Below are positions 1 through 64,000 of a DNA stretch of 64,000 nt, in pieces. The stretch is taken from the NCBI GenBank assembly GCA_028716165.1, contig JAQUQI010000005.1, forward strand, positions 24,996-88,995, written 5' to 3'. The stretch is from Candidatus Omnitrophota bacterium (GTDB lineage: Bacteria; Omnitrophota; Gorgyraeia; JABMRG01). Made by a program: the position numbers and the translations under genes. Numbering within the stretch: position 1 is the stretch's first letter; the number at the start of each line of letters is the position of its first letter. A model generated the notes under the pieces. That model saw only the letters and a list, made by a program, of their open reading frames with translations, had not been told where the DNA came from and did not search any database.

Positions 1-3000
1 ACTTATGTTTTTAATTTTGACGCGGAAACAGGGCGCGTTACGACCGGCGAATTAAAACGTTATGCGGACAGCGGAAGGCCGATATTGATAGCTCTTGAAT
101 ATACCCCGGGCAAAGAAGGAAAATCGCCATCATTTAAAGCCAGGGTTTTTGGTTCGCAACAGGACATGGAAGATGCCCAAGACTTGCTTACAAGCGGCTC
201 CCAGATCGTGCTTGTTTCAAAGGCCGATTCTTTTGTGGTCCATGAGGTCCAAAAGGCCGGCGAAGGATATGTGGCAAGGCTTGACGGTAACGGAGCTCCT
301 GTTGTGTGGATCCATGCGGAATATAATAAAGGCAACCCTGATGTTGAAAGATCAGGTGCTGTTAGCGCAAGCATACAGGACATGCGCCTTATTGCTGATA
401 TTCAATCTGTGTCAAAAAAACTCAGATTAAAAGGTCCAGATGGAAATGATATTACCGGTTTAGCCCAAATTACCGATGCTAACAATCTTGAATCTGTCTT
501 GAACAAAGACTTGGGAGAGCCTGTGCAGGTCTCAACAGAACTTCCGGATCATAAATACGTTATTATGGCCTATAACAGCGGCACGAAGCAGGTCCTGCCT
601 TTTTACGGCAAAAGCACGTTTGATGTTTATACGCAGTTTTATAATTCGCCCGAACACGAAAAAGAATTTGAATTGCTCAATCTTTTAAAGATAGGAAACA
701 TCATTTATACTGATGATAATTCTTCCTGGCTGGGCGGTTTTGAGCCTCAACGGGGCGGGGTGCGAAGGGCGAAGATTACCATGTTCAATGACAACAAGGG
801 GAATGAATACCCCGTGAAGATAGGCCATGACGCGCAAACAAGAGATGATTTGTATGCCTACGGCGTCCTTGAAATAGATATAAGAGATGATTCTTTTAAT
901 CCAACGGGATCATGGGTGTATTATCTTAACAAACAAGGACTTCCAATAGATCGCCTGCCGCATGAAGAGGCTTGTAATTTAAGAAATGTTAGCATAAATT
1001 TTAGCGGTAAGAATGAAAACGCGAAGCTTTTGATAAATGATATCGCGTACGGGCAAAATGCCCATGATAAGTTCGGGGCATTTTTACCTTTTGCCGCTGA
1101 TGTTTATGATGTTTCTGGCGGCGCGCCCCGGCCTGTGGGCATACATATTGATGATAGGGGCAGAAACCGTATTTATTTTGAATTTACATCCCAGGCAACG
1201 CAGTCAGCAGACGGCACATGGTCTGTTCCCGCGCTGGCTTTTTGCGATATGTATGACGACCAAAACGTGTATTTAGGTCAATACGCTTTTAATTCTATAG
1301 TGAAGTGGACCGAAGGAGAGGACGGAGCCAAGGCATATACATATGAGATAGGAAACGCTCTCTCCTGGGGGGTCGAAGCCCAGTCAGGACCGTACGCGGG
1401 CAATAAATTTGTGTATATTTTAGACAGTACCAGGAAAAAAGATGATGGTAGTTATATTATATCTAATGAAATGCTCGGCAAGCTTGGTACCACAGAGCGC
1501 GGGTCCCATATTCTTAGCGGTAAAGATTTGGATACTTTAGGCATAGATAAAAACAGCAAAGCCGTGAGCAGGATACTAAGGGCGGCCCAAATATATCAGG
1601 CGGGCTTTGAAGCCGGGGACCCAAGCCGTGTTATGCTGTTTGACAGCTCTTATCCGGGAAGGGAAAAAGAAGCGGTCGCTATGTCACAGTACCCTGGCGG
1701 TGAATTGGAAATGGTTATTCGCGGCCCGAATAGCAAGGAGATTGCCAGATTTACTTTTGGAGATAGTGACAGCTATGACACCAATAAATTCGGTCTTTAC
1801 AGAAAAATAGTTGAGGATTTTCAAACAGACCAGTCTGAAAAGATTAAACAGATGGCGTTAAGCGAGGGCATTATTACAATACCTGTTAAATTGGGTAATT
1901 ATTATATTGGTCACAGATATAATAATGAGACATCATTATATGAGCATGGTATGTTTAAAACGCTTGCAGATCTTGCGAAAGCCGGATATGCAATCTATGA
2001 TGAAATTACCGCGGCGCAAATATTCAGGCTTGACAGTGACACCCCGGCGAAAATAGAGTTTTTTGCAAACGATGGTTCAAGCCTTGGCAGGGCAATAACA
2101 GATCAAAAGCTTAGCTTGTCGGTTTTTGATAAAGGTGGAGAAAAAATAGGCGAAAACGTTTATGAGTTTGTTTTTGACAGGTTGACAGGCAATGTGGTTA
2201 TAGGCAAATTTTTGTATTTTATTGATACAAAAAAGGCTGAAGAAATGCTTGGTAAAATGCTGGAGGCATTGCGTGAAGACCCTGTCGCGCTTGAAGCATT
2301 TAACCTTTTAACAGGCGCGGGCATAAAAGACAGCGGCAAATTAAGCCAGGCGCAACTGGACGTATTGTATACCCTTATATTTAAAAATGATTTGGGAGAA
2401 TTCCATGAAAATGCCGCGGATACTGAAAAAACGCTTGAAGGCCTAAGACTTGCTTCATCAATGCTTGCAGCTTTAAGGGGTAATCAAGGCGCTTTAGAAG
2501 CGTTTAACGCATTGACTAATGCCGGATTTGCTAATGAGGGTTATCTGGCAGACAGCCAATTAGCGGTATTATACGGCATGATATATGATGGTGAGGGCGA
2601 AAAACATAAGCATGCAGGAGATCCTAAAACAACAATGGAGGGTATTATATTAGCCAAAAAGGCGCTTGACCAATTGAGGGCCAACCCGTCGGAATTAGCG
2701 GCGTTTAACTTAATAGCGGGAGTTAACATCAAGCTTTCCGGGCCGCTAACCGCCGAAGAATTGACCGCTCTATACACACTGGTATATGATTCAGACGGAG
2801 ATTTTTACAGGGATTCCGCCGGTTATGCATATACCCCTATTGAAAGTATAAAATTTGCCGGGCCCATGCTTAAGGCCCTGCGCCTTGACCTGGAAGCCCT
2901 AAAAGCATTTAATCTTTTTACAGGCGTAAATATCCAGCCAACAGGCAAATTAAGCCAGAGTCAGATAAATGCTCTTTATGGGCTTATTTATGGCGCGAAT

Positions 3001-6000
3001 GGAGACTTCCAGCCAAATGCCACAGACCCCATAGCGACCATAGAAGGTTTAAAATTAGCTGTTGCTATGCTGGACAGCCTAAGAAGCAATCCGGAGGCAT
3101 TGAAGCTGTTTAATCTTTTTACAGGCATTAATATTACTTTACAGGGAGCGTTGAACGGAAAACAAATAGATGCCTTGTATGGGTTGATATATACAAAAGA
3201 TGCGGATGGTAAAACTATATTAAAAGATAATGCCGATGACCCTGCTTCCGCTATTCAGGATATTATCACCTTCTACAACAATGTAGTCTCATATGTTATA
3301 GCCATATCAGCCAATCCCAATGCCATGGCCTTAGCAAACAGCGCTTTTGGTTTAGGCCTTACACCCAATATGACGGCAGGCAATATAACCCAGGCCCAGC
3401 TTAAGATATTCTCCAATAGCGACCTTGGCATACTCTATGATGAAGGAGGAGTTTTAAGAGATATTGATACTGTGGTGATGCTTTTTAAAAGGATGGGTGA
3501 GATATACGCTAATTGGGATAGCCAGGCGCAGTCTGCCTTGAGGATATTTTCTGGTGTGGACATAGCGCCAGGCCTAGACTCTTTAAACTCTGATCAGATT
3601 AAAGCTTTTAACACTTTACTATTTGATAGAAATGGTAATCTTTATCTTACTGATGCTGAATTTGATGCCCAAACAGTAGTAGCTAATTTAAAGAGGGTTA
3701 TTTACAAAGTAGGAGATACTTATGTTACAGAAAACGGTTTAGCGGCATACAGCCTGAATAGCAATAGCCCGGGGGTAAAACCCCTCCTGCTTGCGCAGGT
3801 TACAAAAACCGGTAAACATGATAGGATGTATATAATTGATCCGTCTATACCTAATACTGATAATGTCTATGCCGAGATTCTGGAAGGCGATATTGATCTG
3901 GATGCCGGCACTATCAATCTGAAGTTTGTTGTTAATGTAGGGCGTGACAGCGCGGGTAATCGCATATCTTCTGTCACAAACTATGATGGCCGGGAGGTCC
4001 AGAGGGGAACACTTGCGGGCTTTATAGACAGTTCCGGCGGTTATATACCGTCAGATGTTTATATAGACGATTTATCTGATATCGCGGCTGTCAGGATGAA
4101 AATTACTACATCTTTGTTTGGCCAGCAATGGTATGAGGAATATGATTTTAATGGAAACATTGTCAGAACTATAAAGCCTTATCCTGAAACAGGCCAGGCC
4201 GAGGTTGTTAAATACAATGTTAAGGAAAATGGATCATTTCCGGATAGCCGGTCATATTTATATGAATATGATAACAACTTGAACGATATAAAGACTGATA
4301 AGCCTGTTATGGATTTGAGGGAATCAAAAATTATCGGCTATACGGATATGAATGACCCTATTGCTTTTGTTCATGATTCAGTTACCGATTCTTATTGGCA
4401 GGAAATAATAGACCCTGTTGGCAGGGTAAAAGCGAAAGTAATAGGGGATTATAATGCGGCTGCAGGTATTTTTAGTCCTATTGCCATAGAAATCCCTTCG
4501 TATGATGGATATATTGGGGCATCAGCTATCGGCTCCAGCAAGATGTATGAATATTCTAAAGCTAATGGATATAATACCGCCGCGTATGCCGGTTCAAAGG
4601 TTCTTATTGAAACAGGCAAAATAGAAATTATAACAATAGACGGCCGCGTTTGTGTAAGAAGCTTTTACTTTAATAATAAGACCAATGTCAGCTGGCAGGA
4701 GATAAAAGACGCCAGAGGTAATATTATAGCTAAACTCTACCAGTATCCTGATTCGGGTTCATCCGGTTATCGCGCGTCATTCGTTGAAATTATGCAGTAT
4801 GAGCCCGGTATAGGTTCAATAGAAGGCATTGCCCAGAGCGGAAAGCTTTATTTATTCACGGGCAGAGAAGACTTGAGAGATTTTAGCATAAGCCAATATG
4901 CTGATAAACCTGTCCTGACGGAGAGTTATCTTGTAGATCATTCCGGAAAGGCTATTACTACGGTTGAGGCCCTAAAGATGGACAGCCTTGTTTACCAGTA
5001 TGAGAACAAGGTCTCAAAATTAGTATGGCAGGAAGAAAGGGACAACCGTGGACGGCTGATAGCAAAGTATACCGGTGTAAGTTCGCGTGATGACCAAGGC
5101 AACTTGACAGGTTTTTCAAGAAAGGTTGTTGAGAAGATTACGCCCACAGGCATATTGGGTGTCATGCATATATCCGCTACAAGTAATAGTTATTTATATG
5201 AAACCTACCAAGGTGAAAAAGGAAAACATCTTAGTGAATATAGACCCGAATTTGCTTATGTGTCAGCTCAAATTATCAATGATTCCGGCAATGCAGTAGA
5301 TTCGCTTGCAGGTATTGCGCAAGATAATACAGTTACTTATAGATATGTAAATCACAAAACACATTTAGTGTGGGAAGAGGTGCGAGACGGTTTTGGGCGC
5401 ATTATAAGACGCTATGACGGTGAAACTTTAGGGGACAAATCAAGCCCATTGACAGAACCCTTTAAACGTGTTCTTGTTACCGATCAATATTATGAAGGTC
5501 TCATTGGTGATTTTGGTTTAAGTACCAGCAGTGAAGTTTATTCGCTGGATGAGTCCGGTAAGAAAGTCGGTAATCCGATTGACCAATCAGAACTTTTAAG
5601 CAATAAGTTTGAAAAACTTGATTTTGAACAATTGTCCGCAACCGATAGTTTTGGCGCGCTTAAGAGTATTTTTGATGAACAGGGCAGGATATATTATCAA
5701 GGCAGCCGTGCTTACAAAAGATCTGATATACGGGGAGAGGGTTTATTAGAATACCGTGAAATAAAAAATAATACGGGATCTATTGAAGAGAGGTTTGAAG
5801 GTTACAAGGATCCAAGCGGTAAATTCGTTAGCAATCTAAAAAGATACTTTTTCTACCCGGACAGCGATATCTGGCGTTCATTTAGTATTGCCCAAAAAAC
5901 AATTCTTACTATATTTGTTGACGGCAAAGAGATTATTTTTTCTGTTGCCAATAGAACAAGTTTTGATGAACAGACAGGGGATATATCTTATAGCTGTAAG

Positions 6001-9000
6001 AAGGGCAAGGGTATTATTAATTTCCCGCAAATTACATATACCAATCTGGAGCAGAGCCTTGACCTGTTATTTGAAGATGCCAAAGGTTTTGAATATGTGA
6101 CCTATGCATGGCAAGAAATAAAAAATAATAGAGGATGGCTTGTGCAGACGAGAGAAGGGTTTGGCCTTGATGATAAAAATTTTCCGATGGGCGTTCCCAG
6201 ATACATTACTTTCTTAAAAGGTTATTCGTTGGATATACCCATTAGTTTAGAGGCTCACATATATAAATATGATGACAATGCCGGTGAGCGTCTTGACGGA
6301 CAGGTTATCCGGACAAAGCAAACAGAATCAGATTATAGGCACGGTACCAAGGTTGGGTCTCTGCAGGGCCTGCATTTTACAGATAACATAGCTGTATACG
6401 ATGTTAATGACACCCGTATCAACAGAAAGTCTGTTAATAATAGCGGATACAGAATGGACGGCAGGCTTGCTTGGGAGATTCACGCCGGGAAAATGTTTAG
6501 AGATAAGGTTTATTTAACATATTTTAATGAGTTGGAATGCGCTGATTATAGCGCGCGGCTTGTCGGTGTGCTTTCTCCGATTGCGGGTAGCAAGTTAAAT
6601 ATCACAAACCGTCTTGCCGAAATAAAACAAGAACCTTATAAGACACATTATACTATTATGATACCAAGCAAGCCCGGGTCTTATATTGTGTGGGATAAAA
6701 CGCCTGACCAGGCAAAAAATGTTTGGTTTGCTGTTGACCGGTTTATGGATGGCGATGAAATTGATACGGAAAAGGTTTCATCCAAAGGCTTTACTCGGGC
6801 CGTAGAAAACAGGAATATTTTTACAGCCCCATCTGAAGATTCGGCTCTTAACCTCGCGGAACAAGACGGGAAATATTTTTCCGAAGGGGAATTCTTGTAT
6901 GAAATTAAGAATAAATACACCCCTGTTTTGTGGAGATCCTATCATGAAAACAGCATACGAGAATACATTGGCGTTCAATTCAATAAACACATTAAAAATT
7001 CATGGTTATATAATGCTATTGTGGAATCCAATAAACGCGATACATTATCGCCTATCGTTATAACAACGGCAGTATCTTTGGCAGCCATAACATTTTTACT
7101 GCCTTTGGCATTGTTTTTGTTTACATACGTTTTGTCGTATGTTCATTTCAAAAAACTCGGCAAAAAGCAAATCGCGGATACCAAAAGTTCCGGTTTGCCG
7201 GGCGAGGGGGGAGATATTGCTTCGGGCAGGGCGCCATCCGCACAGGCGCCTGGTCACGCGTCTGCTAAAGTTTCGCCTGGCGCGCCTTCTGTGCCTGATC
7301 AAGAAATTAGGGTCAGGGTTGCCGATATAAATCGTCATTTGTATCTTAATAAAGCTTTCACTGATTATTTGATTTCTTTGTACTATAAGACTGATGAAGA
7401 ACTGTTCGCTTTGTTAGATGCCTATTATCCCGACACTCATAGTGAAAAACCCGCCATGCTTTCAGAGCGTTATAAATACAGTATGGTATTGAATAACAAT
7501 ACGGTTTCGCCTGATAGCAAGCAAAGAGCAAAGTATGATTTTGTTGATAGAGTTTTTACAAAACCTATATCATATTTGATGCTTGCAATCATGATTGACC
7601 AGGCTGAAAAATGGGACTGGATGAATAAAGGCGAACTTGATAAAGGTGACAGAATTACAGGCGGCCTTGCAGATAATTTCTGGCCGTTTACGGACAGGGA
7701 TATGAAACGGCTGTTTGAGTACTTTAAAGCAGACGGAAAAGACCCTATCTTGGAATTAGGCCTGTATAAGTATCTTGGCGCAACAACGCTCCAGCAATGG
7801 TATATGGACGCTAATATAAAGGCTCTTAAAGAGAAAGCAGATAAAAATACGACCGAGAAGCAAGCGAAAGCTAATGTTAAGAAAAAGAAAGACCATAAAT
7901 TGGAAAAAGGAAAGCTGATTGAAGAAGCTATCAAACCCGCTAAAGAGTGGCTTGCTAAAAGATATGAATATGAAGGCCTGCATCAGACTGTATACCCTAT
8001 GAAGGTTAATAAGATTATCAATCTCGTCTGGCGTGTTTTCGCTTTAGGCGGGACTGCCGGCTTGATTGCTATGGCAATAACTTCATTTTCATCGTTTGGT
8101 GTTATTGGCCTTGTTTTTACCGGATTGATCTGGTCGTTTGTCCTTGTTGAAACGCATAAAATGCTTCAATATGCGCAGTTTCATAAGAATTGGCTCCAGG
8201 GCCTTCGGACCATGTTTAAGGCCAGGGCTGATTATAAAGGCCCTCTTTCAGAGGCCGAACTAAAAGTAAAAAAGAATTTCTTCAAGGCGTATTTTGGATG
8301 GATGGGGACATACGCGGCTGTTATAGTGGGCTTTAGCCTGCTTTATAGTGTTGGCAGTATACCATGGTTTGGTTGGCTTGCCGCTATCCCTATTTTAGTG
8401 ATTTCTTTGCGGGAATCTTTCAGGAGCTGGTGGTATATTTTTACAGAATCTGCCGCCACGGCAATAAGCCGTAACCAAAGACTGGATAGCCTGAAACGGT
8501 ATGAAGATATAGGCAAACAAGAGCTTGACAGGATACGCCGCAATGAATATTTGAAGGATGTTTTTAAAGATGTTGTTATAGAAGCAACGCTTTCGGTGGA
8601 GTCAGGTTTTCATCTTATATCAAAACAGGAAGAACAGGCACTTATAAAAGTCCTGAACGATCCGAAAGCAAAAAAGTTGCCGGATCTTAAAAGCCCTCAT
8701 GCTAAACAGGAAATCATCAAATGGTTTAATACGATACTTATGTTTGATGAGGATGAATTTAAGAGAATATATGACCAGACGAAACTTGATGAGCTTAATC
8801 CGTCAATATTCAAGGGGACAGGTAAAAAGAGAGTTTTACCCACACGCGATTTTCTTGACGCGGAAGACGGTGAGACAAAGGATGCCAAGGGCGTTATCAC
8901 AGAATATACACCCGCAGGCATTATAAAATCCGGTTTTTATGTGTTTAAAGAAGAATTCAAAGAGTCGTGGGAAATTTTTCTTAGAGATGATATTTTTAAT

Positions 9001-12000
9001 GGTGTAGCAGTTGATGATGCTTTTCTAGAACGCCTGATGGATCCCAAGACAACCCTTAAACAAACCATAGAAGACATCGCGCAAAAATTAGGCAGAACGC
9101 AAAAGGATATAGAAGAATACATAATTTCAAAATGGATAGTATTTCGTGCTGACGGGTATTTAAAGACACTTCTTTTTGCTGAACGCGCGGGAGAAGCGGC
9201 ATACAGGGTTTTAATAAAGCACAAATTTAAAGACGAAAATGGCCGTGATCCAAGTGAAGCGGAAATAAACGATATTTTGAAAAAACATCTTATGTTTATT
9301 CATGTCCATGAAGATATAGATCCGGATATACAGAACTGGGGTGGAAAGAACCCTAGCGAGATTATTAATATATTATGCGATACAAACAGGCCGCAAGGAA
9401 CCTATACGATAAACGGCTGTTCTTATGCTGATACAGGTAGCGAAAAGAGCTTTAATAGAACATTTACGCCCCAGGATTCAAACAAAATAATTCTTTCAAC
9501 GAAAGAATTTAAAGGTCATGATTATCTTAAGGATGAGGCAAAAAGATGGGTTGTTAAAACCGATAAGTGGTCAGTAACAGCTCGTTTTATAGAAAAGTTT
9601 TTGAAAGACATAGTCAAAGAAGACGCTATGATTGTCAATCTGGATAGGGATCATTTTTTCTATCCATCCGAATTTTTCATGCTCCCGTTTTTAGCGCAAA
9701 GATTTACTTCCGAAGATAATCTTGGTTATCTGACCACAAGGCTTGATATGAGGACGGGGTATGTCGCCCCTACCGGCGCCGCGCATCAGGTAGCAGAAGA
9801 TACATGGAATTTAAGGACATTGCTCGCGGAAGCTCTTTTGGGCGCGTCCTCTTATTACGGCCCGGGATTAGTGCGTTGGAGTGTTATGAGGAGCTGGGGC
9901 GCTTATATGTCTAATATAGAGGACACCGCCGCGGCGCACGAAGCTATAATGGATGGCATGCGCGGCGACCATACTACCTGGATTACCTGGGGCAGGCCAA
10001 GAGAAATGGTCGGCGCTTCTATCCTTGATTTTCAGAACAGGTTTGGCGGACTTGTTATTGATGAATTTCTTTCAGTGCATTATCAGAAATTATTAAAAAG
10101 CGATAAGGCGCATTGGACTGAAAAGCTGACAATATTCCAGAATTTTGATTTTTACTTTAACAAACCATTGATACCGCACTTTAATCTACTGATCTTTTTG
10201 TTCTCATTTTTTATTAATTTTACTCCGTTTTCATTTTTTGCCCTGCCGATATTATTTGTAAGCCTTGGGTATCTGTTTTCACAGGCTATAACATCGGGAG
10301 GCATAAGATTATTCCATGCCAAACAGCCGTTTTTAAAGGCCTGGGCGTCTTATTCAAAAATGTTCTGGGGCCTTGTGTTTACTTTCGTTCCTTTGATACC
10401 CATGCACGGCGAGAAGGCATTAAATGCTTTTAAGGGTACCGCAGGAAGATTCAGCAGCGGTATTAAAGATATTTTCTACCCTGCCGTAAAGTTTAGGGAA
10501 TTATACAATCTTTACAAGCCGTCCATTCGCTGGGGAGTCGCATTATTAGGGATATTATGCTTGGCGCCGACACATCCCTGGGCTATTGTGACCCAGATAT
10601 TTTTTCATATATTCCCTATCGCGTTTATTTTTGGGCCTTTTATGAAAAATGCCCCTGCTAACAAGAAGATAGCGGCCTCTGTTTTTGGCGTAAGCGGAGC
10701 ATTGTTTGCTTTAAACGCCATCTTTGCCTTTATGCCTATGCCTTTTGTAGCGGCAGTGGCTTTAGGTATCATTATTGCCGCAGGGCTGACTGGTAAAGAA
10801 AAATATACCAAGGGTATAACGCACGGGTTATTGGCTATAGTATATTATCTGTTAAGAATAGATGATATCTTTTTTGATCGTCCCGGAGCCCGGGGCCCAG
10901 ATGCAAAAGGTGTAAAAACCAAAGTCAAAGACCGCAAGTATAGCCCCTTAATGACATCATTGCTGATATCAGTATCCCTGCCTTTTTATGTCCTGCGGCT
11001 TGATTTATTAGGAGCATTAATAAAAAAACAGGATTCAAAAGCGGAATTAGGGGCTGGTTTGGAATTGGGCCTTGATCTTTCAAGAAAAATATTTAACCCT
11101 TTGAATGAGTCTTCCGGAAAATTTGCCGCTCTCATGAACGATTCACTTAAAGCGCTTATGTCTCTGGCACAATCCGACCAAAACTTAGACGCTTATTTGC
11201 AAAATTTATTAAGCAAAGAAGATAATATTTCTAAAAATATAAGCATAAGGGTATTAAAGAACTTGCCTGTTAACGCGGCAAGGTATCTAAATGATATGGG
11301 TTCTGTTGAAATAGTTTTAAATGAAAGATTTGTGCTTTCTCTTCTTAATGATTATGACTCATACCCTGTTGTAAAATATATACTTGCCGAACGCCTGTTT
11401 CATGAATTAGGCCATGATAATAAGACTGGAACAGCGCAGGAAGAAGTTGACGAAGAGGCCGAGCTTATAGCCAGGGACTTAGAACTTCACTCCATCATAT
11501 CCTCTGATATCCAAAACGAAATCAATAAATATTTTCAAGATAAAAAACCATCTTTTCCTTCAGGTTATTATTTTGTATTTTTAGACAAACTGTCAAAACT
11601 TGGCGATGGCCAAAGATCCGCGAGTATAAGAGATTATATAAGGCAGAACGGCCTGGCTATAGGCAGGCTTAGTGATGATGAAATAAATGCGCTATCGGTT
11701 GAGGAGCTTGTTCAATTGATAGAGAGTGTTCTTGACATGAGCGGGAAAGAAATAGCGAATAAGTTTTTATTGTATTCGGCCGCGCCTGGTACCGGCAAAG
11801 GCGAAGTTATGGACGCTATCTTTACCGAAGGCAAAGGTAAATACGCTCATCTTGTTGATAAGCTGACACTTTATCACACAAGGTCTCCGCGCGTTAAAAA
11901 AGGTATATCCGAAAAAGATGGCATTGCCTATCATTTTAGAGGAGAGGACGAGCTAAGACAGCTTGAAAAAGAGGGCAAGATTATTACCGCTCTTGTAAAT

Positions 12001-15000
12001 AACCAGCTTCAAGGTATGGCATTAGAGACTTTTTACGAAGAAATTACAATAAGGAAATCCGATTTAGCTGATAGCAAAAAGGCTGTTGTGCTTAATGATG
12101 ATATAAAAATAGAGGAAACCGATGAATACATAAAAATCCGCCGAAAAATACGCGGCCTGAATGATATCTTTAAGGGGCCTAAGCTTGCGATACTTGAGGG
12201 CGGCTATGGATGGTTTGAGAGTATTAAAAAAGACCCGCGTTATAAAGAACAACATAAAGATGTTTTAACAATATTTATATCTCCTTTTACTGATGAGGAA
12301 ATAGGTATAAGGGCTCTTAACAATGCCTGGGTTGATTCAAAATTCAAATTGCCGGAAGAAAAGGCGGCTGCTTATAATGAAATTTTTGTTGTAATTAAGG
12401 AATTGCAAAACGAAATAAACCTTGTCAATGATGCCAATTTACAGCAAAGGGTGATAAGAGCCGTAGAGGATAACGCGCCTTCGCTTAAGGATTCCGCGGC
12501 TTGTCACAATGCTCAAGTAATAGATAGCAATGAATTCTTAAGCAGCTTAAAAATTGATATTAAGTCCCCCGGCGCGATAGATAAGGTCAAAGCCCTCGCG
12601 TATGAAGTAAACAGAAGGCTTTCTATGCGGGACGGCGAAATCAAATTCGCTTATTCTATCAAAGACGACCCCGCCGGTTATGACAGGTATCAGAGGGTGC
12701 TGGAAGGCATTATGCAGATAGTTAATAAAAATGAATATGACACCGTTTTGACGAACACATGGGGCTATACTGATAATGCGAGAAATCAAAACATAGAGAA
12801 ACTAACAATGGAATTTTCAAAAAGCTTTTTCTCGCATGTGGTAAAAGGCCTCCGTGATTCAGCCAAGGCCAGTTCAAAGGCTTTTGCAAAACGAGCATAT
12901 CCTGAGGGGTTATTAGATATGGCAAAAAAATATTTCAATTCAGATATAGAGAAAACCCTTAAGCAATTAAAGGATTGGGCAAAAGCTTATAATGACGCTG
13001 TCAAAAACAAAGAGATACTGGATACGGAAGAAATGACAGTGGAAAGACTGCTTAATATAAAAACAGCAGAAGGCCAGACGGATGCTGTAGAATATTTTCA
13101 TATAATTGATTCTGACGGTAATTATATCGGCATCAAGCCAAGGCCTCTTGCGCATCTTTCTAAAGCAAATGAAGATTGGCACAGGAGCGTATTTGTCATC
13201 GTAGTTGATGAACAAGGCAGGATGCTGGTGCAGACTCGTTCTGCCAATAAAGACCATGCCCCTAATGCCAGAGATATTTCTACGGGCGGGCATATGGGCT
13301 TATTGGATGATGGGCGAAATCTCGCTGATACGACAAAAGAAGTTGCCCTAAAAGAACTTGGGGAAGAGTTATTTAACATAGGCAATCTTAAGGATTATAG
13401 TATTTCTCCTGACAGGCTTTCTATGATAAGCGAGGTAGACGGGCTAAGGCTTTCCGTTCAATATACGACCCCTGTTAAAGGGTGGGATAATGAGCGTGTC
13501 ACTGTGTTTCTTTATTGCGCATCAAAAATGGATATAGAAAGAATTGACGCGGCAGCAAAAGCGATAAGTGACGAAAAGGCTTCATTTACCGCTTTTGAGG
13601 GTGAGGTAGCGGCTATGGAATGGGTTGCAATATCAGATGAATGGAATAAATTTAAAAACATGCCAGATTCTGACAGGCGCGTCAATTATGGGGCCGGTTT
13701 TATAAAGTTGTTTACGGATTACGATCGGGATGTATCGGATCCGGATACTGTTTTAGGAAAGATAGCGCGAATGTCTAATGATCTCAAGGCGCTCTATGCC
13801 AAGTTTTCAGAGTACGAAAAGAGGCTTGGCGAAAGATCTATAGGCCAATTTGTTGGGAAACCATTTGATCCTAACAGGCATATTTATCGTCCGAAGGTAG
13901 GCCCTGATGGCGAGATGCTGCCATTTTCCGGCTTCACAGTAGCTAAGAGGATAACGGAAGGGAAGCTGCGTGAGGCATTAATCGCATTTCAAGAAACAAT
14001 GAAAGAAGAGCTTAAAGCCGCGGGCATGGGCGATGTAGTGGCATTTCTTGATCCTGCCTCGCTTCATATGACTATAGCGGATATTGATCCCAGCCGGTCA
14101 TATCCAAAAGGAACAAGTTTTGAACAAGCCGGACAAAGGTTAGGCCAGATAGACAGCGCTTTTAAAGATATAGGCACGCCCGGCGCAGTACAGTCTACGG
14201 TCCGTGGCTTAGGCCTTGGGAATACGATCTCGGCGCTTGTAAGATTTACTCCAGAAGATCTGGACAAGGCCCTTTTGCTTGAAGGCGCTGTTCAGAAATC
14301 CGCGGATGTGTTCAATAGGCAGTTTACCGGGCATATAAGCTTAGGATATATAGCAAAAGAACCTGAAGATTATGACAAGTTTATCGCGATTCTCCAGAAA
14401 TACGCAGATTATAATTTTGGCGAACTGTTAATTGATACAATTGCTTTATTGCATTTTTCCGACATGAATCATTATACGCCTTTAAAGGAGAAGAATTTGG
14501 ATACAGGTGAGATTACAGACCGTTCCGAAGCAAAAGAGTTTTTGGAGTTTTTAAGAAAAGCCCCCGAAACAGCTCAGGATGAGGTTGTAGGTGGAATTTT
14601 CGGCATAATGACGGCAATTTTGGAAAACGACCCCCGGGCTGGAGATGTCAAGAAAGCCCCCGAAACAGCAGAAAGGCCCGCTGACGAGCTCGTAGATGAA
14701 CTGTACCGCAATAAAGAGCCTATGGGTTCTATACGAAATATTGCCGACTTGGAAAAACTGGCATTGGATAATATTAATGATAATATGGTTGTGGAGCCTA
14801 TAAAAAAGGTTCTTATTGATATTCTTAATGATGAGCAGACGGCCGGAGAGGATTATATTTTTGTTCGCGAAATGGCGGCTTATGCGTTGAGAATATTCGC
14901 GGATATCAATATTATACGTTCGCTGATGACCGTTGCTTCGCTTGAAAACGCGATGAACACTGAAACAGCTGGCAATGAGCTGCCGCCAGCCATTGCGGGC

Positions 15001-15519
15001 CTTGATCTTGCCGGCGTTGCCGATTATTCGGTTGAATATCAGCTTGCCTTATCATTACTGGACTATTCGCCTTCCGGACAGCTGTTTGTTAATAGAGACA
15101 AGCAGGCAGTGATAGTTTACTCGGATGCTCTCAAGCAAAGCAGGGCATTGCAGGATATCCTTAGGGCGTCTGTTCAGGACGAGAGAAGGTTCTATTTCGT
15201 TAATAAGACATCCCTAAGTTCCGGTGAATTTTTAGCAGGGGTCGGCCTGGATACTTTAAATTTTGATAATATTATTGAAGCCGAGGATATGTCCGCAGGG
15301 CAAATAGCCGAAACTGTAATGTCCGAATTGGCTAATCAGCACATAACCCAAGCCCGCGTTTTTGCCGCATTGGATCAGGATTTAATGTCGTGGAAAACAG
15401 CTTCTATTGAAACACTCCTCATGCTTCTAAAGGACAAGAGGTTTGAGATAATATCCGATTACAGCCAGCAGCATGCCGAATATATCAGGACGCATGCCCA
15501 GGCGTTAACAGCAGCATAA
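1..15519 (+). CDS. Giant multidomain membrane protein, 5'-partial (>5144 aa). Contains tandem ~68-aa repeats, Rhs/YD-like repeats, three TM clusters, a guanylate-kinase-like domain with degenerate P-loop, a Nudix/IDI-like domain, and a C-terminal module paralogous to the ORF at 16714.
   Basis: One uninterrupted frame from base 1 to the stop at 15517-15519. The ORF track begins at a TTG at 85, but codons 1-84 have no stop, so the true start is upstream. Hydrophobic helices lie at about nt 7040-7140, 7990-8420 and 10150-10960. GK-like motifs are APGTGKG ... LYHTRSPR..DGIAYHF ... ILEGGYGW ... IFISPFTDEEIG. The IDI/Nudix-like stretch is HRSVFVIVVDEQGRMLVQTRS...GGH...KELGEEL. Confidence 0.85.
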   Translation, partial: TYVFNFDAETGRVTTGELKRYADSGRPILIALEYTPGKEGKSPSFKARVFGSQQDMEDAQDLLTSGSQIVLVSKADSFVVHEVQKAGEGYVARLDGNGAPVVWIHAEYNKGNPDVERSGAVSASIQDMRLIADIQSVSKKLRLKGPDGNDITGLAQITDANNLESVLNKDLGEPVQVSTELPDHKYVIMAYNSGTKQVLPFYGKSTFDVYTQFYNSPEHEKEFELLNLLKIGNIIYTDDNSSWLGGFEPQRGGVRRAKITMFNDNKGNEYPVKIGHDAQTRDDLYAYGVLEIDIRDDSFNPTGSWVYYLNKQGLPIDRLPHEEACNLRNVSINFSGKNENAKLLINDIAYGQNAHDKFGAFLPFAADVYDVSGGAPRPVGIHIDDRGRNRIYFEFTSQATQSADGTWSVPALAFCDMYDDQNVYLGQYAFNSIVKWTEGEDGAKAYTYEIGNALSWGVEAQSGPYAGNKFVYILDSTRKKDDGSYIISNEMLGKLGTTERGSHILSGKDLDTLGIDKNSKAVSRILRAAQIYQAGFEAGDPSRVMLFDSSYPGREKEAVAMSQYPGGELEMVIRGPNSKEIARFTFGDSDSYDTNKFGLYRKIVEDFQTDQSEKIKQMALSEGIITIPVKLGNYYIGHRYNNETSLYEHGMFKTLADLAKAGYAIYDEITAAQIFRLDSDTPAKIEFFANDGSSLGRAITDQKLSLSVFDKGGEKIGENVYEFVFDRLTGNVVIGKFLYFIDTKKAEEMLGKMLEALREDPVALEAFNLLTGAGIKDSGKLSQAQLDVLYTLIFKNDLGEFHENAADTEKTLEGLRLASSMLAALRGNQGALEAFNALTNAGFANEGYLADSQLAVLYGMIYDGEGEKHKHAGDPKTTMEGIILAKKALDQLRANPSELAAFNLIAGVNIKLSGPLTAEELTALYTLVYDSDGDFYRDSAGYAYTPIESIKFAGPMLKALRLDLEALKAFNLFTGVNIQPTGKLSQSQINALYGLIYGANGDFQPNATDPIATIEGLKLAVAMLDSLRSNPEALKLFNLFTGINITLQGALNGKQIDALYGLIYTKDADGKTILKDNADDPASAIQDIITFYNNVVSYVIAISANPNAMALANSAFGLGLTPNMTAGNITQAQLKIFSNSDLGILYDEGGVLRDIDTVVMLFKRMGEIYANWDSQAQSALRIFSGVDIAPGLDSLNSDQIKAFNTLLFDRNGNLYLTDAEFDAQTVVANLKRVIYKVGDTYVTENGLAAYSLNSNSPGVKPLLLAQVTKTGKHDRMYIIDPSIPNTDNVYAEILEGDIDLDAGTINLKFVVNVGRDSAGNRISSVTNYDGREVQRGTLAGFIDSSGGYIPSDVYIDDLSDIAAVRMKITTSLFGQQWYEEYDFNGNIVRTIKPYPETGQAEVVKYNVKENGSFPDSRSYLYEYDNNLNDIKTDKPVMDLRESKIIGYTDMNDPIAFVHDSVTDSYWQEIIDPVGRVKAKVIGDYNAAAGIFSPIAIEIPSYDGYIGASAIGSSKMYEYSKANGYNTAAYAGSKVLIETGKIEIITIDGRVCVRSFYFNNKTNVSWQEIKDARGNIIAKLYQYPDSGSSGYRASFVEIMQYEPGIGSIEGIAQSGKLYLFTGREDLRDFSISQYADKPVLTESYLVDHSGKAITTVEALKMDSLVYQYENKVSKLVWQEERDNRGRLIAKYTGVSSRDDQGNLTGFSRKVVEKITPTGILGVMHISATSNSYLYETYQGEKGKHLSEYRPEFAYVSAQIINDSGNAVDSLAGIAQDNTVTYRYVNHKTHLVWEEVRDGFGRIIRRYDGETLGDKSSPLTEPFKRVLVTDQYYEGLIGDFGLSTSSEVYSLDESGKKVGNPIDQSELLSNKFEKLDFEQLSATDSFGALKSIFDEQGRIYYQGSRAYKRSDIRGEGLLEYREIKNNTGSIEERFEGYKDPSGKFVSNLKRYFFYPDSDIWRSFSIAQKTILTIFVDGKEIIFSVANRTSFDEQTGDISYSCKKGKGIINFPQITYTNLEQSLDLLFEDAKGFEYVTYAWQEIKNNRGWLVQTREGFGLDDKNFPMGVPRYITFLKGYSLDIPISLEAHIYKYDDNAGERLDGQVIRTKQTESDYRHGTKVGSLQGLHFTDNIAVYDVNDTRINRKSVNNSGYRMDGRLAWEIHAGKMFRDKVYLTYFNELECADYSARLVGVLSPIAGSKLNITNRLAEIKQEPYKTHYTIMIPSKPGSYIVWDKTPDQAKNVWFAVDRFMDGDEIDTEKVSSKGFTRAVENRNIFTAPSEDSALNLAEQDGKYFSEGEFLYEIKNKYTPVLWRSYHENSIREYIGVQFNKHIKNSWLYNAIVESNKRDTLSPIVITTAVSLAAITFLLPLALFLFTYVLSYVHFKKLGKKQIADTKSSGLPGEGGDIASGRAPSAQAPGHASAKVSPGAPSVPDQEIRVRVADINRHLYLNKAFTDYLISLYYKTDEELFALLDAYYPDTHSEKPAMLSERYKYSMVLNNNTVSPDSKQRAKYDFVDRVFTKPISYLMLAIMIDQAEKWDWMNKGELDKGDRITGGLADNFWPFTDRDMKRLFEYFKADGKDPILELGLYKYLGATTLQQWYMDANIKALKEKADKNTTEKQAKANVKKKKDHKLEKGKLIEEAIKPAKEWLAKRYEYEGLHQTVYPMKVNKIINLVWRVFALGGTAGLIAMAITSFSSFGVIGLVFTGLIWSFVLVETHKMLQYAQFHKNWLQGLRTMFKARADYKGPLSEAELKVKKNFFKAYFGWMGTYAAVIVGFSLLYSVGSIPWFGWLAAIPILVISLRESFRSWWYIFTESAATAISRNQRLDSLKRYEDIGKQELDRIRRNEYLKDVFKDVVIEATLSVESGFHLISKQEEQALIKVLNDPKAKKLPDLKSPHAKQEIIKWFNTILMFDEDEFKRIYDQTKLDELNPSIFKGTGKKRVLPTRDFLDAEDGETKDAKGVITEYTPAGIIKSGFYVFKEEFKESWEIFLRDDIFNGVAVDDAFLERLMDPKTTLKQTIEDIAQKLGRTQKDIEEYIISKWIVFRADGYLKTLLFAERAGEAAYRVLIKHKFKDENGRDPSEAEINDILKKHLMFIHVHEDIDPDIQNWGGKNPSEIINILCDTNRPQGTYTINGCSYADTGSEKSFNRTFTPQDSNKIILSTKEFKGHDYLKDEAKRWVVKTDKWSVTARFIEKFLKDIVKEDAMIVNLDRDHFFYPSEFFMLPFLAQRFTSEDNLGYLTTRLDMRTGYVAPTGAAHQVAEDTWNLRTLLAEALLGASSYYGPGLVRWSVMRSWGAYMSNIEDTAAAHEAIMDGMRGDHTTWITWGRPREMVGASILDFQNRFGGLVIDEFLSVHYQKLLKSDKAHWTEKLTIFQNFDFYFNKPLIPHFNLLIFLFSFFINFTPFSFFALPILFVSLGYLFSQAITSGGIRLFHAKQPFLKAWASYSKMFWGLVFTFVPLIPMHGEKALNAFKGTAGRFSSGIKDIFYPAVKFRELYNLYKPSIRWGVALLGILCLAPTHPWAIVTQIFFHIFPIAFIFGPFMKNAPANKKIAASVFGVSGALFALNAIFAFMPMPFVAAVALGIIIAAGLTGKEKYTKGITHGLLAIVYYLLRIDDIFFDRPGARGPDAKGVKTKVKDRKYSPLMTSLLISVSLPFYVLRLDLLGALIKKQDSKAELGAGLELGLDLSRKIFNPLNESSGKFAALMNDSLKALMSLAQSDQNLDAYLQNLLSKEDNISKNISIRVLKNLPVNAARYLNDMGSVEIVLNERFVLSLLNDYDSYPVVKYILAERLFHELGHDNKTGTAQEEVDEEAELIARDLELHSIISSDIQNEINKYFQDKKPSFPSGYYFVFLDKLSKLGDGQRSASIRDYIRQNGLAIGRLSDDEINALSVEELVQLIESVLDMSGKEIANKFLLYSAAPGTGKGEVMDAIFTEGKGKYAHLVDKLTLYHTRSPRVKKGISEKDGIAYHFRGEDELRQLEKEGKIITALVNNQLQGMALETFYEEITIRKSDLADSKKAVVLNDDIKIEETDEYIKIRRKIRGLNDIFKGPKLAILEGGYGWFESIKKDPRYKEQHKDVLTIFISPFTDEEIGIRALNNAWVDSKFKLPEEKAAAYNEIFVVIKELQNEINLVNDANLQQRVIRAVEDNAPSLKDSAACHNAQVIDSNEFLSSLKIDIKSPGAIDKVKALAYEVNRRLSMRDGEIKFAYSIKDDPAGYDRYQRVLEGIMQIVNKNEYDTVLTNTWGYTDNARNQNIEKLTMEFSKSFFSHVVKGLRDSAKASSKAFAKRAYPEGLLDMAKKYFNSDIEKTLKQLKDWAKAYNDAVKNKEILDTEEMTVERLLNIKTAEGQTDAVEYFHIIDSDGNYIGIKPRPLAHLSKANEDWHRSVFVIVVDEQGRMLVQTRSANKDHAPNARDISTGGHMGLLDDGRNLADTTKEVALKELGEELFNIGNLKDYSISPDRLSMISEVDGLRLSVQYTTPVKGWDNERVTVFLYCASKMDIERIDAAAKAISDEKASFTAFEGEVAAMEWVAISDEWNKFKNMPDSDRRVNYGAGFIKLFTDYDRDVSDPDTVLGKIARMSNDLKALYAKFSEYEKRLGERSIGQFVGKPFDPNRHIYRPKVGPDGEMLPFSGFTVAKRITEGKLREALIAFQETMKEELKAAGMGDVVAFLDPASLHMTIADIDPSRSYPKGTSFEQAGQRLGQIDSAFKDIGTPGAVQSTVRGLGLGNTISALVRFTPEDLDKALLLEGAVQKSADVFNRQFTGHISLGYIAKEPEDYDKFIAILQKYADYNFGELLIDTIALLHFSDMNHYTPLKEKNLDTGEITDRSEAKEFLEFLRKAPETAQDEVVGGIFGIMTAILENDPRAGDVKKAPETAERPADELVDELYRNKEPMGSIRNIADLEKLALDNINDNMVVEPIKKVLIDILNDEQTAGEDYIFVREMAAYALRIFADINIIRSLMTVASLENAMNTETAGNELPPAIAGLDLAGVADYSVEYQLALSLLDYSPSGQLFVNRDKQAVIVYSDALKQSRALQDILRASVQDERRFYFVNKTSLSSGEFLAGVGLDTLNFDNIIEAEDMSAGQIAETVMSELANQHITQARVFAALDQDLMSWKTASIETLLMLLKDKRFEIISDYSQQHAEYIRTHAQALTAA
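2233..3700 (+). repeat. In-frame tandem array inside the giant gene: 5 clear and 2 degenerate copies of a ~201-204 nt (~68 aa) unit, consensus ..ALEAFNLxTGxNI..G.Ls..Q...LY.LIY..DGDF......DP....EGL.LA..ML..LR.NP
   Basis: ALEAFN / ELAAFN / ALKAFN / ALKLFN recur at nt ~2287, 2491, 2692, 2893 and 3094 with a 201-204 nt period. Two further decayed copies sit near 3330 and 3540-3650. Confidence 0.7.
4380..6160 (+). repeat. Dispersed Rhs/YD-like repeats inside the giant gene, motif [SVA]W(Q/E)E..D..G(R/N)(L/I)I..Y, at least 5 copies
   Basis: SYWQEIIDPVGRVKAKV (~4390); SWQEIKDARGNIIAKLYQY (~4691); VWQEERDNRGRLIAKYTG (~5025); VWEEVRDGFGRIIRRYDGE (~5375); AWQEIKNNRGWLVQT (~6110). These resemble the YD-repeat core D..GRL....Y, flanked by Y.YD/Y.YEN motifs. 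Confidence 0.4.
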
Positions 15520-15566
15520 TATTTATAGCGTATTCTTCATATCCTGGCTTAAGGCGAGCGGCTATT

Positions 15567-16694
15567 ATGAGAAGGAGCATAAAAATATTTGTTTTATACG
15601 CAGGCCTTGCCATTATATCCATGGCAAGCCCCGCTTATTCTTGGCAAAATTTTTTATGCGCCTTAAGGCCTTTATCGCTGGCGCAATCGCAAAGGATTGA
15701 ATCAGATATAAAGTCCGCCTTCTTGTCAATGCGTATTTCAGATATTGTGTTTATCGCGGATAAAGATGGGACTTTGTCAAAGCCTAATGAGCCTGTCCGC
15801 GGTTCCACGGTTAACCTTATAAGTGAAATTTTTAAAATGTACGGCCGTTCGCATATCGTTATCTGCACAGGGGGTATACTGGAAGACAGCGAGAATAATC
15901 TTATAAAGCCTTTGGAGGAAATGATAAAGTCTGGTGATTCCAGTTGGTTTGAGCGTTTAACATATTATTTTATGGCTGGACTGGGTAAAATATCTTGGAA
16001 TAAGCAAGGAATACGAACGATTGAGTATTTTGGAAAACCTTTTTCAGCAGATGACCAGATGTTTATCGTAAGAAATCTGGCTAAATCTCTGGCAGGCAAT
16101 ATAGAGGGCATGCGCCTGCCTGAAAGCATTGATAGGGCCGAAAGCTTTGACGCCTTTAGTAAAATATTTGATGAATTTGTAGCAGAAAATAAAAGCGTTC
16201 TCGGCCATATTGAGATTGCCAACGGCATGGGCCGGCAGTTTACCATAGAGTTTAAAAAATCGTCCGAGAAACAGGCATTGCCTGAATTGCAAAATTCTGA
16301 TTTTACCCGAAAGGTCGCGGAAACTTTTAAAGAACTTCTTGCACAGCGCCCTAACCTCCAGAATCTGCATGTAAGATACGGTGATACATATGTGGATTGC
16401 AGTCCGGTGGATAAAAAAGATGCCATAGAATATTTTTTAAGCGAGAAAAATTTTGAAAGCCCTCTTATTGTGGCGGTTGGAGACGGTAGTAATGATTATG
16501 GGTTTTTATTTAAAGCCGCAGACGATAGGACGAAGCTATCTTTTTTTGTAGGCAAAGGCCATGAAGGCTTGCCCGATCATGTGACTCTATGGCAGACGCC
16601 CGGCCCGGCTGGAACGGAAGAGATACTGTCGTCAATAGTCAAGTCAGTCAAAAGCTCATTTGACATGGAATATAATATAAGAATTTGCGCCTAA
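15567..16694 (+). CDS. Secreted HAD-superfamily (subfamily IIB, Cof/sugar-phosphatase-like) hydrolase
   Basis: N-terminal signal peptide followed by FLCALRPLSL. HAD motif I is DKDGTL (nt ~15760) and motif IV is GDGSNDYGF near the C-terminus. Confidence 0.6.
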   Translation: MRRSIKIFVLYAGLAIISMASPAYSWQNFLCALRPLSLAQSQRIESDIKSAFLSMRISDIVFIADKDGTLSKPNEPVRGSTVNLISEIFKMYGRSHIVICTGGILEDSENNLIKPLEEMIKSGDSSWFERLTYYFMAGLGKISWNKQGIRTIEYFGKPFSADDQMFIVRNLAKSLAGNIEGMRLPESIDRAESFDAFSKIFDEFVAENKSVLGHIEIANGMGRQFTIEFKKSSEKQALPELQNSDFTRKVAETFKELLAQRPNLQNLHVRYGDTYVDCSPVDKKDAIEYFLSEKNFESPLIVAVGDGSNDYGFLFKAADDRTKLSFFVGKGHEGLPDHVTLWQTPGPAGTEEILSSIVKSVKSSFDMEYNIRICA

Positions 16695-16713
16695 TAATAA
16701 AAAGGAGGCCTAT

Positions 16714-19044
16714 ATGCACGGATTAAGGGTATTTAAAAAATCTTTGATATTTGTGTTAATATGCTGTTTTTTTATCAATCAGCAGCTTTTGGCCTGCGAA
16801 TTTTTTTGCCTAAGGCCCGCGTCTGTTAATAACTCCAACACCCCTCTTGTTTTACAGCAACCGGATGATTTAAACAAATTATCTGTAAAAGAACTTGAGG
16901 CCAAACTCCAAAATATTAAGTTGATTAAGCTGAAGGAGCTGAATAAATTGACACCGTCCAGCAAGGAGGAGCTTAAAGATCTCGCTGGCAGGGTAGCTGA
17001 AATGGGCGATTACTTGAGTGCGGTTATACAAAAAGAGTTATTGGGAAATGGTAAAAAATATGGCAATATTATGGAAAAATTTATGCTATTTTCAGCAGGT
17101 CCCGGAACTGGTAAGGATTATGTTTTTTCTAAAACATTTGGAAGAGAAAAAGAAAAAAATGCAAATAAAAAATGGAAGTATCCACACTATACAGATGGGA
17201 GCTTCTTTAAGTTAGTTGAAAAATTGATATTGTATCATTCAAGGCCGTTAAGAACAAAAGAAAATGAAAAAGACGGCTGGGAGTATAATTTTGACACAAG
17301 ACTTGATCATAATCGTATAAACACATTAGAAAATAAAGGAAAAATTAAAACCGCAACAGTAAACAGGCAGTTACAGGGTATGGCAATAAACGGATTTGAT
17401 GAGAAAGGCGTGGTAATAGAGAATGTTATCAATCCTGCAGATTTTAAAGCAGGTGATAAGGTAACAAAAACTATTGAATTTTTGGATGGAGAAAATCTCA
17501 AACAAGATGTTTTGGTTAAAAGGCAAGGCTTCGAGCAAAACCTGAAAATAACCACAGGTATAAAAGATGATGAAATAGGAGATGGCAAGCCCGGCGTCTT
17601 TATTGCGGGTGATATTATTGAAGAGGTTTCTCATAAAGATGTAACAGTTAAAAGGCCTGTAAAAGGCATAATGGATATTATTGATGGGCCCAAACTTGGG
17701 GTGGTTGAGGTAGGATATGGCTGGTTTAGGATGCTTACAGGTCCTCAATCTCCGACGAAGGATGTGTTCAAAATTTTTATAGCACCGTTTGACGAAAAAG
17801 AGATGCGATACATGACTAATGCAAGGAAATGGATTGAGCGCAGATTTACCAGCTATAATGAAAGAGCTTATGCCCATTTGTATATTTCATATAAGATGCA
17901 AGAAGCTAAGAAAGAATTATCAAACTTTAAATTCAAAGAAATAAGAGAATTAAAAAAAGACATAAAAGAACGCCTTAAAAAATTAAATAAAGATGAGGAT
18001 CTTATTGAAAAAGAGTTGGCTGATATTGCAGGCAAGGTTATGGAGTCTGGTATTAAAAAATTTGGATCAGACAAACAGACATATGCGAATCGTTTATTGG
18101 AATACGCAAAGCTTATAGAGAAAGAAGATTTTATAGTGCATCTGAATGAAAGATTGGAAAGCGATTTTGGTGATCCAAATGGAATAACGGACGTTAATCA
18201 AATAAGAGAAGCGAGATTGCTTGCTTACGAGATTAACAGAAGGACCCTTGCAAGGGATAGAGCTGTAGGGTTATCAAATGATGACAAACAGCCTGTTGAG
18301 TATGATAGATATAATAGATTGCTTGAAGGCATAATCCAGATTATGCATCGTAACGAATATGCCCAAAAAGGCGGTTTTGTTGTAATTAATAGGTGGGTAT
18401 TTGATCAAAGCAAGCAACAGGAATATGATGATGTTTTAAAAATACAATTTGCCGGAGCGTTTTTCTCAAATTTGATCGGAAAAATACAAGAAAAAATAAA
18501 ATCTCCTTCAGCAGGCATTGTCCCGGAGCGCGCGCCGGATTATGATGAGCAGTACATTTTAGCCGACGGGCTTCTTCGCTATTTCCCGGAGGGCATAATA
18601 AATGTCCCCGCGGAAAATCAAGCCGTGATAGTTTATTCAGATTCGCTCGCGGAAAGCGCGGCATTGCAGGATATAATCAGAAAGTCGTCAGCAGATGGCA
18701 GGAAATTTTATCTTGTCAATAAACAGGATTCCGTTTCCGCCGAAGATTTTTTAAGAAGCCTTAATATTGACAGGGATATATTTGAAAGCAATGTTTTTTT
18801 GCAAAACTCGCTTTCAGCCGATCAACTGGCGCTTAATATAGCGGCCGTGCTTAATAAAAACGGTATCCGCCAGGGCAGGGTGTTTGCCAGCGCGCAAGAC
18901 GATCTCATTGCCTGGAGCAGACAGGGCCTTATTGAAGCCCTTGTAATGCTACTAAAGGACAAGAAGTTTGAGATAATATCGGATTACAGCCAGCAGCATA
19001 CCGAATATATCAGGACGCATGTCGAGGCGCTGAAAGCGGCATAA
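16714..19044 (+). CDS. Secreted/lipoprotein 776-aa paralog of the giant protein's C-terminal region: GK-like domain with degenerate P-loop plus conserved C-terminal module
   Basis: RBS AAAGGAGG 6 nt upstream of the start. Signal peptide with a possible lipobox LLAC, then EFFCLRPASV. GPGTGKD...LYHSRPLR..DGWEYNF...VEVGYGW...IFIAPFDEKEM aligns with the giant protein's GK-like segment. The last ~150 aa align with the giant protein's C-terminus. Confidence 0.7.
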   Translation: MHGLRVFKKSLIFVLICCFFINQQLLACEFFCLRPASVNNSNTPLVLQQPDDLNKLSVKELEAKLQNIKLIKLKELNKLTPSSKEELKDLAGRVAEMGDYLSAVIQKELLGNGKKYGNIMEKFMLFSAGPGTGKDYVFSKTFGREKEKNANKKWKYPHYTDGSFFKLVEKLILYHSRPLRTKENEKDGWEYNFDTRLDHNRINTLENKGKIKTATVNRQLQGMAINGFDEKGVVIENVINPADFKAGDKVTKTIEFLDGENLKQDVLVKRQGFEQNLKITTGIKDDEIGDGKPGVFIAGDIIEEVSHKDVTVKRPVKGIMDIIDGPKLGVVEVGYGWFRMLTGPQSPTKDVFKIFIAPFDEKEMRYMTNARKWIERRFTSYNERAYAHLYISYKMQEAKKELSNFKFKEIRELKKDIKERLKKLNKDEDLIEKELADIAGKVMESGIKKFGSDKQTYANRLLEYAKLIEKEDFIVHLNERLESDFGDPNGITDVNQIREARLLAYEINRRTLARDRAVGLSNDDKQPVEYDRYNRLLEGIIQIMHRNEYAQKGGFVVINRWVFDQSKQQEYDDVLKIQFAGAFFSNLIGKIQEKIKSPSAGIVPERAPDYDEQYILADGLLRYFPEGIINVPAENQAVIVYSDSLAESAALQDIIRKSSADGRKFYLVNKQDSVSAEDFLRSLNIDRDIFESNVFLQNSLSADQLALNIAAVLNKNGIRQGRVFASAQDDLIAWSRQGLIEALVMLLKDKKFEIISDYSQQHTEYIRTHVEALKAA

Positions 19045-19217
19045 TAAAACCTTAAAGGGCCTTACGCGCCCGGCAGATTATCGCGGTGATATTATGCGGT
19101 TTGATATCCTGTATTGATACCGTTTTCTATATCAGAAAATCGGATTATACCGTGCTTTTTACCAACAATCGCTAAAATTATTTATCAAAAACCGGATAGG
19201 ACACACTAAATAAACAT

Positions 19218-22200
19218 ATGGGTGTGAGAAAAGTTTCGCTAAAAATATCCGCCGTTTTTTTAATGGCAATAACGCTGGCCATATGGGCCAGGCCCGCCTT
19301 TTCTCTGTCCTGCCTTAGGCCGTCATCCCTGGCCGCGTCTAATGATACGGGTATAGTCCTGGATCTGCGGCCTGCGAATGGAGCGAATTTTAACAGTCAA
19401 AAAGCGCTCGCTGATTTTTTACATAAACGCGGGCTTATGCCGCAAGGCGTAAAAAGAAAGACCGCGCGCCTGGCAATCAGGGAAATGGCAAAGGCCCTTG
19501 AGACATACAGATTTGCCCAAGGTTTTAAATATCCTCCGTCAGATGAAGAGATCCTGAACTCGCTTGAGGATACCAACCTGTTCGATCCTTATAGAATCAG
19601 CCATAAATTACCGGTAACAATGGTTTTCAGGAAAGGCGCTTACAACGGAGATTACAAGAATAATATATCAAGAATTATTTTTACCCTAAGCCACGATTTT
19701 TGCGCGTTTGCTTCTATATGCGGGGTTGAAACGGAAGATAATGATATTATTTCTCTTGCCAGCCTGCATTATTGCGAGTTTGGCGACATGCTGTATGATA
19801 TGAGCGATGGAGTGCTTACTTCATTTCTCAAGTCTTGCGTTAGCCAGGCTGTATTTGAAGATACCACCAATAGCTTATGGGGTGTCGGTTTTAACGGGGC
19901 CGCCTGTTGTATTATAAGAAACCCATTGTCTCATAGGGAGAAAAAGGAGATTATCAAGCAATTCGCGGCATCTTTTTCAAACATTGGGATTTTAGGAAAA
20001 ACATTAATACTTAAGCCCGGTAAAAATACGGACGAAGCAGACATGGCTGTTATACAGGCCCGCGCCAACAGCGTTTATGGTTTTGCCAATAAGTCTTCTG
20101 CGGGAAAAGGCAAAGTGTATTTTCCTGTTGCCACATCAAGGGCTTTTGATAAAAACAGTTTCCCCCACACATTATGGAAAATAAGGGCGGCCGGTATAGT
20201 AGAGGCCTTAAACGCGGTTTTGCGCTCTAAAGGCATAAAACCTGAAAATGCCACTGTGATATTATGCGGGAAAACGGTTATAGCGCGTGGGGTTTTTGAT
20301 ATATTATTGTCGCAGAAGACAAAGGTAGTGGGGATATATGACGGTGACCATTGTCTGTATAACAAAAAAGGCATTGTGTCCCAGTATGGCAACAAAAAGG
20401 ATGACAATGTGATATTGGCAGACCTTTTAAGCATGGAGGCCACTGCCCTGGTTTCAACAGACATTTTTTCTCTTATCAGTTCAAAAAATATGCCCAGGCT
20501 TTGCGTGGATGTTATTATTGACGGCATATATCCGGCAATAAATCCTGAAACGTCAGATGCTCAAGCATTACCTGGCAAGATCACATATATACCCGCGTGC
20601 TTAAGCTGTGGCAGCAGCGCCTATGCCAGCGCCAGCGAGTTTTTTAACAGCAATGCCTCCGGTATGAACATAAAAGACCCGAGGATGCACCTTGAAAGAA
20701 GCATATTCAATATTGTCAATTCACTTGTTTTCTTAACAGACCGGGGTATCGTTCAAGGTTCTGTATACAATATATTAACAAAAAAAGCCGAAGAAATACG
20801 GAGCTTAAGGAACAGGTTCATAGAAGTTCCTACGGAAGAAGTCATAGAAGAGGCTGAATTTGAAATGCTTTACGGCTTGCCGGAAAGAATAGCCTTTTTG
20901 CGCGCTGCCACAAATATTGCCCTGACAAAAGTATTGTTTTCCGGTATCAGCTCCAATGCTCTTATGGATATTATTATGTCCGCTCGCTCCGATATGCTTG
21001 AAAAGAGAACGGCTGTTTATATATTAGGTAAAAAACAGGACCTTTCGTCAGTTGCTGAATTAATGCGGATAATATCGGATGAGGATGAGGACATAGACTT
21101 GAGGATAAACGCTATAGAGGCTGTCGGAAACATGAGGGCCGGAAGCGCGATAGAGCTCTTGCTTAAAATATGCAAACAAAAGAGTAAAGGTACGGATTTG
21201 TCCGGTTGGGCATCCTGGGCCCTTGAAAAGATGGGAGTCGCATTAAACGGGCAGAAAAGCCCGGTTAAAGAAGGAATATCATTCAGCCGCGCGCTGGAAG
21301 AATTGCCGAAAAAGGCGGCGGACGCTTGGTTTAATAATATACAAAAAGAGGGCAATAAGCCTGTTATGATCGGTTTTTCGGGGTATTCGGCAAGCGGTAA
21401 ATCGTACTTCGCGTCTTCTTTTGTCAAAAAATTGAAACTGATTATTGCGTCCCAACGGCGCAGATTAGATAAAGCTCCGGATAAAGCTGTGCATGAGATG
21501 CCCGCTATATACCGGCTTGATATGGATGAATACCTTATTCCAAAAAATGAGCGTTTGGCGCGCGCGAAAAGTTTAGGTTATGAGTTGTCAATTTTTATTA
21601 AATACGAAATAAAAAGATACTATGAAGACATGAAGGCCTTTGCCGCGGGCAAGCCTATATATGTCCCGCATTTTAATCAGGTAACGCGCCAGCGCCAGCG
21701 TTTGGCTCAAAGCCAGATTGACCTGGCAAGGATTGCTTTGGCGCGGGGCGCCGAAAGCCATGAACGCTATATAGACGGCCGAAAACATACTATTGTTTAT
21801 AGCCCTGCGATCAGCAGTGAAATGGGTATAATGGCTTATATAGACCTTGAGTCAGGGGATATCCTTACGCGTTTAGACCCGGAGAACAATATCCTTATAG
21901 TTGAGGGCATATTGGCCCTTACGAGCGAATCTGTCAACAGCTTGTTTTATGAAAGCATTTTTATAAAAGCGCCATGGACATTAAGATACTTGCGGGACAT
22001 TGAGCGTTATATCGCAACGGGTAAATACGCTTCTTTGACAGTGCAGCAGGTAAAAGAGAAGTTTGAGAGAAAGCGCGCTGCGGAAGAAACGCGTTTTATA
22101 TCCGCCCAGGAATCTATAAGTTCGCGTGTTGTGGATACCGCGGACAGCCCAACTGGCGCTTATGTTGAAGCCTTTACCGGAGCTTTAGACCTTTACAGGC

Positions 22201-23510
22201 AATGGCGCTTGGAGATATCCGCGGAAAAGGCAGGGCTATCCGAACAAAAAGAAAAAGTCAAGGGCCTCTTCATGGATATTGTCCGCCGGCATATTATTGA
22301 TAAAAATGTTTTAGAGAAACTCTGGACAAGGTTCTGCCAGAATACCCTTTTGCTGGAAAGAAGCGCTCTTTTTGACCTTGTTTCGCGCGTGATTGAAGAG
22401 CAGAACAGAAAATTATGGCCGTCATTATCAAAAACCGCAAAAAAGACTGTGATAAGTGGTATTCTGGAAAGCCGCGGCCTTGATTGCCAGGATTTTGACA
22501 TATTATGGTTTTCAGTATCTGTCCCGGATGAAATCAGGAAATACACCAGTACCCTGCCTGCCGGCGCGCCGGAGAATGGACAGATATGCTATTTTGGCCC
22601 GGATTCTATAAAGGGCCGGGACATAAAACTTATTATGGCTGATTTTGACCGCACCCTTTCTTCAGACCCATTTGCCATCGGGGATGATATCATCAGAGAG
22701 ATTGAAAAATTTCTTGCCTCCGGCGGCATATTTGTTGTCAACACAGGAAGGACGACAGACAGGATGCGCACGGTATTTGACAAAAGGATAGCGCCTGAAT
22801 TAAGAAAAAACATGATCTTCATGGGAGAATTTTCATCAATTATAGCCGGATACGATGAGAACGGCACTTTTTATACTGACTACCAATCCTCATTAAATGA
22901 TGATTTTCTCCTTAGCAAGGCCTTTACAGATAAGGTCATTGAAGACCTGCGTCTTAGGCTCGGTGTTAAAGCGGCATTGGAAGATGATTATAATCCCGTT
23001 GAACATGACGTGAAAATAATAAAGAACGGTAAACAGGCGACCATTACGGTATCATATGAAGATTGCCCGCGGATAAAATGCAAAACAAAGGACATGCGTT
23101 TTTTGCTTGAGAATGTTTTAAAGTCTTTTGGAAGGAGCGATTTCCATTTGTATGAAACATCCAGGTGCATTGATATATCCTTTAGGTCAAAGGCTTTTGG
23201 GCTTGATTGGGCGCTTGACAGATTCGGCCTGGATCCCGGGCAAATTGTAATCATAGGAGATAGCGCGGGATTATTTAAAAACGACAGGCCTATGTTAACG
23301 CATTTACCCCAGGCTTTAAATGTTTATGTAGGGATTGAAGATATCAATTCCCTGCCCAGCGGTATATTATATGGCAAAATGCCTTCAGAGGCAGGGGTTG
23401 TAGAAATACTGCGGGCAATTACAGGCGCCGGAAACGAAGTTAAAGGCCCCGGTCGCGTTACAATATTTGATAAGCGCCAGTTCGCGGCCGGCATAATGGC
23501 CGCTGCCTGA
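19218..23510 (+). CDS. Secreted 1430-aa multidomain protein: degenerate Glu/Leu/Phe/Val-dehydrogenase-like region, HEAT (PBS-lyase-like) repeats, PRK/uridine-kinase-like P-loop domain, C-terminal HAD-IIB phosphatase domain
   Basis: Signal peptide then LSCLRPSSLAAS. The GDH-like stretch (~19670-20420) has the GGGKGG lysine motif replaced by GAACCI and the Rossmann GFGNVG replaced by GKTVIARG. HEAT is LRINAIEAVGNMRAGSAIELL. The P-loop is GFSGYSASGKSYF (nt ~21370-21410). HAD motifs are DFDRTL (nt ~22640) and GDSAGLFKND. Confidence 0.65.
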   Translation: MGVRKVSLKISAVFLMAITLAIWARPAFSLSCLRPSSLAASNDTGIVLDLRPANGANFNSQKALADFLHKRGLMPQGVKRKTARLAIREMAKALETYRFAQGFKYPPSDEEILNSLEDTNLFDPYRISHKLPVTMVFRKGAYNGDYKNNISRIIFTLSHDFCAFASICGVETEDNDIISLASLHYCEFGDMLYDMSDGVLTSFLKSCVSQAVFEDTTNSLWGVGFNGAACCIIRNPLSHREKKEIIKQFAASFSNIGILGKTLILKPGKNTDEADMAVIQARANSVYGFANKSSAGKGKVYFPVATSRAFDKNSFPHTLWKIRAAGIVEALNAVLRSKGIKPENATVILCGKTVIARGVFDILLSQKTKVVGIYDGDHCLYNKKGIVSQYGNKKDDNVILADLLSMEATALVSTDIFSLISSKNMPRLCVDVIIDGIYPAINPETSDAQALPGKITYIPACLSCGSSAYASASEFFNSNASGMNIKDPRMHLERSIFNIVNSLVFLTDRGIVQGSVYNILTKKAEEIRSLRNRFIEVPTEEVIEEAEFEMLYGLPERIAFLRAATNIALTKVLFSGISSNALMDIIMSARSDMLEKRTAVYILGKKQDLSSVAELMRIISDEDEDIDLRINAIEAVGNMRAGSAIELLLKICKQKSKGTDLSGWASWALEKMGVALNGQKSPVKEGISFSRALEELPKKAADAWFNNIQKEGNKPVMIGFSGYSASGKSYFASSFVKKLKLIIASQRRRLDKAPDKAVHEMPAIYRLDMDEYLIPKNERLARAKSLGYELSIFIKYEIKRYYEDMKAFAAGKPIYVPHFNQVTRQRQRLAQSQIDLARIALARGAESHERYIDGRKHTIVYSPAISSEMGIMAYIDLESGDILTRLDPENNILIVEGILALTSESVNSLFYESIFIKAPWTLRYLRDIERYIATGKYASLTVQQVKEKFERKRAAEETRFISAQESISSRVVDTADSPTGAYVEAFTGALDLYRQWRLEISAEKAGLSEQKEKVKGLFMDIVRRHIIDKNVLEKLWTRFCQNTLLLERSALFDLVSRVIEEQNRKLWPSLSKTAKKTVISGILESRGLDCQDFDILWFSVSVPDEIRKYTSTLPAGAPENGQICYFGPDSIKGRDIKLIMADFDRTLSSDPFAIGDDIIREIEKFLASGGIFVVNTGRTTDRMRTVFDKRIAPELRKNMIFMGEFSSIIAGYDENGTFYTDYQSSLNDDFLLSKAFTDKVIEDLRLRLGVKAALEDDYNPVEHDVKIIKNGKQATITVSYEDCPRIKCKTKDMRFLLENVLKSFGRSDFHLYETSRCIDISFRSKAFGLDWALDRFGLDPGQIVIIGDSAGLFKNDRPMLTHLPQALNVYVGIEDINSLPSGILYGKMPSEAGVVEILRAITGAGNEVKGPGRVTIFDKRQFAAGIMAAA

Positions 23511-23788
23511 TACTGCGCAGTTATAATCCAGGCGATATTTTGATAAGTAAGGCACCGTCTTAAAACGCGCGCTTGCCGCTCTTTATTATTTTTTCGGTTT
23601 TTTTCGTGTATCCATGGTGAAAATCTGACCGGGAAGGAGGGAAAAAGTAAAAGCTGATTTTTCAGGATTTTAGCTTGACGCATATTGCTGATTTTGATAA
23701 ACTAATAACACTTATCCTTTAAAAGGATCAAAATAACCGCTGTTTCTGCGTTTAATGCATGAGAACTTATATAAAGGAGGAACGGATA

Positions 23789-24433
23789 ATGAATAAGGCA
23801 TTTTATTGCTTTTCCTGCGTGTTTTTAATGGCTTTGCTTGCGCTTTCGGGTTGCGCGAAACAAGAAGAAATCGTTATTGAAGAGTTTGAGGCGAAGAGCG
23901 CCGCCACGGGCAATGAGTTCAAGGTTTTTAATATATATACAGACAAGTCATCCCCGGGCAATCATTATATACCTTCAGGCTGGATGGGAGATTTCGGCGA
24001 CATAAAATTGAACGACCGCTGGATGGAAAATTCTCATAGCGGGACTACGTGTATCAGGATAGAATATGTGCCGCGCCGTTCGCAAGGCGCCGGCTGGATG
24101 GGCATATACTGGCAGAACCCCGCCAATAACTGGGGTTCAAAAAAATCCGGCTTTGACCTGACCGGCGCGAAGCAATTATCGTTTTATGCCCGCGGCGAAA
24201 AAGGCGGCGAAATTATATCGGAATTTAAAATAGGCGGTATCAGCGGTGAATTTTCTGATTCAGATTCCGCGGGTATCGGCCCTGCCATGCTTACCCAGGA
24301 TTGGAAAAAGTATGAGATAGACCTGAAAGGCAAGGACCTCTCGCATATTATAGGCGGTTTTTGTTTTTCGGCGAATTCTGACGACAATCCTGACGGTTTC
24401 ATAATATATCTTGACGAAATAAAATACGAGTAA
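23789..24433 (+). CDS. Lipoprotein with a CBM-like beta-sandwich domain (paralog 1 of 3)
   Basis: RBS AAGGAGG 7 nt upstream of the ATG at 23789 (the ORF track's start at 23759 is probably too early). Lipobox LSGC. Conserved FNIY.D...GNH(Y/F).PSGWMGD...W......G..C..I.Y.......GW.G.YWQNP.NNWG.KK.GFDLTGA..L.F.ARGEKGGE..........D..Y. Confidence 0.6.
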   Translation: MNKAFYCFSCVFLMALLALSGCAKQEEIVIEEFEAKSAATGNEFKVFNIYTDKSSPGNHYIPSGWMGDFGDIKLNDRWMENSHSGTTCIRIEYVPRRSQGAGWMGIYWQNPANNWGSKKSGFDLTGAKQLSFYARGEKGGEIISEFKIGGISGEFSDSDSAGIGPAMLTQDWKKYEIDLKGKDLSHIIGGFCFSANSDDNPDGFIIYLDEIKYE

Positions 24434-24465
24434 TAAACAATCCGCATGCTTTTTCCGAGCTGCAA

Positions 24466-24520
24466 CCGGCGCGCCTTTATGGCGTGCCGGCTTTGCCCCG
24501 GACGGCGGTGGTTTATTTTT
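24466..24520 (+). terminator. Possible terminator hairpin after the CBM-like gene at 23789
   Basis: CCGGCGCGCC-tttat-GGCGTGCCGG (one mismatch) followed ~20 nt later by TTTATTTTT. Confidence 0.3.
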
Positions 24521-24534
24521 AATATGAGGGATTT

Positions 24535-25812
24535 ATGATAAATAAAAAGTTTAAGCTAAAACCAAAAAAGCAAAATTCCAATAAAAAATTTATCCTATTT
24601 GTACTGGCCCTATTTTTTATGCTGTTATTAGGCATTTGCGTTGCTCTGATAGTAAAGTTTTCTTCAAAACCGGGAGTCGCTATACAAAAAAATTCAAAAG
24701 GGGATTATGTTTTGACCGTAAATAATAAACCCTATATAGTAAGGGGTGTCTGCTACAATCCAACACCTGTAGGAGAGGGCCCTATATATAATTGGTGGGG
24801 CAACCCTGCCAAGCCCTGGATTGCTGATGGAAGTCTTATGAAAGAGGCCGGCATTAATACCGTCCGGTTCTATGAACCCGGAGGCAAGCCCGAGCAGGTA
24901 AAGTCGGTGATATCTGATTTTTATGAAAAATACGGTATACGCTCTGTTATGGGCCATGGGCTTGGTTTTTGGGACTATCCTCATGCCAATTATGCCGATA
25001 TTGATTTCAGGCAGAAAATAAAAAAGCAGGTATACCAAATGGTCCAGGCCTACAAGCGAGAACCCGGAGTCATGGCATGGGTTTTGGGCAATGAGGCCAA
25101 TTATTCGTTTGACGGGAGCATGAATTCCTGGTCGACACCCGAGTTGGATGCTATTGAGAATGCCAAAGACAGACAGCTTGCCAAGGCCAAAATATACTAC
25201 ACTTTTTTAAACGACCTTGCGCGCATCGTAAAAACAATCGATCCTACAAGGCCTGTGGGTTTCGGTAACGGTGAACTTGGAAGCATAGAGATAGCTAAGG
25301 AGTATTGCCCTGATTTTGATTTTGCCGGCATTATTATTTACAGGGGAAAATCTTTCGGAAATCTTTTTCGCCAGCTTAAAGAAAGATATGGCAAGCCTTG
25401 CATGATTATAGAATTTGGTTGCGATTCGTACAATGCCCTTAAACAGGAACCCGACGAGGAAAGCCAGGCTTTTTTCCTGAAAACATTGTGGCAGGAAGTG
25501 GATTATAATACCTATCGCGGAAAAGGGGAAGGCAACTGCCTGGGAGGGCTTATATTTTCATGGACCGACGAATGGTGGAAAAGCAACCAGGATGACCCCA
25601 AAACATGGTCTATCCATAATACAGAGGCGAGTTGGACAAACGCCTCTTATTATTTTGACACAGAAGGCAACCCCAATATGAATGAAGAGTGGTTTGGCAT
25701 TGTTTCAGTCAGCTCTGAAAAAGAAAACGGCATAGATAAAAGGCTTCCAAAGAGGTCTTACGGTGTTTTAAAAGAACTATGGCTTTTAGAAGATAAGCCG
25801 GGCCGTAACTGA
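24535..25812 (+). CDS. Membrane-anchored clan GH-A (GH5-like) TIM-barrel glycoside hydrolase
   Basis: N-terminal TM anchor. WVLGNE (acid/base) and IIEFGCDSYN (nucleophile-like TE/EFG) motifs, plus ...FSWTDEWWK. Paralogous to the ORF at 29714. Confidence 0.6.
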   Translation: MINKKFKLKPKKQNSNKKFILFVLALFFMLLLGICVALIVKFSSKPGVAIQKNSKGDYVLTVNNKPYIVRGVCYNPTPVGEGPIYNWWGNPAKPWIADGSLMKEAGINTVRFYEPGGKPEQVKSVISDFYEKYGIRSVMGHGLGFWDYPHANYADIDFRQKIKKQVYQMVQAYKREPGVMAWVLGNEANYSFDGSMNSWSTPELDAIENAKDRQLAKAKIYYTFLNDLARIVKTIDPTRPVGFGNGELGSIEIAKEYCPDFDFAGIIIYRGKSFGNLFRQLKERYGKPCMIIEFGCDSYNALKQEPDEESQAFFLKTLWQEVDYNTYRGKGEGNCLGGLIFSWTDEWWKSNQDDPKTWSIHNTEASWTNASYYFDTEGNPNMNEEWFGIVSVSSEKENGIDKRLPKRSYGVLKELWLLEDKPGRN

Positions 25813-25932
25813 TATTTGTTTTAAGGCCACGGAAGCCTTCATTTGAGCGGAGAAAAGGCTTGTAGTCTCGGGTACCGGGAATTAATTGAATAATAAGCAT
25901 GATTCCGAAGGCAAGAGAAAGGATATGAACGT

Positions 25933-27240
25933 ATGAATAAATTTATATCACTTATATTAGCGGCCGGACTGGCCGGTATTGCCGGCTGCGCGCCAAGCGC
26001 GGTTGAAACTAAGGGCCCCGAGAAAATACTTGTGTGGCATTGGATGACCGACAGGGAAGAAGCCTTTGACGAATTGGCAAGAAGATACAAATCTCTTACA
26101 GGCACCAATGTTCAGTTTGAACTGTATGCTCCGACAGACGCGTATGATGAGAAAATAAAAGGCGCCGCCCAGACTCAGACCTTACCTGATATTTTCGGAG
26201 TTCTCGCGGACAAAAGGGTGATCGCGTCGTTTATTAATGCCGGCCATATCTTAAATCTTGGCCCATACATGGCACAGGATAACGGAAAATGGGAGAATAC
26301 CTTTTACGAAAAAGCGCTGAACGTAAACAGGTTTTTGGATAATAATGAATTTGCCGTTACGCCCGGTATATACGCCGCGCCGATAGATGTTATGAATATC
26401 CAGATGGTATATAATAAAGACCTGTTTAAGAAAGCCGGGCTTGACCCTGATAATCCTCCGAAAAACTGGGCTGATTTTCTTGATGCCGGCAATAAACTCA
26501 ATGCCGCCGGTATACAGGGCATGGTAAGCGGCTGGGGCGAGATATGGATGATAGACTGCCTTGCTTCAAATTATGCTTATAATATAATGGGCGAGGAAAA
26601 ATTTATAAAGACATTAACAGGCGAAGTTGCTTATACTGATCCTGACTGGATAAAGGTTTTTGGCCTTTTCAGGGATATGAGGGATAATAACCTGCTTGCC
26701 AGCGGTATCGTTACCATGGTCAATAAGCATGCTGAACAGATGTTTGCCAATCAGCGCGCGGCCATAGCCTTTAACGGTTCGTGGTGCGTTAACGTGTATC
26801 ACGGTATGAACCCGGATCTGAATTACGGCGCAATGCTGCCGCCGGCCTATTCTGATAAACATCCTATGATGGTATGGGGCGGGGCCGGAGCCAGCTTTAT
26901 GGTGAACGCCAGAAGCGCGCACAGGGAAAAAGTGGTTGAGTTTTTGAAATGGCTTACCGCGAAAGACCAGCAGGCATACCTGTCAACCCAGACCAGAAAC
27001 TTGCCGGCTAATAAAGACAGCCTCGGCGCGATACCCGAAGTGCTTGCGCAGTTTGTTGATGATATGGATTTGGTCAACCATCCCAACAATCTTAATGTAT
27101 CGGAATTTCCCAGGGTAATTGAGGCAAGGAGCAAGGGAATACAGTCTGTTATCATTGGAGAAAAAACACCTGAAGAGGTTGCGTTAGAGGTGCAAGCGGT
27201 TAAGCTGCGCGAACTTCAAAAATCCCAGGGCAAGGATTAA
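25933..27240 (+). CDS. ABC transporter extracellular solute-binding lipoprotein (family 1, oligosaccharide-type)
   Basis: Lipobox IAGC. Length and composition are typical of sugar SBPs, and it lies directly upstream of two MalF/MalG-type permeases. Confidence 0.7.
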   Translation: MNKFISLILAAGLAGIAGCAPSAVETKGPEKILVWHWMTDREEAFDELARRYKSLTGTNVQFELYAPTDAYDEKIKGAAQTQTLPDIFGVLADKRVIASFINAGHILNLGPYMAQDNGKWENTFYEKALNVNRFLDNNEFAVTPGIYAAPIDVMNIQMVYNKDLFKKAGLDPDNPPKNWADFLDAGNKLNAAGIQGMVSGWGEIWMIDCLASNYAYNIMGEEKFIKTLTGEVAYTDPDWIKVFGLFRDMRDNNLLASGIVTMVNKHAEQMFANQRAAIAFNGSWCVNVYHGMNPDLNYGAMLPPAYSDKHPMMVWGGAGASFMVNARSAHREKVVEFLKWLTAKDQQAYLSTQTRNLPANKDSLGAIPEVLAQFVDDMDLVNHPNNLNVSEFPRVIEARSKGIQSVIIGEKTPEEVALEVQAVKLRELQKSQGKD

Positions 27241-27270
27241 GGCAGGCGCTCTACCCTAATTCTTTCATAG

Positions 27271-28170
27271 TTGAGTAAAAAAATGCAAATAAAAAAAACA
27301 AAAACGATACTATCTAACTATCTTTTTGTCCTGCCGGCTGTTCTTTTGTTTTGCACGTTTCACGTATATCCTTTTATCAATGTATTCCGCTATTCTCTTT
27401 TTCAGTGGGACGGTATATCTCCCGCCATGAAATTCATAGGCCTTGCCAATTTCAAGGACATTTTTACCGCCAATTCCCAGTGGTGGTATTCCATGTGGCA
27501 CGCTTTTTATATCACACTGCTTACTCTGATATTTCAGAATGGTTTGGCATTAATACTGGCGCTTGCCTGTGACAGGGCGATAAAAGGCGCCCAGACCTAC
27601 AGGATGATATTTTTTCTGCCGCCCGTGCTTTCAGGAATAGTGGTAGGCCTTATTTGGCAGTGGATATACGACGGCAATTACGGGCTTTTGAACTATTGGC
27701 TTACGAGGATGGGCATAGGCCATCTTGCCCGCGCCTGGCTGGCTGACCCCAAAACAGCGCTAACATGTGTGGGGGTTGTCCATATGTGGAAAGGTTTTGG
27801 GTGGGGTTTTATTATATTGCTGGCCGGATTACAGTCAATACCGCGGGAATTATATGAAGCCGCTAAAGTGGACGGCGCCGGCGCCTGGGACTCCTTTGTA
27901 AGGGTCACGGTGCCCCTTATGATACCTGTTTTTGTCCTTGTTGTGATACTTACCATATTAAATACTATGCAGATATACGACCTTATAGTTTCTCTTACGG
28001 GCGGCGGCCCCGGATATCACACGGAAGTTCCTATTACAAGGATATTGGCTTCTATGAGAGGCGGTTCCCAGCTTGGTTATGCGTGCGCGCTTGGCGTAGT
28101 GTTCGGCTTGATACTTCTGGCTATTTCGTTCGCGCAGATACAGGGTTCAAAGCTTGTGAAGCAGGAGTAA
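27271..28170 (+). CDS. Sugar ABC transporter permease (MalF/UgpA-type)
   Basis: Six hydrophobic segments. EAA loop ELYEAAKVDGAGAWDSFVRVTVPL. The start may instead be the ATG at 27283. Confidence 0.8.
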   Translation: MSKKMQIKKTKTILSNYLFVLPAVLLFCTFHVYPFINVFRYSLFQWDGISPAMKFIGLANFKDIFTANSQWWYSMWHAFYITLLTLIFQNGLALILALACDRAIKGAQTYRMIFFLPPVLSGIVVGLIWQWIYDGNYGLLNYWLTRMGIGHLARAWLADPKTALTCVGVVHMWKGFGWGFIILLAGLQSIPRELYEAAKVDGAGAWDSFVRVTVPLMIPVFVLVVILTILNTMQIYDLIVSLTGGGPGYHTEVPITRILASMRGGSQLGYACALGVVFGLILLAISFAQIQGSKLVKQE

Positions 28171-28177
28171 TTTTTTT

Positions 28178-29062
28178 ATGCAAAAACCGGCATACTACAA
28201 AGCCAAGCAGTTTTTACTAACATATCTGACCCATATTCTGCTTATTATTGTGTCAGCCAGCTGTATACTGCCTTTGCTGTGGATGTTTGCCTCAAGCCTT
28301 AAAACCCAGGCAACTGTTTTTACGGACATGAGCCTGTGGCCGGCTAATCCCCACTGGGAAAATTTTTATATTGCCTGGACAAGAGGCGGGTTCGGAAAGT
28401 ATTTTTTTAACAGCCTTTTCTATACCATTGTTGTCGTAGTAAGCGTGGTTTTTGTCACTTCAATGGCGGCATATGGCATATCAAGGCTTAAGATACCCGG
28501 TAAGAATATCATATTTTTTGTGTTTCTGGCCGCCATGATGATACCAATACCCGGAGTTTTCGTCGCTCTTTATGTATTATTGAACAAGCTTGGTTTTTTA
28601 AATCCTAATACAGGGTTTTCTTTCCTTGACAATATGATTATGAGGATAGGGTATATGCTGCCTCTGATTAATAGCGGATTATCGCTGGGTATCTATATAT
28701 TAAAGACATTTTTTGATAAGATGCCCGGGGATTTAGAAGATTCGGGCAGGATAGACGGTTGTTCCAAATTCGGCATATACTGGCACATAGCGCTTCCTTT
28801 GGCCAAGCCCGCTATAGCGGTTATTGTTATTTTTAACACTCTGACCGTTTGGAATGAATACCTGCTTGCCATGCTGGTTTTGACCGGAAAGAGCCTGATG
28901 CCCCTTACGAGGGCTTTGATGGTATTCAGAGGGACCCATATCACGGAATATCCTCTTCTTATGTCAGGCATGTCCATAACCGTAATTCCTATAATAATAA
29001 TCTATCTTTTTTTGCAGAAACACATAATAGCAGGCATAACGGCAGGGGCGGTAAAGGGATGA
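28178..29062 (+). CDS. Sugar ABC transporter permease (MalG/UgpE-type)
   Basis: EAA-like loop LEDSGRIDGCSKFGIYWHIALPLAKPA, polytopic. Only 7 nt separate it from the upstream permease. Confidence 0.8.
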   Translation: MQKPAYYKAKQFLLTYLTHILLIIVSASCILPLLWMFASSLKTQATVFTDMSLWPANPHWENFYIAWTRGGFGKYFFNSLFYTIVVVVSVVFVTSMAAYGISRLKIPGKNIIFFVFLAAMMIPIPGVFVALYVLLNKLGFLNPNTGFSFLDNMIMRIGYMLPLINSGLSLGIYILKTFFDKMPGDLEDSGRIDGCSKFGIYWHIALPLAKPAIAVIVIFNTLTVWNEYLLAMLVLTGKSLMPLTRALMVFRGTHITEYPLLMSGMSITVIPIIIIYLFLQKHIIAGITAGAVKG

Positions 29063-29727
29063 TAAATTTTTTTTATTGTTTTGTTCGCGCGTTAAGTCGC
29101 AACATTTTTTTAAGAGAGTCCGGCCCGCGCGCAAGTGTATTAACTTTTTTAGTGTGTTTTACCTGCTTTATGCCGCGAGCTTTTGCTTTAGAACTGCCTG
29201 AAGAAGCCATGGCATATTACAAGGACAATACTGTTGCTTCAGCCGGCATATCGGATGGAGTTGGCCCCACGGTTAAAAAAGCGGAGATAATAGAGGGCGT
29301 TGATATCGGGAGACGAGAGGCCAAAGACTATGATTTTTCCGACAGCTCATTATCGGGCCTTACTATAAAAAGTTGGGAAGCGCTTAACCAAAAAGACGAA
29401 CAGGCCCTGCTTGCTTATACGGCACGGTGTTTTGACCTCTATACCCAGCAGGCAAAAGACCAGCAGGCCAGGATGACCGATTTTGCTCCTTCGGGTTCTG
29501 AAGCCGGGAATGAGGCTTTAAATAATGTGGCTGTCTGCTATTTTATGCTCGGGGAATTTTATAAGCATAAAAAGGATTGGCAAAAATCGGTTGAGAATTA
29601 TAAAAAGGCGGTTGATAATTTTTATTTCGCCCAATACTGGGACCCGCGCGGCTGGTGGTGGAAACCCTCGCAGATATCTCAAGGCGAAGTTGAAAAGATT
29701 AATACCGGATACTATGATAAAGAATAA
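29059..29727 (+). CDS. Hypothetical secreted protein (TPR-like helical), translationally coupled within the transporter/GH operon
   Basis: ATGA overlap with the permease stop. Hydrophobic N-terminus. No recognisable catalytic motif; the true start is uncertain. Confidence 0.4.
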   Translation: MINFFYCFVRALSRNIFLRESGPRASVLTFLVCFTCFMPRAFALELPEEAMAYYKDNTVASAGISDGVGPTVKKAEIIEGVDIGRREAKDYDFSDSSLSGLTIKSWEALNQKDEQALLAYTARCFDLYTQQAKDQQARMTDFAPSGSEAGNEALNNVAVCYFMLGEFYKHKKDWQKSVENYKKAVDNFYFAQYWDPRGWWWKPSQISQGEVEKINTGYYDKE

Positions 29728-31624
29728 TTATTTTCTAAGAGGCTTGAGGTTTTGCCTATTAGCTTTTTTAATTCCGGCTTGCGGTTTTTTCGTATCAGGT
29801 TGCGCTGAAAATATTGTATTTGAAGAAAATCCGGTTTTTAAGCTTTCCGATAAGGGTAGTGAAGAGATAATTAACTATGAAAGATACGGCAGGTTTGACG
29901 GCGCGGGAACGTCGGCTTACAGTTATTCCATAATTGATCAGGCCGGACTTTCCAAGGCTGCCGGAGAAGGTATTCATCCCAACTCGTCGGCTGTTCTAAA
30001 GGACCCGTTGTATAAAGAGCTTAAACAATCGGGAGCGTTGGACGGCACGCACTGGGATTTTATTAACAAGCCTCAATACGCAAAGAATTTTTATAAATGG
30101 GCCGTGGCTGCCGAGGAAAGAGGTGTAAAGCTTTTTTATACCGCCCTTGCCCTTGAAAGGGCCGGTTGTATAAAACAGGCGATTAAAGCCTACTATGCCA
30201 TTGTTGTCCATTTTCCGAAAACCATAGGCTGGACATACTGGAAAACCCCGTGGTATGTCGGCCAGGCGGCCATAGACAGGATAAATTTCTTGTGCCGGCA
30301 ATACCCCCAGCTTGGTTTAAGGCTTGAAGGCGCTTATATTATCGTTGATAATTCTTACGATGATAATCCCAAAACGGATGTTTTTTTGGTAGACCCCGGC
30401 AGGATAGTGAAGGTCAAATCTTCGCGGGTATATGATTATGCCAGGAGAAAAGATCTGCCGCGGAAGAACATAATAAAATCAACCAACGGCGATTTCGTAA
30501 AGCTCGTCCAGTATGAGGACAGGTCGTGGCAGCTTTTAGTTGACGGTAAGCCTTATATCGTAAAAGGGGTTGCTTATGAGCCGAGCAAGATAGGCCAGAG
30601 CCCCGACCAGGGCACTCTTGAGGATTGGATGCAGTATGACTACAACAAAAATAATAAGATAGACGGGCCATATGACGCGTGGGTTGATCACAACAGAAAC
30701 GATATACAGGATCCGGAAGAAAAGCCCGTCGGCGATTTCAGGCTTTTATGGGAAATGGGCTGTAATACCATAAGGGTTTATAACCATGCCTCAAATAAAC
30801 CCTTGTTAAAGGATCTGTATGAAAACTTTGGCATTATGTCGCTTATGGGGGATTTTTTAGGCGCTTATGCCGTAGGCTCGGGCGCCAGCTGGTACAAGGG
30901 GACGGATTATTCAGACCCCGTACAACAGCAGAACATGCTTGATAACCTGAAGAAAATGGTTGAGGAGCATAAACAGGAAAAATATGTGCTTATGTGGGTC
31001 CTGGGAAATGAAAATAATTACGGTGTTGCCAATAGCGCCAAGCGCGATCCGGTGTCATATTACAGATTCGCTAATAAGGCCGCTGAATTGATAAAATCCA
31101 TAGACCCATATCATAGGCCTGTGGTAATAAGCAACGGCGAAGTAAAGTTTATTGATATATTCGCCAAAGAATGCCCTGCCGTGGATGTCTTCGGCCTGAA
31201 CGCTTACCGCGGGGATTATGGTTTTGGCCATCTCTGGCTGACGGCAAAACGCGAAACAGACAGGCCTGTCTTGATAACGGAATACGGCTGCCCGGCTTAC
31301 AATGGATATACGGATGCCGAAACGGCAGAGGACCAGCAGGCGCAATATCTTAAAAATTGCTGGATAGACGTTGTTTCCAATTCCAACGGCTGGGGCCAGG
31401 GTAACGCTATAGGGGCTGTCTTGTTTGAGTGGTCGGATGAATGGTGGAAGGCCTATGAACCGTATATGCATGATACCAAACCTCTGTGGGCTGGCAATTT
31501 TCCCGGAGGATGGATGTATGAGGAATGGCTCGGCATCGCGTCGCAGGGTTCAGGGAAGAACAGCCCGTTTCAGAGAGTCTTAAGAAAGTCGTATTATGAA
31601 TATAAAAAGTTGTGGAGAGGTTAA
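29714..31624 (+). CDS. Clan GH-A (GH5-like) glycoside hydrolase lipoprotein
   Basis: The real start is the ATG at 29714 (MIKNNYF...), lipobox VSGC. The ORF-track start at 29525 is an out-of-frame extension across the upstream gene. WVLGNE, ITEYGCPAYN and FEWSDEWWK motifs parallel those of the ORF at 24535. Confidence 0.65.
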   Translation: MIKNNYFLRGLRFCLLAFLIPACGFFVSGCAENIVFEENPVFKLSDKGSEEIINYERYGRFDGAGTSAYSYSIIDQAGLSKAAGEGIHPNSSAVLKDPLYKELKQSGALDGTHWDFINKPQYAKNFYKWAVAAEERGVKLFYTALALERAGCIKQAIKAYYAIVVHFPKTIGWTYWKTPWYVGQAAIDRINFLCRQYPQLGLRLEGAYIIVDNSYDDNPKTDVFLVDPGRIVKVKSSRVYDYARRKDLPRKNIIKSTNGDFVKLVQYEDRSWQLLVDGKPYIVKGVAYEPSKIGQSPDQGTLEDWMQYDYNKNNKIDGPYDAWVDHNRNDIQDPEEKPVGDFRLLWEMGCNTIRVYNHASNKPLLKDLYENFGIMSLMGDFLGAYAVGSGASWYKGTDYSDPVQQQNMLDNLKKMVEEHKQEKYVLMWVLGNENNYGVANSAKRDPVSYYRFANKAAELIKSIDPYHRPVVISNGEVKFIDIFAKECPAVDVFGLNAYRGDYGFGHLWLTAKRETDRPVLITEYGCPAYNGYTDAETAEDQQAQYLKNCWIDVVSNSNGWGQGNAIGAVLFEWSDEWWKAYEPYMHDTKPLWAGNFPGGWMYEEWLGIASQGSGKNSPFQRVLRKSYYEYKKLWRG

Positions 31625-31640
31625 TAAAAAAGGAGGAGAC

Positions 31641-32243
31641 ATGGGTAAAAAAAGATTTTTAGGTTTTATCCTTATGGCGGCCGTGGTTTTTACGACAATG
31701 GCGCTGAAGGCGCAGGCGGTTGATTATTTTGAACCGTTTAATATTTATTCGGACAGGAATGCCCGCGGCAATCACTTTGCCCCGTCGGGGTGGATGGGCG
31801 ATTATAATGACATTTCTTTCACGGATGCCTGGCAGGACAGCCCGCATTCGGGCGCTACGTGCATAAAGATTGTGTATAGGCCCAATGCTTCGCAGGGCGC
31901 CAGATGGGCGGGTATGTATTGGCAGAATCCGCCGAATAACTGGGGAGAGAAAAAAGGAGGCTTTGACCTGACAGGCGCCAGAAAACTGACATTTTGGGCC
32001 CGCGGCGAAAAAGGCGGCGAGCGCCTGGAGGAAGTCAAGGTAGGCGGAATTAACGGGGCTTATCCTGATTCGGATATTGCATCGGCAGGACCCATCATAC
32101 TCACGAAAGACTGGCAGCAATACAGCATAGACCTGAAAGGCAAAGATCTTACATATATCAGCGGCGGGTTTGTATGGGCTACCAACCTTGACGTTAACCC
32201 GGAAGGGTGCACGTTTTATCTTGATGACATAAGGTATGAGTAA
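31641..32243 (+). CDS. Secreted CBM-like beta-sandwich protein (paralog 2 of 3)
   Basis: RBS AAGGAGG 4 nt upstream of the ATG at 31641. Signal peptide. Same conserved domain as the ORF at 23789 (FNIYSDRNARGNHFAPSGWMGDYNDI ... YWQNPPNNWGEKKGGFDLTGA..L.FWARGEKGGE). Confidence 0.6.
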   Translation: MGKKRFLGFILMAAVVFTTMALKAQAVDYFEPFNIYSDRNARGNHFAPSGWMGDYNDISFTDAWQDSPHSGATCIKIVYRPNASQGARWAGMYWQNPPNNWGEKKGGFDLTGARKLTFWARGEKGGERLEEVKVGGINGAYPDSDIASAGPIILTKDWQQYSIDLKGKDLTYISGGFVWATNLDVNPEGCTFYLDDIRYE

Positions 32244-32247
32244 AAAC

Positions 32248-32292
32248 ATGCCCGGGATAAATATTTTTTAATTTGTCCCGGGCGTATTTTTT
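32248..32292 (+). terminator. Terminator-like hairpin after the CBM-like gene at 31641
   Basis: ATGCCCGGGA, an 18-nt AT-rich loop, TCCCGGGCGT, then ATTTTTT. Confidence 0.45.
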
Positions 32293-32304
32293 CAAATATA
32301 AGCA

Positions 32305-34434
32305 ATGACCCGACATTATAGCGGACGCAGAAAATACATAAGGCTGGATTCATGTTTTCCTGTTGAATTCAGCCTTTCTCTTTGCGCGGATAATCCTGCC
32401 CGCCAATACCAGGGCTTTACATGTGATGTGTCCGAAGGAGGGATATGCCTTAAAGCAAAAGGCCTGTCTCCCGAGCAGGAAAAGATTCTATCAGAGAAAG
32501 GGTCTGAATTGGATTTAATTATACACATGCCTCTAAGAGGCAAGCCTGTGCCGGCCAGAGCGGAAATCATGTGGACAAGCAAACCGCGCCAAAGCCCGGA
32601 TAGCGGGCAGGGTATTGATATAGGCCTTCAATATTCTGCCATAGATGACGCTGACAGGGCCAGGGTTATAAATTATGCCCGCAGGCTCAAATGGCTGCCG
32701 CGTATCGCGGCGCTGTTGTTTCTTGCGCTATTTTTTTTCATGTTTATACTCGCTTTCTACCATATTAAATCTATAGGCATAAATAAGTTCCTGGTAAGGC
32801 GCGTAGTTTCTATTTCAATGATAAAATCGCGCATAGAGCGCCAGCTAAATGAGGTCAGGGTAAGGAAGGACATGCTGGAGTCCGGGCTGTCAAAGGGCAC
32901 GGCTGATGAAGACAATCTTAGGTCGCAAATAGCATTTATTGAAAAAAGAGCCGATGAAGAAAAGCTTAGGCTCAAGTCCATGCTGGAGCAGTCGGACCTT
33001 GAGAAAAAAAGAATTGAATCCCAGATTGATAATCTTCAGGCAGGGCAGGAAGGCGCTAACAGCATGGCTTCCATGGTCATAGAGTCAAGGCTTTCCCGGA
33101 TTAATTCCGATACTGAACTTTTGCAGATGGAATTAGAAGAGGTCCTTAAGAAGGCCGCGCTTGAGAAAAAGACGCTTGAAGGAAGGCTTCAATCACTTAA
33201 GCAGGAAAATGAAGCGTTAAAAAAAGGATTGAAGTCAACGTTTGAAGACGAGGAATTACTGGAAGAACAGCTTGCCGGATTAAGGTATGAAAGCGGCGGC
33301 GTTGAAAAGGCCGGCATAGAACGTATGTTTGAATGGGTAAAGTTGAGACAGGTCAGAAAGACCGGCCTTGTATTAAGCTATGAAGGAGACCCCTCGCTTA
33401 AGGACTGGGCGTTTATTTACGACCAGGCGCTTGCGGCGCAGGCCTTTATTTTTATGGACGAACCCGAACGGGCTAAAAACGTCCTTGACTTTTTTAACAA
33501 TAAAGCCGCGCTTAGCGAAGGCCTGTTTTATAATGCCTATGACGCAAAAACAGCCGACCCGAGAGAGTACACCGTTCATTCGGGCCCTAATATATGGGTG
33601 GCTATATCTGCCTGTCAATATACCTACTGGATGGGCAATGCCCAATTTCTTGAGATGGCTGAAAGAATAGCCTTGAAAATGATCGGTATGCAGTCCGCGT
33701 CACCGGATGGAAGCATTAGCGGAGGCCCCGGCGTCAACTGGGTCAGCACAGAACATAATATTGATGCTTATGCCTTATTCAACATGCTCTACAGGTTGAC
33801 CAATAAACAGGAGTATGCCTCTGCCGCGCTGAAAGCGCTTGATTGGCTTAAAACGTCAGGTTATAATAGCCAGGAAGCCAGGTTTATGCGGGGCAAAGGA
33901 GATGCCACTATTGCCACAGATACCTTTTCCTGGGCCATAGCCGCCCTGGGGCCAAAGGCGCTTTTAAATAACGGTATGGATCCCGATGGTATAATGGAAT
34001 TTGCCGAAAAGGAATGCAGGGTACGGGTGAAGTTTTACAGGCCATCCGGCAGTGTTATTGATGTGACGGGCTTTGATTTTTCTAAGGCCGGCAATATGGC
34101 CCGCGGAGGAATCGTTTCAACGGAATGGACCGCGCAGATGATAGTCGCGTTAAAAATAATGGCTGATTATTATAAGATTGCCGGCGATACTGTCAAACAG
34201 AACGTATATGGTTCCAAGGCCGAGTATTATCTGGCGCAACTCGGCCAGATGGTCATATCGTCGCCATCTCCCACGGGCCAGGGCCAGGGCTGCCTTCCAT
34301 ACGCGTCTATTGACAATGTTGACACAGGACATGGCTGGCGTGTCGCCTGCGGCCGGCGGACAGGTTCTGTAGCCGGCACGATTTATTATATATTTGCTTA
34401 TACAGGTTATAACCCGCTCTCCCTTGATATCTGA
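32305..34434 (+). CDS. PilZ-domain / transmembrane / coiled-coil protein with a C-terminal (alpha/alpha)6-like glycoside-hydrolase-like domain
   Basis: N-terminal PilZ signatures RRKYIRLD (RxxxR) and DVSEGGICL (DxSxGG). A TM helix at about aa 135-155. A ~170-aa heptad-rich coiled coil. The C-terminal ~400 aa is a helical toroid-like domain (…YDQALAAQAF…GPNIWVAISACQY…TGSVAGTIYYIFAY). Confidence 0.55.
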   Translation: MTRHYSGRRKYIRLDSCFPVEFSLSLCADNPARQYQGFTCDVSEGGICLKAKGLSPEQEKILSEKGSELDLIIHMPLRGKPVPARAEIMWTSKPRQSPDSGQGIDIGLQYSAIDDADRARVINYARRLKWLPRIAALLFLALFFFMFILAFYHIKSIGINKFLVRRVVSISMIKSRIERQLNEVRVRKDMLESGLSKGTADEDNLRSQIAFIEKRADEEKLRLKSMLEQSDLEKKRIESQIDNLQAGQEGANSMASMVIESRLSRINSDTELLQMELEEVLKKAALEKKTLEGRLQSLKQENEALKKGLKSTFEDEELLEEQLAGLRYESGGVEKAGIERMFEWVKLRQVRKTGLVLSYEGDPSLKDWAFIYDQALAAQAFIFMDEPERAKNVLDFFNNKAALSEGLFYNAYDAKTADPREYTVHSGPNIWVAISACQYTYWMGNAQFLEMAERIALKMIGMQSASPDGSISGGPGVNWVSTEHNIDAYALFNMLYRLTNKQEYASAALKALDWLKTSGYNSQEARFMRGKGDATIATDTFSWAIAALGPKALLNNGMDPDGIMEFAEKECRVRVKFYRPSGSVIDVTGFDFSKAGNMARGGIVSTEWTAQMIVALKIMADYYKIAGDTVKQNVYGSKAEYYLAQLGQMVISSPSPTGQGQGCLPYASIDNVDTGHGWRVACGRRTGSVAGTIYYIFAYTGYNPLSLDI

Positions 34435-34542
34435 TATACCGGTTGGCCGGAGCGCATTGCCGGGGGAAATGGAGGCCCGGTAAAACTTGAAAGAGTAATT
34501 TTATTGTGATAATATATATTATAACACAGTAAAGGTGATCAT

Positions 34543-37500
34543 ATGCCCGGCAAAGTAAAATATTATTTTGGTAAAAATAATGAGTTCATAATAGACAATT
34601 ATTATCTTGCCAAGCCGTTTTCAAGTTTCTTTTGCGGCATAGCCGGCCAATGGGGCGTTCCCGCGTGGGTTTTTTATGTAAATCGCGGCCAGGCAATAGC
34701 TTCATTCGGCACGAAGGATAAAGATAATCCGATAATGGAATTTCAGCCTGCCAACAAATCTTATTATCTTGGCCCGATACTCGGTTTCAGGACTTTTATA
34801 AAAATAATGAGCGCTTCAGGGCCTGTTTTTTATGACGCGTTTTCAACAAGCCTTCACAATAGTTCATATGATATTAAAAATTCCATGATCATTACTTCTG
34901 CCGGGCTTAAACTGTCCGAGGTCAATCACACGCTGGGCATCGGGGTTTGCGTAGAATATTTTACCATACCCGGAGACACTTACGGCGCCCTTGCCAGAAA
35001 GGTAACTATAACCAATCTGGCAAAAGAAGCGAAAGAATTTGAGGTATTAGACGGCCTGCCGCAGATTCAGCCTTATGGCGTAAATAATTTTTTTTTAAAA
35101 CAGATGTCGCGCACTATTGAAGCCTGGGTTGTGGTTGAAAACCTTGAGAATGACCTGCCGTTTTTCAGGCTCAAAGTGGAGCCGGCCGACCGTCCGGAGG
35201 TTGTGCATGTAAAAAGAGGTAATTTTTATGCGCCCTTTGATTCTAAGGGGGCAATGAAAGTAATTGTTCAGCCTGATCTTGTTTTCGGCGCGCAAAACGA
35301 CCTAATCATTCCCGCCGCTTTTTTACGAAAGGGCTTTTTCCCGGTTCCAAAGTGCCAGTTTGCCAAGTCAAAGACTCCTTGCGCGTTCGCGTATAAACGT
35401 ATCAGGCTTAAGCAGGGTGATGAGTATGTTTATCATTCTATTTCCGGCAATATCAGCAGTCTGGACAATCTGAAGGCCCAGTCAAAGCGCATAACAGAAC
35501 CGGCTTATTTTGACCGCAAAAAGATAGAGAACGATTCTCTTGTCGCGTCTTTACAAAGCACTGTGTTTACCAAGTCCTCGTCGGCCGCGTTTGATTCATA
35601 CTGCGCTCAAAATTTTCTTGACAATATAATGCGCGGAGGGTATCCGGTTTCCATAGAGTATGCTTCGGGCAGGAAAAACCTGTATCTGTATTCCCGTAAA
35701 CACGGCGACCTTGAACGCGATTATAATATGTTTTTGCTTGAACCTTCCTGTTTTTCACAGGGCAACGGTAATTACCGTGACATTAATCAAAACCGCAGGT
35801 GCGATGCCTGGTTTAACCCGGCGCTCGGCAGTGAAAATATATATTATTTTTTCAACCTTCTACAGACCGATGGGTATAACCCGCTCGTAATATGCCCCGA
35901 CCGGTTTGAATTCAATCAAGACAAGGCCGCGATAAGCGGTTTTTTAAACCGTTATAATATGGAAAAGGTATCGGCATTTCTTAAAAATGATTTTACTCCC
36001 GGCGAGCTGATGAACTTTATTGACAGCAATAACATCATGCTAAGAGGCTCCAGGCCCGGCCTGTTAAGCGTTATTATGGAGAATTCAACAAAACATTCGC
36101 ACGCGGTTCATGGAGAAGGATTTTGGACGGACCACTGGCATTATTGCCTTGACCTTCTGGAGAGTTTTGCTGGGTTATACCCTGAAATGTTGAATGAAAT
36201 ATTGTTCCAAAAAGAGGATTTTACTTTCTTTGACAACGCGTATATTGTTAGTCCAAGAAGCAAAAGGCATCTCCTGCATAAAGGTTTTTTTAGGCAATTC
36301 GGCAGTGTTGTAAAAGACGCTGAAAAGGAAAGTATTATCGCTTCACGGGGAAGGCCGGCTAATATATCAAGGTCTAAAAACGGCAAAGGCGGCATATATA
36401 ATACGACACTGCTTGTCAAGATGGCGGTTGTTATAGCCAATAAATTCGCAAGCCTGGACCCCTTCGGCTGCGGCATAGAAATGGAAGCGGATAAACCTAA
36501 TTGGTATGACTCTCTCAACGGCCTGCCCGGGCTTTTGGGTTCATCAACTTGCGAGACTTTTGAGTTAAAAAGATGGATCATGTTTTTAAGGGGCGCGGTC
36601 GCGGGATTAGGGCCTGCGAAGAAAAACAGCGCCCGTATCCCGGTTGAGCTATATGACCTATTAAACGGATTATGCCGGACATGCGAAAGCGGCTTAAGCG
36701 ATTTCACGCGCTGGGACAGGAGAAACAGCTTAAAAGAAAAATACCGCTTAAAGACAAAATTTGGTTTTGAAGGCAGTGAAAAAGAAATAAGGCTTAAAGA
36801 GCTGGATTCTATATTGCGCGTATTTTTGTCGTTAATTGACAGGGGCCTGGAAAAGGCTTATGATAAAAAGTCAAAACTTTACCGCTCTTATTTTATCAAT
36901 GAGGCGGTTGAATATAGCGCTGTATCAAAAGATCCGGACAAGGTTTATGCCAGGGCCGGGAAATTCCGGCAGACGCCTCTTCCTTTTTTTCTTGAAGGCA
37001 TGGTACACGCGTTCAGGGTATCCGGCAAAAAGGATTGCCTGAAATATCACAAGACGGTCCGCTCCAGCGGGCTGTTTGATAAAAAGCTTAAAATGTATAA
37101 AGTCTGCGCAGCGCTTTGCAGCATGCCGGAAGAGATAGGCCGTTCGCGCGTGTTTACTCCGGGCTGGCTTGAGAATGAATCTGTCTGGCTGCATATGGAA
37201 TATAAATATATGCTGGAATTATTGAAATCAGGCCTTTACAGGGAATTTTTTGATGATTTTCGCAATGTTTTTGTTCCGTTCATGAAACCGGAGATATACG
37301 GCAGGAGTATATTTGAAAATTCTTCTTTTATTGTCTCAAGCGCTTTTCCTGAAAAGGGCCTTCATGGCAATGGTTTTGTGGCGCGCTTAAGCGGTTCAAC
37401 GGCGGAATTCATAAATATCTGGCTGATTATGTGCCTGGGGCATAGGCCGTTTTATTTAGACAAGGAAGCAAGGTTATGCGCCGGATTCAAGCCCATCCTT

Positions 37501-37764
37501 CCCGGCTGGTTGTTCACCGCGGGGCCGGCAGAGGGGTTTGCGAAAGGTGTTTTCGCGTTTAGTTTTCTTTCAAAGACGCAGGTGGTTTATCATAATCCTT
37601 TGAGAAAAGATACTTTCGGCCCGTCAGGGGCAAAAATAAAGAGTATTTTTATGCGATGGACAGACGGCAGGACAGCCCGGTTTAAGGGTGCCTCTATACC
37701 GTATCCTTATTCAAACGACATAAGAAAAGGCGATATTTCGCGTATAGAGATAGAAATGGCCTGA
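34543..37764 (+). CDS. Large (1073 aa) putative glycoside phosphorylase/hydrolase distantly resembling the GH94 superfamily (GH94/GH149/GH161-like)
   Basis: No signal peptide. N-terminal beta-sandwich-like region followed by an (alpha/alpha)6-like region (…DHWHYCLDLLESFAGLYPEM…). Adjacent to a bona fide GH94 gene. This assignment is weak. Confidence 0.4.
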   Translation: MPGKVKYYFGKNNEFIIDNYYLAKPFSSFFCGIAGQWGVPAWVFYVNRGQAIASFGTKDKDNPIMEFQPANKSYYLGPILGFRTFIKIMSASGPVFYDAFSTSLHNSSYDIKNSMIITSAGLKLSEVNHTLGIGVCVEYFTIPGDTYGALARKVTITNLAKEAKEFEVLDGLPQIQPYGVNNFFLKQMSRTIEAWVVVENLENDLPFFRLKVEPADRPEVVHVKRGNFYAPFDSKGAMKVIVQPDLVFGAQNDLIIPAAFLRKGFFPVPKCQFAKSKTPCAFAYKRIRLKQGDEYVYHSISGNISSLDNLKAQSKRITEPAYFDRKKIENDSLVASLQSTVFTKSSSAAFDSYCAQNFLDNIMRGGYPVSIEYASGRKNLYLYSRKHGDLERDYNMFLLEPSCFSQGNGNYRDINQNRRCDAWFNPALGSENIYYFFNLLQTDGYNPLVICPDRFEFNQDKAAISGFLNRYNMEKVSAFLKNDFTPGELMNFIDSNNIMLRGSRPGLLSVIMENSTKHSHAVHGEGFWTDHWHYCLDLLESFAGLYPEMLNEILFQKEDFTFFDNAYIVSPRSKRHLLHKGFFRQFGSVVKDAEKESIIASRGRPANISRSKNGKGGIYNTTLLVKMAVVIANKFASLDPFGCGIEMEADKPNWYDSLNGLPGLLGSSTCETFELKRWIMFLRGAVAGLGPAKKNSARIPVELYDLLNGLCRTCESGLSDFTRWDRRNSLKEKYRLKTKFGFEGSEKEIRLKELDSILRVFLSLIDRGLEKAYDKKSKLYRSYFINEAVEYSAVSKDPDKVYARAGKFRQTPLPFFLEGMVHAFRVSGKKDCLKYHKTVRSSGLFDKKLKMYKVCAALCSMPEEIGRSRVFTPGWLENESVWLHMEYKYMLELLKSGLYREFFDDFRNVFVPFMKPEIYGRSIFENSSFIVSSAFPEKGLHGNGFVARLSGSTAEFINIWLIMCLGHRPFYLDKEARLCAGFKPILPGWLFTAGPAEGFAKGVFAFSFLSKTQVVYHNPLRKDTFGPSGAKIKSIFMRWTDGRTARFKGASIPYPYSNDIRKGDISRIEIEMA

Positions 37765-37883
37765 CCGTCCCCCGCCCGCCGGTTATGATTTTAATGCTTG
37801 ATTATTTTCTGTTTATGTGGTATATAGATATCCTGAAACATTTAACCCCCTAAAAGGCTCTATTATAGGAGAATCCCATCAGA

Positions 37884-40316
37884 ATGAACCTGAAAAAATA
37901 CGGCTATTTTTCCAAAGACCGTCTTGAATTTATTATAACTAATCCTGTCACCCCCAGGCCTTGGATTAATTATCTTACCAATGAAGACTATTGCGCCGTT
38001 ATATCGCAAAATGCCGGAGGTTATAGTTTTTACAAAGACTGCCGAAGCGATAGGATACTGCGGTGGCAGCCCGATAACTGGCATTTTGACAGGCCGGGCA
38101 GGTATATTTATCTAAGGGATAAAAATACCGGTAAATGCTGGTCAGCCTCTTATCAGCCGATGAGGGTCAAACCGCAATTTTATCAGTCGCGGCATGGCTT
38201 GGGTTATACTATTACAAATACCACATATTACGGTATTAACATTGAAACCACATTTTTTGTCCCTTGCCATGATACCTGTGAAGTGTGGCATGTGAAGATA
38301 TCAAATGATACGTCAAAGACTAAAAACCTGGAGGTATATCCGTACGCGGAATGGCTTCTTGGGGATTACCATCAGGAACTTCGTTACCGCAATATAATGA
38401 ACCTTTACAATAGGGTCTGGTTTGATAAAACCAAAAAGGCCGTGTTTGCCAAAAAAACGGCATTCTGGGCGGATATGCGGATAAAACCCTATCCTTATAT
38501 AAATTTTCTTGCTTCAAGCCTTCCTGTGGCAGGCTATGCCACGCAAAAAGACGGTTTCTTGGGGCGATATAATACGGAGGAAACGCCGCAGGCTGTCCTT
38601 GAGGGGAGTTTTAAGAATTCAGGGTTTACTTCAGGCGAGGATTCTATAGCGTGTCTCAAACATAATGTGGTTTTGAAACCCGGCTCGCGCAAGGAATTTA
38701 CCATAGTGCTGGGGCAGACCGACAAAGATGACCATCTATCCGATATACTTGCAAAATACCGCAATGTTAAAAAAGCAAAAGAAGAATTTGCCAGAGTCAA
38801 GGCGCTTTGGAAGAAGAGAATCGCAGACAACATTGTGATAGAAACGCCGGATGATGATTTTAATAATATGATGAATTACTGGGTTAAGTACCAGGTTTAT
38901 ATATGTAATTTTTGGTCGCGTTCACCCAGTTATTATCATGAAGGTTCAGGCGGGCGGGGATACAGAGATTCATGCCAGGACGCTGAAAGTATTATGGCTA
39001 TAGACACAAAGCACGCCAAAAAGAAAATCAGGCGCATAGTTTCTCTTATCAGAAAAGACGGCACATGCGCCCCGGGTTTTTCCGATACCACAGGCCCTGC
39101 CGGCCACAGGCCGAACAAGGACCATCCTATTTGGCTTACCATGACTGTGTCGGCCTATGTCAAAGAGACCGGTGATAAGGAAATATTGCTTGAATATGCC
39201 CCCTATCTTAAAGACAAATGGATAAACGGCTGGTCTGTTGACACAAACTATCAGGCCGGCATTTCTACCGACGGGGAAGGGACTATATTTGACCATCTTG
39301 AGAGGAACCTGAATTTTACCTTTAATGATGTAGGGCCCAGAGGCCTGCCTCTTATAGGCCACGCGGACTGGAATGACGCGATAGACGCCGCCGGTATCAA
39401 GCTTAAGGGGGAAAGCGTCTGGCTTGCTATGGCGCTTGTCAGAAGCCTTAAGACATTGGCTGAAATGGCACTGCTTATAGGTCAAACGGAAAAAGCCGAT
39501 CAGCTTTTACATAAAGCCGGCACAATGACCGGCAGGATAAATGATTCCGCCTGGGACGGGAATTGGTACGTAAGGGGTTTTACTGATGAAGGGTTTATTT
39601 ACGGTTCCCGCAAAAATAAGGAAGGCAGGGTGTTTATCAATACGCAGAGCTGGGCCGTGCTTTCCGGTGTGGCTGATGCCGCGCGCAGAGAAAAAATACT
39701 GAAATCCGTTGATAAATATCTTAATGGTCCGCACGGCCTGGCGTTATTTTATCCGGCTTTTTCCAAATGGGACAGCAGATTAGGAAGGATCAGCATGTTT
39801 TCGGAAGGCACCAAGGAGAATGCCGCGGTATTTTGCCACGCGGTCATGTTTCAAGCGGTCGCGGAATGTATGGCCGGCCGAGGGAACAAGGCATATGAGG
39901 CTATGAAGAAGATCATGCCATGTAATCAGAAGGACTACGATCTTTATAAGACAGAACCTTTCGCCTATGCGGAATATATTGTAGGCCCCCAGCACCCTTA
40001 TCTCTCCGGAGAGGGCGCTTTTACATGGATAACGGGTAATGCGGGTTGGAATTTTTTGGCGGCTACCGAATGGGTATTGGGCGCCAGGCGCGAATATGAA
40101 GGTTTGCGTATAGATCCCTGTATACCAAGTTCCTGGAAACAGGCAAGGATAAAAAGGCCTTTTAGAGGGTCTATTTATGATATATTGATCAAAAACCCTG
40201 ATAACAAAGAAAAGGGAGTCAAAAAGCTTATTGTTGATGGCAGGCAGATGGAGTCAAATCTTATTTATCCGCACTCGGACGGCAATGTCCATAAAGTTGA
40301 GGTTCTTTTAGGCTGA
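37884..40316 (+). CDS. GH94 glycoside phosphorylase (cellobiose/chitobiose/cellodextrin phosphorylase family)
   Basis: The N-terminus matches GH94 throughout: PRPWINYLTNEDYCAVISQNAGGYSFYKD ... RHGLGYTITNTTYYGINIETTFFVP ... EVWHVKISN. 810 aa, cytoplasmic. RBS ATAGGAGA. Confidence 0.8.
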   Translation: MNLKKYGYFSKDRLEFIITNPVTPRPWINYLTNEDYCAVISQNAGGYSFYKDCRSDRILRWQPDNWHFDRPGRYIYLRDKNTGKCWSASYQPMRVKPQFYQSRHGLGYTITNTTYYGINIETTFFVPCHDTCEVWHVKISNDTSKTKNLEVYPYAEWLLGDYHQELRYRNIMNLYNRVWFDKTKKAVFAKKTAFWADMRIKPYPYINFLASSLPVAGYATQKDGFLGRYNTEETPQAVLEGSFKNSGFTSGEDSIACLKHNVVLKPGSRKEFTIVLGQTDKDDHLSDILAKYRNVKKAKEEFARVKALWKKRIADNIVIETPDDDFNNMMNYWVKYQVYICNFWSRSPSYYHEGSGGRGYRDSCQDAESIMAIDTKHAKKKIRRIVSLIRKDGTCAPGFSDTTGPAGHRPNKDHPIWLTMTVSAYVKETGDKEILLEYAPYLKDKWINGWSVDTNYQAGISTDGEGTIFDHLERNLNFTFNDVGPRGLPLIGHADWNDAIDAAGIKLKGESVWLAMALVRSLKTLAEMALLIGQTEKADQLLHKAGTMTGRINDSAWDGNWYVRGFTDEGFIYGSRKNKEGRVFINTQSWAVLSGVADAARREKILKSVDKYLNGPHGLALFYPAFSKWDSRLGRISMFSEGTKENAAVFCHAVMFQAVAECMAGRGNKAYEAMKKIMPCNQKDYDLYKTEPFAYAEYIVGPQHPYLSGEGAFTWITGNAGWNFLAATEWVLGARREYEGLRIDPCIPSSWKQARIKRPFRGSIYDILIKNPDNKEKGVKKLIVDGRQMESNLIYPHSDGNVHKVEVLLG

Positions 40317-40442
40317 TCATGCCTTTTTGTGCGGTTTTTAGGCAGATTTTGTCTTAAAAACTGCTGATAAAAATCAAAAAATTAATCGGTGGGAAGAATA
40401 AAAATAGATTTTTTTAAAACTTTAGAAAATAATACAAAAAGC

Positions 40443-40478
40443 TTGACAAAAGATAGGTTTTCTGCTATATTTATAATA
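40443..40478 (+). promoter_or_regulatory. Near-consensus sigma70-type promoter upstream of the family-A gene
   Basis: TTGACA (40443-48), a 17-nt spacer, TATATT, and a TATAAT just downstream. Confidence 0.5.
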
Positions 40479-40605
40479 TAAAAGTAGTTTTTTGTAGTTT
40501 TGTTTATTATTATTGTTTTATATATAAAGTAATAAGAGAGGAGAAAAGATGAAATTTCTTACTTGGAGTTTTATTAAAAAATTTACCGGAAAGGAGGTGA
40601 AAAAC

Positions 40606-41352
40606 ATGAGAGTATTATTATCCATTATTATGACCATTACGATGGTAATCTCTACAAGCGGACTGTCTTTTGCCGAGTTCTCAAGCATAGGCAAAAGCAC
40701 TTTTTCCGCTTCAGGCACGGTAGGCGGTTCGGGCGGTGTTACAGTGGCTTTTAGCGCCAACCTGAAAAACATTACAGGCGATACTACAAGCTCATCTGTA
40801 ACATGGTCTACAATTACCGCGGGCACTACCGGATGGTTGGCGGCACAGCAGTATATCGCTGTGCAAGGGTTTGCTACCTACAGTGATTGGGGTATACAGA
40901 TATATACCAATAACACCAATTATACTGGATCAGGTGACCCTGCCGGATTGATCAATCAAAGCAATACTATTTACAGTTTGCCTATGGCATGGAGAACAAA
41001 GACAACCAAACTTGCTTCAGGCAGTACTGAACTTAGTATAATTGAAAAGACAGTCGGAGGATATGCAGTCCTCGCCGATGGAACAGGGCAGACTTATTAT
41101 CCCTGGTTCTATATGCTTGATAAGCGATCGGATCTGGATACAGCTACTGCCGGCGTTCAGGCATTTGGTAACTATCAGGAGTATGCGACCTTTATAGGTT
41201 CTAAAGGTTATCAGCATGCGCCTTCAGATTATGCCACGCCGTCTTCTGCTGATATGACATATTATGTTTATCTTGGAGCCAAGTTTACGCAGGCGGCCCC
41301 GGGAGCGACATACGCTACCAGTTCCTTGACCGTAGAGATGTATCGTCTCTAA
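40606..41352 (+). CDS. Secreted protein, family A (shares its mature N-terminus with the ORF at 43598 and a core domain with the ORF at 41464)
   Basis: RBS AAGGAGGTGA 6 nt upstream of the ATG at 40606. The alternative upstream ATG at 40549 also has a strong SD. Signal peptide ...SGLSFA | EFSSIGKSTFSASGTVGG. The domain VTWSTITAGTTGW...WGIQIY.NN...GDPAGL.N......SLPMAW is paralogous to the ORF at 41464. Confidence 0.55.
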   Translation: MRVLLSIIMTITMVISTSGLSFAEFSSIGKSTFSASGTVGGSGGVTVAFSANLKNITGDTTSSSVTWSTITAGTTGWLAAQQYIAVQGFATYSDWGIQIYTNNTNYTGSGDPAGLINQSNTIYSLPMAWRTKTTKLASGSTELSIIEKTVGGYAVLADGTGQTYYPWFYMLDKRSDLDTATAGVQAFGNYQEYATFIGSKGYQHAPSDYATPSSADMTYYVYLGAKFTQAAPGATYATSSLTVEMYRL

Positions 41353-41429
41353 TATATAAGATTTTCCTGGCCCTGCCTGACACGGTTAAGCTATCAGGCA
41401 GGGTTAGGACAGGGCCAGGTTCTTATATA
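41353..41429 (+). terminator. Extended GC-rich imperfect hairpin between the two family-A paralogs (terminator/attenuator-like)
   Basis: TATATAAGA-tttt-CCTGGCCCTGCCTGA ... TCAGGCAGGG(ttagga)CAGGGCCAGG-tt-TCTTATATA. Begins 1 nt after the stop codon and has no U-run. Confidence 0.4.
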
Positions 41430-41463
41430 TTAGAAAAGTTTTTATTTGTATCCGGGAGATACT

Positions 41464-42753
41464 ATGAGATTTACTAACATGTATAGAAAAAATTCTATGT
41501 ATTTATTTGTCACGGCCTTAGTATTGTCTGTGGCCTCGTACTGTTATGCCGCTGACAGCGCCTCTGTTGTTGTCAAAGGTCTTACAGAGGGCAGTCTGAA
41601 TGTTGTTGTACGCAATATCAGTAACAATCAGCCGGCAAGTAACGGCCTTATTACATGGAGTAATCTTATCGCGGGCCAGACAGGATGGAGAGTAGCCAAT
41701 CAATACATAGAGATTTCTCATAGTGGTTTGCCGGCAGGCTGGGGCATACAGATATATTCGGACAATAAAAACACATCGGCCTCTCCTAAATATATCGGTA
41801 CCGCTAATCCCGCCGGGTTAGTCAATGCTAAATATTCCGTATTATCTGCGCCTATGGCGTGGCAGGTGACGGATTCTGTCATAAGCCCTACTACCCCTGT
41901 CCAGCGAGCTGATAATACTGGTTTCACCAATTATCTGTGGCATTTTTTAAAAGATGTCAATACTACCGATGACCCTAAAACAGAAGCCTATAATGAGACT
42001 TTCCAGAACGCAGAAGATTATATAACGGTCTGGAACCAGTCTGGCATAGCGTGGAATGAAGGCGGCAGGACCGGCAACCCCAAGAAGGCGTATATTTATT
42101 TGGCGGCAAACTTTACCATGTCCCCTGCCGGATCCCAGTATCAGACATCAACTCTTACTATTGAAGTTTATAAAGGCGTTTCACCTTTTCCTGTATATAT
42201 CTATAAGGATGCTTCTTTGGCGGATTATCCAGACGAAGCAGGTGCCACGCTTGCTAATCACTTTAACCCTTCAGGTTGGATGAATTACAATGGCCAATTT
42301 AGCGTTAATCCGAAATGCAAATCTGTTATACCTTATTCGCCTCCGCACTGTTTTGAGATTACATGGAATGGCAATGAGGGAAGCGATGGATGGACATGGG
42401 GAGGCATCCAATGGCTTGAACCGGCAGATATATGGGAAAAAAATGGCAAAAGCGCTACGCATAACGGTTATGACTTAAGAGGGGCCTCCGCTTTAACTTT
42501 TTGGGCGCGCACCAATACGGATAATAAAAGAGGGTTGAGTATAGGTATCTATATGGGTAATACTTGGGATTCATGTAAACAGACGAGTACGGATTGGGTA
42601 TCGCTTAGCACGCAGTGGAAGAAATTCAGCATTTATGTCAGCGGACGAAATATGTCCAATGTTACCGGAGGCCTTGCGATAGTATTTGATTCGGAACACG
42701 ATCCTGAACCCGAGGGTTGTGTAATATATATTGATGATATTAAGTTTGAATAA
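41464..42753 (+). CDS. Secreted two-domain protein: N-terminal family-A core domain plus C-terminal CBM-like beta-sandwich (paralog 3 of the CBM-like family)
   Basis: Signal peptide ...SYCYA. ITWSNLIAGQTGW...WGIQIYSDN...ANPAGLVN...LSAPMAW parallels the ORF at 40606. The C-terminal NHFNPSGWMNY...WTWGGIQW......GYDLRGA..L.FWAR........YIDDIKFE parallels the ORFs at 23789 and 31641. Confidence 0.55.
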   Translation: MRFTNMYRKNSMYLFVTALVLSVASYCYAADSASVVVKGLTEGSLNVVVRNISNNQPASNGLITWSNLIAGQTGWRVANQYIEISHSGLPAGWGIQIYSDNKNTSASPKYIGTANPAGLVNAKYSVLSAPMAWQVTDSVISPTTPVQRADNTGFTNYLWHFLKDVNTTDDPKTEAYNETFQNAEDYITVWNQSGIAWNEGGRTGNPKKAYIYLAANFTMSPAGSQYQTSTLTIEVYKGVSPFPVYIYKDASLADYPDEAGATLANHFNPSGWMNYNGQFSVNPKCKSVIPYSPPHCFEITWNGNEGSDGWTWGGIQWLEPADIWEKNGKSATHNGYDLRGASALTFWARTNTDNKRGLSIGIYMGNTWDSCKQTSTDWVSLSTQWKKFSIYVSGRNMSNVTGGLAIVFDSEHDPEPEGCVIYIDDIKFE

Positions 42754-42804
42754 TGTAATATTTGGCGGCCGAAAGATCAGAGTATTGCAGCTGATAAGGC
42801 CGAG

Positions 42805-43578
42805 ATGAACATGAAAAAGAATATATATATAATAATATTAGTAGTAATGGCGCTTATGGCGCCCGTTCAAGCGAGGGCCGGGATTATGGTAACGCCTGAT
42901 AGGCATATTGTATTTCTTGATCCGGGCGAATCAAAAACCGTGATATATAATATTCACAATGAAGGGGCGGAAGACATTAATATGATCATAGAGCCTAAAG
43001 GCTGGTCAGGGTTAAAAGATCCCTATGCCTGGCTGTCTTTGGAAACAGATGAAATATACGTTCGCGCCGGAGAGTCAACGCCTCTTGTAGCAAATATCAA
43101 TGCCCCTGAAAAAGAAGCGGGGGAAATGGTCGCCATGCTTTTTCTTTGTTATAAAGATAAAATGGGTTCTCAATTAAATATAAAAAACGGTGTCCCGCTT
43201 TATATGATAGTGAAGGGGACGGAATATTATAGTTTAAATATAAAAGATATTCATATCTCTTTTTCCAGAAAAAATGATTTTCTTGACCTTAATTTTAACG
43301 TAGAAATGGAAAATACCGGTAATGTTCATATCGTGCCGGATATCAGTATTGCGATAAAAAACAATAACGGCAGACAGCTTAACGAATTGATATTAAAGAG
43401 GCCTCATATTGTCTTACGCGGCAAGACCCAACTATATACGCTTTCTTGGCGCGAGCCGGATTTAAGAGACGGCACCTACAAAGCTACCGTGATGTTTGAA
43501 TTTGAAGACAAGATAAAACAGACGATAAAAGAGTTTGAATTTAATTTGTCCGGGGTTAACGTAAGCCTCGTGGAATAG
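42805..43578 (+). CDS. Periplasmic beta-sandwich protein with a PapD/pilus-chaperone-like N-terminal pattern (tentative)
   Basis: Signal peptide ...VQARA. GIMVTPDRHIVFLDPGESKTVIYNIHNEGAEDINMIIEPKGW resembles the chaperone N-domain pattern (TR.VF.G.EKS.T..I.N....P.L.Q.W). Weak. Confidence 0.3.
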   Translation: MNMKKNIYIIILVVMALMAPVQARAGIMVTPDRHIVFLDPGESKTVIYNIHNEGAEDINMIIEPKGWSGLKDPYAWLSLETDEIYVRAGESTPLVANINAPEKEAGEMVAMLFLCYKDKMGSQLNIKNGVPLYMIVKGTEYYSLNIKDIHISFSRKNDFLDLNFNVEMENTGNVHIVPDISIAIKNNNGRQLNELILKRPHIVLRGKTQLYTLSWREPDLRDGTYKATVMFEFEDKIKQTIKEFEFNLSGVNVSLVE

Positions 43579-43597
43579 ACGAAAGCAGGCGGTTAAT

Positions 43598-46500
43598 ATG
43601 AAAAATACAGCAAGGCTCAATTTAGCGGCCGGGTTTAAGGTAAAAAGCGTAAGCATTTTACTTACAGCCGCCCTATGCCTTACCAATATCCAGCCTTCTT
43701 TTGCCGCTTTCAGTTCTATAGCGCAATCGGGTTTTAGCGCTTCCGTTACCATCGGAGAAGTGAAAAATTCTTATCCGGAGAAACCGGATTTTTATGCTTC
43801 GGCATATCCTTACATAAAATACTTTTTGGATAGAGCGCTTGATAACACTGTCCAGACGGATTATGCATTTAACGGGTTTACAAGGAGTTTTCAGCGTTAT
43901 AATGGCGGCCAAACGGCCAACTGCGAGTCATTGATATTTTCCGGGGCGTCAAGTTATGACCAAGCCATATTGGGAAGGATAAGCCTGTTTAACGGCCTTA
44001 CCACGATACTTGATACTTATGTGAGTTTTTATAATAATCTTTCTGACGAGTTAAACCCGGTTTTGAAATGCAGCAGCGGCTATACGGACGACGCCGGTAA
44101 TGAGTTGTTATACGGGCCGTATCGTATAGTACGGATAGCAAATCGGGACACATCCCCGGATTGGTGGAACAGTTGGGACTGGTCTGTTGATACCGGAGCT
44201 GCCGCTGTCCTTATTATGTATGCTGCCGAGGCCTATGACAAGACTCTGACGCAAGACTACAAAAAATTTGCTGTTCTTTTGGGCGATTATATACTCAAAC
44301 TCCAGGACGCTGACGGCGGCCTGCGTTATGGCCCAAGGGGCATGTATCATGATTCAGGCCCGGACTTTTATTGGAATTTAAAATCAACCGAACAGAATGA
44401 GCGCGCCCTTTATGCCCTTGAGGCTTTATATCATATAACCCAGAACAGTTCTTATCAACAAGCGGCGGACAAGATAAAGGCATGGCTTAAGAGTATGTAT
44501 GATTTTAGTACTCACCTGTTCCACTCAGCGTCAAGCCGCGAAAATGGTGTGTGGATAAAATCAGATTTTGGTTATGTGGCCACTGATGTAATGGCGCTGG
44601 CGCCTTTGAGCATGATGTTTGACGATACATTTTTTGGCGCAACCCAGAACCAGAGGGATGCCGAAGTGGACGCGATGTTTACCGCTATAGAAACAAGGAC
44701 GGCATTTCTTAATGCTGATAGTAAACCGGTCTTTTTCAAGTTCTCTGTTTCGCAGACAGGTAGTTATGGCTCGGTTGAGATATCTTCTCAAATGGCACTG
44801 GCGTATTTGAGGGCCGCGCAGATATATCACGAGAGAGGGTCAAGCCAAACAAAGGCGGCCCAATACCTTGATAAATACAACACCTTAGTAAACAGCATAG
44901 AAGGTTTTTTTACTGTTCCTGACGACGATGCCGCTTCAAAAATAGCGCCTTACGCTTCTTATCTGGATAAGACTGTTGCCGGGAATGTCCCCACAGGCAC
45001 GGGTTTTGACACCTATAACTGCGAGGCCGCCCTTGCCTCCGGTTATTTTGTTTTCGCAAAGACAGGTTATATACCGTATCTTTATGATGGCGGTAATGGT
45101 ATTCCTAATGTAGGGGGCGCTGTAATACCCGCAAGCGGCGATAGCGATTATGACGGTATTCCCGATAATTATGACGCTGATCCATCCAATCCTTATGACG
45201 CTTATGAAATGGATGATACCGGGTTTACGGGGCTTGAAAAATATATTCTAACCGCGCGCGGTATAGATATTTTTGACAGCACTATGTATGTAGCGTTTTC
45301 CGCCTCGCCTTTAACGGGCCAGATACCGCTTGACGTCACATTTACCGTTAACGCGATAGGCAGTGATATTGTTAAATATGAATGGGATTTTGACGGGAAC
45401 GGAACATATGACAGATGGCAATACGCTTCCGAAGGCAATACCGTAAAATATAAATATACGGCTGGAGGCGCGCATAATGCAAAAGTCCGTGTGACCAATA
45501 AGAATGGGAAAATAGCTGTTTCCGGTCTGACCGTCAACGCGTTAAAAACACCATCTTCGCCTACGGCTCGGTTGTCCGGCGATCTATTGTCATATCCTGT
45601 GGCAAATGAATTCGTAATAGCCTCAACCCGTGCCCTGAAAGGAACCGGCGCGGCATATTCCGGAAAAGAGATTGTGATGTATCAATGGGATGTCTCCGGA
45701 AACGGAGAGTATGAGCTTTCATCCGCGAAGTCGGCTGATGCCACAAAGAGATTTGACGAGACGATATCGCGTATGTTTACAGGCTCGCTTAAAGTGACTG
45801 ATTCGTCGGGTTTATCAGATACAGCCTATTTGAGCGTGATGTCCAACGCCGCGGGATGGGATAATTCTAATTACAGGCCTGTTGTTTATCTGGATAATAG
45901 CGTTGTATATGGGGTATCGGCTTCAAGCGTTACATTGGGTGGTTACGGCATGCCTGCCGCCGGCAATAGCTACGGATATGCTAAGAAACTTGAATGGGAT
46001 TTTGAATCAGACGGTATATATGATTGGTCGTCATCTGTAGAAAACAGCGGGTGGACAGGTTTTGCAAGCGTTAATCGCAAATACGGCGCCCCGGGCATTT
46101 ATAGGGCCACATTAAAGGCCCACACAGAGGCTAATCTGTCTTCTTATAAAACCGGTATAGTTATTATAGAAGGCGGTGAGCCCGCGGTCCGTGCCGAAGC
46201 CCTGGTATCTGCCGATGGAGGCCCGCTTACGGGTGAGATTACAAGCGCGGTGGTCCCTGTCAAGGCAAGATTCAACCATTTGTCAAGCACGGCGGATGCT
46301 GTTCAATTTGAATGGGATTTTGACGGTGATAAGAGAATTGATTATACAACGACAGACCCCAATGAAACACCCGTGTATAACTATGCGGTACCGGGTTATT
46401 TTGTCGCCACACTAAAGGTGACCGATTCCAGCGGAAATATTGACACAGATTACATCCCTGTGTTTTGTGCTTATCCGGTTTCTTATGGTAGCGCTATAAA

Positions 46501-47518
46501 GGCCCCCAAAGAAGGCCAGGTTATCGCCGGAAATTCCGTAACGCTGTCTGCCGATGTCTTTCCTGATGACGCGGGGATAAACAGCGTTATGTTCCAGTAT
46601 AGCCCTGACGGAGGTGTTTCATGGTTTGATATCGGCTATGGCCAGCCGGTCATGTCTTACGCGGTCGCCTGGGATACTACCGCGCGCGCTAATGGCACCT
46701 ATAATGTAAGGGCTATAGTAAACGGTATTTCTTCATCTGATTTCAAGACCATGACCCTTATCATAGACAACAGTTCCGCGGCGCCCGATGTCTATGAAAA
46801 TAATAATGGCACCTATGTAAAGAGCCAGGTTGTAGACCCGTGGCAGTCAAGCAGTATGGTGCTTTTAGACGGCACGCGTATAGACATACCTTATGGCTCC
46901 GTTCCGGGCAGCAGCGTTACAACGCTTACTTCCAAGCAGGTCATTATACCGGGCGCTAGTAATACTATAGATGTTACTATGACGGGATTAAGCCAGTTCT
47001 TGAAAGATATAACTATTACGATACCTTATCCGGATGCCGATAATGACGGTATTATTGACGGAACAAATATTAATGAAAATGATCTTGTCCTGAAATGGTA
47101 TAACGAGAATACGGGTGAGTGGGAAATACTGTATAATTCGGTAGTATATCCTAATGAGAATCTTATTTCAGCACAGGTGAATCATTTGACTATTTTTGGC
47201 TGGGGTGTTTTGGCCGGCGGCGCGGCGGCTGTTTCTTCCGGAAGCGGTTCATCATCCGGCTCAAGCTCGGTTGCCAGTTATTGCTTTATCGCGACAGCGG
47301 CATACGGCACTCCCGCATCGCAAGACGTATTGACTTTAAGAGCATTCAGGGATAATTATCTTTTAAAGTCGCGGTTAGGCGCGGCATTTGTTGACAATTA
47401 CTACAAGATTAGCCCGCCTTTGGCGAGATTTATATGCGATAAGCCTGTTTTAAGAAAGCTTGTAAGGCTTCTTTTGAAACCTTTTGTCCTGATTGCCCGC
47501 GCGGCAAATGCCTGCTGA
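43598..47518 (+). CDS. Large secreted protein (1306 aa) with PKD-like repeats, thrombospondin-type-3-like Asp-rich repeat, and a C-terminal Gly/Ser linker plus a CFIATAAYG-containing tail
   Basis: Signal peptide ...QPSFA | AFSSIAQSGFSASVTIGEV (family-A N-terminus). PKD-like motifs are YEWDFDGNGTYD, WDVSGNGEYE, LEWDFESDGIYD and FEWDFDGDKRIDY. DSDYDGIPDNYDADPSNPYD is TSP3-like. C-terminus: GSGSSSGSSSVASYCFIATAAYGTP...FRDNYLL...YY.ISPP. Confidence 0.6.
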   Translation: MKNTARLNLAAGFKVKSVSILLTAALCLTNIQPSFAAFSSIAQSGFSASVTIGEVKNSYPEKPDFYASAYPYIKYFLDRALDNTVQTDYAFNGFTRSFQRYNGGQTANCESLIFSGASSYDQAILGRISLFNGLTTILDTYVSFYNNLSDELNPVLKCSSGYTDDAGNELLYGPYRIVRIANRDTSPDWWNSWDWSVDTGAAAVLIMYAAEAYDKTLTQDYKKFAVLLGDYILKLQDADGGLRYGPRGMYHDSGPDFYWNLKSTEQNERALYALEALYHITQNSSYQQAADKIKAWLKSMYDFSTHLFHSASSRENGVWIKSDFGYVATDVMALAPLSMMFDDTFFGATQNQRDAEVDAMFTAIETRTAFLNADSKPVFFKFSVSQTGSYGSVEISSQMALAYLRAAQIYHERGSSQTKAAQYLDKYNTLVNSIEGFFTVPDDDAASKIAPYASYLDKTVAGNVPTGTGFDTYNCEAALASGYFVFAKTGYIPYLYDGGNGIPNVGGAVIPASGDSDYDGIPDNYDADPSNPYDAYEMDDTGFTGLEKYILTARGIDIFDSTMYVAFSASPLTGQIPLDVTFTVNAIGSDIVKYEWDFDGNGTYDRWQYASEGNTVKYKYTAGGAHNAKVRVTNKNGKIAVSGLTVNALKTPSSPTARLSGDLLSYPVANEFVIASTRALKGTGAAYSGKEIVMYQWDVSGNGEYELSSAKSADATKRFDETISRMFTGSLKVTDSSGLSDTAYLSVMSNAAGWDNSNYRPVVYLDNSVVYGVSASSVTLGGYGMPAAGNSYGYAKKLEWDFESDGIYDWSSSVENSGWTGFASVNRKYGAPGIYRATLKAHTEANLSSYKTGIVIIEGGEPAVRAEALVSADGGPLTGEITSAVVPVKARFNHLSSTADAVQFEWDFDGDKRIDYTTTDPNETPVYNYAVPGYFVATLKVTDSSGNIDTDYIPVFCAYPVSYGSAIKAPKEGQVIAGNSVTLSADVFPDDAGINSVMFQYSPDGGVSWFDIGYGQPVMSYAVAWDTTARANGTYNVRAIVNGISSSDFKTMTLIIDNSSAAPDVYENNNGTYVKSQVVDPWQSSSMVLLDGTRIDIPYGSVPGSSVTTLTSKQVIIPGASNTIDVTMTGLSQFLKDITITIPYPDADNDGIIDGTNINENDLVLKWYNENTGEWEILYNSVVYPNENLISAQVNHLTIFGWGVLAGGAAAVSSGSGSSSGSSSVASYCFIATAAYGTPASQDVLTLRAFRDNYLLKSRLGAAFVDNYYKISPPLARFICDKPVLRKLVRLLLKPFVLIARAANAC

Positions 47519-47571
47519 TACCAATCCCGCGCGCGGGATAGGCAAGTCTTGGCAAAAAGAGGCTGATTGAT

Positions 47572-48273
47572 ATGAGAAATATAATTACGGCTGTAATAGC
47601 GGTCTTATTGGTTTTTACTGTATTTTTTACCTCTACTACCCATGCCGAGCGGCCAGACGATGCCGGCCTATTGCCCGAAAAATTATTAAGCGGACTTCAG
47701 CTTAGGGGCACGCTTTTTACCGACAGCCTTAGCCCTTTGGCTATAATAGAATACGCCAATAGCGGACAGGTCATGATACATGAATTGGGTGATTCTGTTG
47801 AAGGGTTTAAGATCGTAAAGATATCAAGGGGAGAGGTCATAATGTCTTCCGCGGGCAGGCAGTTTACGCTTTCTTTCCCTGATGGCGGCGTTTTACAACC
47901 GATGGTTTTTGCCGCTAATGAAGGTAAATGGTATAATATAAAAACCGAAGGCAATACCATCGTTACCGATAGGGCCACTGTCGCGGGGGCGATATTAAGG
48001 ATAAAGGATATTATGAAGGATGTCCAGGTGGGCCCATATTCAGAAAACGGTAAAAAATCAGGTATGGCCGTGGCAAAATTAGATGAAAAAGGCATATTGC
48101 AGGAGATTGGCGTGAAACAGGGTGATATAATAAAATCCGTAAACGGCCTTCCGATAAATAATCCTTATCAGGTGATAAATGCCTACCGCAGGCTGAAAGA
48201 TAAAAGCGAGTTGAGAGTTGAAATTATCAGGAACGCAAGCCCGCTGGTTCTTAATTACAGGATTGAAAAATAA
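47572..48273 (+). CDS. GspC/PilP-like inner-membrane protein with C-terminal PDZ domain (type II secretion / type IV pilus-associated, tentative)
   Basis: N-terminal TM anchor, a central beta-rich segment, and a C-terminal PDZ-like GMAVAKLDEKGILQEIGVKQGDIIKSVNGLPINNPYQV. Confidence 0.45.
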   Translation: MRNIITAVIAVLLVFTVFFTSTTHAERPDDAGLLPEKLLSGLQLRGTLFTDSLSPLAIIEYANSGQVMIHELGDSVEGFKIVKISRGEVIMSSAGRQFTLSFPDGGVLQPMVFAANEGKWYNIKTEGNTIVTDRATVAGAILRIKDIMKDVQVGPYSENGKKSGMAVAKLDEKGILQEIGVKQGDIIKSVNGLPINNPYQVINAYRRLKDKSELRVEIIRNASPLVLNYRIEK

Positions 48274-48370
48274 AATCACTTTTTTACAAAATTTGTATTG
48301 AATGGTCAACCGGTCCTGTGCTATCCTAAAAAAGACATATACTCGGTGGGGATAGCACGCTCAACTTTAA

Positions 48371-48398
48371 GGGGAACGGGTATATTCCCCTTTTTTTA
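48371..48398 (+). terminator. Rho-independent terminator downstream of the GspC-like gene
   Basis: GGGGAA-cgggtata-TTCCCC followed by TTTTTTT. A second 9-bp-stem hairpin (GTGCTATCC...GGATAGCAC) lies at 48318-48358. Confidence 0.6.
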
Positions 48399-48431
48399 TT
48401 GGCAGATATACGCTAAAAGAGGTAATAAATA

Positions 48432-51400
48432 ATGCGAAAAATATTAACGGTAATATTCATAATGTCAATAGCTCTGTCATTTTCAGGCTTTGCGCATGCC
48501 TCTGATATTGAAGAAAAAACACAGTTTACCCCCTGCCAGTATAAGGGCGCTTATAAATATTACATGGACCGCGGTGAAAAATTTTTGTCCGATGAGCAAT
48601 ATGAGTCTGCTATTGAATCGTTTGAAAGGGCATTGATTATACAACCCAATTCCCAGCAGGCGCGCGCAAAAATCATAATGGCAAGAGAGTCTTTAAGCGG
48701 CAAGAAAACGATAAGCGGATCGTCGGGCAGGGAAAAGATTATACAATCAGCGGTAAATGAAGTATCCGAAACTCCGGAAGTTTACACCCAAGGCGCAAGA
48801 CGCCCGGCAGACTCTAACCAAAAACCCGTATTTGCAGATTCCAGCTCAAATACTGCTATTCGCGAAATAAAACCTGCTGACACGCTAAGTTCCAGGGCTA
48901 AAAAAGCGTTTACCTATAATGCCCCACCGGCTTATAACGATGATGTTGACCGGACGGAGCAGATTGTTCGCAATGAGCCCTCGGATGAAACAAGGCCCTC
49001 GCAGTCCGAATATACAGCTCCTGCCGTAAGGCGTATTCCGAAGCCCGGTTATCGTATTACGCCGATCCCGTCAACGTTTAAAGCAAGAGAGCGGGACGCG
49101 GAAGCGGATGAAGAGACTAAAAAATATCCATATGAAAATTATCCTTCCGAGCTATCGTATCCGTTGCCTGATGACATGCCTTCATCCGGCGCCGAAGCAG
49201 GATCTTATGGCTCGGTTTTAAAATATCCCTCGGCTTTATTGCCTGCGGCACGGGAAGAAGACGAAACGCCTTCATTGTATTTAAAAGAACCTTTTGAATG
49301 CAGAATGCCGTTGTTTCAGGAATTCTCCGACGGTTTTAATCAAAAAATACAGGAAGGCTCCGGCAATATAAACAGCCATATAGCGCCTTCGGTTATGCGT
49401 GGAGAATACCGCATAGCTTTTGGCGCGGATAGCGGCGGTTTTTTATGGAAAGACGCCAACGCGGATTATCATAATATGCCCGGTAATACAAGCTGGAGAT
49501 TTTTATACGGCGAAGACAGGCACAACAGCTATGACAAGGGCATATATTCCAGGTTAAAAGTTGATTTAGACGCGCATATAACCGATAATGTCAGCGGTTT
49601 TGGCCAAATGGTTATAGACCCATGGACCTTTGTGGGTAAAAAGAAAGTATATGTTACCGGGTCCGGCGGCGACAGTATGGAGCTGGAGTATAAATACTGG
49701 TCAAATACAAGGTCCACCATAAATGAGACTTACAGGACGGATAAAGGAGATATTGTCAGGATAAATGAAAACAAGGTAAAGGATGACAAAACGTCATCGG
49801 CCAGTTATACGGGGTTAACGGATTGGGGCAGTAACACGTTCAGCGTGCCGGAAGAAGAAATAGACAGGATGTATGTCCCTATAAGGAAACTATGGGTTGA
49901 GTATAATGAAGACCCGTACAATATGAAGGTATTTGCCATGGCCGGCCAGGAAGAAGCTCTTACATCCGACGATCCTTTGCGCTTGTCAAATAACAAAATA
50001 TGGTGGGAAGAAAGCGCCTGGCTTGACAGATATGATGAAAGCCGTGTTTTTAGCAGAGCGAATAATCCTCTTAAAAAAGGACAGTGGGTCAGGAATCTGT
50101 CGTTTATGGCAAGAGACAGCGAAGATACAAGGCTTACATTTTTGCGCGGCGCATCATTTAACGCGGAATTTCCCAGCGGCACATCCATAAAAATGGTCGC
50201 GGCAACGCCAAGAAGCCTTTGGGATAGTTATGAACAAGCCTCAAGCATTCCCGCGGCTTTTGAACTACGCTCGCCTGTCACGGACAGGCTTACATTAGGC
50301 GGGCTATATACGTTTAAGGGCGGTGTATATAAACAGTCTTTAGAGGCAATGAATAATCTTGGTTCCATAGACGCGGCTTACAGGATTTTTGACAATGTTC
50401 AACTTTTAGGCCAAATGGCGGTAAGCAATATGAAAGTTGATGAGGCCAATGGTTATAGAAGTGATTATACCGGATATGCCGGAGGGTTTGGCCTGCAGAG
50501 CCAGGGCCCGATTAACGCGACCGGAGGCAAAGGGGACAGGTATGAGATAAAGGCGATGTTTACCAGCATGAACGATAGGTTTTTCCCCGGGCTTTCAAAT
50601 TACAGGTTTACGAGAAAAGAGTTTGAATTCGCCAAGCATATATATTTTGATGATATTAATCCGGAGAATGAGGCTTCAATGTTTGGAGACGGGCTTGATG
50701 TCGGGCGCAATGCCTTTAATATTACCGCTAAGGCGCAATTCCCCGATATGCCGCTTGATACAAAATTTAATTTTAGGACCGTTTACAGCGATTCAAATGA
50801 TCATATAGAGGATGTATACAGGCTTGAAGGCACTTATAAGCCGGCAGACAAACTAACGGTAAAAGGCCTTGGGTTCTATAAACATTTACCAAAAACAAAG
50901 CAGGGCATTGACCCTCTTATAAACGCCAAAAGCGCTTACAGCGCCTTTACCGATTATTTTGCTTATGAAGATGTGTGGCTTAAGAATGATGCCATTGAAG
51001 GCGGTAAAGACCCTTCTATCGGGGCCTTCTCCGCGGGCCTTCAATATGACCTGACCGATTATTTTACGGCTGAAGGCGTGTTTGAAACAACGAATGATCC
51101 TAAGGATTATCCGAGAGGTTTATTGAATACCGAATGGGTGGATGAATATTATAAAGAGGGTATTTTATGGGACCAAATCGTGCCCGCTCTCTATGGCCAG
51201 GGCCCGTTTGGCGTGCCGCCTTATAAATATTATAATATTTATAAGGCCCGGTTTATCTATTATCCTTTTGCTCCGTTAAAGGTCACTCTCAAGTATACTT
51301 ATAATGAGAATAAATACGCCATGGCTATTGATGATAATCCAACGGCGCAGGGTATAGAATTGGAATTTAAGCCATGCCCCAGAACTACTCTCGGTTTCCT

Positions 51401-52463
51401 TTATCAATACACAAGGCAGAGAGATCTATATAAACAGGTCGTTACAAATGAGGGTTATAATTTTGACGGGCATCATAATATCTTCGCGGCTTTTGACTAC
51501 CAGATAAATCAGGATCAGCATTTAAGAGTGATGTATGGAGCTTATGTTGGTTATGATTACGCGTATCCCGAGGAACACGATGATATAAATGCTTTGGATA
51601 CAAGGCATATAGTCAGGTTTTCTTATACGGGTAAATTCGGCCCTTCTGATAAACGTGAAGGCGCCGCTCTTATTGATTCAAAGCCTAATGCCTTCGGCCC
51701 TCTCAATCCGGCAATACCCGGAGCGGCGCTTGTTGCCAAATTTTCCGGCGGCTGGGCCAATTATGAACAAGATGCCGACAGCGCTTCGGTCAAATCGGAT
51801 TGGGACAATTATCTTTTAAGGTTTGACCTTGGGCTTGACGCCTATGACAGGGAATACTGGGAAGGCGGCATAAGATTAGGCTTATTTACCACGCTTGAAG
51901 ACCAGGAGAAGTGGGAATATGAAGGCTTGGGTGTTTATCAGACCGATGATATGAGTTTGAGGGGCGCTGACATTAACGCGAATATCGGATGGGCCATAGC
52001 AAATTCTTCAAAATACGTATCAGTTACCCCGATGCTGTGTGCCGGATATAGAAGAGTGGAATTTTCCCGCGGCCAGATATCAGCTGTAAGCAATGTTTCT
52101 CAACTCGGAGAGGTTAGCGAGAACTTTAATATTACCTATGCCGGTATCGGCGGAAGAATTGACGCGGGCCCGGTCAACAGTTTTAATTTTTATACGGGAG
52201 GTTATTGGGCGCCGCTTGTTTATGCTCCGATAAATAACAGCCGTCTCGGCAGGCTTACCTGTGATAAAGGGGATATATGGCACGCGGAAGGCGGTATTGA
52301 TTATGCCGTATCAGACCGTTTTGATTTAAATCTCGGTGGTTTTTATGATATGCAGAATTTAAGAAAGACGCAGAGAATAGACGATGGTATTGTCAGCCAT
52401 GAAATGCCGGATAATAAACTTGAAACATTTGGCATTACTTTAGGCGGCCAGTATAGATTTTAA
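48432..52463 (+). CDS. Very large (1343 aa) secreted protein: N-terminal TPR-like region, Pro/Ser/acidic linker, large beta-rich domain ending ...GGQYRF (outer-membrane beta-barrel-type C-terminus)
   Basis: Signal peptide ...GFAHA. Aromatic/Gly/Asn/Tyr-rich alternating segments throughout the C-terminal ~1000 aa. Terminal Phe. No secretin motif seen. Confidence 0.5.
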   Translation: MRKILTVIFIMSIALSFSGFAHASDIEEKTQFTPCQYKGAYKYYMDRGEKFLSDEQYESAIESFERALIIQPNSQQARAKIIMARESLSGKKTISGSSGREKIIQSAVNEVSETPEVYTQGARRPADSNQKPVFADSSSNTAIREIKPADTLSSRAKKAFTYNAPPAYNDDVDRTEQIVRNEPSDETRPSQSEYTAPAVRRIPKPGYRITPIPSTFKARERDAEADEETKKYPYENYPSELSYPLPDDMPSSGAEAGSYGSVLKYPSALLPAAREEDETPSLYLKEPFECRMPLFQEFSDGFNQKIQEGSGNINSHIAPSVMRGEYRIAFGADSGGFLWKDANADYHNMPGNTSWRFLYGEDRHNSYDKGIYSRLKVDLDAHITDNVSGFGQMVIDPWTFVGKKKVYVTGSGGDSMELEYKYWSNTRSTINETYRTDKGDIVRINENKVKDDKTSSASYTGLTDWGSNTFSVPEEEIDRMYVPIRKLWVEYNEDPYNMKVFAMAGQEEALTSDDPLRLSNNKIWWEESAWLDRYDESRVFSRANNPLKKGQWVRNLSFMARDSEDTRLTFLRGASFNAEFPSGTSIKMVAATPRSLWDSYEQASSIPAAFELRSPVTDRLTLGGLYTFKGGVYKQSLEAMNNLGSIDAAYRIFDNVQLLGQMAVSNMKVDEANGYRSDYTGYAGGFGLQSQGPINATGGKGDRYEIKAMFTSMNDRFFPGLSNYRFTRKEFEFAKHIYFDDINPENEASMFGDGLDVGRNAFNITAKAQFPDMPLDTKFNFRTVYSDSNDHIEDVYRLEGTYKPADKLTVKGLGFYKHLPKTKQGIDPLINAKSAYSAFTDYFAYEDVWLKNDAIEGGKDPSIGAFSAGLQYDLTDYFTAEGVFETTNDPKDYPRGLLNTEWVDEYYKEGILWDQIVPALYGQGPFGVPPYKYYNIYKARFIYYPFAPLKVTLKYTYNENKYAMAIDDNPTAQGIELEFKPCPRTTLGFLYQYTRQRDLYKQVVTNEGYNFDGHHNIFAAFDYQINQDQHLRVMYGAYVGYDYAYPEEHDDINALDTRHIVRFSYTGKFGPSDKREGAALIDSKPNAFGPLNPAIPGAALVAKFSGGWANYEQDADSASVKSDWDNYLLRFDLGLDAYDREYWEGGIRLGLFTTLEDQEKWEYEGLGVYQTDDMSLRGADINANIGWAIANSSKYVSVTPMLCAGYRRVEFSRGQISAVSNVSQLGEVSENFNITYAGIGGRIDAGPVNSFNFYTGGYWAPLVYAPINNSRLGRLTCDKGDIWHAEGGIDYAVSDRFDLNLGGFYDMQNLRKTQRIDDGIVSHEMPDNKLETFGITLGGQYRF

Positions 52464-52486
52464 TTTCTTTATATTATACCAAACAG

Positions 52487-52515
52487 TTGACAATGTATAA
52501 GAATAGGTGTATACT
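52487..52515 (+). promoter_or_regulatory. Near-consensus sigma70-type promoter for the ORF at 52578
   Basis: TTGACA, the 17-nt spacer atgtataagaataggtg, then TATACT. Confidence 0.55.
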
Positions 52516-52577
52516 TATTAAAAGACTTTTAAAATATAATATTAAGTTTCAAGTTTAAATACCAAGGTTGTATCCAT

Positions 52578-54146
52578 ATGATTAGAAATATTTTATTTTT
52601 ATTGTTAAGTTTCTGCGTAATCCATAGCGGTATTGCGATTGCCCAATCCGTAGGCAATATTAATGAGATGGTGTCTGAAAATCACGGTATTATACGTGAA
52701 AGTTTTTTTTCCGGAACAAACAGCGGTATAGTTGTGCACATACAGGATCTGCATTGTAATTATGACGCGCAGTTGTCCATTTATAATATACTAAACGAAC
52801 TTATGGGTAAATATCGTATAGGCCTTGTTGCCATAGAGGGCTGTGTGGGCAGGCTTGAAACATCGCCCTATGCCAAACAACCAAACGACAGCATCAAAGA
52901 ATCCACCGCCAAATATATGCTGAAGGCAGGACGCATTGACGGGGCGGGATATGCCCATATGATGCGGCATGGTGATTTTTTATTTTTGGGAGCTGATGAC
53001 GAGGCACTACATCAGGATAATGTTGATGCCTACGTAAAATCGCTGGAGGCCGAAGCGGATAATGTCAGGTTTTATGATAATATAAAAAGTATATTAGATT
53101 CTATTAAAGCTAAAGCGTACACAAGCGCCCTTAAAGAGTTTGATGAAAAAATATCCGCGTATAAAGATGAAACGCTTGATTTTTCACAATACGTGCTTTA
53201 CCTTGACGGATTGTACCGTGAAAGAGGTTATGACCCGGATGCTTACCCTGTTTTTATGAAATTAGTTTTAGTTGTTGAAAAAGAGTCTGGGATTGATTTT
53301 TTGAAAGTAGATGACGAACGGGCGCAATGTATTGAAAAATTAAGCCAAACGCTTGAACCCAGGCCCCTGTCGGAGCTTCTTGATAAAAGCCTTCATTTTA
53401 AGACCGGGGCTTTAAGCCCAAGGCTTTTTTATAATTATCTCTCTGATATGGCCGCCGGTCAAAAATCGGTTGACCTTAAAAATGATTATCCCCAGCTCGC
53501 CCTTTATATTGATTATATAAATCTTTATTCGGACATAGATAATACCGCTCTTTTTAAAGAGATTGCGGCTTTAGAAAACGCCGTTAAAGAGTCGCTTTTT
53601 ACGGATGACGCCCAGCGAAAGATAGACAGGATGTATCACAATCTGCTTATCTTAAGGGACATGTTCAGCCTTAAGGTTACGGTAAATGACATTCAGTATT
53701 ACAGAGCAAACAGGAAAGAATTTGTTCCGGCATATATAATAAATTTTATAACTGATATTGCAAAACGGTACAGCGTGTTATATGAGCTTGATCCTGCTTT
53801 TAGGGATATAGCCGCCAGGCTTCCTGACATGGAGAGGTTTTATAATATCGCGGAAGAGAGGGATGCCGTGCTTGTTAAGAACACTGTTGATGCCATGAAA
53901 AATAATAATGCCGATATTGCCGTCCTTATTTCGGGAGGTTTTCATACCGACGGCATAACGAAGCTTTTAAAGGAACGCGGTATATCATATATAGTTGTTA
54001 CCCCCAATATAGAATCACTCGGCCCCCCCGGCCTTTACAGGTCAATATTATTAGGCGCGAAAAGCGGGCTTGAAGAATTCATTCAGCGCGCGGAAGAATA
54101 CGCGCGGCATTACAAAGAAAATATACAAAAAAGGAGCTTATCATGA
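52578..54146 (+). CDS. Hypothetical secreted protein
   Basis: Driven by a near-consensus promoter at 52487-52515. Signal peptide. No recognisable motifs. Confidence 0.45.
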   Translation: MIRNILFLLLSFCVIHSGIAIAQSVGNINEMVSENHGIIRESFFSGTNSGIVVHIQDLHCNYDAQLSIYNILNELMGKYRIGLVAIEGCVGRLETSPYAKQPNDSIKESTAKYMLKAGRIDGAGYAHMMRHGDFLFLGADDEALHQDNVDAYVKSLEAEADNVRFYDNIKSILDSIKAKAYTSALKEFDEKISAYKDETLDFSQYVLYLDGLYRERGYDPDAYPVFMKLVLVVEKESGIDFLKVDDERAQCIEKLSQTLEPRPLSELLDKSLHFKTGALSPRLFYNYLSDMAAGQKSVDLKNDYPQLALYIDYINLYSDIDNTALFKEIAALENAVKESLFTDDAQRKIDRMYHNLLILRDMFSLKVTVNDIQYYRANRKEFVPAYIINFITDIAKRYSVLYELDPAFRDIAARLPDMERFYNIAEERDAVLVKNTVDAMKNNNADIAVLISGGFHTDGITKLLKERGISYIVVTPNIESLGPPGLYRSILLGAKSGLEEFIQRAEEYARHYKENIQKRSLS

Positions 54147-55450
54147 AAAATAAGAAATTAGCTTTTTGCCTGAAATCTTTTTTGATATCAACGATAGCTA
54201 TATGTGCCGGATTTATTGCGTATAATAATACGATTAAGGATGCAACCGGTACCGACGCGGAAAAGAACCTTGGCCCGATGAGGGCACTGTATCACGCTGG
54301 CAAGTCTCTGCAGGATTTCCAGGATTCTTTAAAAAATATAGACGGGGTAAAGCGGGTTTTAGAAAATATCCAAAGCTCAAAAGAGATGCCCGAAGGCGCT
54401 GTGCGTATAGAAAATGTAGGCGATGATACTATATATCTTATCACTGTGCCTATTGAAGGCGGTAAGTTTGTTATGTTTGCCGTGTCTTTGAATGACCAGT
54501 CAGAAGAGGTAAAGGCTGTATTTCACGTAGACGAGGAATTGTCCAAACAGTTTAATATGTTTGTGGGTATTCCGGAGCAGGCTATTACTGAAGCGAGTAT
54601 AATCGCTGAAGAAGAGCAGCAGGCCAAAGGCAAAGGCCAGACTCCCACCAAGTCTTCTTCCGCGGGTATTGTTGAACAAGCAAATGAAATCCGTGGAAAT
54701 ATATTGGCCGTGGATCAAAACCTATTTAACAAGTTATCAACAAACGCGAACATCATGACAGCAGATACGCTTAAAGAATATATGAAAGATATTGGTGCTT
54801 TACAAAAATTATTAGAAGATACTGCCGCTAAATCGCCCGAAGCAATGGCTGAACTTCATAAAGACATTGAGAAGCTTGATGTGTCGCTTGAGACCATGAA
54901 CAGAATTTATGAAACATCATTAAGGGCGCAGGAAACGGGCATCAGGGACACTAAAGGCACTATAGTTATTAATGAGAATGAGATACCCGAGAACCAGAGG
55001 GCCATATTGACAGCCATGCTTGACAAGGCAAGCCCTTATCTCCAGGCGCTGGAAAGCAAGCTTGGCTGTGTTATCCGGCTGTTATCACAGTATTCTCCCC
55101 AGACTGACCGTAACGCTGATATGATAGCGATATCCAGCCAGCCGATTGAAGGTATAACAAAAAATATTGACATACAATCAGTGGCTTCCGACGGATATAT
55201 GCCTTTGGAACAGATAATAATCCTGGCAAAGGGCCTTTTGGCCTATAATCCGGAGACAGCGGTATCATTAAGTTCTGTGATAGGCCAGATGTATAATTAT
55301 ATTACAAAGTCAACTTTACCTCAGAGCGTTCTGGATGTCTTTTTGCAGACATCAAGGTTTGTGCTGGACTTACCGGCCCTTGTCGCTATAGATCCTTCGT
55401 ATTATGAGCATTTGCACAAGCAGGCTTTGTCGGCATTGATATCGGCTTAA
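54143..55450 (+). CDS. Hypothetical membrane-anchored protein, translationally coupled to the ORF at 52578
   Basis: ATGA overlap with the upstream stop. N-terminal TM helix. Helical/coiled-coil composition. Confidence 0.45.
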   Translation: MKNKKLAFCLKSFLISTIAICAGFIAYNNTIKDATGTDAEKNLGPMRALYHAGKSLQDFQDSLKNIDGVKRVLENIQSSKEMPEGAVRIENVGDDTIYLITVPIEGGKFVMFAVSLNDQSEEVKAVFHVDEELSKQFNMFVGIPEQAITEASIIAEEEQQAKGKGQTPTKSSSAGIVEQANEIRGNILAVDQNLFNKLSTNANIMTADTLKEYMKDIGALQKLLEDTAAKSPEAMAELHKDIEKLDVSLETMNRIYETSLRAQETGIRDTKGTIVINENEIPENQRAILTAMLDKASPYLQALESKLGCVIRLLSQYSPQTDRNADMIAISSQPIEGITKNIDIQSVASDGYMPLEQIIILAKGLLAYNPETAVSLSSVIGQMYNYITKSTLPQSVLDVFLQTSRFVLDLPALVAIDPSYYEHLHKQALSALISA

Positions 55451-55575
55451 TAATTTGTCTTGAATATGAGGGCAGCGGGCTTCTTAACAGGGCCTGCTGC
55501 CGTCTGTAATTATACCGGTTTTTATTTTCCTCGTTTTATTGACTTAAGCATTTTTCGTTTATTAAGATTAATATT

Positions 55576-56199
55576 ATGAATTCTCCCTTCCGGCGCAGAG
55601 TGGCGCTTACCTTTGATGATGGCCCCAACAGCGAATACAGCCTGCAAATTCTTGATATACTCAAGTCGCATAACAGCATAAAGGCCGCGTTTTTCTTCCC
55701 GGGCAAAAACGTTGAACGCGAACCGGATACTGCGTTAAGGGTCAAGCAAGAAGGCCATGATATAGGTAATCACTCTTATAGCCACCCGCATCTTAACAGG
55801 TTATCGCCTGCAGATTGCGCGTTTGAGGTTGAACGGACAGAAAAGGTTTTTAAGGACTTGCTCGGTATCAAACCGCGTTTTTTTCGCCCGCCTTACGGTG
55901 AATATAACTTAGCGATAGAACGTTTTATCACGGCAAAGGGTTATAAGCTGGTTCTCTGGGACATGAAATGTTATTCTATGGACTGGATGGGGTATTCTGC
56001 GCGCAGGATCGCGGATGTTTCCACGCAAAAGGCGCGTGATGGCTCTATAATACTTCTGCATGACGGAAGAAATATTCAGTATAGGCCCTGCCGCCGCAAT
56101 ACCGTAAAGGCCCTTGGTATGATAATTGAGATATTAGAAGAGAAGGGGTTTGAAATAGTGCCGCTTAACAGCATATGCGAAGACTGGAAAGAACTATAG
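55576..56199 (+). CDS. Polysaccharide deacetylase (CE4 / NodB homology domain)
   Basis: VALTFDDGPN, HSYSHPHL and RPPYG motifs. Confidence 0.8.
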   Translation: MNSPFRRRVALTFDDGPNSEYSLQILDILKSHNSIKAAFFFPGKNVEREPDTALRVKQEGHDIGNHSYSHPHLNRLSPADCAFEVERTEKVFKDLLGIKPRFFRPPYGEYNLAIERFITAKGYKLVLWDMKCYSMDWMGYSARRIADVSTQKARDGSIILLHDGRNIQYRPCRRNTVKALGMIIEILEEKGFEIVPLNSICEDWKEL

Positions 56200-56531
56200 C
56201 CCTCTTTATTGCCTGTGGTATTATTGTGTCAGCAGGCATGTCGTATTACTCCAAGGCAAATATTCCCGCCTGCCGTGGCGCGCTTATTAAGACAGACGGT
56301 ATTAGCAGTGCTAAATCGGAAATATCTCAAAAAGGCATAATAAACCTCAATACCGCGGACAGGCACGCGCTTGTTAAATTACCCGGCATAGGCTATAAAC
56401 TTGCCGAAAGGATCATTGAATACAGATTATCGCACGGGCCCTTCTCTGTTGTGGAAGATATATTAAAGGTAAAAGGGGTTGGCAGGAAAAAATATGAAGC
56501 CATGGCCAAACAAATTACTGTCCGCGATTGA
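56175..56531 (+). CDS. comEA: ComEA-type competence protein (helix-hairpin-helix DNA binding)
   Basis: N-terminal membrane anchor and a C-terminal HhH: LNTADRHALVKLPGIGYKLAERIIEYR...VKGVGRKK. Confidence 0.7.
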   Translation: MRRLERTIALFIACGIIVSAGMSYYSKANIPACRGALIKTDGISSAKSEISQKGIINLNTADRHALVKLPGIGYKLAERIIEYRLSHGPFSVVEDILKVKGVGRKKYEAMAKQITVRD

Positions 56532-56573
56532 TCTATCCGCCGCTTACATTGCCGGCGGTATGCTGGTAAAATA

Positions 56574-58190
56574 TTGTTTTGCAAGCTACCCATGGCAAAA
56601 TACGCTATGCAGTCAAAATGGGTTATAGTAAATATCCTGCGCAGGCCCACGGCAGGCTGTTTTGTTTTTTTGGTATTCGGTATTATTTTTTCTCATTATG
56701 TAAATTTGGATTTTTTCATCGTTCTGTCCGCTGCCGTTATATTAGCCTTTCTTGCGGGAATTTCAGCCATAAAGTTCGCGCGATTTTTCCCTGCTTTGTT
56801 TTTTGCCCTTATATTCGCGTCGGGTGTTTTGCTGCACTCTAATTTTCATATTTTATCAAAAGATAATATCCGCAATGTTGAAAAAAGTGAAGGGGTTGAT
56901 TGCTATTTAAACGGTATCGTGGAATCGCTTCCTTCATACGCGTGGCAGAAATGGGGCCAAAGGCGTTGCAGTTTTTTATTCAGTATATTGCATTATGATA
57001 ATGGCAATACTTACAAAAAAGCACGCGGCCTTGCCTGGGTTACGATCCGTGACAATGATACGGAATACGATTCGGGTGATAATTTGATCATACGAGGCAC
57101 AATAAAAAGAACGGACGATTCTATGGCGGATAATGGCAGGGGAAGTTATCTGAAATACCTTTACCTTCAAGGTGTTCACTGCTGTTTGGATGTCAGAGAT
57201 GACGACGATATCGCCCACTCCGGCAGGCCGCGCGGTTTCTTTCCGGCAAAATGCGCTCATAAGTTAAGGCGGGGGATGGAAAAGCGCATAAAAAGATACC
57301 TGCCCTATCCGGATTCAGCCCTGCTTAACGCCATGCTTCTGGGAAGGCGCGAATTCATGCCCCCGCATATATCAGATCTTTTTATCAGAACGGGTACAAT
57401 GCATATTTTGTCGGTAAGCGGGCTCCACGTCGGACTCTTATCGTCGGTATTCTTTTTTTGTCTTAAGTTATTCCGCCTGCCTAAAAAATACATTATCACC
57501 ATCGTTATATTTTTTTTGTGGATATACGCCTTTATCGCGGGTTCCCGGTCGCCGGTGGTCAGGGCGTCCGTTATGATTTCCGTTTACCTATTATCCGTAG
57601 TCCTTGAAAGGGATTTTGATATTTTTTCAGCCCTTTTTTTCGCGGGATTGCTAATATTGCTTATTAATCCTATGCAGTTATTTAACGCGGGTTTTCAGCT
57701 TTCTTTTGCCTGCGTATTTTTTATTGTGTATCTTTGCCCAAAAATTGAATCCGCTTTTTTACCAAGCTGTTTTAGACCGGGCAAATCCATTAGACAAAAA
57801 AATACGGGAAAGTTTATGCCATATCTGTTTAAAACTTTCTTTTCATCACTTGCTGTTTTTGCGGGCGTCTGGCCGTTGGTTGCTTATCACTTTGGAATAA
57901 TATCTCCCGTTACGATAATTGCCAATTTATTCGTGGTCCCGCTTCTGGCGGTCTTATTAACAGCGGGCATAATACTTGTCTGTATCCCGGGATTATTTTG
58001 GCCATTGGCTTATGCCTTTTCCTGCCTCAACCACGCGTTATTTTATCTGCTCCTGCGCATCGTAAAGCTTTTTGCCGGCCTGCCATACGCTTTTTTCAAC
58101 ACTGAATATATACCATTGTGGCTTATAGGGGTTTATTATATTATACTTCTTATTGTGGCAGAGGCTTTGCCCGACCGCAAGATGATGTAG
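56574..58190 (+). CDS. comEC: ComEC/Rec2-family DNA-uptake channel protein (competence domain only, no metallo-beta-lactamase domain)
   Basis: Polytopic. Competence-domain motif DSALLNAMLLGRREFMPPHISDLFIRTGTMHILSVSGLHVG. 538 aa, with no C-terminal MBL HxHxDH motif. Confidence 0.65.
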   Translation: MFCKLPMAKYAMQSKWVIVNILRRPTAGCFVFLVFGIIFSHYVNLDFFIVLSAAVILAFLAGISAIKFARFFPALFFALIFASGVLLHSNFHILSKDNIRNVEKSEGVDCYLNGIVESLPSYAWQKWGQRRCSFLFSILHYDNGNTYKKARGLAWVTIRDNDTEYDSGDNLIIRGTIKRTDDSMADNGRGSYLKYLYLQGVHCCLDVRDDDDIAHSGRPRGFFPAKCAHKLRRGMEKRIKRYLPYPDSALLNAMLLGRREFMPPHISDLFIRTGTMHILSVSGLHVGLLSSVFFFCLKLFRLPKKYIITIVIFFLWIYAFIAGSRSPVVRASVMISVYLLSVVLERDFDIFSALFFAGLLILLINPMQLFNAGFQLSFACVFFIVYLCPKIESAFLPSCFRPGKSIRQKNTGKFMPYLFKTFFSSLAVFAGVWPLVAYHFGIISPVTIIANLFVVPLLAVLLTAGIILVCIPGLFWPLAYAFSCLNHALFYLLLRIVKLFAGLPYAFFNTEYIPLWLIGVYYIILLIVAEALPDRKMM

Positions 58191-58241
58191 CTTATAGAAA
58201 TATTACTTTTGATTTATTTTTAAAAAAGTTTTAAATGGAGC

Positions 58242-58271
58242 TTGACAACATTATATATATAATGTTATAAT
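58242..58271 (+). promoter_or_regulatory. Sigma70-type promoter for the PilZ gene, containing a perfect 20-bp palindrome in its spacer
   Basis: TTGACA (58242-47), an 18-nt spacer, TATAAT (58266-71). The palindrome AACATTATATATATAATGTT spans 58247-58266. Confidence 0.5.
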
Positions 58272-58307
58272 CACGTATAAATAGTTCAACATTGTCGGGG
58301 GAAAATA

Positions 58308-58676
58308 ATGCAGCCTTATGTTAAGGAAAAGAGGTCATATCCTCGGATAGAGGCCAGGCTTCCGTTTCAGTTTAAAGATATACAGAGACCTATAGAAACC
58401 TATACAGGTTCTCTTACAAAAGACGTAAGCACCGGAGGGGTTCGTTTTATCTCAAACGAATTCCTTTCAATTTTTACAAGGCTTATTCTGGAGGTTTCTG
58501 TTCCGACTTTTTCCAAACCTATAAAAGCGATCTCAAAAGTTGCCTGGATACAAAAGGCCCCGCGGAGTTCCTCTTATAATGTGGGCTTGCAGTTCGTGGA
58601 TATGACAGAAGAAGACAAAAAACATCTGTCAAATTTTCTGGCAAAGTCTCCCGCCCCTGCTTCGGTTATACCTTAA
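58308..58676 (+). CDS. Stand-alone PilZ-domain (c-di-GMP-binding) protein
   Basis: RSYPRIEAR (RxxxR) and DVSTGGVRF (DxSxGG). 122 aa. Confidence 0.6.
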   Translation: MQPYVKEKRSYPRIEARLPFQFKDIQRPIETYTGSLTKDVSTGGVRFISNEFLSIFTRLILEVSVPTFSKPIKAISKVAWIQKAPRSSSYNVGLQFVDMTEEDKKHLSNFLAKSPAPASVIP

Positions 58677-58737
58677 AAATTCTCTTTTTATTGCCTCTGT
58701 TGCGTTTATTTTGCCCCATGTTCCGCTTAATCGCCTA

Positions 58738-58766
58738 TTGACAAAAACAGCGCGCAATGATATATT
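58738..58766 (+). promoter_or_regulatory. Near-consensus sigma70-type promoter for the BamD-like gene
   Basis: TTGACA, the 17-nt spacer aaaacagcgcgcaatga, then TATATT. Confidence 0.5.
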
Positions 58767-58794
58767 AAACTGATATACAACAAGTTTTTATCCT

Positions 58795-59769
58795 ATGAGA
58801 ATCTATTTAAGACTAATATATATTATTATATTTATCCATTTGGCGCATGCCGGCACAGGTTATTGCTACTGGGTCTGGACGCCTGAAACAAGGAAATGGA
58901 TAAACCCCAAATATGCCCCCAAAGACACCCCCAAAGAACAGCTACTTTATGCTATGGATTTTTTTGAGGCTAAGGATTACAAGAAAGCGCTTTCGGAATT
59001 TGGAAAGATAATAAGGCACTACAGGCGCTCTGAAGCGGCGTCAGAGGCCCAGTATTATATGGGACTCTGCTATGAGAATATGGATTATCCTTATCAGGCA
59101 TTTGAGTCGTTTCAAAAAGTTATTGATGATTATCCGTTTACCCAGAGAACCGAAGATATCGTGAACCGGCAGTTTGATATAGGCAACAGGCTTTATGAGG
59201 GGGAAAAAACAAAATTCTTTGGGCTCAAATTTAAGGCATTGCCCGAACAAATAATAGATGTGTATAAAAAAGTAGTCTCCAACGCGCCATACAGTCCAAA
59301 CGCCCCCGTTGCCCAGTTTCGCGTAGGAGAGCTTTATAAGAAGATTAGTTTCTATCAGGAGGCTAGAGAGGCTTTCCAGAAAATAGTTGATGATTACCCG
59401 GACAGCGATGTCGCGCAAGAGGCTAAATTTCAGCTTGCTCTGACAGCCTCTGTTGCTTCGTCAGGAAGCAGTTATGACCAGTCTCTGGCCGAGCAGGCCC
59501 TGGATGAGTTTGAGGAGTTCAAGAGGTCTCATCCCGACAGCGAATTGGTTAAAACAGCCGAAAAAGAGAAACGGGAGATAATTGAAAAACAGGCCGCTCA
59601 TTACATGGAGAATGCCAGGTTCTACGAGCGGTTAGGAAGGTATAATTCGGCGGCAGTCTATTACAAAAAGATCCTTGACGAATTCTCAAGTTCTTCATTC
59701 GCGCCAAAGGCGCTTGAGAGGTTTGAGGCTGCTCAAAAACGGGTAAAAAGTAAAGCGGCCGGGAAATAA
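58795..59769 (+). CDS. BamD/YfiO-like TPR outer-membrane assembly lipoprotein (tentative)
   Basis: N-terminal hydrophobic segment with a Cys. TPR-like helical repeats. Sits upstream of lptE in a context of envelope-biogenesis genes. Confidence 0.45.
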   Translation: MRIYLRLIYIIIFIHLAHAGTGYCYWVWTPETRKWINPKYAPKDTPKEQLLYAMDFFEAKDYKKALSEFGKIIRHYRRSEAASEAQYYMGLCYENMDYPYQAFESFQKVIDDYPFTQRTEDIVNRQFDIGNRLYEGEKTKFFGLKFKALPEQIIDVYKKVVSNAPYSPNAPVAQFRVGELYKKISFYQEAREAFQKIVDDYPDSDVAQEAKFQLALTASVASSGSSYDQSLAEQALDEFEEFKRSHPDSELVKTAEKEKREIIEKQAAHYMENARFYERLGRYNSAAVYYKKILDEFSSSSFAPKALERFEAAQKRVKSKAAGK

Positions 59770-59794
59770 CAGCCCCGCGCTGGATCTGGAAAAT

Positions 59795-60355
59795 ATGAAG
59801 AAATATATTTTTTTATTGTCATTATGCCTTTACTGCTTGCCCGCCTTAGGCGCTTTTTTTATTTCCGGCTGCGGGTATACCACAGGCTCTCTTTTGCCCC
59901 CGCACTTAAAGACAATAAGCGTTGAAAATTTTTCTAACAAGATACCCATAACCGATGAGGTATCGGATCGGCGCAGGTATAAGACCTATAGGCCTTTGCT
60001 TGAGGTTGATGTGACCAGGGCGATAATAGACAGGTTTATATTTGACGGCCATCTCCGATTGGCCCAAAAAAAAGACGCGGACCTTATAATGGAGGGCAGT
60101 CTTGTTGATTTTAGAAGAGAGCCTACCAAATACGGCTATAATGATACTATAGATCAGTACAGGATTGCCATATTTGTTGATCTTAAGCTTGTGGAAGCCC
60201 AGACGGGTAATGTCGTGTGGTCGGAGCATAATTTTGCGGGCAGTGAATATTATTTCACGTCAGGCCAGCAGGCCAAGAGCGAGGATGAGGCTGTAACAGA
60301 TGCTATTAAGGATTTGGCAAGAAGGGTAGTTGAAAGGACCATAGAGGTCTGGTAA
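59795..60355 (+). CDS. lptE: LPS-assembly lipoprotein LptE-like
   Basis: Lipobox ISGC followed by GY.., ~185 aa, immediately upstream of holA (the conserved lptE-holA arrangement). Confidence 0.55.
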   Translation: MKKYIFLLSLCLYCLPALGAFFISGCGYTTGSLLPPHLKTISVENFSNKIPITDEVSDRRRYKTYRPLLEVDVTRAIIDRFIFDGHLRLAQKKDADLIMEGSLVDFRREPTKYGYNDTIDQYRIAIFVDLKLVEAQTGNVVWSEHNFAGSEYYFTSGQQAKSEDEAVTDAIKDLARRVVERTIEVW

Positions 60356-60357
60356 AG

Positions 60358-61344
60358 ATGCGCCAAGCTGGTAATATCCCACCCAATAAACATGCCGCTG
60401 TCTATTTACTAACCGGAGCCGATGAGTTTAGAAAAAGGCTATGCCTGGATAAGCTTAAGAGAAAAATTATGGGCGAAGCTGCCGACGCCTTTAACTTTAA
60501 TCTTTATTATGCCAGGGATATATCCGCGGCTATTATCATAGATTTTTTGCAGACTTTCTCAATTACAGGTTCGCGCAGAATGGCCGTTCTTGTTGAACCG
60601 GAGGTTTTTTCTGAAGAGGACAGAGGCCATCTTATGGCGTATATAAAAAGTTGCCGGCCTGAAAACGTATTTCTTGTTATGCTGGGCGGAAAGTCTTCCG
60701 TGAAACTGCAGAATTTCTCCAGGTCACTGCCTGACTGCGTTGATAAGATTGATACGACTATTGATGATGAAGACGACATATCTGACTGGGTTATTCAAGA
60801 ATTCGGCAAAAATGGCAAGAAAATAAATCGCGCGACAGCAGCTCTTATCTCCGGTTCTGCCAGGCAAGATATGGGAAGGGCCTTGTCTTGCATTGAACAG
60901 GTAAGCGCTTATACAGGAGCCAGGCAGGATATTACGGAAGATGACGTGGCGCTTTTTTTAGATGCTCCTTGCGAGAGCTCAACATTTGCCTTGTTGGATG
61001 CTACAAACGCTAAGATGCCCGATAAGGCACTGCTTGTTTTAAACGATTTGCTGAAGACAAACCTGTCTCCAACGCAGGCAATAGGATTAATGGCGTGGCA
61101 TATCATCAGGCTTTTGAAGGTCAAAAAAATGATTTCTGCCGGGGCGTCATTGCAGGATATGATGGCAGGGCTTAAAACAGGTTCTTACAGATTAAACAAA
61201 CTTATAGCGCAGGCAAAGGGTTTTTCACTGGTAAAGCTTAAAAAGAACCTGCAAAGCCTGTCCAATACGGATATCTGGATAAAATCAAGCAATATAAACG
61301 ATAGCTATCTGTTAGAGGCGCTTGTCGTAAAACTTGCCGGTTAA
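60358..61344 (+). CDS. holA: DNA polymerase III delta subunit
   Basis: 328 aa. N-terminal YLLTGADEF...L pattern. 2-nt spacing after lptE. Confidence 0.6.
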   Translation: MRQAGNIPPNKHAAVYLLTGADEFRKRLCLDKLKRKIMGEAADAFNFNLYYARDISAAIIIDFLQTFSITGSRRMAVLVEPEVFSEEDRGHLMAYIKSCRPENVFLVMLGGKSSVKLQNFSRSLPDCVDKIDTTIDDEDDISDWVIQEFGKNGKKINRATAALISGSARQDMGRALSCIEQVSAYTGARQDITEDDVALFLDAPCESSTFALLDATNAKMPDKALLVLNDLLKTNLSPTQAIGLMAWHIIRLLKVKKMISAGASLQDMMAGLKTGSYRLNKLIAQAKGFSLVKLKKNLQSLSNTDIWIKSSNINDSYLLEALVVKLAG

Positions 61345-61640
61345 ACGGGATGATTCTTATCTTTGGCAGGCAAGCCTTTTTTAAGTTTTGATATTTTTAA
61401 TGACAGGCGTGATTTTTTACGGTCGGCATTCTGGCGCTTTATTAGATTTTTCTTGGCTGCCTTATCCAGTTTAGACATTAGGACGCTAAAAAACTTTGAC
61501 GCCTCTTCGGTCTTGCCCCCGGCTATAAAGGCGTTTAATTTTTTGGTAAGGGTTTTAAGTTCGGACAGCATCGCGGTATTGTGAGGCCTTCTTTTTTTAT
61601 CTTGTCTTATTGATTTTTTTGCCGATTTTAGATTAGCCAT
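61341..61640 (-). CDS. rpsT: 30S ribosomal protein S20
   Basis: MANLKSAKKSIRQDKKRRPHN... is classic S20. A GGAGG Shine-Dalgarno lies 5 nt upstream of the ATG (minus strand). The ORF track's 228-aa call is an N-terminal over-extension of this 99-aa protein. Confidence 0.85.
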   Translation of the reverse strand: MANLKSAKKSIRQDKKRRPHNTAMLSELKTLTKKLNAFIAGGKTEEASKFFSVLMSKLDKAAKKNLIKRQNADRKKSRLSLKISKLKKGLPAKDKNHPV

Positions 61641-61689
61641 ATTATCCTCCGATAATGTGAAATGATAATATAACATAACAGAGCAAGCC

Positions 61690-63243
61690 ATGTCAACTAA
61701 TAAATCTATAGCAAAGTCCGCGGGTATTATAGGGCTGGCAACGCTTTTAAGCCGCGTTCTGGGCTTTGTCAGGGACATAATGTTCGCGGCCCTTTTCGGT
61801 ACCGGCATAAACGCGCAGGCTTTTATCGTGGCATTTAGGATACCTAACCTTATGCGCGACCTGATAGGTGAGGGCGCTACAAATTCGGCGGTTGTGCCTG
61901 TCCTGGTGGAAGAGCTTAATCTTAAAGGCAAAGAAGCGTTTTGGAGCTTGGCCAATATTTTATTAAAGCTTGTCCTCATTATATTGTGCGCATTGACAGC
62001 AATAGGGTTTCTGCTTTCAAAACCCATAGTGCTTGCCTTGGCTCCGGGGTTTATTGAAAACAGCCTGAAATTTGATACCGCGGTAGTCCTTACGCGGGCG
62101 ATGTTTCCGTATCTTATATTTATAGGTTTCGCCGCTTATGGTATGGGGGTTTTGAATTCTCTCAAACATTTTACTGTGCCCGCTTTTGGGCAAGGGCTGT
62201 TGAATATTTCGCTTATCTTATGTATGTTTATATGGAGGCAGGATATAACAGGCCTTGCCGTAGGCGTATTGGCAGGCGGTATACTGCAGGCATTGAGCCA
62301 GGTTCCCGTGCTTTTAAGAAGCGGTATGCTATTTACCCAAAGAGGTTTTTTCCATCCACAGGTAAAAAAAATATTCCGCCTGCTTTTACCCAGGGTTTTT
62401 GGAAGCGGCATATACCAGATCAATGTCTTTGTCGCGACCGCGCTCGCTTCAATAGGCAGAATAGTAGGAGAAGGCGCGGTAGCCGCTCTTTATTTCTCAA
62501 ACAGGATAATGCAATTGCCGCTTGCCATATTCGCGATAGCGCTTGCCCAGGCGTCCTTACCCGAACTTTCCGGCTATGTAGTCAATAAACAGGACAGGGA
62601 GTTTTCATTATCCATAAATTTTCTTTTAAGAAGCGTTTTTTTTCTGCTTTTACCTGCCGCGTCAGGGCTTGCGGCATTATCAGGCCCGCTTACAAAGGTA
62701 CTGCTTCAGCGCGGCGCTTTTGGCAGTTATTCCACGGGCATAACCGCCAGCGCGCTTTTCTACTGTTCGTTCGGACTTTTATCGTACGGGGCCATAAAGA
62801 TACTTGTAAACGGGTTTTATGCCATGCAGGACACGAAAACGCCTGTAAAACTTGCAGCCGTGTCTCTTGCAGCGAACATAGCCTTTAGCATAGCATTTAT
62901 GTTCAAGCTTAAGGTAGGCGGGCTTGCTTTGGCAGGCTCTCTGGCAGGCGCTCTTAACGCGGTAATGCTTTTTCTTGTCTTGAAAAAAAAGGCGGGCACT
63001 TTTTATGAAGGAATGCTGTTTGTGTCATTGTTGAAAATTACGGCGGCATCGGCCATGACAGGAGTTGTTTCTTATTGGGTATATTCATTTTCATTAAAGA
63101 GCATGCCGCCGCGAGGCGCTTTTTCAATAGCGGCCCTTTTTCTGGCCATATGCGCGGCAATAGCTTTTTACGCGATAGCCTGCTATTGTTTTCGCGTTAG
63201 AGAGTTTGAGGAGTTAAGATCTTGGATATCAAGGAAAAGATAG
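61690..63243 (+). CDS. murJ: Lipid II flippase MurJ (MviN)
   Basis: Characteristic N-terminus ...LLSRVLGFVRD...FG.G....AF..AFRIPNL.RDL..EGA, 14 TM segments, 517 aa. Confidence 0.85.
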   Translation: MSTNKSIAKSAGIIGLATLLSRVLGFVRDIMFAALFGTGINAQAFIVAFRIPNLMRDLIGEGATNSAVVPVLVEELNLKGKEAFWSLANILLKLVLIILCALTAIGFLLSKPIVLALAPGFIENSLKFDTAVVLTRAMFPYLIFIGFAAYGMGVLNSLKHFTVPAFGQGLLNISLILCMFIWRQDITGLAVGVLAGGILQALSQVPVLLRSGMLFTQRGFFHPQVKKIFRLLLPRVFGSGIYQINVFVATALASIGRIVGEGAVAALYFSNRIMQLPLAIFAIALAQASLPELSGYVVNKQDREFSLSINFLLRSVFFLLLPAASGLAALSGPLTKVLLQRGAFGSYSTGITASALFYCSFGLLSYGAIKILVNGFYAMQDTKTPVKLAAVSLAANIAFSIAFMFKLKVGGLALAGSLAGALNAVMLFLVLKKKAGTFYEGMLFVSLLKITAASAMTGVVSYWVYSFSLKSMPPRGAFSIAALFLAICAAIAFYAIACYCFRVREFEELRSWISRKR

Positions 63244-64000
63244 GCTCTATCCCCGATTCGCCCGGAGTGTATATTTTTAAGGACAAAGAATCCGTTATTA
63301 TTTATATCGGGAAATCAGCATCTTTAAAAAAGCGGGTGAGATCTTATTTTTCGGGCCATTGCCACGGTAAAAAAACCGCCCTGCTTGAAAGTATTTCGGA
63401 AATTGAATATATACGTACTTCCACCGAATCCACGGCGCTTCTGCTTGAATCAGCTCTTGTCAAGAGGTATAACCCAAAGTTTAACGTACTGCTTAAAGAT
63501 GACAAGGCGTATCCGAGGCTTAAGCTGTCGGTGAACGAAAAATATCCAAGGCTTACGGTGGTCAGAAAATTGAAATCCGACGGGGCGGTATATTTCGGCC
63601 CGTTTACTGATGCCAGCCTCTTGTCGGAGGCGGTTAAATTGTTAAGAAGGACATTTCCTTTAAGGTCGTGCCGTAATATGCCTTCAGGCAATTCCAGGAA
63701 AGGCTGTCTTAACATGCATATCGGCCAGTGCCTGGCGCCGTGCACGGGTGATGATAGAAGGGCCGAATACCTTGCCTGCGTTGAGGAATTGAGATTGTTC
63801 CTTGAAGGCAAACAGCAGGACCTTTTGGATATGTTGTCACGAAAGATGAAGGAGGCCTCGGATAACAAAGATTACGAAAAGGCCGCGGCCGTCAGAGACC
63901 GCATAAAGGCTCTTTCCGCCCTGTTTTTGACAACATACAACAGTTCCGAAGCCCGGGGCAAGGCCTCTGCCGCCGCAAATGAGGCTGATCTGTTGGAGCT
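63222..64000 (+). CDS. uvrC: Excinuclease ABC subunit C, 5' portion (continues past the window end)
   Basis: Not in the ORF track because the frame runs off the window without a stop. TTG start at 63222 overlaps the murJ end. GIY-YIG motifs PGVYIFKD...IYIGKSASLKKRVRSYF...YIRT.TE..ALLLE..L.K.Y.P.FN, then the YEKAAAVRDRIKAL UvrB-interaction region. Confidence 0.85.
   Translation, partial: MDIKEKIGSIPDSPGVYIFKDKESVIIYIGKSASLKKRVRSYFSGHCHGKKTALLESISEIEYIRTSTESTALLLESALVKRYNPKFNVLLKDDKAYPRLKLSVNEKYPRLTVVRKLKSDGAVYFGPFTDASLLSEAVKLLRRTFPLRSCRNMPSGNSRKGCLNMHIGQCLAPCTGDDRRAEYLACVEELRLFLEGKQQDLLDMLSRKMKEASDNKDYEKAAAVRDRIKALSALFLTTYNSSEARGKASAAANEADLLE

What the first reader, a model, noticed from the sequence alone, without database searches (positions are those of the whole stretch)
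16714..19044. Secreted 'mini' paralog of the giant protein's C-terminal region
The 776-aa protein reproduces two non-contiguous segments of the giant protein. One is the GK-like domain plus following helical region (giant aa ~3880-4290). The other is the terminal module (giant aa ~4990-5144). It skips the Nudix-like region and carries a signal peptide/lipobox instead of the 3800-aa N-terminus. This looks like a domain-shuffled soluble or anchored partner, or a decoy, for the giant protein, positioned directly downstream.
Basis: seen in the sequence. Interest (0 to 1): 0.6.

Follow-up and report, generated by a model that had tools for sequence, protein, structure and literature searches.

The report
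Small exported paralog of giant protein
The 776-residue protein really is a cut-down copy of two separate parts of the neighbouring giant protein, but both belong to a wider, undescribed family of exported modular enzymes in Omnitrophota bacteria that share the same start and end "labels", so the small gene offers a tractable handle on how the giant proteins are addressed and what they do.

Summary
BLASTP aligns mini aa 101-618 to giant aa 3875-4287 (29% identity, E 2e-45) and mini aa 600-776 to giant aa 4971-5144 (50%, E 3e-41). Neither match depends on low complexity: 200 shuffles reach at most 28 bits. The giant's ~680-aa Nudix/2H insert is absent from the mini.

The organism is an Omnitrophota MAG. 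A second species keeps the same gene order. The duplication is old, shows no gene conversion, and is under purifying selection.

The "partner/decoy" reading is not needed. An exhaustive profile search found 96 relatives.
- The terminal module (CTD) sits at the extreme C-terminus of about 49 proteins of 175-6585 aa with unrelated cargo. All end in -AA or -QA.
- Most proteins with an intact N-terminus carry a conserved signal peptide followed by an LR[AP]xS box.
- The "GK-like plus helical" stretch is one divergent guanylate-kinase-family module with its catalytic residues kept.
- The lipobox Cys is not conserved.

Best reading: the mini is the minimal free-standing member of an exported modular enzyme family, and the CTD is a shared address or assembly module. 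A recurrent K[TSA]SS[AS]G joint motif (93 copies vs 0.3 expected) hints at processing.

The parts
16702..16708 (+). Shine-Dalgarno AAGGAGG for the mini ORF
   Evidence: Read directly. It lies 5 nt before the ATG at 16714. The 19-nt gap to the upstream stop suggests co-transcription.
16714..19044 (+). Mini ORF, 776 aa (NCBI PHV77_03810, Candidatus Omnitrophica)
   Evidence: The ortholog P0002 is 71% identical in a syntenic locus. dN/dS is 0.36.
16714..16794 (+). Signal-peptide-like N-terminus (aa 1-27: basic n-region, h-region ...FFINQQLLA, small residue at -1)
   Evidence: A Kyte-Doolittle maximum of 2.19 and the family-wide pattern F-x-N-[QSN]-h-x-[FYW]-A support it. No dedicated predictor was available, so export is inferred.
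16810..16824 (+). LRPAS box (aa 33-37), the family LR[AP]xS motif just after the signal peptide
   Evidence: Present in 18 of 22 CTD proteins that have a hydrophobic N-terminus. Aligned. Also present in the neighbours o375 (ALRPLS) and o1430 (CLRPSS).
17014..18513 (+). Divergent guanylate-kinase-family module (aa ~101-600), homologous to the giant at nt 11707-12945
   Evidence: BLASTP E 2e-45. Pfam PF00625 hits on family modules reach 26-60 bits against a 25.2-bit cut-off. Conserved residues are listed.
17092..17118 (+). P-loop SAGPGTGKD (aa 127-135)
   Evidence: Lys134 is conserved in 21/21 aligned modules. The residue after the Lys is D here; across the family it is G in 16, D in 4 and T in 1.
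17386..17583 (+). Beta-rich insertion (aa ~225-290) inside the kinase module, absent from the giant's copy
   Evidence: It appears as a gap in the giant in A1. The region is predicted as beta-strands at pLDDT 57-73 in the otherwise poor full-length model. It is present in P0003, P0004, P0005, P0009 and P0011.
17809..18213 (+). Variable helical insertion (aa ~366-500) between the kinase core and the conserved AYEINRR...YDRYNRLLEG segment
   Evidence: This is the least conserved part of the module: 29% identity to the giant and dN/dS 0.56.
18499..18516 (+). KSPSAG (aa 596-601), a degenerate copy of the family joint motif K[TSA]SS[AS]G immediately before the CTD
   Evidence: The ortholog has KSSSAG. 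The motif occurs 93 times in family proteins against 0.3 expected.
18517..19041 (+). C-terminal domain (CTD, aa ~602-776): alpha/beta Rossmannoid with a HAD-like fold, no DxD motif, ending ...ALKAA
1..15519 (+). Giant ORF, cut by the window start (at least 5172 aa here; ortholog 8417 aa)
   Evidence: It is 69% identical to the ortholog over 2935 aa.
11707..12945 (+). The giant's copy of the GK-family module
   Evidence: tblastn and BLASTP and HMM search.
12946..14994 (+). Giant-only insert: Nudix (~13180-13641), 2H phosphoesterase (~13903-14076) and a HEAT-like stretch
   Evidence: Pfam NUDIX E 9e-3 and 2H E 5e-4. NCBIfam YfcD-type Nudix E 2e-8.
14995..15516 (+). The giant's copy of the CTD, ending ...ALTAA
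   Evidence: CTD HMM E 3e-70.
15567..16694 (+). o375: signal peptide, ALRPLS box and a canonical HAD-IIB phosphatase. It lies between the giant and the mini.
   Evidence: Pfam and NCBIfam. The DxDxT, T, K and GDxxxND motifs are all present.
19218..23510 (+). o1430: signal peptide, CLRPSS box, HEAT repeats, a uridine-kinase/PRK-like P-loop kinase and a C-terminal HAD-IIB domain, ending ...IMAAA

Best explanation
The mini is the minimal free-standing member of a modular family of exported enzymes restricted to an Omnitrophota lineage. The neighbouring giant belongs to the same family.

Its parts, in order:
1. A family-specific Sec-type signal peptide followed by an LR[AP]xS box.
2. One elaborated guanylate-kinase-family P-loop module. 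It keeps the P-loop Lys, the xH[TS]RxxR...E.DG..Y.F phosphate-acceptor site and several candidate lid Arg residues. It has lost the guanine-specific residues and carries two insertions.
3. A K-x-S/P-S-A-G joint.
4. A ~175-aa C-terminal Rossmannoid domain with a HAD-like fold. It has lost the Asp nucleophile and must sit at the very end of the chain, where the last residue is an invariant Ala.

The giant carries the same kinase module and the same CTD, with Nudix, 2H and HEAT-like modules spliced in between.

Shown: the paralogy, the modularity, the old age of the duplication, purifying selection, the kinase-site conservation, the CTD's predicted fold, its missing DxD, and its strictly terminal position on diverse cargo.

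Inferred:
- After Sec export and signal cleavage (after LLA27), the CTD acts as a common non-catalytic address or assembly module. It brings differently loaded family members, mini and giant included, to the same envelope or extracellular destination.
- There the kinase module works on a phosphorylated nucleotide-like or sugar substrate, alongside the neighbouring HAD-IIB phosphatase, the kinase-plus-HAD-IIB protein and the giant's Nudix and 2H modules.
For: Paralogy and controls.

Conserved synteny in a second species: the four genes are 66-73% identical.

Age of the duplication: informative sites group by paralog 172:3.

Selection: dN/dS is 0.36 overall and 0.13 in the CTD.

Family-wide CTD:
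- The exhaustive search found 96 relatives, 52 of them at E<1e-30.
- The CTD is at the extreme C-terminus in all ~49 carriers of 175-6585 aa. They end in -AA (32) or -QA (13).
- Only 2-4 of the carriers also have the kinase module.

N-terminal signature: the signal peptide plus LR[AP]xS box is seen in 18 of 22 and aligns cleanly. The neighbours o375 and o1430 carry it too.

A graded series: P0003 and P0004 are the mini's N-terminal half, then an insert, then the CTD.

Kinase module: Guanylate_kin hits on family modules. Lys134 is conserved 21/21, Arg177 and Arg180 28/28, Tyr191 28/28.

Genomic pattern: tandem arrays of signature-bearing genes follow CTD genes in five other loci.

Modules as free-standing genes: o522 (52578..54146) is a free-standing paralog of the giant's N-terminal module. 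Modules that exist both free and fused are therefore a general pattern here.

Genomic context: the sugar ABC importer, glycoside hydrolases, PilZ protein and GspC-like PDZ protein match the neighbourhood published for Omnitrophota giant genes.
Against: - Export is inferred from sequence pattern only. No signal-peptide predictor was run and there is no experiment.
- An ATP-dependent kinase outside the cytoplasm has no obvious ATP source, unless it acts in a prey or host cell.
- The CTD's most conserved polar residues (Ser642, Asp643, Lys670, Asp730) fall where a HAD active site would be. It is also the most constrained part of the protein. Both fit a ligand-binding or catalytic role as well as they fit an address role.
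- No receptor, sortase-like enzyme or secretion component has been linked to the CTD.
- The number of CTD proteins per genome is unknown.
- The giant's own N-terminus was not recovered. It is inferred from P0100, which is 52% identical over the adjoining region.
Confidence: 0.55

Rival explanations
1. The mini is a dedicated partner or decoy of this particular giant. It would dock on, or compete with, the giant's C-terminal region through the shared terminal module (for example CTD-CTD pairing) or by mimicking its kinase module.
For: The giant, the HAD gene and the mini stay adjacent in two species. The CTD is the best-conserved segment between the paralogs at 50% identity. HAD-fold domains often dimerise (general knowledge, not tested here).
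Against: The CTD occurs on about 49 cluster representatives with unrelated cargo, and the kinase module occurs in many other large proteins. In other loci, CTD genes sit next to family genes that share neither module. There is no within-genome co-variation of the mini and giant CTDs: 2 of 42 informative sites. The kinase catalytic residues are retained in both copies, which does not look like a decoy.
Confidence: 0.15
2. The CTD is a working, highly divergent HAD-type enzyme or ligand-binding domain. The mini would then be a bifunctional kinase/phosphohydrolase, analogous in layout to T4 polynucleotide kinase-phosphatase. The shared C-terminus would reflect shared chemistry, not shared addressing.
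Against: Motif I DxD is absent (YSD instead). The motif II Ser/Thr and the motif III Lys are not conserved. Pfam and PDB sequence searches find no match, and hhalign gives 0.1% probability against the locus's own HAD-IIB domains. The domain is strictly terminal, with an invariant last Ala, on cargo that mostly lacks any kinase.
Confidence: 0.25
3. The similarity is a low-complexity or compositional artefact, or the mini is a decaying fragment copy with no function.
For: The helical middle part is Lys/Glu-rich and poorly conserved.
Against: E-values of 1e-45 and 1e-41 survive SEG masking and composition correction, and shuffles reach at most 28 bits. The ORF is intact in two species at 71% identity with dN/dS 0.36. 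It has a strong SD. There are 96 homologs.
Confidence: 0.01

Closest known systems
Guanylate kinase family (Pfam PF00625), including catalytically altered GK-like domains such as those of MAGUK proteins
   Same: It has a P-loop [AG]xPGxGK and an NMP-site motif x-H-[ST]-R-x-x-R...E-x-D-G-x-x-Y-x-F. The core strands are ...LEGGYGWF and IFIxPF, and the C-terminal part ends ...V(I/L)xNxW. Several family modules pass the Pfam threshold.
   Different: The mini itself gives no Pfam hit. The residue after the P-loop Lys is D or G, not S/T. The guanine-reading positions are replaced by an invariant VNxQLQG. There are two large insertions, one beta-rich of ~65 aa and one helical of ~135 aa. The module sits behind a signal peptide and occurs in tandem inside giant proteins.
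HAD superfamily phosphatases without a cap domain (e.g. MDP-1, the T4 PNK phosphatase domain), and non-catalytic HAD-fold domains
   Different: There is no DxD nucleophile motif, no motif II Ser/Thr and no conserved motif III Lys. No sequence or profile similarity to HAD families was found. Foldseek does not single out HAD.
C-terminal address modules on diverse secreted cargo (T9SS C-terminal domain; dockerins of cellulosomal enzymes)
   Same: The logic is the same: an N-terminal signal peptide, variable catalytic cargo and one conserved module at the extreme C-terminus, shared by many proteins, often preceded by a linker.
   Different: The fold is different: a ~175-aa alpha/beta domain, against an 80-100-aa beta-sandwich or a ~70-aa Ca-binding dockerin. 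The phylum is different. No cognate machinery has been identified and no cleavage has been shown. This is an analogy, not membership.
Giant multi-enzyme Omnitrophota proteins ('Archaeovorins', West-Roberts et al. 2023, bioRxiv 10.1101/2023.11.21.568195; also 10.64898/2026.06.07.730766)
   Same: The phylum matches. The content is the same kind of multi-enzyme mix (NUDIX, HAD, kinases, HEAT). The neighbourhood matches too: a PilZ gene, sugar importer genes, glycoside hydrolase genes and type II secretion-like genes downstream.
   Different: The giant here is ~8.4 kaa, well below the >=30 kaa class. Term searches of those two papers turned up no conserved CTD, no LR[AP]xS box and no free-standing mini paralogs. 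A library-wide search for the KxSSxG hexapeptides found nothing relevant.
T4 polynucleotide kinase-phosphatase architecture (P-loop kinase fused to a HAD phosphatase)
   Different: The kinase belongs to the GK family and the HAD-like domain lacks the nucleophile. The PNK hits are not better than generic HAD hits. No ligase or RNA-repair partner is present.

Membership tests
Guanylate kinase family (PF00625) | Walker A P-loop with an invariant Lys | tested here: met
   The mini has SAGPGTGKD and the giant SAAPGTGKG. The Lys is conserved in 21/21 aligned modules.
Guanylate kinase family (PF00625) | Ser/Thr directly after the P-loop Lys | tested here: not met
   D in the mini and G in the giant. 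Across the family: G 16, D 4, T 1. GKG is the adenylate-kinase pattern (general knowledge), so this does not exclude activity.
Guanylate kinase family (PF00625) | NMP-phosphate site [ST]-x-x-R-x-x-R ... E-x-x-G-x-x-Y-x-F | tested here: met
   The mini has YHSRPLR...EKDGWEYNF. R177 and R180 are conserved 28/28, E185 25/29 and Y191 28/28. They align to the same residues of the canonical-looking GK P0092.
Guanylate kinase family (PF00625) | Profile match above the Pfam gathering score | tested here: inconclusive
   The mini gives no hit and the giant's module scores 13 bits. Four related modules score 26-60 bits against a 25.2-bit cut-off. Membership is therefore by transitive homology.
Guanylate kinase family (PF00625) | Guanine-specific residues and GMP kinase activity | not testable with these tools
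   The positions equivalent to the ...YGT motif read VNxQLQG, invariant in the family but different from P0092. The substrate is unknown.
HAD superfamily | Rossmannoid HAD core fold | tested here: inconclusive
HAD superfamily | Motif I DxDx[TV] at the end of strand 1 (Asp nucleophile) | tested here: not met
   The near-invariant sequence is (I/V)VYSDxL. No DxD occurs in any of the 34 aligned CTDs.
HAD superfamily | Motif II Ser/Thr, motif III Lys, motif IV acidic pair | tested here: not met
   Strand 2 ends LVNK, with no S/T. There is no conserved Lys before the strand-4 helix. After strand 4, only the second Asp (D730) is invariant. The mapping was done by secondary-structure register, not by superposition.
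HAD superfamily | Sequence or profile similarity to HAD families | tested here: not met
   Pfam gives one member at E 0.017 for Hydrolase_6 and nothing otherwise. The PDB profile search finds nothing. hhalign against the locus's HAD-IIB domains gives probability 0.1%.
Bacterial lipoprotein (lipobox) | A conserved Cys at +1 of an L-[AS]-[GA]-C lipobox | tested here: not met
   The mini has LLAC28 but the ortholog P0002 has VLAR. Family members have AFA|F, AYA|A and similar.
Sec (SPase I) signal peptide | A basic n-region, a hydrophobic h-region of 15-20 residues, and small residues at -1 (and usually -3) | tested here: inconclusive
   The pattern is present by inspection and hydropathy: KD maximum 2.19, with Ala27 at -1 and Leu25 at -3 (LLA27). 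It is conserved across the family. No dedicated predictor was run and no cleavage data exist.
Polymorphic-toxin orphan cassette | A conserved N-terminal or pre-toxin region with a variable C-terminal toxin, followed by an immunity gene | tested here: not met
   The polarity is reversed. The extreme C-terminus is the conserved part and the upstream cargo varies. No immunity-like small gene was noted among the ORFs >=150 aa after the mini.
T9SS C-terminal domain | An ~80-100-aa beta-sandwich at the C-terminus of cargo | tested here: not met
   The CTD is ~175 aa and alpha/beta. NCBIfam and Pfam give no hit.

The most novel reading that the evidence does not exclude
Four elements recur in these proteins:
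- a specialised signal peptide (F-x-N-[QSN]-h-x-[FYW]-A);
- the LR[AP]xS box that follows it;
- the sharply defined joint motif K-[TSA]-S-S-[AS]-G, which has no conserved flanks;
- the degenerate-HAD C-terminal domain that ends in an invariant Ala.

Together they could form a previously undescribed sorting and processing system for modular proteins in an Omnitrophota lineage. In this reading the large and giant proteins are polyproteins that are cut or modified at the KxSSxG joints. The small residues at -3 and -1 of SSA|G would suit a signal-peptidase- or LexA-type Ser/Lys protease. The free carboxyl end of the CTD would be read by a dedicated partner, for example a PDZ domain such as that of the GspC-like protein at 47572-48273. 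The mini would then be a naturally pre-separated kinase-plus-address unit.
Probability: 0.25. Interest if true: 0.85.

Novelty: new variant of a known kind. Interest (0 to 1): 0.6.

Why it matters
Giant Omnitrophota proteins are too large to express or model. It is still debated whether their enzyme modules act inside the cell, outside it or in prey, and whether the proteins are processed.

This locus supplies a 776-aa, two-module, free-standing version of the giant's kinase and terminal domains. It also defines sequence labels that can be searched genome-wide: the signal peptide with its LR[AP]xS box, the KxSSxG joints, and the terminal pseudo-HAD domain ending in Ala.

Several questions become directly testable:
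- Localisation of the mini.
- Cleavage at the joints, by metaproteomics.
- The binding partner of the CTD.
- The substrate of a guanylate-kinase-derived module that has lost its guanine-reading residues.

If the CTD proves to be an address module, it would be a new type of C-terminal sorting domain built on an enzyme fold.

Tried and rejected
1. Low-complexity artefact: rejected by SEG, composition-corrected BLAST and shuffles.
2. Gene conversion or co-evolution between the mini and giant CTDs: rejected. Only 2 of 42 informative CTD sites group by genome.
3. Lipoprotein: rejected, because the Cys is not conserved.
4. Full-length AF2 of the mini with a 3-sequence alignment: pLDDT 40.6, unusable.
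5. Direct Pfam, NCBIfam and PDB sequence searches of the mini and the CTD: no hits.
6. The search for homologous proteins:
- The single-sequence query returned only the self hit and one ortholog.
- The CTD alignment returned 5 short unnamed proteins.
- The giant query returned only P0100.
The tool seems to miss long relatives, so no source names or taxonomy could be gathered for most family members.
7. The genome-contig scan with A2 failed because no stretch was conserved enough. With A3 it gave only 6 loci, too few to count CTD genes per genome.
8. Recovery of the giant's N-terminus: the metagenome locus L009 stops ~150 aa short of the start. The N-terminus is inferred from P0100 only.
9. The Foldseek afdb50 library was unavailable.
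10. hhalign of the CTD against the locus's own HAD-IIB domains: no relation.
11. Iterating the CTD HMM over all fetched sequences converged at once. The CTD is absent from o375, o1430, ORF 54143 and the extra signature genes of L008, although these also end in Ala.
12. Literature search for the joint motif and for a conserved Omnitrophota CTD: nothing relevant.
13. Promoter and terminator scans around the cluster: no more sites than in shuffles, so uninformative.
Full report
**What is at the coordinates.** ORF 16714..19044 (+) encodes 776 aa. An AAGGAGG Shine-Dalgarno sits at 16702-16708, and only 19 nt separate the ORF from the stop of the upstream gene. The exact protein is in NCBI as a hypothetical protein of a Candidatus Omnitrophica MAG. 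The upstream 'giant' ORF is open from window nt 1, so the window cuts it. The ortholog in a related metagenome contig is 8417 aa.

**Check of the observation.** BLASTP gives two HSPs:
- mini 101-618 vs giant 3875-4287 (numbering from nt 85): 29% identity, E 2e-45.
- mini 600-776 vs giant 4971-5144: 50% identity, E 3e-41.

SEG masking and composition correction change nothing, and 200 locally shuffled minis reach at most 28 bits. The 683 aa of the giant between the two segments have no counterpart in the mini (A1). They carry weak Nudix and 2H-phosphoesterase matches.

There are three corrections:
- The giant is truncated by the window.
- A HAD-IIB gene (15567..16694) lies between the giant and the mini.
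- The apparent lipobox Cys28 is Arg in the ortholog.

**Evolution.** A second species (L001) has the same gene order: giant, HAD-IIB gene, mini, 1430-aa gene. The products are 69, 73, 71 and 66% identical. In a four-way alignment, informative sites support ((mini,mini),(giant,giant)) 172 to 3. The duplication therefore predates the species split, and there is no sign of gene conversion or within-genome co-variation. dN/dS between the mini orthologs is 0.36 overall, 0.19 in the C-terminal part of the kinase module and 0.13 in the terminal module. The gene is functional, and its C-terminal module is its most constrained part.

**The wider family.** A profile of mini, ortholog and giant was searched against 1.84 billion cluster representatives. 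It found 96 proteins, 52 of them at E<1e-30. Domain mapping changes the picture.
- The terminal module (CTD) is found at the extreme C-terminus of about 49 proteins of 175 to 6585 aa. Their upstream regions are mostly unrelated to the mini.
- Every one of them ends in -AA (32) or -QA (13).
- In the 34-sequence alignment the last Ala is one of only three invariant columns.
- P0003 (1425 aa) and P0004 (3164 aa) have the mini's N-terminal half, then a large insert, then the CTD. The mini is therefore the shortest member of a graded series, and the giant's C-terminal region follows the same plan.
- The kinase-like module also occurs internally, sometimes two or three times in tandem, in many large proteins.
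- Within this window only the giant and the mini carry either module.
- The family is confined to Omnitrophota MAGs, some of them labelled Planctomycetia.

**N-terminal signature.** Of 22 CTD proteins with a hydrophobic N-terminus, 18 have LR[AP]xS at residues ~32-43. It follows a conserved signal-peptide-like segment ending F-x-N-[QSN]-h-x-[FYW]-A. The mini fits this pattern (FFINQQLLA | CEFFC LRPAS). So do its two neighbours o375 (ALRPLS) and o1430 (CLRPSS).

In five other loci a CTD gene is followed by one to three further genes with this signature. Clusters of such genes are the rule.

The giant's own start lies outside the window, and the fetched ortholog locus stops ~150 aa short of it. 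The 6628-aa relative P0100 is 52% identical to the ortholog from its residue 153 onward. P0100 begins with the same signal plus an LRA box and ends in -QQA.

**The first shared segment.** Four related modules hit Pfam Guanylate_kin above threshold (26-60 bits against a 25.2-bit cut-off). The giant's copy scores weakly, and the mini's not at all.

Across about 29 aligned modules the following are conserved:
- the P-loop Lys, 21/21;
- the two Arg of x-H-[ST]-R-x-x-R, 28/28;
- the Glu, Tyr and Phe of E-x-D-G-x-x-Y-x-F;
- several later Arg residues (R314, R510, R514, R535).

The first three sets align with the same residues of a canonical-looking GK (P0092).

Other positions differ from GK:
- The residue after the Lys is G in most modules, as in adenylate kinases (general knowledge), and D in the mini.
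- The positions that read guanine in GK are replaced by an invariant VNxQLQG.

After a variable helical insertion come segments (AYEINRR..RD, YDRYNRLLEG..VVINRW) that resemble the lid and last strand of GK. I could not model this. The mini and some relatives carry an extra ~65-aa beta-rich insertion that the giant's copy lacks.

I conclude that this is one elaborated GK-family phosphotransferase module. It is probably active, on an acceptor that is not GMP.

**The terminal module.** With the 34-sequence alignment, AF2 gives a confident model (pLDDT 87.3, pTM 0.82). It is a six-strand alpha/beta domain with a long C-terminal helix.

At sequence level there is no relation to HAD families, and the defining DxD nucleophile motif is absent. 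Strand 1 ends in a near-invariant YSD, strand 2 ends in LVNK, and only one Asp (D730, invariant) follows strand 4. The domain is thus a degenerate HAD-like fold. It keeps a few polar residues where the active site would be.

**How it most likely works.** These things are shown:
- The mini and the giant are old paralogs inside a modular family.
- The kinase site is conserved.
- The CTD is strictly terminal on diverse cargo, is under the strongest constraint, and lacks the HAD nucleophile.

These steps are inferred:
- The proteins are exported by Sec and their signal peptides are removed.
- The CTD is a shared, non-catalytic address or assembly module that brings different cargo to one destination.
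- The kinase acts there on nucleotide- or sugar-phosphate substrates, together with the neighbouring enzymes. Those are o375 (a canonical HAD-IIB phosphatase), o1430 (HEAT repeats, a uridine-kinase/PRK-like kinase and a HAD-IIB domain) and the giant's Nudix and 2H modules.

The surrounding genes are a sugar ABC importer, glycoside hydrolases including GH94, a PilZ protein and a GspC-like PDZ protein. They match the neighbourhood reported for giant Omnitrophota genes.

The main weakness is the lack of an ATP source outside the cell, unless the enzymes act in a prey or host cell. The second weakness is that the conserved polar cluster in the CTD fits a ligand-binding or catalytic role equally well.

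**Modules that exist both free and fused.** o522 (52578..54146) is 33% identical over 477 aa to the N-terminal region of the giant P0100. It is 30% identical over 384 aa to the N-terminal region of this giant's ortholog. o375 aligns with the C-terminal HAD-IIB domain of o1430, with all HAD motifs conserved. The mini is therefore one of at least three small free-standing versions of large-protein modules in this window.

**A recurrent joint motif.** The hexapeptide K-[TSA]-S-S-[AS]-G occurs 93 times in the family proteins, against 0.3 expected from shuffles, and has no conserved flanks. It is found in three places:
- about 20-25 aa after the LR[AP]xS box;
- between modules, up to nine times per protein;
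- about 20 aa before the CTD.

The mini has one degenerate copy (KSPSAG, aa 596-601; KSSSAG in the ortholog). The visible part of the giant has none. I found no description of this motif. A cleavage or modification site at module joints is the obvious hypothesis, but it is untested.

**Comparison with what is known, and novelty.** The module types are known kinds: the GK family and a HAD-like fold. The giant belongs to the published class of multi-enzyme Omnitrophota proteins. Several things were not turned up by my term searches of the two relevant preprints or by the motif search of the paper library:
- the strictly terminal degenerate-HAD domain with an invariant last Ala;
- the signal peptide with its LR[AP]xS box;
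- the joint motif;
- the existence of small free-standing paralogs.

I rate this a new variant of known kinds, with interest 0.6. The value lies less in the mini-giant pair itself than in the tractable handle it gives on the addressing, processing and function of giant proteins.

Noticed in passing
Family proteins P0002-P0100; window 18499-18516 (KSPSAG) and 54650-54667 (KSSSAG); loci L004-L009: The hexapeptide K-[TSA]-S-S-[AS]-G recurs 93 times in ~140,000 residues of family proteins, against 0.3 expected from shuffles. It has no conserved flanks. It sits after the N-terminal box, between modules and before the CTD. It may be a processing or modification site.
   Followed up: partly
window 52578-54146 (o522) and 54143-55450: o522 is a free-standing paralog of the N-terminal module of giant proteins: 33% identity over 477 aa to P0100, and 30% over 384 aa to this giant's ortholog in L009. 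It has no Pfam hit. The overlapping next gene has a hydrophobic N-terminus, a KSSSAG motif, and ends ...ALISA.
   Followed up: partly
window 15567-16694 vs 22605-23507: o375 (signal peptide plus HAD-IIB) aligns with the C-terminal HAD-IIB domain of the 1430-aa neighbour at ~21% identity. All four HAD motifs are conserved and both proteins end in Ala. This is a second small/large paralog pair in the same cluster.
   Followed up: partly
window 1-84 and L009: The giant ORF is open to the window's first base. The TTG at nt 85 is not its start. The ortholog is 8417 aa and its fetched upstream region (21 kb) is one open frame.
   Followed up: yes
window 23759-24433, 31596-32243, 41446-42753: Three paralogous putative lipoproteins share a C-terminal domain ending ...Y(L/I)DDI(K/R)(Y/F)E (57%, 30% and 31% pairwise identity). 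The first is 94% identical to its ortholog, while its neighbours are only 66-73% identical. None has a Pfam hit.
   Followed up: no
L002 8637-8648 vs window 20931-21006: Another assembly of the same organism is 100% identical except for a 64-nt deletion that splits the 1430-aa gene into 581- and 792-aa ORFs. This is probably an assembly error or a strain variant.
   Followed up: partly
window 47572-48273: A small GspC-like protein has a PDZ domain. PDZ domains bind free C-termini, and the family's invariant ...[AQ]A carboxyl end could be such a ligand. This is speculative and was not tested.
   Followed up: no
P0100 (6628 aa, ENA): A relative of the giant carries SecA_DEAD, SecA preprotein-binding, GGDEF and glucan-synthase Pfam domains, the family N-terminal signature, and a weak CTD match (E 6e-10) near its C-terminus, ending -QQA. 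This echoes the SecA-like domains reported in Omnitrophota giants.
   Followed up: no
window 29059-29727 / 29525-31624: Two + strand ORFs overlap by about 200 nt. The start of the 699-aa GH2-like ORF is probably downstream of the listed ATG.
   Followed up: no

Follow-up and report, generated by a model that had tools for sequence, protein, structure and literature searches.

A predicted exported Omnitrophota protein with a degenerate dehydrogenase-like domain, a P-loop kinase and a HAD phosphatase domain as a putative stand-alone copy of a giant-protein cassette

The window analysed here, a 64,000-nucleotide stretch of the genome of a Candidatus Omnitrophota bacterium, opens within the 3' part of a giant ORF (positions 1..15519, on the + strand, as are all features described below) that is open from base 1, encodes more than 5172 amino acids and ends ..TAA. 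Weak matches to NUDIX (2e-8), guanylate kinase (7e-4) and 2H phosphodiesterase (9e-4) families are found within it. Two genes for predicted-exported proteins follow. The first (15567..16694; 375 amino acids, ending ..ICA) had been singled out in the original prediction as a secreted HAD, and it does combine canonical HAD-IIB motifs (DKDGT, CTGG, K, GDGSND) with an export-signal-like N-terminus. The second (16714..19044; 776 amino acids, ending ..KAA) is paralogous to two portions of the giant ORF and gave no match in family searches, so that the guanylate kinase-like domains also predicted nearby can be made out, weakly, in the giant ORF and not in ORF 16714. Elsewhere the locus encodes two GH2-like TIM barrels, a PilZ protein, a GH94 protein, a GspC-like PDZ protein and, just downstream of the ORF that is our subject (19218..23510), a sugar ABC importer comprising a substrate-binding protein and two permeases. 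Judged by this gene content, the window is a typical Omnitrophota giant-gene locus, and published loci of this type have the same arrangement (West-Roberts et al. 2023, bioRxiv 10.1101/2023.11.21.568195; bioRxiv 10.64898/2026.06.07.730766).

ORF 19218..23510 starts with ATG and encodes 1430 amino acids plus a stop codon. A signal-peptide-like N-terminus is followed by a glutamate dehydrogenase (GDH)-like domain, HEAT repeats, a UCK/PRK-type P-loop kinase, a helical linker and a Cof-type HAD-IIB phosphatase. The order of the dehydrogenase-like, HEAT, kinase and HAD parts had been proposed beforehand, and Pfam, NCBIfam/TIGR and PDB profile searches bear it out. AlphaFold models (two runs, from shallow alignments) reached pLDDT values of 33 and 36, too low to be of use. 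Only two species-level versions of the full-length protein are present in about 5.8 billion clusters, the other being an orthologue of equal length (P0001, 1430 amino acids, 66% identity) encoded at a syntenic locus in a Ca. Omnitrophota MAG. All domains are under purifying selection: whole-gene dN/dS is ~0.19, with values of 0.15 for the GDH-like domain, 0.135 for the HEAT repeats, 0.14 for the kinase and 0.21 for the HAD domain. Identity to the orthologue ranges from 74% in GDH-like subdomain I to 24% in the signal peptide.

The N-terminus (residues 1–29, 19218..19304) reads MGVRKVSLK / ISAVFLMAITLAIWA / RPAFS, with a +3 n-region, a 15-residue h-region and an AFS/VSA c-region, and its positive charge is gathered ahead of the hydrophobic core. 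This n/h/c character is kept in the orthologue and is also seen in relatives P0003, P0011, P0012 and P0018. The only other strongly hydrophobic segment of the protein is a Rossmann-type beta strand, and no further transmembrane segment was found. On these features the protein is predicted to be secreted. Shortly after the signal lies the motif CLRPSS (19311..19328), whose LRP occupies residues 33–35; LRP begins at residue 33 in each of three successive predicted-exported proteins of the window that are unrelated to one another (ORFs 15567, 16714 and 19218), where all 29 ORFs together hold only four such tripeptides, and the motif recurs in proteins of L002, L007, P0003 and P0018. At the other end, the protein terminates in Ala-Ala-Ala (23499..23507), part of an IMAAA sequence that is kept in the orthologue within a stretch of 25 residues that are merely 36% identical. 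An Ala-Ala ending, encoded with differing codons and stop codons, is common to the locus neighbours and to all five L007 locus proteins, and is kept in three lineages. Both features seem to be new: those parts of the two Omnitrophota preprints' text that could be searched for C-terminal, sorting, degron or alanine tags or motifs held nothing relevant.

The GDH-like domain (residues 95–565, 19500..20912) belongs to the Glu/Leu/Phe/Val dehydrogenases. The direct Pfam ELFV_dehydrog match is 0.031 only and the PDB profile match to GDH 3k92 is 9.5e-5; homology via intermediates is nonetheless secure, because residues 33–565 match P0003 at 1e-55 and P0007 at 6e-18, two proteins whose own ELFV_dehydrog matches are 2.6e-26 and 3.2e-32, respectively. 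A further relative, P0010, matches Thermotoga maritima GDH (2tmg) at 7e-20. The original prediction held that at least one domain is clearly inactivated, with the catalytic lysine of GGGKGG and the GxGxxG lost here; the motif alignment agrees, and extends the loss to all six hallmark motifs of the family: KGGIR is replaced by SLASLHY (179–185), GGGKGG by FNGAACC (225–231), PDxG by KPGKNT (266–271), GxGxxG by LCGKTVIAR (349–357), EGAN by DGIYPA (435–440) and NAGGV by SCGSSAY (463–469). Despite this, selection holds the domain as tightly as it does the kinase (dN/dS about 0.15). Its relatives form two groups, one with intact motifs (KGGxR, DGGKT, GPDM, QGFGDVG, EGANN) and no kinase, the other with degenerate motifs and a kinase coming next in every member whose sequence continues.

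HEAT repeats (residues 566–690, 20913..21287; Pfam HEAT_2 3.6e-6, PDB alphaRep 6e-8) occupy the equivalent place in P0003, P0004, P0007, P0010, L003, L004 and L006. The kinase (residues 700–975, 21315..22142) has a Walker A motif GYSASGKS at residues 722–729 (nt 21381–21404). It had been described as intact-looking and of PRK/uridine-kinase type, and both points hold: Pfam PRK scores 23.6 bits, above its gathering score of 22, and the catalytic residues are conserved, with G722, G727, K728, D770, E896, R923, R926 and R930 invariant across five lineages and D770 aligning with the UCK Asp of the DxxY block. The NCBIfam uridine kinase model matches at 2e-11 (43.7 bits, far under its equivalog cutoff of 180), and a profile of the kinase family (A4) matches UCK1/2 and Udk at about 1e-10 and PRK at 1e-7. 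A 62-residue insertion (residues 827–888, 21696..21881), which P0001 and P0003 also have and P0004 and P0005 lack, lies between the blocks that align with UCK. The residues with which UCK2 recognises base and ribose are not conserved here: Tyr112 corresponds to Phe819 and His117 to Arg824, and the ribose-binding Asp84 has no counterpart. The substrate is thus probably neither uridine nor cytidine. The conserved helical linker that follows (residues 976–1130, 22143..22607) could be assigned to no family; it aligns with P0003 and is found by tblastn straight after the kinase in L004 (3e-12) and L006 (6e-10).

The Cof-type HAD-IIB domain (residues 1131–1405, 22608..23432) matches TIGR01484 at 4e-8 over model positions 1–214 of 221, under the model's cutoff, and its PDB matches (2b30, 3r4c, PfHAD1, YidA) are Cof-type HAD-IIB without exception. 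The prediction that it is intact-looking stands, in that motifs I–IV are present (D1142/D1144/T1146; T1176; K1325; D1348...D1356), save that motif IV (GDSAGLFKND against GDGxND) has a 4-residue insertion giving a 7-residue spacer. Both the orthologue and P0005 retain the nucleophile, the acid/base Asp, the Thr and the Lys. The domain is a distant paralogue of ORF 15567 (hhalign, E 3e-4).

The GDH-like/HEAT/kinase/linker block occurs in at least five other lineages, most labelled Omnitrophota. P0003 is a stand-alone protein in which a signal peptide, the block and then a SAM methyltransferase follow one another, the last in the place of the HAD domain; P0004 likewise bears the block; and P0005, a 5865-amino-acid giant, contains the entire cassette with the HAD domain at the equivalent position, the one case of a HAD-bearing cassette inside a giant ORF. 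L003–L006 are ORFs that each span a contig, their domains including PGI (2e-233), PFK, HPr, His_Phos_1 and glycogen phosphorylase; the cassette of L006 adjoins the phosphofructokinase domain, and no hydrophobic segment separates the two. The 1430-amino-acid protein is, by these alignments, evidently a stand-alone copy of a recurrent Omnitrophota giant-protein cassette. The original prediction was right about the anatomy; that the fusion is no one-off lay beyond what it could see. Its remark that this is not a known pathway applies to the chemistry and not to the kind of object, since exported proteins that join cytoplasmic-type enzymes to HEAT scaffolding have been described, along with the difficulty of placing their site of action, in two preprints, as 'Archaeovorins' (West-Roberts et al. 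2023, bioRxiv 10.1101/2023.11.21.568195) and 'multi-enzyme metabolic clusters' (bioRxiv 10.64898/2026.06.07.730766). In the portions of their text available to us, PRK and uridine kinase are absent and mentions of dehydrogenases concern other enzymes. Of the readings at hand, the proposal of an extracytoplasmic or prey-directed activity, or of repurposed modules, still best frames what the sequence suggests.

Within that frame, we favour, at about an even chance, a stand-alone Sec-exported satellite of the giant-protein locus, built on a cassette with a variable enzyme domain at its end, here Cof-type HAD-IIB. If the signal-like N-terminus is indeed cleaved off, the protein would act beyond the cytoplasmic membrane, in company with the giant protein and with both neighbours that bear the LRP/Ala-Ala tags. 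The GDH-like domain would no longer oxidise amino acids; still under constraint, it would serve in structure, oligomerisation or ligand binding, and the HEAT repeats would offer a protein–protein interface. Kinase and phosphatase may act on small phospho-metabolites of sugar-phosphate or nucleoside type, not specifically uridine or cytidine, in material released from prey or substrate prior to uptake by the downstream importer. The source of ATP, most plausibly prey cytoplasm or lysate, is the weakest link: the periplasm and the outside are expected to lack ATP, yet the kinase looks catalytically intact. Also at odds with the satellite reading are the HAD domain's sub-cutoff scores and unusual motif IV spacer, and the cytoplasm-type chemistries of cassette–PFK contiguity in L006 and of P0011, P0012 and P0018, which seem to pair intact NAD(P)-binding GDH domains with signal peptides; these chemistries point to a site in the cytoplasm or to transfer into a different cell. 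The loss of the UCK2 base- and ribose-recognising residues, the low pLDDT values and the existence of only two species-level versions of the full protein likewise weigh against this reading.

The former would be realised by a membrane-tethered metabolon, in which the hydrophobic segment stays in place as an anchor, or topology is reversed, and kinase and phosphatase act on sugar-phosphate or nucleotide pools of the cell itself at the membrane's inner face, beside the ABC importer and supplied with cytoplasmic ATP, as would the PGI, PFK and HPr domains of related giant ORFs. An intact kinase, the PFK contiguity and the sharing of one polypeptide with PGI and HPr all fit such an arrangement, as does the same Ala-Ala ending on an L007 PilZ protein lacking a signal peptide. 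Moreover, the 2026 preprint (bioRxiv 10.64898/2026.06.07.730766) places 46% of long Omnitrophota proteins in a class that has TM segments only and keeps its body in the cytoplasm, and West-Roberts et al. (2023) suspect that glycolytic domains are mislocalised. However, a charge of +3 before and +1 to +2 after a short 15-residue core, with small residues at -3/-1, is typical of a cleaved Sec signal rather than an N-out anchor, eight related or neighbouring proteins show these features too, and for a 147-kAA SP+TM multi-enzyme protein the 2026 preprint overturns the cytoplasmic placement that it had itself made (bioRxiv 10.64898/2026.06.07.730766). We regard the metabolon as doubtful.

Delivery into another cell, with or by the giant protein, would reconcile the signal peptide with the need for ATP, the kinase using that of the prey and the pair draining or rewiring its nucleotide or sugar-phosphate pools. 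Predation is tied to this type of locus in the literature, the NUDIX- and guanylate kinase-like stretches supply a nucleotide theme, and a GspC-like secretion component lies nearby. Against this, PADLOC and Pfam searches recognised no translocation domain, toxin family or immunity gene, and the many TM helices around related cassettes in giant ORFs suggest anchoring rather than injection, making an injected effector unlikely. Very unlikely, in our judgement, is that every enzyme-like domain has given up catalysis and been repurposed for binding, the whole forming a nucleotide- or sugar-phosphate-capturing adhesin or receptor, or a scaffold for the giant protein. The GDH-like domain, apparently non-catalytic yet strongly constrained, the atypical HAD motif IV and the protein-binding character of HEAT repeats point that way, but K728, D770, E896 and the LID arginines are invariant across lineages only 24–39% identical by BLAST, the HAD catalytic residues are likewise preserved, and the decayed GDH motifs on the same chain demonstrate that decay is visible when it occurs.

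How, then, does the favoured satellite compare with known systems? Like the Omnitrophota giant mosaics, it chains unrelated cytoplasm-type enzyme domains with HEAT scaffolding, has a signal peptide and Omnitrophota relatives, and poses the same localisation problem; its gene lies directly behind the giant ORF, ahead of the PilZ gene and a binding-protein-dependent sugar importer, as in other giant-gene loci. It differs in being only 1430 amino acids long and in having its own gene, outside the giant. With Glu/Leu/Phe/Val dehydrogenases (PF02812 + PF00208; 2tmg) it shares both subdomains, homologous through intermediates, and the order and spacing of every motif position, whereas it lacks the six hallmark motifs themselves, including the catalytic Lys and dinucleotide-binding GxGxxG, is fused to HEAT repeats, and has an N-terminal extension and C-terminal helices common only to Omnitrophota relatives.

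The Walker A motif, (L/S)xDxxY-block Asp, PxYD-like block, hhhhEGIL strand and arginine-rich LID of the kinase align with the UCK/PRK family (PF00485; UCK1 9sgf, UCK2 1udw, Udk 3asy, PRK 6kev), from which its insertion sets it apart. Similarly, the HAD domain has motifs I–IV in the same order as Cof-type HAD-IIB enzymes (TIGR01484/PF08282; YidA 1rkq, BT4131 1ymq, PfHAD1 4qjb, 3r4c), and its motifs II and III lie ~148 residues apart, the distance that a C2 cap calls for; unlike them, it has four additional residues in motif IV, scores under curated cutoffs, is fused behind a kinase and ends in a PxEAGxxEIL tail common only to ORF 15567. T4 polynucleotide kinase-phosphatase and PFK-2/FBPase-2 also place a P-loop kinase and a phosphatase on one chain, and the phosphatase of T4 Pnkp is a DxDxT HAD enzyme too. 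The likeness is one of analogy: the kinase here is of the UCK/PRK clade, PFK-2/FBPase-2 chains appear in the PDB search of its profile as chance-level matches alone (E about 0.8–1), and its HAD partner is of the capped, small-molecule type IIB rather than the capless polynucleotide type.

ORF 19218 (19218..23510, forward strand) begins with an ATG and encodes a protein of 1430 residues. The large ORFs of the window all lie on the forward strand bar one (61341..62027), with a G+C content of 40-47%. Among ~5.8 billion protein clusters the protein has a sole close relative, P0001, a hypothetical protein from a Candidatus Omnitrophota MAG that is likewise 1430 residues long and 66% identical, and the P0001 locus (L001, L002) is syntenic with the window on both flanks. 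A metagenome scan with the full-length alignment recovered the P0001 species only (L002; 1428/1430 residues identical), and the same type of scan of the GTDB species representatives found no relative of ORF 19218. Results from the word-index protein search were uneven: the full ORF returned P0001 alone, residues 33-565 gave zero matches even though P0001 is 69% identical in that stretch, and residues 690-1430 returned only P0002 (a 792-aa call, 100% identical) and missed P0001. Since P0001 could be missed in this way, negatives from this search are not to be taken as absence. The equal-length orthologue, together with a dN/dS of ~0.19, rules out a gene-fusion artefact or a pseudogene. A role in anti-phage defence was also considered and rejected, PADLOC having given only a HEAT match.

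The original prediction described a fusion of enzyme-like domains, at least one of them inactivated, and this description has proved real and accurate. Family scans of the individual domains are weak but agree with its domain reading. AlphaFold2 models built from a two-sequence alignment had a mean pLDDT of 33 (residues 33-700) and 36 (residues 690-1430), and statements on fold made here rest on sequence profiles.

By profile comparison, the first of these domains is homologous to the Glu/Leu/Phe/Val dehydrogenases (PF00208/PF02812). A direct scan with Pfam ELFV_dehydrog matches residues 325-387 (E 0.031, 14.4 vs 23.4 bits) and a PDB profile search finds B. subtilis GDH (3k92) at 9.5e-5. When residues 33-565 were run exhaustively with HMMER against 1.84 billion representatives, 20 proteins were recovered, the labelled ones being either Candidatus Omnitrophota proteins or named Glu/Leu dehydrogenases. 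These residues match the relatives P0003 and P0007 at 1e-55 and 6e-18, respectively, and P0003 and P0007 in turn match ELFV_dehydrog at 2.6e-26 and 3.2e-32. A third relative, P0010, matches Thermotoga GDH (2tmg) at 7e-20 with all hallmark blocks aligned.

What has become of those blocks in ORF 19218 can be read from the family HMM alignment. KGGIR is replaced by SLASLHY (residues 179-185), GGGKGG by FNGAACC (residues 225-231), PDxG by KPGKNT (residues 266-271), GxGxxG by LCGKTVIAR (residues 349-357), EGAN by DGIYPA (residues 435-440) and NAGGV by SCGSSAY (residues 463-469). The catalytic Lys of GGGKGG, the substrate Lys of KGGxR and the Asp of the PDV block are all absent, as are the dinucleotide-binding GxGxxG, the EGAN and the NAGGV of the NAD(P) domain; the predicted loss of the GGGKGG lysine and of GxGxxG is thereby borne out in both motif columns. 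GGK is kept in 11 relatives and PDM in 10.

In the same alignment the relatives fall into two groups, intact and degenerate. The intact group (P0007, P0008, P0010-P0013, P0015, P0016, P0018 and P0020) carries the motifs KGG(I/C)R, DGGKT, GPDM, QGFGDVG, EGANN and ANGGG; HEAT repeats follow the domain in most of its members and a kinase in none. In the degenerate group the catalytic Lys has gone from every member and the remaining motifs are lost to a graded extent: P0004 and the contig L006 retain GLGGVRY, KPDSGT and DGTGNVS, while the window protein and P0001 form the most degenerate extreme. Wherever a degenerate sequence is long enough, a kinase comes next. This graded decay, intact without the kinase and degenerate when the kinase follows, offers a clean natural series for the change from enzyme to scaffold. 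The genomic contexts of five intact relatives (P0008, P0011, P0012, P0015 and P0018) consist of ordinary unrelated genes and are uninformative on the terminal motifs discussed below.

With its motifs lost, the GDH-like domain is a dead enzyme turned into a constrained, non-catalytic module, yet it is not decaying. The dN/dS values measured against the L002 orthologue are 0.15 (GDH-like domain), 0.14 (kinase) and 0.21 (HAD domain), and are approximate because dS is near saturation. No part of the protein is better conserved than the first GDH-like subdomain, at 74% identity to the orthologue, and new motifs such as NSLWG(V/I)xFNGA are common to ORF 19218 and P0003.

HEAT repeats come next (HEAT_2, residues 582-666, 3.6e-6 in Pfam; alphaRep HEAT proteins at 6e-8 in the PDB profile search), followed by a kinase with the Walker A motif GYSASGKS at residues 722-729. 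Pfam PRK (PF00485) matches residues 717-966 with 23.6 bits against a gathering score of 22, and an NCBIfam uridine kinase match reaches 2e-11; scores against the uridine kinase equivalogs NF004018 and TIGR00235 fall short (43.7 bits against a required 180, and 29.1 against 220, respectively). An alignment of the kinase over five lineages, which apart from the orthologue are 29-45% identical to the window protein, leaves G722, G727 and K728 of Walker A invariant, along with D770, Y772, P817, F819, T823, R824, R826, E896-G-I, R923, R926, R930, G935-K-Y, R951-K and E956. A 62-residue insertion (residues 827-888) is present in three of these lineages and absent from two. Used as a profile, this alignment matches bacterial uridine kinases as well as UCK1 and UCK2 at ~1e-10, over the whole UCK chain, and phosphoribulokinases at 1e-7 to 1e-5; UCK/Udk/PRK structures score 1.6e-10 to 1e-6. 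D770 aligns with the UCK/UCK1 Asp of the DxxY block. The kinase differs from UCK2 at the base-reading residues Tyr112 and His117, which align with Phe819 and Arg824, and at the ribose-binding Asp84, for which the alignment offers no counterpart. With Walker A, the catalytic Asp and the LID arginines present and the PRK score over the gathering threshold, the kinase does look as intact as had been proposed, and is probably an active member of the UCK/PRK family.

A helical linker leads to the C-terminal domain, for which an intact-looking HAD-IIB phosphatase had been predicted. All four HAD motifs are present and invariant in the orthologue (I, D1142-F-D-R-T1146; II, T1176; III, K1325; IV, G1347-D1348 ... 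N1355-D1356). Motif IV has four extra residues, and the curated HAD-IIB cutoffs are not reached, either for TIGR01484 (model positions 1-214 of 221, 4e-8, 33.5 vs 41.8 bits) or for Pfam Hydrolase_3 (PF08282; 0.011, 15.9 vs 20.9 bits). PDB matches are weak (1e-3) and are all to Cof-type HAD-IIB sugar-phosphate phosphatases (3r4c, 2b30, PfHAD1, YidA and BT4131), the alignments locating the four-residue insertion within motif IV. The gap of ~148 residues between motifs II and III is, on spacing, consistent with a C2-type alpha/beta cap. Both the kinase and the HAD fold have kept their catalytic residues. The neighbouring ORF 15567 encodes a 375-aa HAD-IIB protein with canonical motifs that hhalign places in register with the HAD domain of ORF 19218 (E 3e-4, probability 38%), including a shared C-terminal tail, P.(E/P)AG..EIL. 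Given this in-register match, the two are probably distant paralogues.

The block of GDH-like domain, HEAT repeats, kinase and helical linker is not confined to ORF 19218 and its orthologue, recurring in P0003, P0004, P0005 and the contigs L003-L006. In P0003 (1847 aa), a protein with a signal peptide, a SAM methyltransferase stands where the HAD domain would be, and P0004 is a partial sequence. In the giant P0005 (5865 aa) the GDH-like domain spans residues 1988-2471, the kinase 2611-2967 and the HAD domain 2975-3190, the last being canonical (DFDDT, LTGR, GDGYND) and occupying the same place after the same kinase and linker. L003-L006 are four GTDB contigs, each with a single ORF (1413 to 3719 aa) that runs open through the whole contig, and the cassette is embedded in such ORFs of 2307 to 3719 aa; two contigs (L005, L006) are labelled Omnitrophota and two (L003, L004) 'uncultured Planctomycetales'. 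Contig-spanning ORFs also carry PGI (2e-233), PFK, HPr, histidine phosphatase and a glycogen-phosphorylase-like stretch, with no hydrophobic segment between the cassette and the PFK domain in L006. ORF 19218 is a free-standing version of a cassette that giant proteins carry. Separately, in another Omnitrophota lineage, repeated '(P)LDNGG' motifs that look like double-glycine processing sites separate the modules of the long proteins P0004 (residues 19, 234, 351 and 423) and P0006 (residues 35, 107, 520 and 1104); the motif does not occur in the window's giant ORF. C39 peptidase domains in giant proteins have been reported by West-Roberts et al. (bioRxiv 10.1101/2023.11.21.568195).

The N-terminus of ORF 19218, judged by eye and by Kyte-Doolittle hydropathy, has the features of a Sec (SPase I) signal, whose marks are a positive n-region, a hydrophobic core of 7-15 residues and small residues at -3/-1. 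R4, K5 and K9 precede a 15-residue core (residues 10-24), and A27-F-S29 stands before residue 30 (V-S-A at this position in P0001). Over this segment the two orthologues share no more than 24% identity, but its character is kept; Kyte-Doolittle analysis finds no other TM-like segment in the protein. There is no RR motif, which excludes a Tat signal, and Cys32 does not read as a lipoprotein cysteine, being preceded by S-L-S (R-D in P0001) rather than L-[AS]-[GA]. The charge bias favours an N-in orientation and hence predicted export of the body of the protein.

Immediately after Cys32 lies the tripeptide LRP. It occurs four times in all 29 ORFs of the window (~20,000 residues), and three of the four are at exactly residue 33 (residues 33-35) of consecutive and otherwise dissimilar exported proteins, ORF 15567 (15663-15671), ORF 16714 (16810-16818) and ORF 19218 (19314-19322), 3-13 residues past the predicted cleavage site. 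The L002 orthologues (ORFs 6340, 7488 and 9986) have VLRP, TLRP and CLRP. The cysteine of two neighbours carrying the motif is Tyr or Thr in their orthologues, and since it is not conserved the motif is not a lipobox. In a third Omnitrophota lineage, at the P0003 locus (L007; ORFs 2936, 5363 and 6403), the motif takes the form SLRP in a glycogen-synthase-like protein of the GT5 type, YLRAP in a protein of 330 aa and ALRP in P0003, and the intact-GDH relative P0018 has TLRP. The SLRP protein (2936-4804 in L007) is a 622-aa GT5/GT1 protein combining a signal peptide, SLRP and an AAA end, and so adds a further cytoplasm-type, nucleotide-sugar-dependent enzyme bearing an export signal at a giant-gene locus.

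At the other end of the proteins, the giant ORF terminates in -TAA (15511-15516), ORF 16714 in -KAA (19036-19041) and ORF 19218 in -AAA (23499-23507); ORF 15567 ends -ICA (16689-16691). At L007, five out of five consecutive proteins end in Ala-Ala (gene ends at 2914, 4804, 5243, 6355 and 11946), among them a PilZ protein that lacks a signal peptide, where chance would give such an end at 0.007 per protein. Since the genes use different codons and stop codons for these ends, a conserved nucleotide element is ruled out and the constraint acts at the protein level. In character the ends are similar to classical apolar C-terminal degradation or PDZ-binding tails.

It is possible, though we put it forward only tentatively and consider it on balance doubtful, that LRP and the C-terminal Ala-Ala together form a two-part address marking the clients of a dedicated, undescribed step, with ORF 19218 as one of the client subunits in a large multi-enzyme assembly outside the cytoplasm. 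What that step might be is only an idea in each case: recognition by the PDZ domain of a GspC-like secretion protein (ORF 47572 as a possible reader of Ala-Ala tails), docking onto the giant protein, or Tsp/ClpXP-type proteolytic control of unassembled copies. Were the tags functional, they would provide a simple sequence rule for finding all components of the giant-protein apparatus in metagenomes. ORF 47572 (47572-48273, 233 aa) has both a PDZ domain (5e-6) and a region resembling GspC of type II secretion (8e-5), and is flanked by a PKD-repeat protein of 1306 aa and a protein of 1343 aa without a recognised family.

The giant ORF (1-15519) is open from window base 1 and is thus 5'-truncated by the window, at >5172 aa. 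Its hydrophobic segments cluster around residues 2320-2775 and 3360-3650, and its last 1477 residues give weak matches to NUDIX (2e-8), guanylate-kinase (7e-4) and 2H-phosphodiesterase (9e-4). Two exported proteins, ORFs 15567 and 16714, separate it from ORF 19218. The second of these (16714..19044, 776 aa) is paralogous to two separate parts of the giant ORF (compared as 85-15519), to residues 3875-4287 at 29% identity and to the last 174 residues at 50%, the two sharing the C-terminal end EIISDYSQQH.EYIRTH..AL.AA. A GK-like domain proposed for ORF 16714 finds no backing in Pfam, NCBIfam or the PDB, where the protein is assigned to no recognised family.

The genes downstream of ORF 19218 code for a small lipoprotein, two GH2-like TIM barrels, a solute-binding protein with two permeases, a PilZ protein, a phosphorylase of family GH94, PKD-repeat proteins and the GspC-like protein with its PDZ domain. 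Three small paralogues (23759-24433, 31596-32243 and 41446-42753) have a common C-terminal domain ending ..YLD(E/D)I(K/R)(Y/F)E. The first of them has the lipobox LSGCAKQ, and in its N-terminal part it shares 74% identity with the gene after P0003 in L007 (12087-12239), against 33% for the adjoining cassette proteins. A weak 'choice-of-anchor J' match (0.005) was also seen. ORFs 29059-29727 and 29525-31624 overlap by ~200 nt, the next pair overlaps as well (start at 31596, end at 31624), and the true start of the 699-aa GH2-like ORF probably lies downstream of its first ATG. Promoter and terminator scans of the window did no better than shuffles, and it contains no tRNA or tmRNA. The named relatives are Ca. 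Omnitrophota, and to judge by them an Omnitrophota genome is the most likely source of the window.

How might such a protein work? We suggest that the product of ORF 19218 is exported and would act together with the giant and its other tagged satellite proteins, its GDH-like and HEAT part serving in assembly or ligand binding. The kinase and HAD domains would act, in a step preceding the adjacent importer, on metabolites of sugar-phosphate or nucleoside type that come from prey or substrate. The main objection to export is that an exported kinase would need ATP, and for this reason we allow an appreciable minority chance that the body of the protein lies instead on the cytoplasmic face, a location to be set against the N-in charge bias of its predicted signal peptide. 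Delivery into prey would also solve the ATP requirement and has no direct support. Export with the giant protein remains our preferred reading. A 2026 preprint keeps extracellular and cytoplasmic-face readings both alive, reports a signal peptide or TM helices in 94% of long Omnitrophota proteins and defines 'multi-enzyme metabolic clusters' with HEAT scaffolding (bioRxiv 10.64898/2026.06.07.730766). West-Roberts et al. note glycolytic, HAD and HEAT domains with a predicted extracellular location, which the authors themselves doubt (bioRxiv 10.1101/2023.11.21.568195).

Proteins of the general type of ORF 19218, the enzyme mosaics of Omnitrophota giant-gene loci, are already known. What appears to be new is this particular cassette, together with the graded series of pseudo-GDH domains and the tags that the proteins share. 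Among the matching passages of the two preprints (12 of 14 and 12 of 22 places; bioRxiv 10.1101/2023.11.21.568195, 10.64898/2026.06.07.730766) there is no GDH-like domain, and on C-terminal motifs, alanine, sorting or degrons the two contain nothing relevant to the LRP and Ala-Ala tags; 'PRK' and 'uridine kinase' do not occur in the 2026 preprint (bioRxiv 10.64898/2026.06.07.730766). The Omnitrophota giants rank with the largest proteins known, and their cytoplasm-type enzyme domains may act within the cell, in its surroundings or in prey. With one domain dead, two that look live and what seems a clear signal peptide, the stand-alone ORF 19218 is, unlike the giants, small enough for expression, assay and topology mapping, and so offers a tractable proxy. 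In its setting it conforms to published loci: West-Roberts et al. (bioRxiv 10.1101/2023.11.21.568195) describe pilZ and binding-protein-dependent carbohydrate import downstream of Omnitrophota giant genes with type II secretion-like genes nearby, and ORF 19218 occupies the same arrangement, after the giant ORF and before PilZ and the sugar ABC importer. It differs in scale: giant length means 10,000 aa or more, and ORF 19218, at only 1430 aa, is a satellite of the giant ORF.

Follow-up and report, generated by a model that had tools for sequence, protein, structure and literature searches.

Three exported proteins encoded in the window (the whole 64,000-nucleotide stretch of DNA analysed here) share a domain of about 170 residues, given the working name CBMx. 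We read it as a non-catalytic, glycan-binding beta-sandwich and a candidate new family of carbohydrate-binding module (CBM), with a type-B fold like that of CBM30 and CBM11 and, most likely, a beta-1,3-glucan of the laminarin type as its ligand (probability about 0.55). Taken singly, binding to a glycan of some kind is quite probable, and specificity for beta-1,3-glucan has even odds or slightly better. On this reading the beta-glucan ligand of the original prediction can be narrowed to beta-1,3-glucan.

Three CBMx copies in the window

The domain is common to P1, P2 and the C-terminal half of P3, for which alternative ORF starts lie at 23759/23789, 31596/31641 and 41446/41464, respectively.

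23789..24433, + strand: P1, stand-alone CBMx protein of 214 residues with a lipoprotein signal (LALSG/C); the gene is called in an identical Logan contig
31641..32243, + strand: P2, stand-alone CBMx protein of 200 residues with a Cys-free signal peptide; the protein used for modelling
41464..42753, + strand: P3, a rare N-terminal beta-rich domain (about residues 30-245) and a diverged CBMx (about 42190-42750)

BLASTP aligns P1 with P2 at 54-57% identity (E 1e-80), P1 with P3 at E 2e-20 and P2 with P3 at E 2e-23, values that rule out chance similarity. A scan of all six frames of the window with the family profile finds exactly three copies (E 3e-113, 4e-96 for P1 and 4e-61 for P3) and no fourth, the 5144-residue ORF included. 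Judged by sequence, P1, P2 and the C-terminal 187 or so residues of P3 are paralogous, as the original prediction held. The motifs quoted there are verbatim in P1 and P2: GNHYIPSGWMGD in P1 has its counterpart GNHFAPSGWMGD in P2, W.G.YWQNP.NNWG.KK.GFDLTGA occurs in both, and the terminal motif reads YLDEIKYE in P1 and YLDDIRYE in P2. P3 has diverged forms, ANHFNPSGWMNY, WGGIQWLEPADIW...GYDLRGA and YIDDIKFE.

Export signals, read by eye from the sequence itself for these and the other cluster proteins, are present on all three CBMx proteins. A lipobox occurs in P1 only, and the description of both stand-alone copies as lipoproteins is therefore true of P1 alone; the signal peptide of P2 (ALKAQA/VD) has no Cys, and that of P3 is SYCYA/AD-like. 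A model of P3 has pLDDT of about 80-94 in its CBMx half and low confidence (about 40-80) in its N-terminal half. The N-terminal domain has only five database relatives, and this half of P3 is paralogous to a neighbouring 267-residue secreted protein (BLASTP E 1e-27, 31% identity).

Predicted fold and wider family

An AF2 model of P2 (pLDDT 88, pTM 0.79) is a compact beta-sandwich. Its top Foldseek matches are CBM30 (E 7e-7) and, next, a CBM11 structure with bound mixed-linkage tetrasaccharide, and nearly all the solved folds closest to it belong to carbohydrate-binding modules; the model superimposes on solved CBM30 and CBM11 members, with 11-18% sequence identity in the structural alignments. 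The predicted fold supports glycan binding and, together with the GH17 fusions described below, agrees with the CBM-like beta-sandwich originally proposed. Weaker matches include the non-lectin proteins CIA30, MAM, reelin and the FlaA1 sheath protein. A catalytic role was considered for CBMx and rejected; the conserved positions show no GH16-type ExDxxE motif, and the best fold matches are modules without catalytic function.

P1, P2 and P3 are assigned to no Pfam family, and neither they nor 53 family members pass the threshold of any Pfam or NCBIfam model. None of the 53 family members scanned against Pfam and NCBIfam matches a Pfam CBM model at E <= 1, CBM30 (PF21582) and CBM11 (PF03425) included, and the CBMx profile matches no PDB sequence at E <= 10; these results, and the occurrence of the fold in non-lectin proteins, count against glycan binding. 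The one link to the CBM30 model is indirect, through the GH17 protein P0158, whose third domain scores 27.3 bits on it (cut-off 27) and can be aligned in register with numerous CBMx copies, giving BLAST E-values down to 2e-5 in a 150-sequence database and an hhalign E-value of 2.3e-4 over 114 columns. Assignment to a non-carbohydrate-binding family, named in the original prediction as the outcome to speak against it, did not emerge from Pfam, and NCBIfam gives for the three window proteins only sub-threshold matches to a domain without assigned function. This domain, NF038128 "choice-of-anchor J", occurs like CBMx in secreted or surface proteins. The similarity is weak and nearly full-length (model positions 15-161 of 162), with 41 of the 53 members matching at E <= 0.01 (best E 1.1e-5), whereas P2 at 20 bits and P1 at 17 bits fall well under the curated 30-bit cut-off. 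Since NF038128 has no assigned function, the relation is silent on the ligand of CBMx.

The family numbers about 3150 clusters at 50% identity, with up to eight tandem copies per protein. Contrary to the original supposition it is not lineage-specific, because members carry Altiarchaeales, Coriobacteriia and Myxococcales labels. Among 46 multidomain members, 13 have a GH17 domain that ends near residue 490-500 and is followed by two or three CBMx copies. P0178 has a GH17 domain similar to the beta-1,3-glucanosyltransferase 4wtp (E 1e-24), and P0166 is named "exo-beta-1,3-glucanase (GH17 family)" by JGI. By their sequences, these fusions support CBMx as a module of carbohydrate-active enzymes. 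They share about 38-55% identity with one another and may all go back to one ancestral fusion; two of their genes, P0271 and P0166, adjoin caspase, bDLD1 and EAD7 genes in these two contexts, and no sugar-uptake locus. A GH26 domain occurs in one multidomain member, a GH26-like protein adjoins one stand-alone copy, and one multidomain protein of the family has a CBM_11 match over an unlocated stretch. Very large surface proteins with CBMx also bear PKD, cadherin-like, FG-GAP, beta-helix, cohesin and OmpA domains, and some copies lie within exosortase/PEP-CTERM clusters.

By the standards of CAZy, a CBM is a contiguous module within carbohydrate-active enzymes, which the GH17 fusions provide, and a discrete, independently folding domain, which the P2 and P3 models predict; the definition further asks for carbohydrate-binding activity in at least one member, which for CBMx is a prediction. 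No description of the domain or its locus was found in the papers searched on Omnitrophota with laminarin or beta-glucan, on GH158 or on GH161. CBMx is likely a candidate new CBM family, new as a family of a familiar kind of protein and introducing no new principle. If it does bind, the family would bring thousands of members, currently without Pfam annotation, into the CAZyme annotation of metagenomes, and could furnish a new beta-1,3-glucan probe or affinity tag.

Gene cluster and conserved neighborhood

In 64 of 79 related loci, as in the window, CBMx has clan GH-A glycanase genes and a sugar importer for neighbours, which upholds the glycan-utilisation setting first proposed. Besides P1, P2 and P3, the features of the region are as follows.

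24535..25812, + strand: GH158a, GH158-like clan GH-A hydrolase, 425 residues; N-terminal membrane anchor, Pfam Glyco_hydro_2_C TIM barrel (E 5e-8)
25933..27240, + strand: CUT1-type ABC sugar-binding lipoprotein; signal IAG/C, SBP_bac_1 E 1.5e-33
27283..29062, + strand: two ABC permease genes (27283-28170 and 28178-29062); BPD_transp_1 matches, gene calls
29059..29727, + strand: orf222, conserved ORF of 222 residues; weak TPR match; in 30 of 79 related loci it separates the second permease from GH158b
29690..31624, + strand: GH158b, GH158-like clan GH-A hydrolase, 644 residues; lipoprotein signal FVSG/C, unassigned N-terminal region of about 300 residues, then TIM barrel
32248..32285, + strand: terminator-like hairpin, 15 pairs then a T-run, 5 nt past the P2 stop codon; strongest such hairpin of the region (consensus scan only)
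32305..34434, + strand: PilZ protein, 709 residues; N-terminal PilZ domain (E 6e-11)
34543..37764, + strand: GH161 beta-1,3-oligoglucan phosphorylase; no signal peptide (cytoplasmic)
37884..40316, + strand: GH94 disaccharide phosphorylase, cytoplasmic
40549..41352, + strand: 267-residue secreted protein, paralog of the N-terminal half of P3

Two of the copies had been placed immediately upstream of GH-A genes. P1 does lie directly upstream of GH158a, but P2 is 16 nt downstream of GH158b and upstream of the PilZ gene. P3 precedes a 257-residue ORF without assignment, and a promoter-like site (40443-40471) stands ahead of the gene for the 267-residue secreted protein. Within the cluster there is no ATPase gene for the ABC importer and, by Pfam scan, no outer-membrane transporter gene; among 24 window proteins (ORFs 15567 to 56199), none matches SusC, SusD or a TonB-dependent receptor in Pfam. 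A ligand call from the ABC binding protein was dropped, its PDB relatives all being generic CUT1 oligosaccharide-binding proteins. Beyond its PilZ domain, the 709-residue protein has a faint GH76 match (E 0.007) and no PDB relative.

The best PDB sequence matches of GH158a are 6pal and the GH158 enzyme 9oro (E about 6e-7 to 7e-7), and GH158b matches 9oro at E 2e-12; about 135 residues align with 9oro in each case, a similarity too low for a firm CAZy family call. The catalytic motifs are kept in GH158b, where GNE and TEYG align with WALGNES and LVTEFG of GH158, and the two window enzymes are paralogous (32.5% identity over 424 residues). GH158 enzymes are beta-1,3-glucanases (PMC7157763, PMC13195107). 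The two phosphorylases, which have no export signals, are placed in their families by sequence. GH161 matches GH161A (PDB 9qqk) at E 1.6e-217 over nearly its full length (residues 10-1071), with a partial NCBIfam GH149 match besides, and GH94 has both the supersandwich and the catalytic domain (Pfam E 1e-104 and 6e-70). Of solved structures, a cellobiose phosphorylase (3qde, E 4e-142) is nearest to GH94; cellobiose and chitobiose phosphorylases resemble the enzyme far more than does the solved laminaribiose phosphorylase (6ggy), which matches at no better than E 2e-36.

The 79 genome loci in which neighbours within 10 kb were counted are those most closely related to P2; nearly all bear the label Omnitrophota or, in TPA assemblies, "uncultured Planctomycetia". 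The cluster core recurs in 64 of them: a GH158-like gene is present in 64 of 79 (49 of 56 among loci of at least 10 kb), and each ABC component in 38-42. The commonest order is SBP, permease, permease, (orf222), GH158b, CBMx, CBMx, GH158a. The PilZ protein occurs near CBMx in 21 of 79 loci, GH94 in 10 and GH161 in only 6. A sample so chosen speaks for the conserved synteny of one orthologous cluster, not for the family at large.

The order of steps we envisage is the following. P1, lipid-anchored, and P2, secreted and soluble, would hold beta-1,3-glucan chains at the envelope in a putative cleft with conserved residues Y36, Y79, W89, W94, Q95, N100, W101, D54 and D143 (P2 numbering). Membrane- or lipid-anchored GH158-like retaining glycanases would cleave the held chains there, and the lipoprotein binding protein and two permeases would take up the oligosaccharides. 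Cytoplasmic GH161 would then phosphorolyse them, presumably as far as the disaccharide, the end point reported for PapP, a characterised GH161 enzyme, and GH94 would complete the breakdown to glucose and glucose-1-phosphate. P3, whose diverged CBMx is joined to another kind of N-terminal domain, is probably part of the following transcription unit. If this is correct, Omnitrophota encode a conserved, complete route for uptake and phosphorolysis of laminarin-type glucan.

Ligand, location and known systems

The GH17 fusion partner and the GH158-like and GH161 neighbours point to beta-1,3- over beta-1,4-glucan. It is rather unlikely, if the strongest of the alternatives, that CBMx binds beta-1,4- or mixed-linkage beta-glucan, or is promiscuous like CBM30, CBM11 and CBM44, the cluster then importing cellodextrin or mixed-linkage oligosaccharides. 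CBM30 and CBM11 are type-B modules from cellulases of Clostridium thermocellum; their ligands are beta-1,4 and mixed-linkage glucans instead of pure beta-1,3-glucan, and the closest folds include the CBM11-tetrasaccharide complex; the nearest relatives of GH94 are cellobiose phosphorylases, the GH-A enzymes resemble GH158 only distantly, and GH26 appears both as a neighbour and as a fused domain. Also counted against the beta-1,3 reading are the possible single origin of the GH17 fusions, the position of P0271 and P0166 outside sugar-uptake loci, the rarity of GH161 and GH94 in the 79 loci, and the exosortase/PEP-CTERM copies. On the other hand GH161 is firmly assigned, and the GH161 enzymes described in the available text of PMC6484121 act on beta-1,3-linked glucans; the recurrent fusion partner GH17 is a beta-1,3-glucan-active family, and, among characterised proteins, those nearest to the two GH-A enzymes are beta-1,3-glucanases.

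Less probable again is a non-lectin beta-sandwich that does not itself bind carbohydrate but serves protein-protein contacts or structure, either tethering or organising GH-A enzymes at the surface or building surface fibres and adhesins. The widespread sub-threshold resemblance to choice-of-anchor J, the tandem copies in very large multi-domain surface proteins, the exosortase/PEP-CTERM clusters, the MAM, CIA30, reelin and FlaA1 structural matches and the fusion of P3 to a rare domain common to the neighbouring secreted protein would all suit such a module. The non-lectin matches nevertheless score below the CBMs that overwhelmingly occupy the top, the recurrent attachment of CBMx at the C-terminal side of a glycanase catalytic domain is the arrangement classical for CBMs, and true CBMs are also commonly tandem in adhesin-like proteins. 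Family-wide conservation of W89, W94, W101 and W158 (P2 numbering), with Tyr, Asn, Gln and Asp positions, is a composition typical of glycan-binding sites.

For glycan-binding P1 and P2, use as stand-alone surface or periplasmic binding proteins is the best reading. A strictly periplasmic role, binding oligosaccharides released outside so as to pass them to the ABC binding protein or prevent their loss, is improbable: the plain, anchorless signal peptide of P2, the missing outer-membrane transporter gene and the lipoprotein nature of the binding protein and one glycanase would allow it, but type-B CBM-like clefts fit polymer chains, and CBMx relatives occur within very large proteins that are evidently extracellular.

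CBMx resembles CBM30 and CBM11 in its size of about 170 residues and its tandem position C-terminal to clan GH-A catalytic domains, and is tied to CBM30 by the weak in-register link through P0158. It differs in its signature motifs (PSGWMGD, W.G.YWQ.P.NNWG, YLDDI.YE), in being mostly a stand-alone secreted protein and in associated enzymes that point to beta-1,3-, not beta-1,4-glucan.

The analogy to surface glycan-binding proteins (SGBPs) of Bacteroidota polysaccharide utilisation loci holds for function only. Like SGBP-B of Bacteroides (BuSGBP-B, BtSGBP-B; PMC7157763; PDB 7kwb), CBMx proteins are non-catalytic, exported and partly lipid-anchored, are encoded beside GH158-type enzymes (in the window GH158-like, putative beta-1,3-glucanases) in a glucan utilisation cluster, and would capture polymer for surface enzymes. 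Unlike SGBP-B, a multidomain protein without detectable sequence relationship to it, CBMx is a single 170-residue domain, a lipoprotein in P1 only, and its cluster has not the SusC/SusD pair that an SGBP lipoprotein adjoins; uptake would be by a CUT1 ABC importer and breakdown by cytoplasmic phosphorylases. If true, the logic of binding protein, surface glycanases and importer is here realised with components that bear no relation to the Sus paradigm of Bacteroidota.

Omnitrophota are an uncultured phylum, and laminarin-type glucan is among the most abundant marine and freshwater glycans. We offer as a speculation that stand-alone, tandem and giant-repeat CBMx proteins serve glycan recognition in a hitherto unrecognised, phylum-wide Omnitrophota system, in which a new CAZy CBM family doubles as attachment factor. 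It would latch ultra-small cells onto beta-1,3-glucan (dissolved laminarin, or surface or storage material of host or prey) and feed the GH158-like enzymes, importer and phosphorylases, with c-di-GMP perhaps exerting control by way of the conserved PilZ protein.

Kuhaudomlarp et al. (2019, PMC6484121) describe clusters for beta-1,3-oligoglucan phosphorolysis in which a GH161-GH94 tandem accompanies an ABC importer that lacks an ATPase gene. As in the available text of that report, GH161 in the window is followed directly by GH94, both phosphorylases being cytoplasmic, the importer consists of a binding protein and two permeases with no ATPase gene, and sequential phosphorolysis of imported beta-1,3-oligoglucans is proposed. 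The tandems described in that text come from Paenibacillus and Acholeplasma, with GH1, GH3, GH16 or GH30 as partners, whereas the partners in the window are two GH158-like enzymes, the PilZ protein and CBMx proteins, and its relatives are labelled Omnitrophota.

The CBMx gene cluster

The genes between 23.7 and 42.8 kb are consecutive and lie on one strand. They comprise three proteins that carry the CBMx domain (P1, P2 and P3), two GH158-like hydrolases of clan GH-A (GH158a and GH158b), transport components and two phosphorylases.

Genes of the cluster in order (window positions; all on one strand)
23759-24433 (real start 23789): P1, CBMx copy
24535-25812: GH158a (GH-A hydrolase 'a'), directly 3' of P1
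3' of GH158a: CUT1 binding lipoprotein and two permeases
Between the permeases and GH158b: conserved 222-aa ORF (orf222)
29690-31624: GH158b (GH-A hydrolase 'b'), lipoprotein
31596-32243 (real start 31641): P2, CBMx copy
32305-34434: PilZ-domain protein, 709 aa, between P2 and the GH161 gene
Next in order: GH161 phosphorylase, 1073 aa (9qqk, E 1.6e-217)
Next in order: GH94 phosphorylase (Pfam, E 1e-104; 3qde, E 4e-142)
ORF 40549: secreted protein, 267 aa, between the GH94 gene and P3
41446-42753 (start 41464): P3, CBMx at the C-terminus

The three ORFs share one domain, as the original prediction held. P1 and P2 share 54-57% of their residues (BLASTP E 1e-80); with the C-terminal ~187 residues of P3 the E values are 2e-20 for P1 and 2e-23 for P2. 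A CBMx family profile made from 53 members, run on six frames of the whole window, finds exactly three copies (E 3e-113, 4e-96 and 4e-61) and no others, the 5144-aa ORF included. The motifs first described for the domain are exact in P1 and P2 but have diverged in P3. P1 and P2 had both been called stand-alone lipoproteins, and two of the three copies had been placed upstream of GH-A genes. Of the three, only P1 has a lipobox (LALSG|C) and only P1 lies directly 5' of a GH-A gene (GH158a), whereas P2 has a signal peptide free of cysteine and lies 16 nt 3' of GH158b, 5' of the PilZ-domain gene.

The two GH-A hydrolases are paralogues of each other. The nearest solved relatives of both are GH158 beta-1,3-glucanases (E 2e-12 and 7e-7). 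The motifs GNE (acid/base) and TEYG (nucleophile) line up with their counterparts in GH158. GH158 is a family of endo- or processive beta-1,3-glucanases (PMC7157763; PMC13195107). An ATPase gene for the CUT1 ABC importer is absent among the genes of the cluster; for GH161-GH94 tandems accompanied by ATPase-less ABC importers, stepwise phosphorolysis of imported beta-1,3-oligoglucans has been proposed (PMC6484121). Export signals occur in P1, P2, P3, GH158a, GH158b and the binding protein, and the GH161, GH94 and PilZ protein sequences contain none. A strong terminator-like hairpin (32248-32285) 5 nt 3' of the P2 stop and a strong promoter-like site 5' of ORF 40549, both consensus matches only, suggest that P1 through P2 form a single transcription unit, with P3 in a later one.

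In the 709-aa protein the PilZ domain, of c-di-GMP-receptor type, is N-terminal, and the remaining ~580 aa give only a faint match to GH76 (E 0.007).

Fold, spread and architectures of the CBMx family

With a limit as loose as E <= 1, Pfam still returns no match for P1, P2, P3 or a set of 53 homologues, and PDB sequences give none to the family profile at E <= 10. The NCBIfam model 'choice-of-anchor J', a domain without assigned function, is matched by 41 of the 53 members (best E 1.1e-5), near full-length but below threshold (for P2, 20 bits against a cut-off of 30). The AlphaFold2 model of P2 is a beta-sandwich (pLDDT 88, pTM 0.79) for which Foldseek puts CBM30 and CBM11 in first places (E about 1e-6); ranked lower are the non-lectin sandwiches CIA30, MAM, reelin and FlaA1. 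A link at the sequence level comes from P0158, a database family member carrying GH17. Its third domain scores above the Pfam CBM30 threshold (27.3 vs 27 bits), and many CBMx copies align to it in register, the lowest BLAST E value being 2e-5 against a database of 150 sequences; hhalign connects the same domain to CBMx at E 2.3e-4 over 114 columns with a probability of 44%. Our reading is that CBMx forms a divergent branch of the CBM30/CBM11-like superfamily, outside all current sequence models. As a candidate beta-sandwich CBM serving a glycan utilisation cluster it is of a familiar kind; its sequence family is large and appears unclassified in every library tested.

A word-indexed search returned 2126 relatives, the named ones all 'hypothetical protein' from Candidatus Omnitrophota/Omnitrophica MAGs, and an exhaustive profile search returned 3150 clusters at 50% identity, 2226 of them at E <= 1e-10. 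At least 565 stretches of species-representative genomes code for a CBMx relative; labels for the best 79 of these are nearly all Omnitrophota, or 'uncultured Planctomycetia' (TPA assemblies). Other members are labelled Altiarchaeales (archaeal), Coriobacteriia and Myxococcales/Deltaproteobacteria, so the family is enriched in Omnitrophota yet not confined to the phylum, and the idea that it is lineage-specific has to be given up.

CBMx proteins reach eight tandem copies and 2917 aa. GH17 occurs in 13 of the 46 multidomain members scanned; among the partners in other members are PKD, Ig-like, cadherin-like, FG-GAP, beta-helix, cohesin, OmpA, a T9SS signal, GH26, CBM_11 and CBM30. Where GH17 is present, this catalytic domain extends to about residue 490-500, and two or three CBMx copies follow. 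The GH17 identity is backed by PDB 4wtp, a beta-1,3-glucanosyltransferase (E 1e-24), and by the JGI name for P0166, another such protein. This layout is a classical CBM architecture, attached to a beta-1,3-glucan-active family. The 13 proteins are mutually related and may all derive from a single ancestral fusion.

In the two contexts examined (L084 2869-14050; L087 1175-7280) GH17-CBMx genes adjoin genes for Peptidase_C14 (caspase), bDLD1 and EAD7, with no sugar-uptake setting. Of the pair of GH17 genes on the first contig, one shows a faint CBM30 match.

Conserved neighbourhood and proposed role

A Logan contig contains the stretch from P1 to P2 in identical form, and around a P2 orthologue of 80% identity the gene order is kept through GH94 and the P3 orthologue. 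The 79 loci represent the nearest relatives of P2, and their counts are evidence for one conserved orthologous cluster rather than a family-wide rule: a GH158-like gene lies at most 10 kb away in 64 of 79 (49/56 among loci of at least 10 kb), and the same distance takes in each ABC component in 38-42, the PilZ protein in 21, GH94 in 10 and GH161 in 6. The CBMx gene is one single-domain ORF in 44 loci, one two-domain ORF in 22 and two separate ORFs in 12. The most frequent order is sugar-binding protein, permease, permease, (orf222), GH158b, CBMx, CBMx, GH158a. We found no description of an Omnitrophota cluster of GH158-like enzymes, ABC importer, GH161, GH94 and CBMx in the literature searchable here.

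Compared with the commonest order (L015-L080), the window (23789-32243) and one related locus, L005, have the P1 and GH158a pair at the front, upstream of the ABC genes, which is a within-cluster rearrangement. In a related contig GH161 and GH94 are separated by a Y1_Tnp (IS200-type) transposase gene that is read from the opposite strand (L002 15954-16586; L004 8435-9067), an insertion absent from the window. Stand-alone CBMx genes of Omnitrophota also recur in a second setting, in the order exosortase EpsH, DUF3485, CBMx, PEP-CTERM protein, T2SS-K/HHH protein (L054 7260-13870; L062 6370-13806); in L054, CBMx is preceded by a GH26-like protein that ends in a PEP-CTERM tail.

We infer that P1, lipid-anchored, and P2, soluble, would hold beta-1,3-glucan chains, presumably through a cleft with family-conserved aromatic and polar residues. 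Conserved positions in P2 are Y36, D54, Y79, W89, W94, Q95, N100, W101, D143, W158 and D195, kept in at least 70-97% of 222 domain instances. The anchored GH158-like enzymes would act on the polymer that these two proteins present. Uptake of the oligosaccharides would fall to the ABC system, and their conversion to glucose-1-phosphate and glucose to GH161 and then GH94. The predicted fold, the GH17 fusions, the synteny and the enzyme families are what the analysis establishes; glycan binding, its specificity and residues, the cellular location and the sequence of steps are proposals. The resemblance of CBMx to CBM30/CBM11 and the cellobiose-phosphorylase-like character of the window GH94 would also suit a different beta-glucan as ligand, an unlikely alternative beside the GH17 fusions and GH158-like neighbours. 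Somewhat less probable again is a non-lectin module with a scaffolding or adhesin role, to which the choice-of-anchor J matches, the presence of CBMx in giant surface proteins and the exosortase setting of some CBMx genes would point; the leading structural matches are to CBMs. That P1 and P2 serve a periplasmic hand-off is the most doubtful of the three.

Genes flanking the cluster

The giant 5144-aa ORF (85-15519) begins at the window edge, and its 5' end is probably truncated. The adjoining 776-aa ORF (16714-19044) is a paralogue of two of its regions, one of which is the C-terminal ~175 aa (50% identity); neither ORF has a Pfam assignment. Directly 5' of P1 is a 1430-aa secreted protein (19218-23510) with HEAT repeats and a phosphoribulokinase/uridine-kinase-like domain, found beside the cluster in 0 of the 79 loci.

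ORF 40549, the N-terminal half of P3 and a 1306-aa PKD protein (43598-47518) have a sequence in common just past the signal peptide (AEFSSIGKSTFSASGTVGG in ORF 40549 vs AAFSSIAQSGFSASVTIG in ORF 43598). ORF 40549 and the P3 N-terminal half are 31% identical throughout, and their domain family has just 5 database relatives. The cluster goes on with a secreted ORF of 257 aa, a T2SS-C/PDZ protein and large uncharacterised proteins, so that a surface-fibre or secretion module is a possible reading of the 40549-47518 region.
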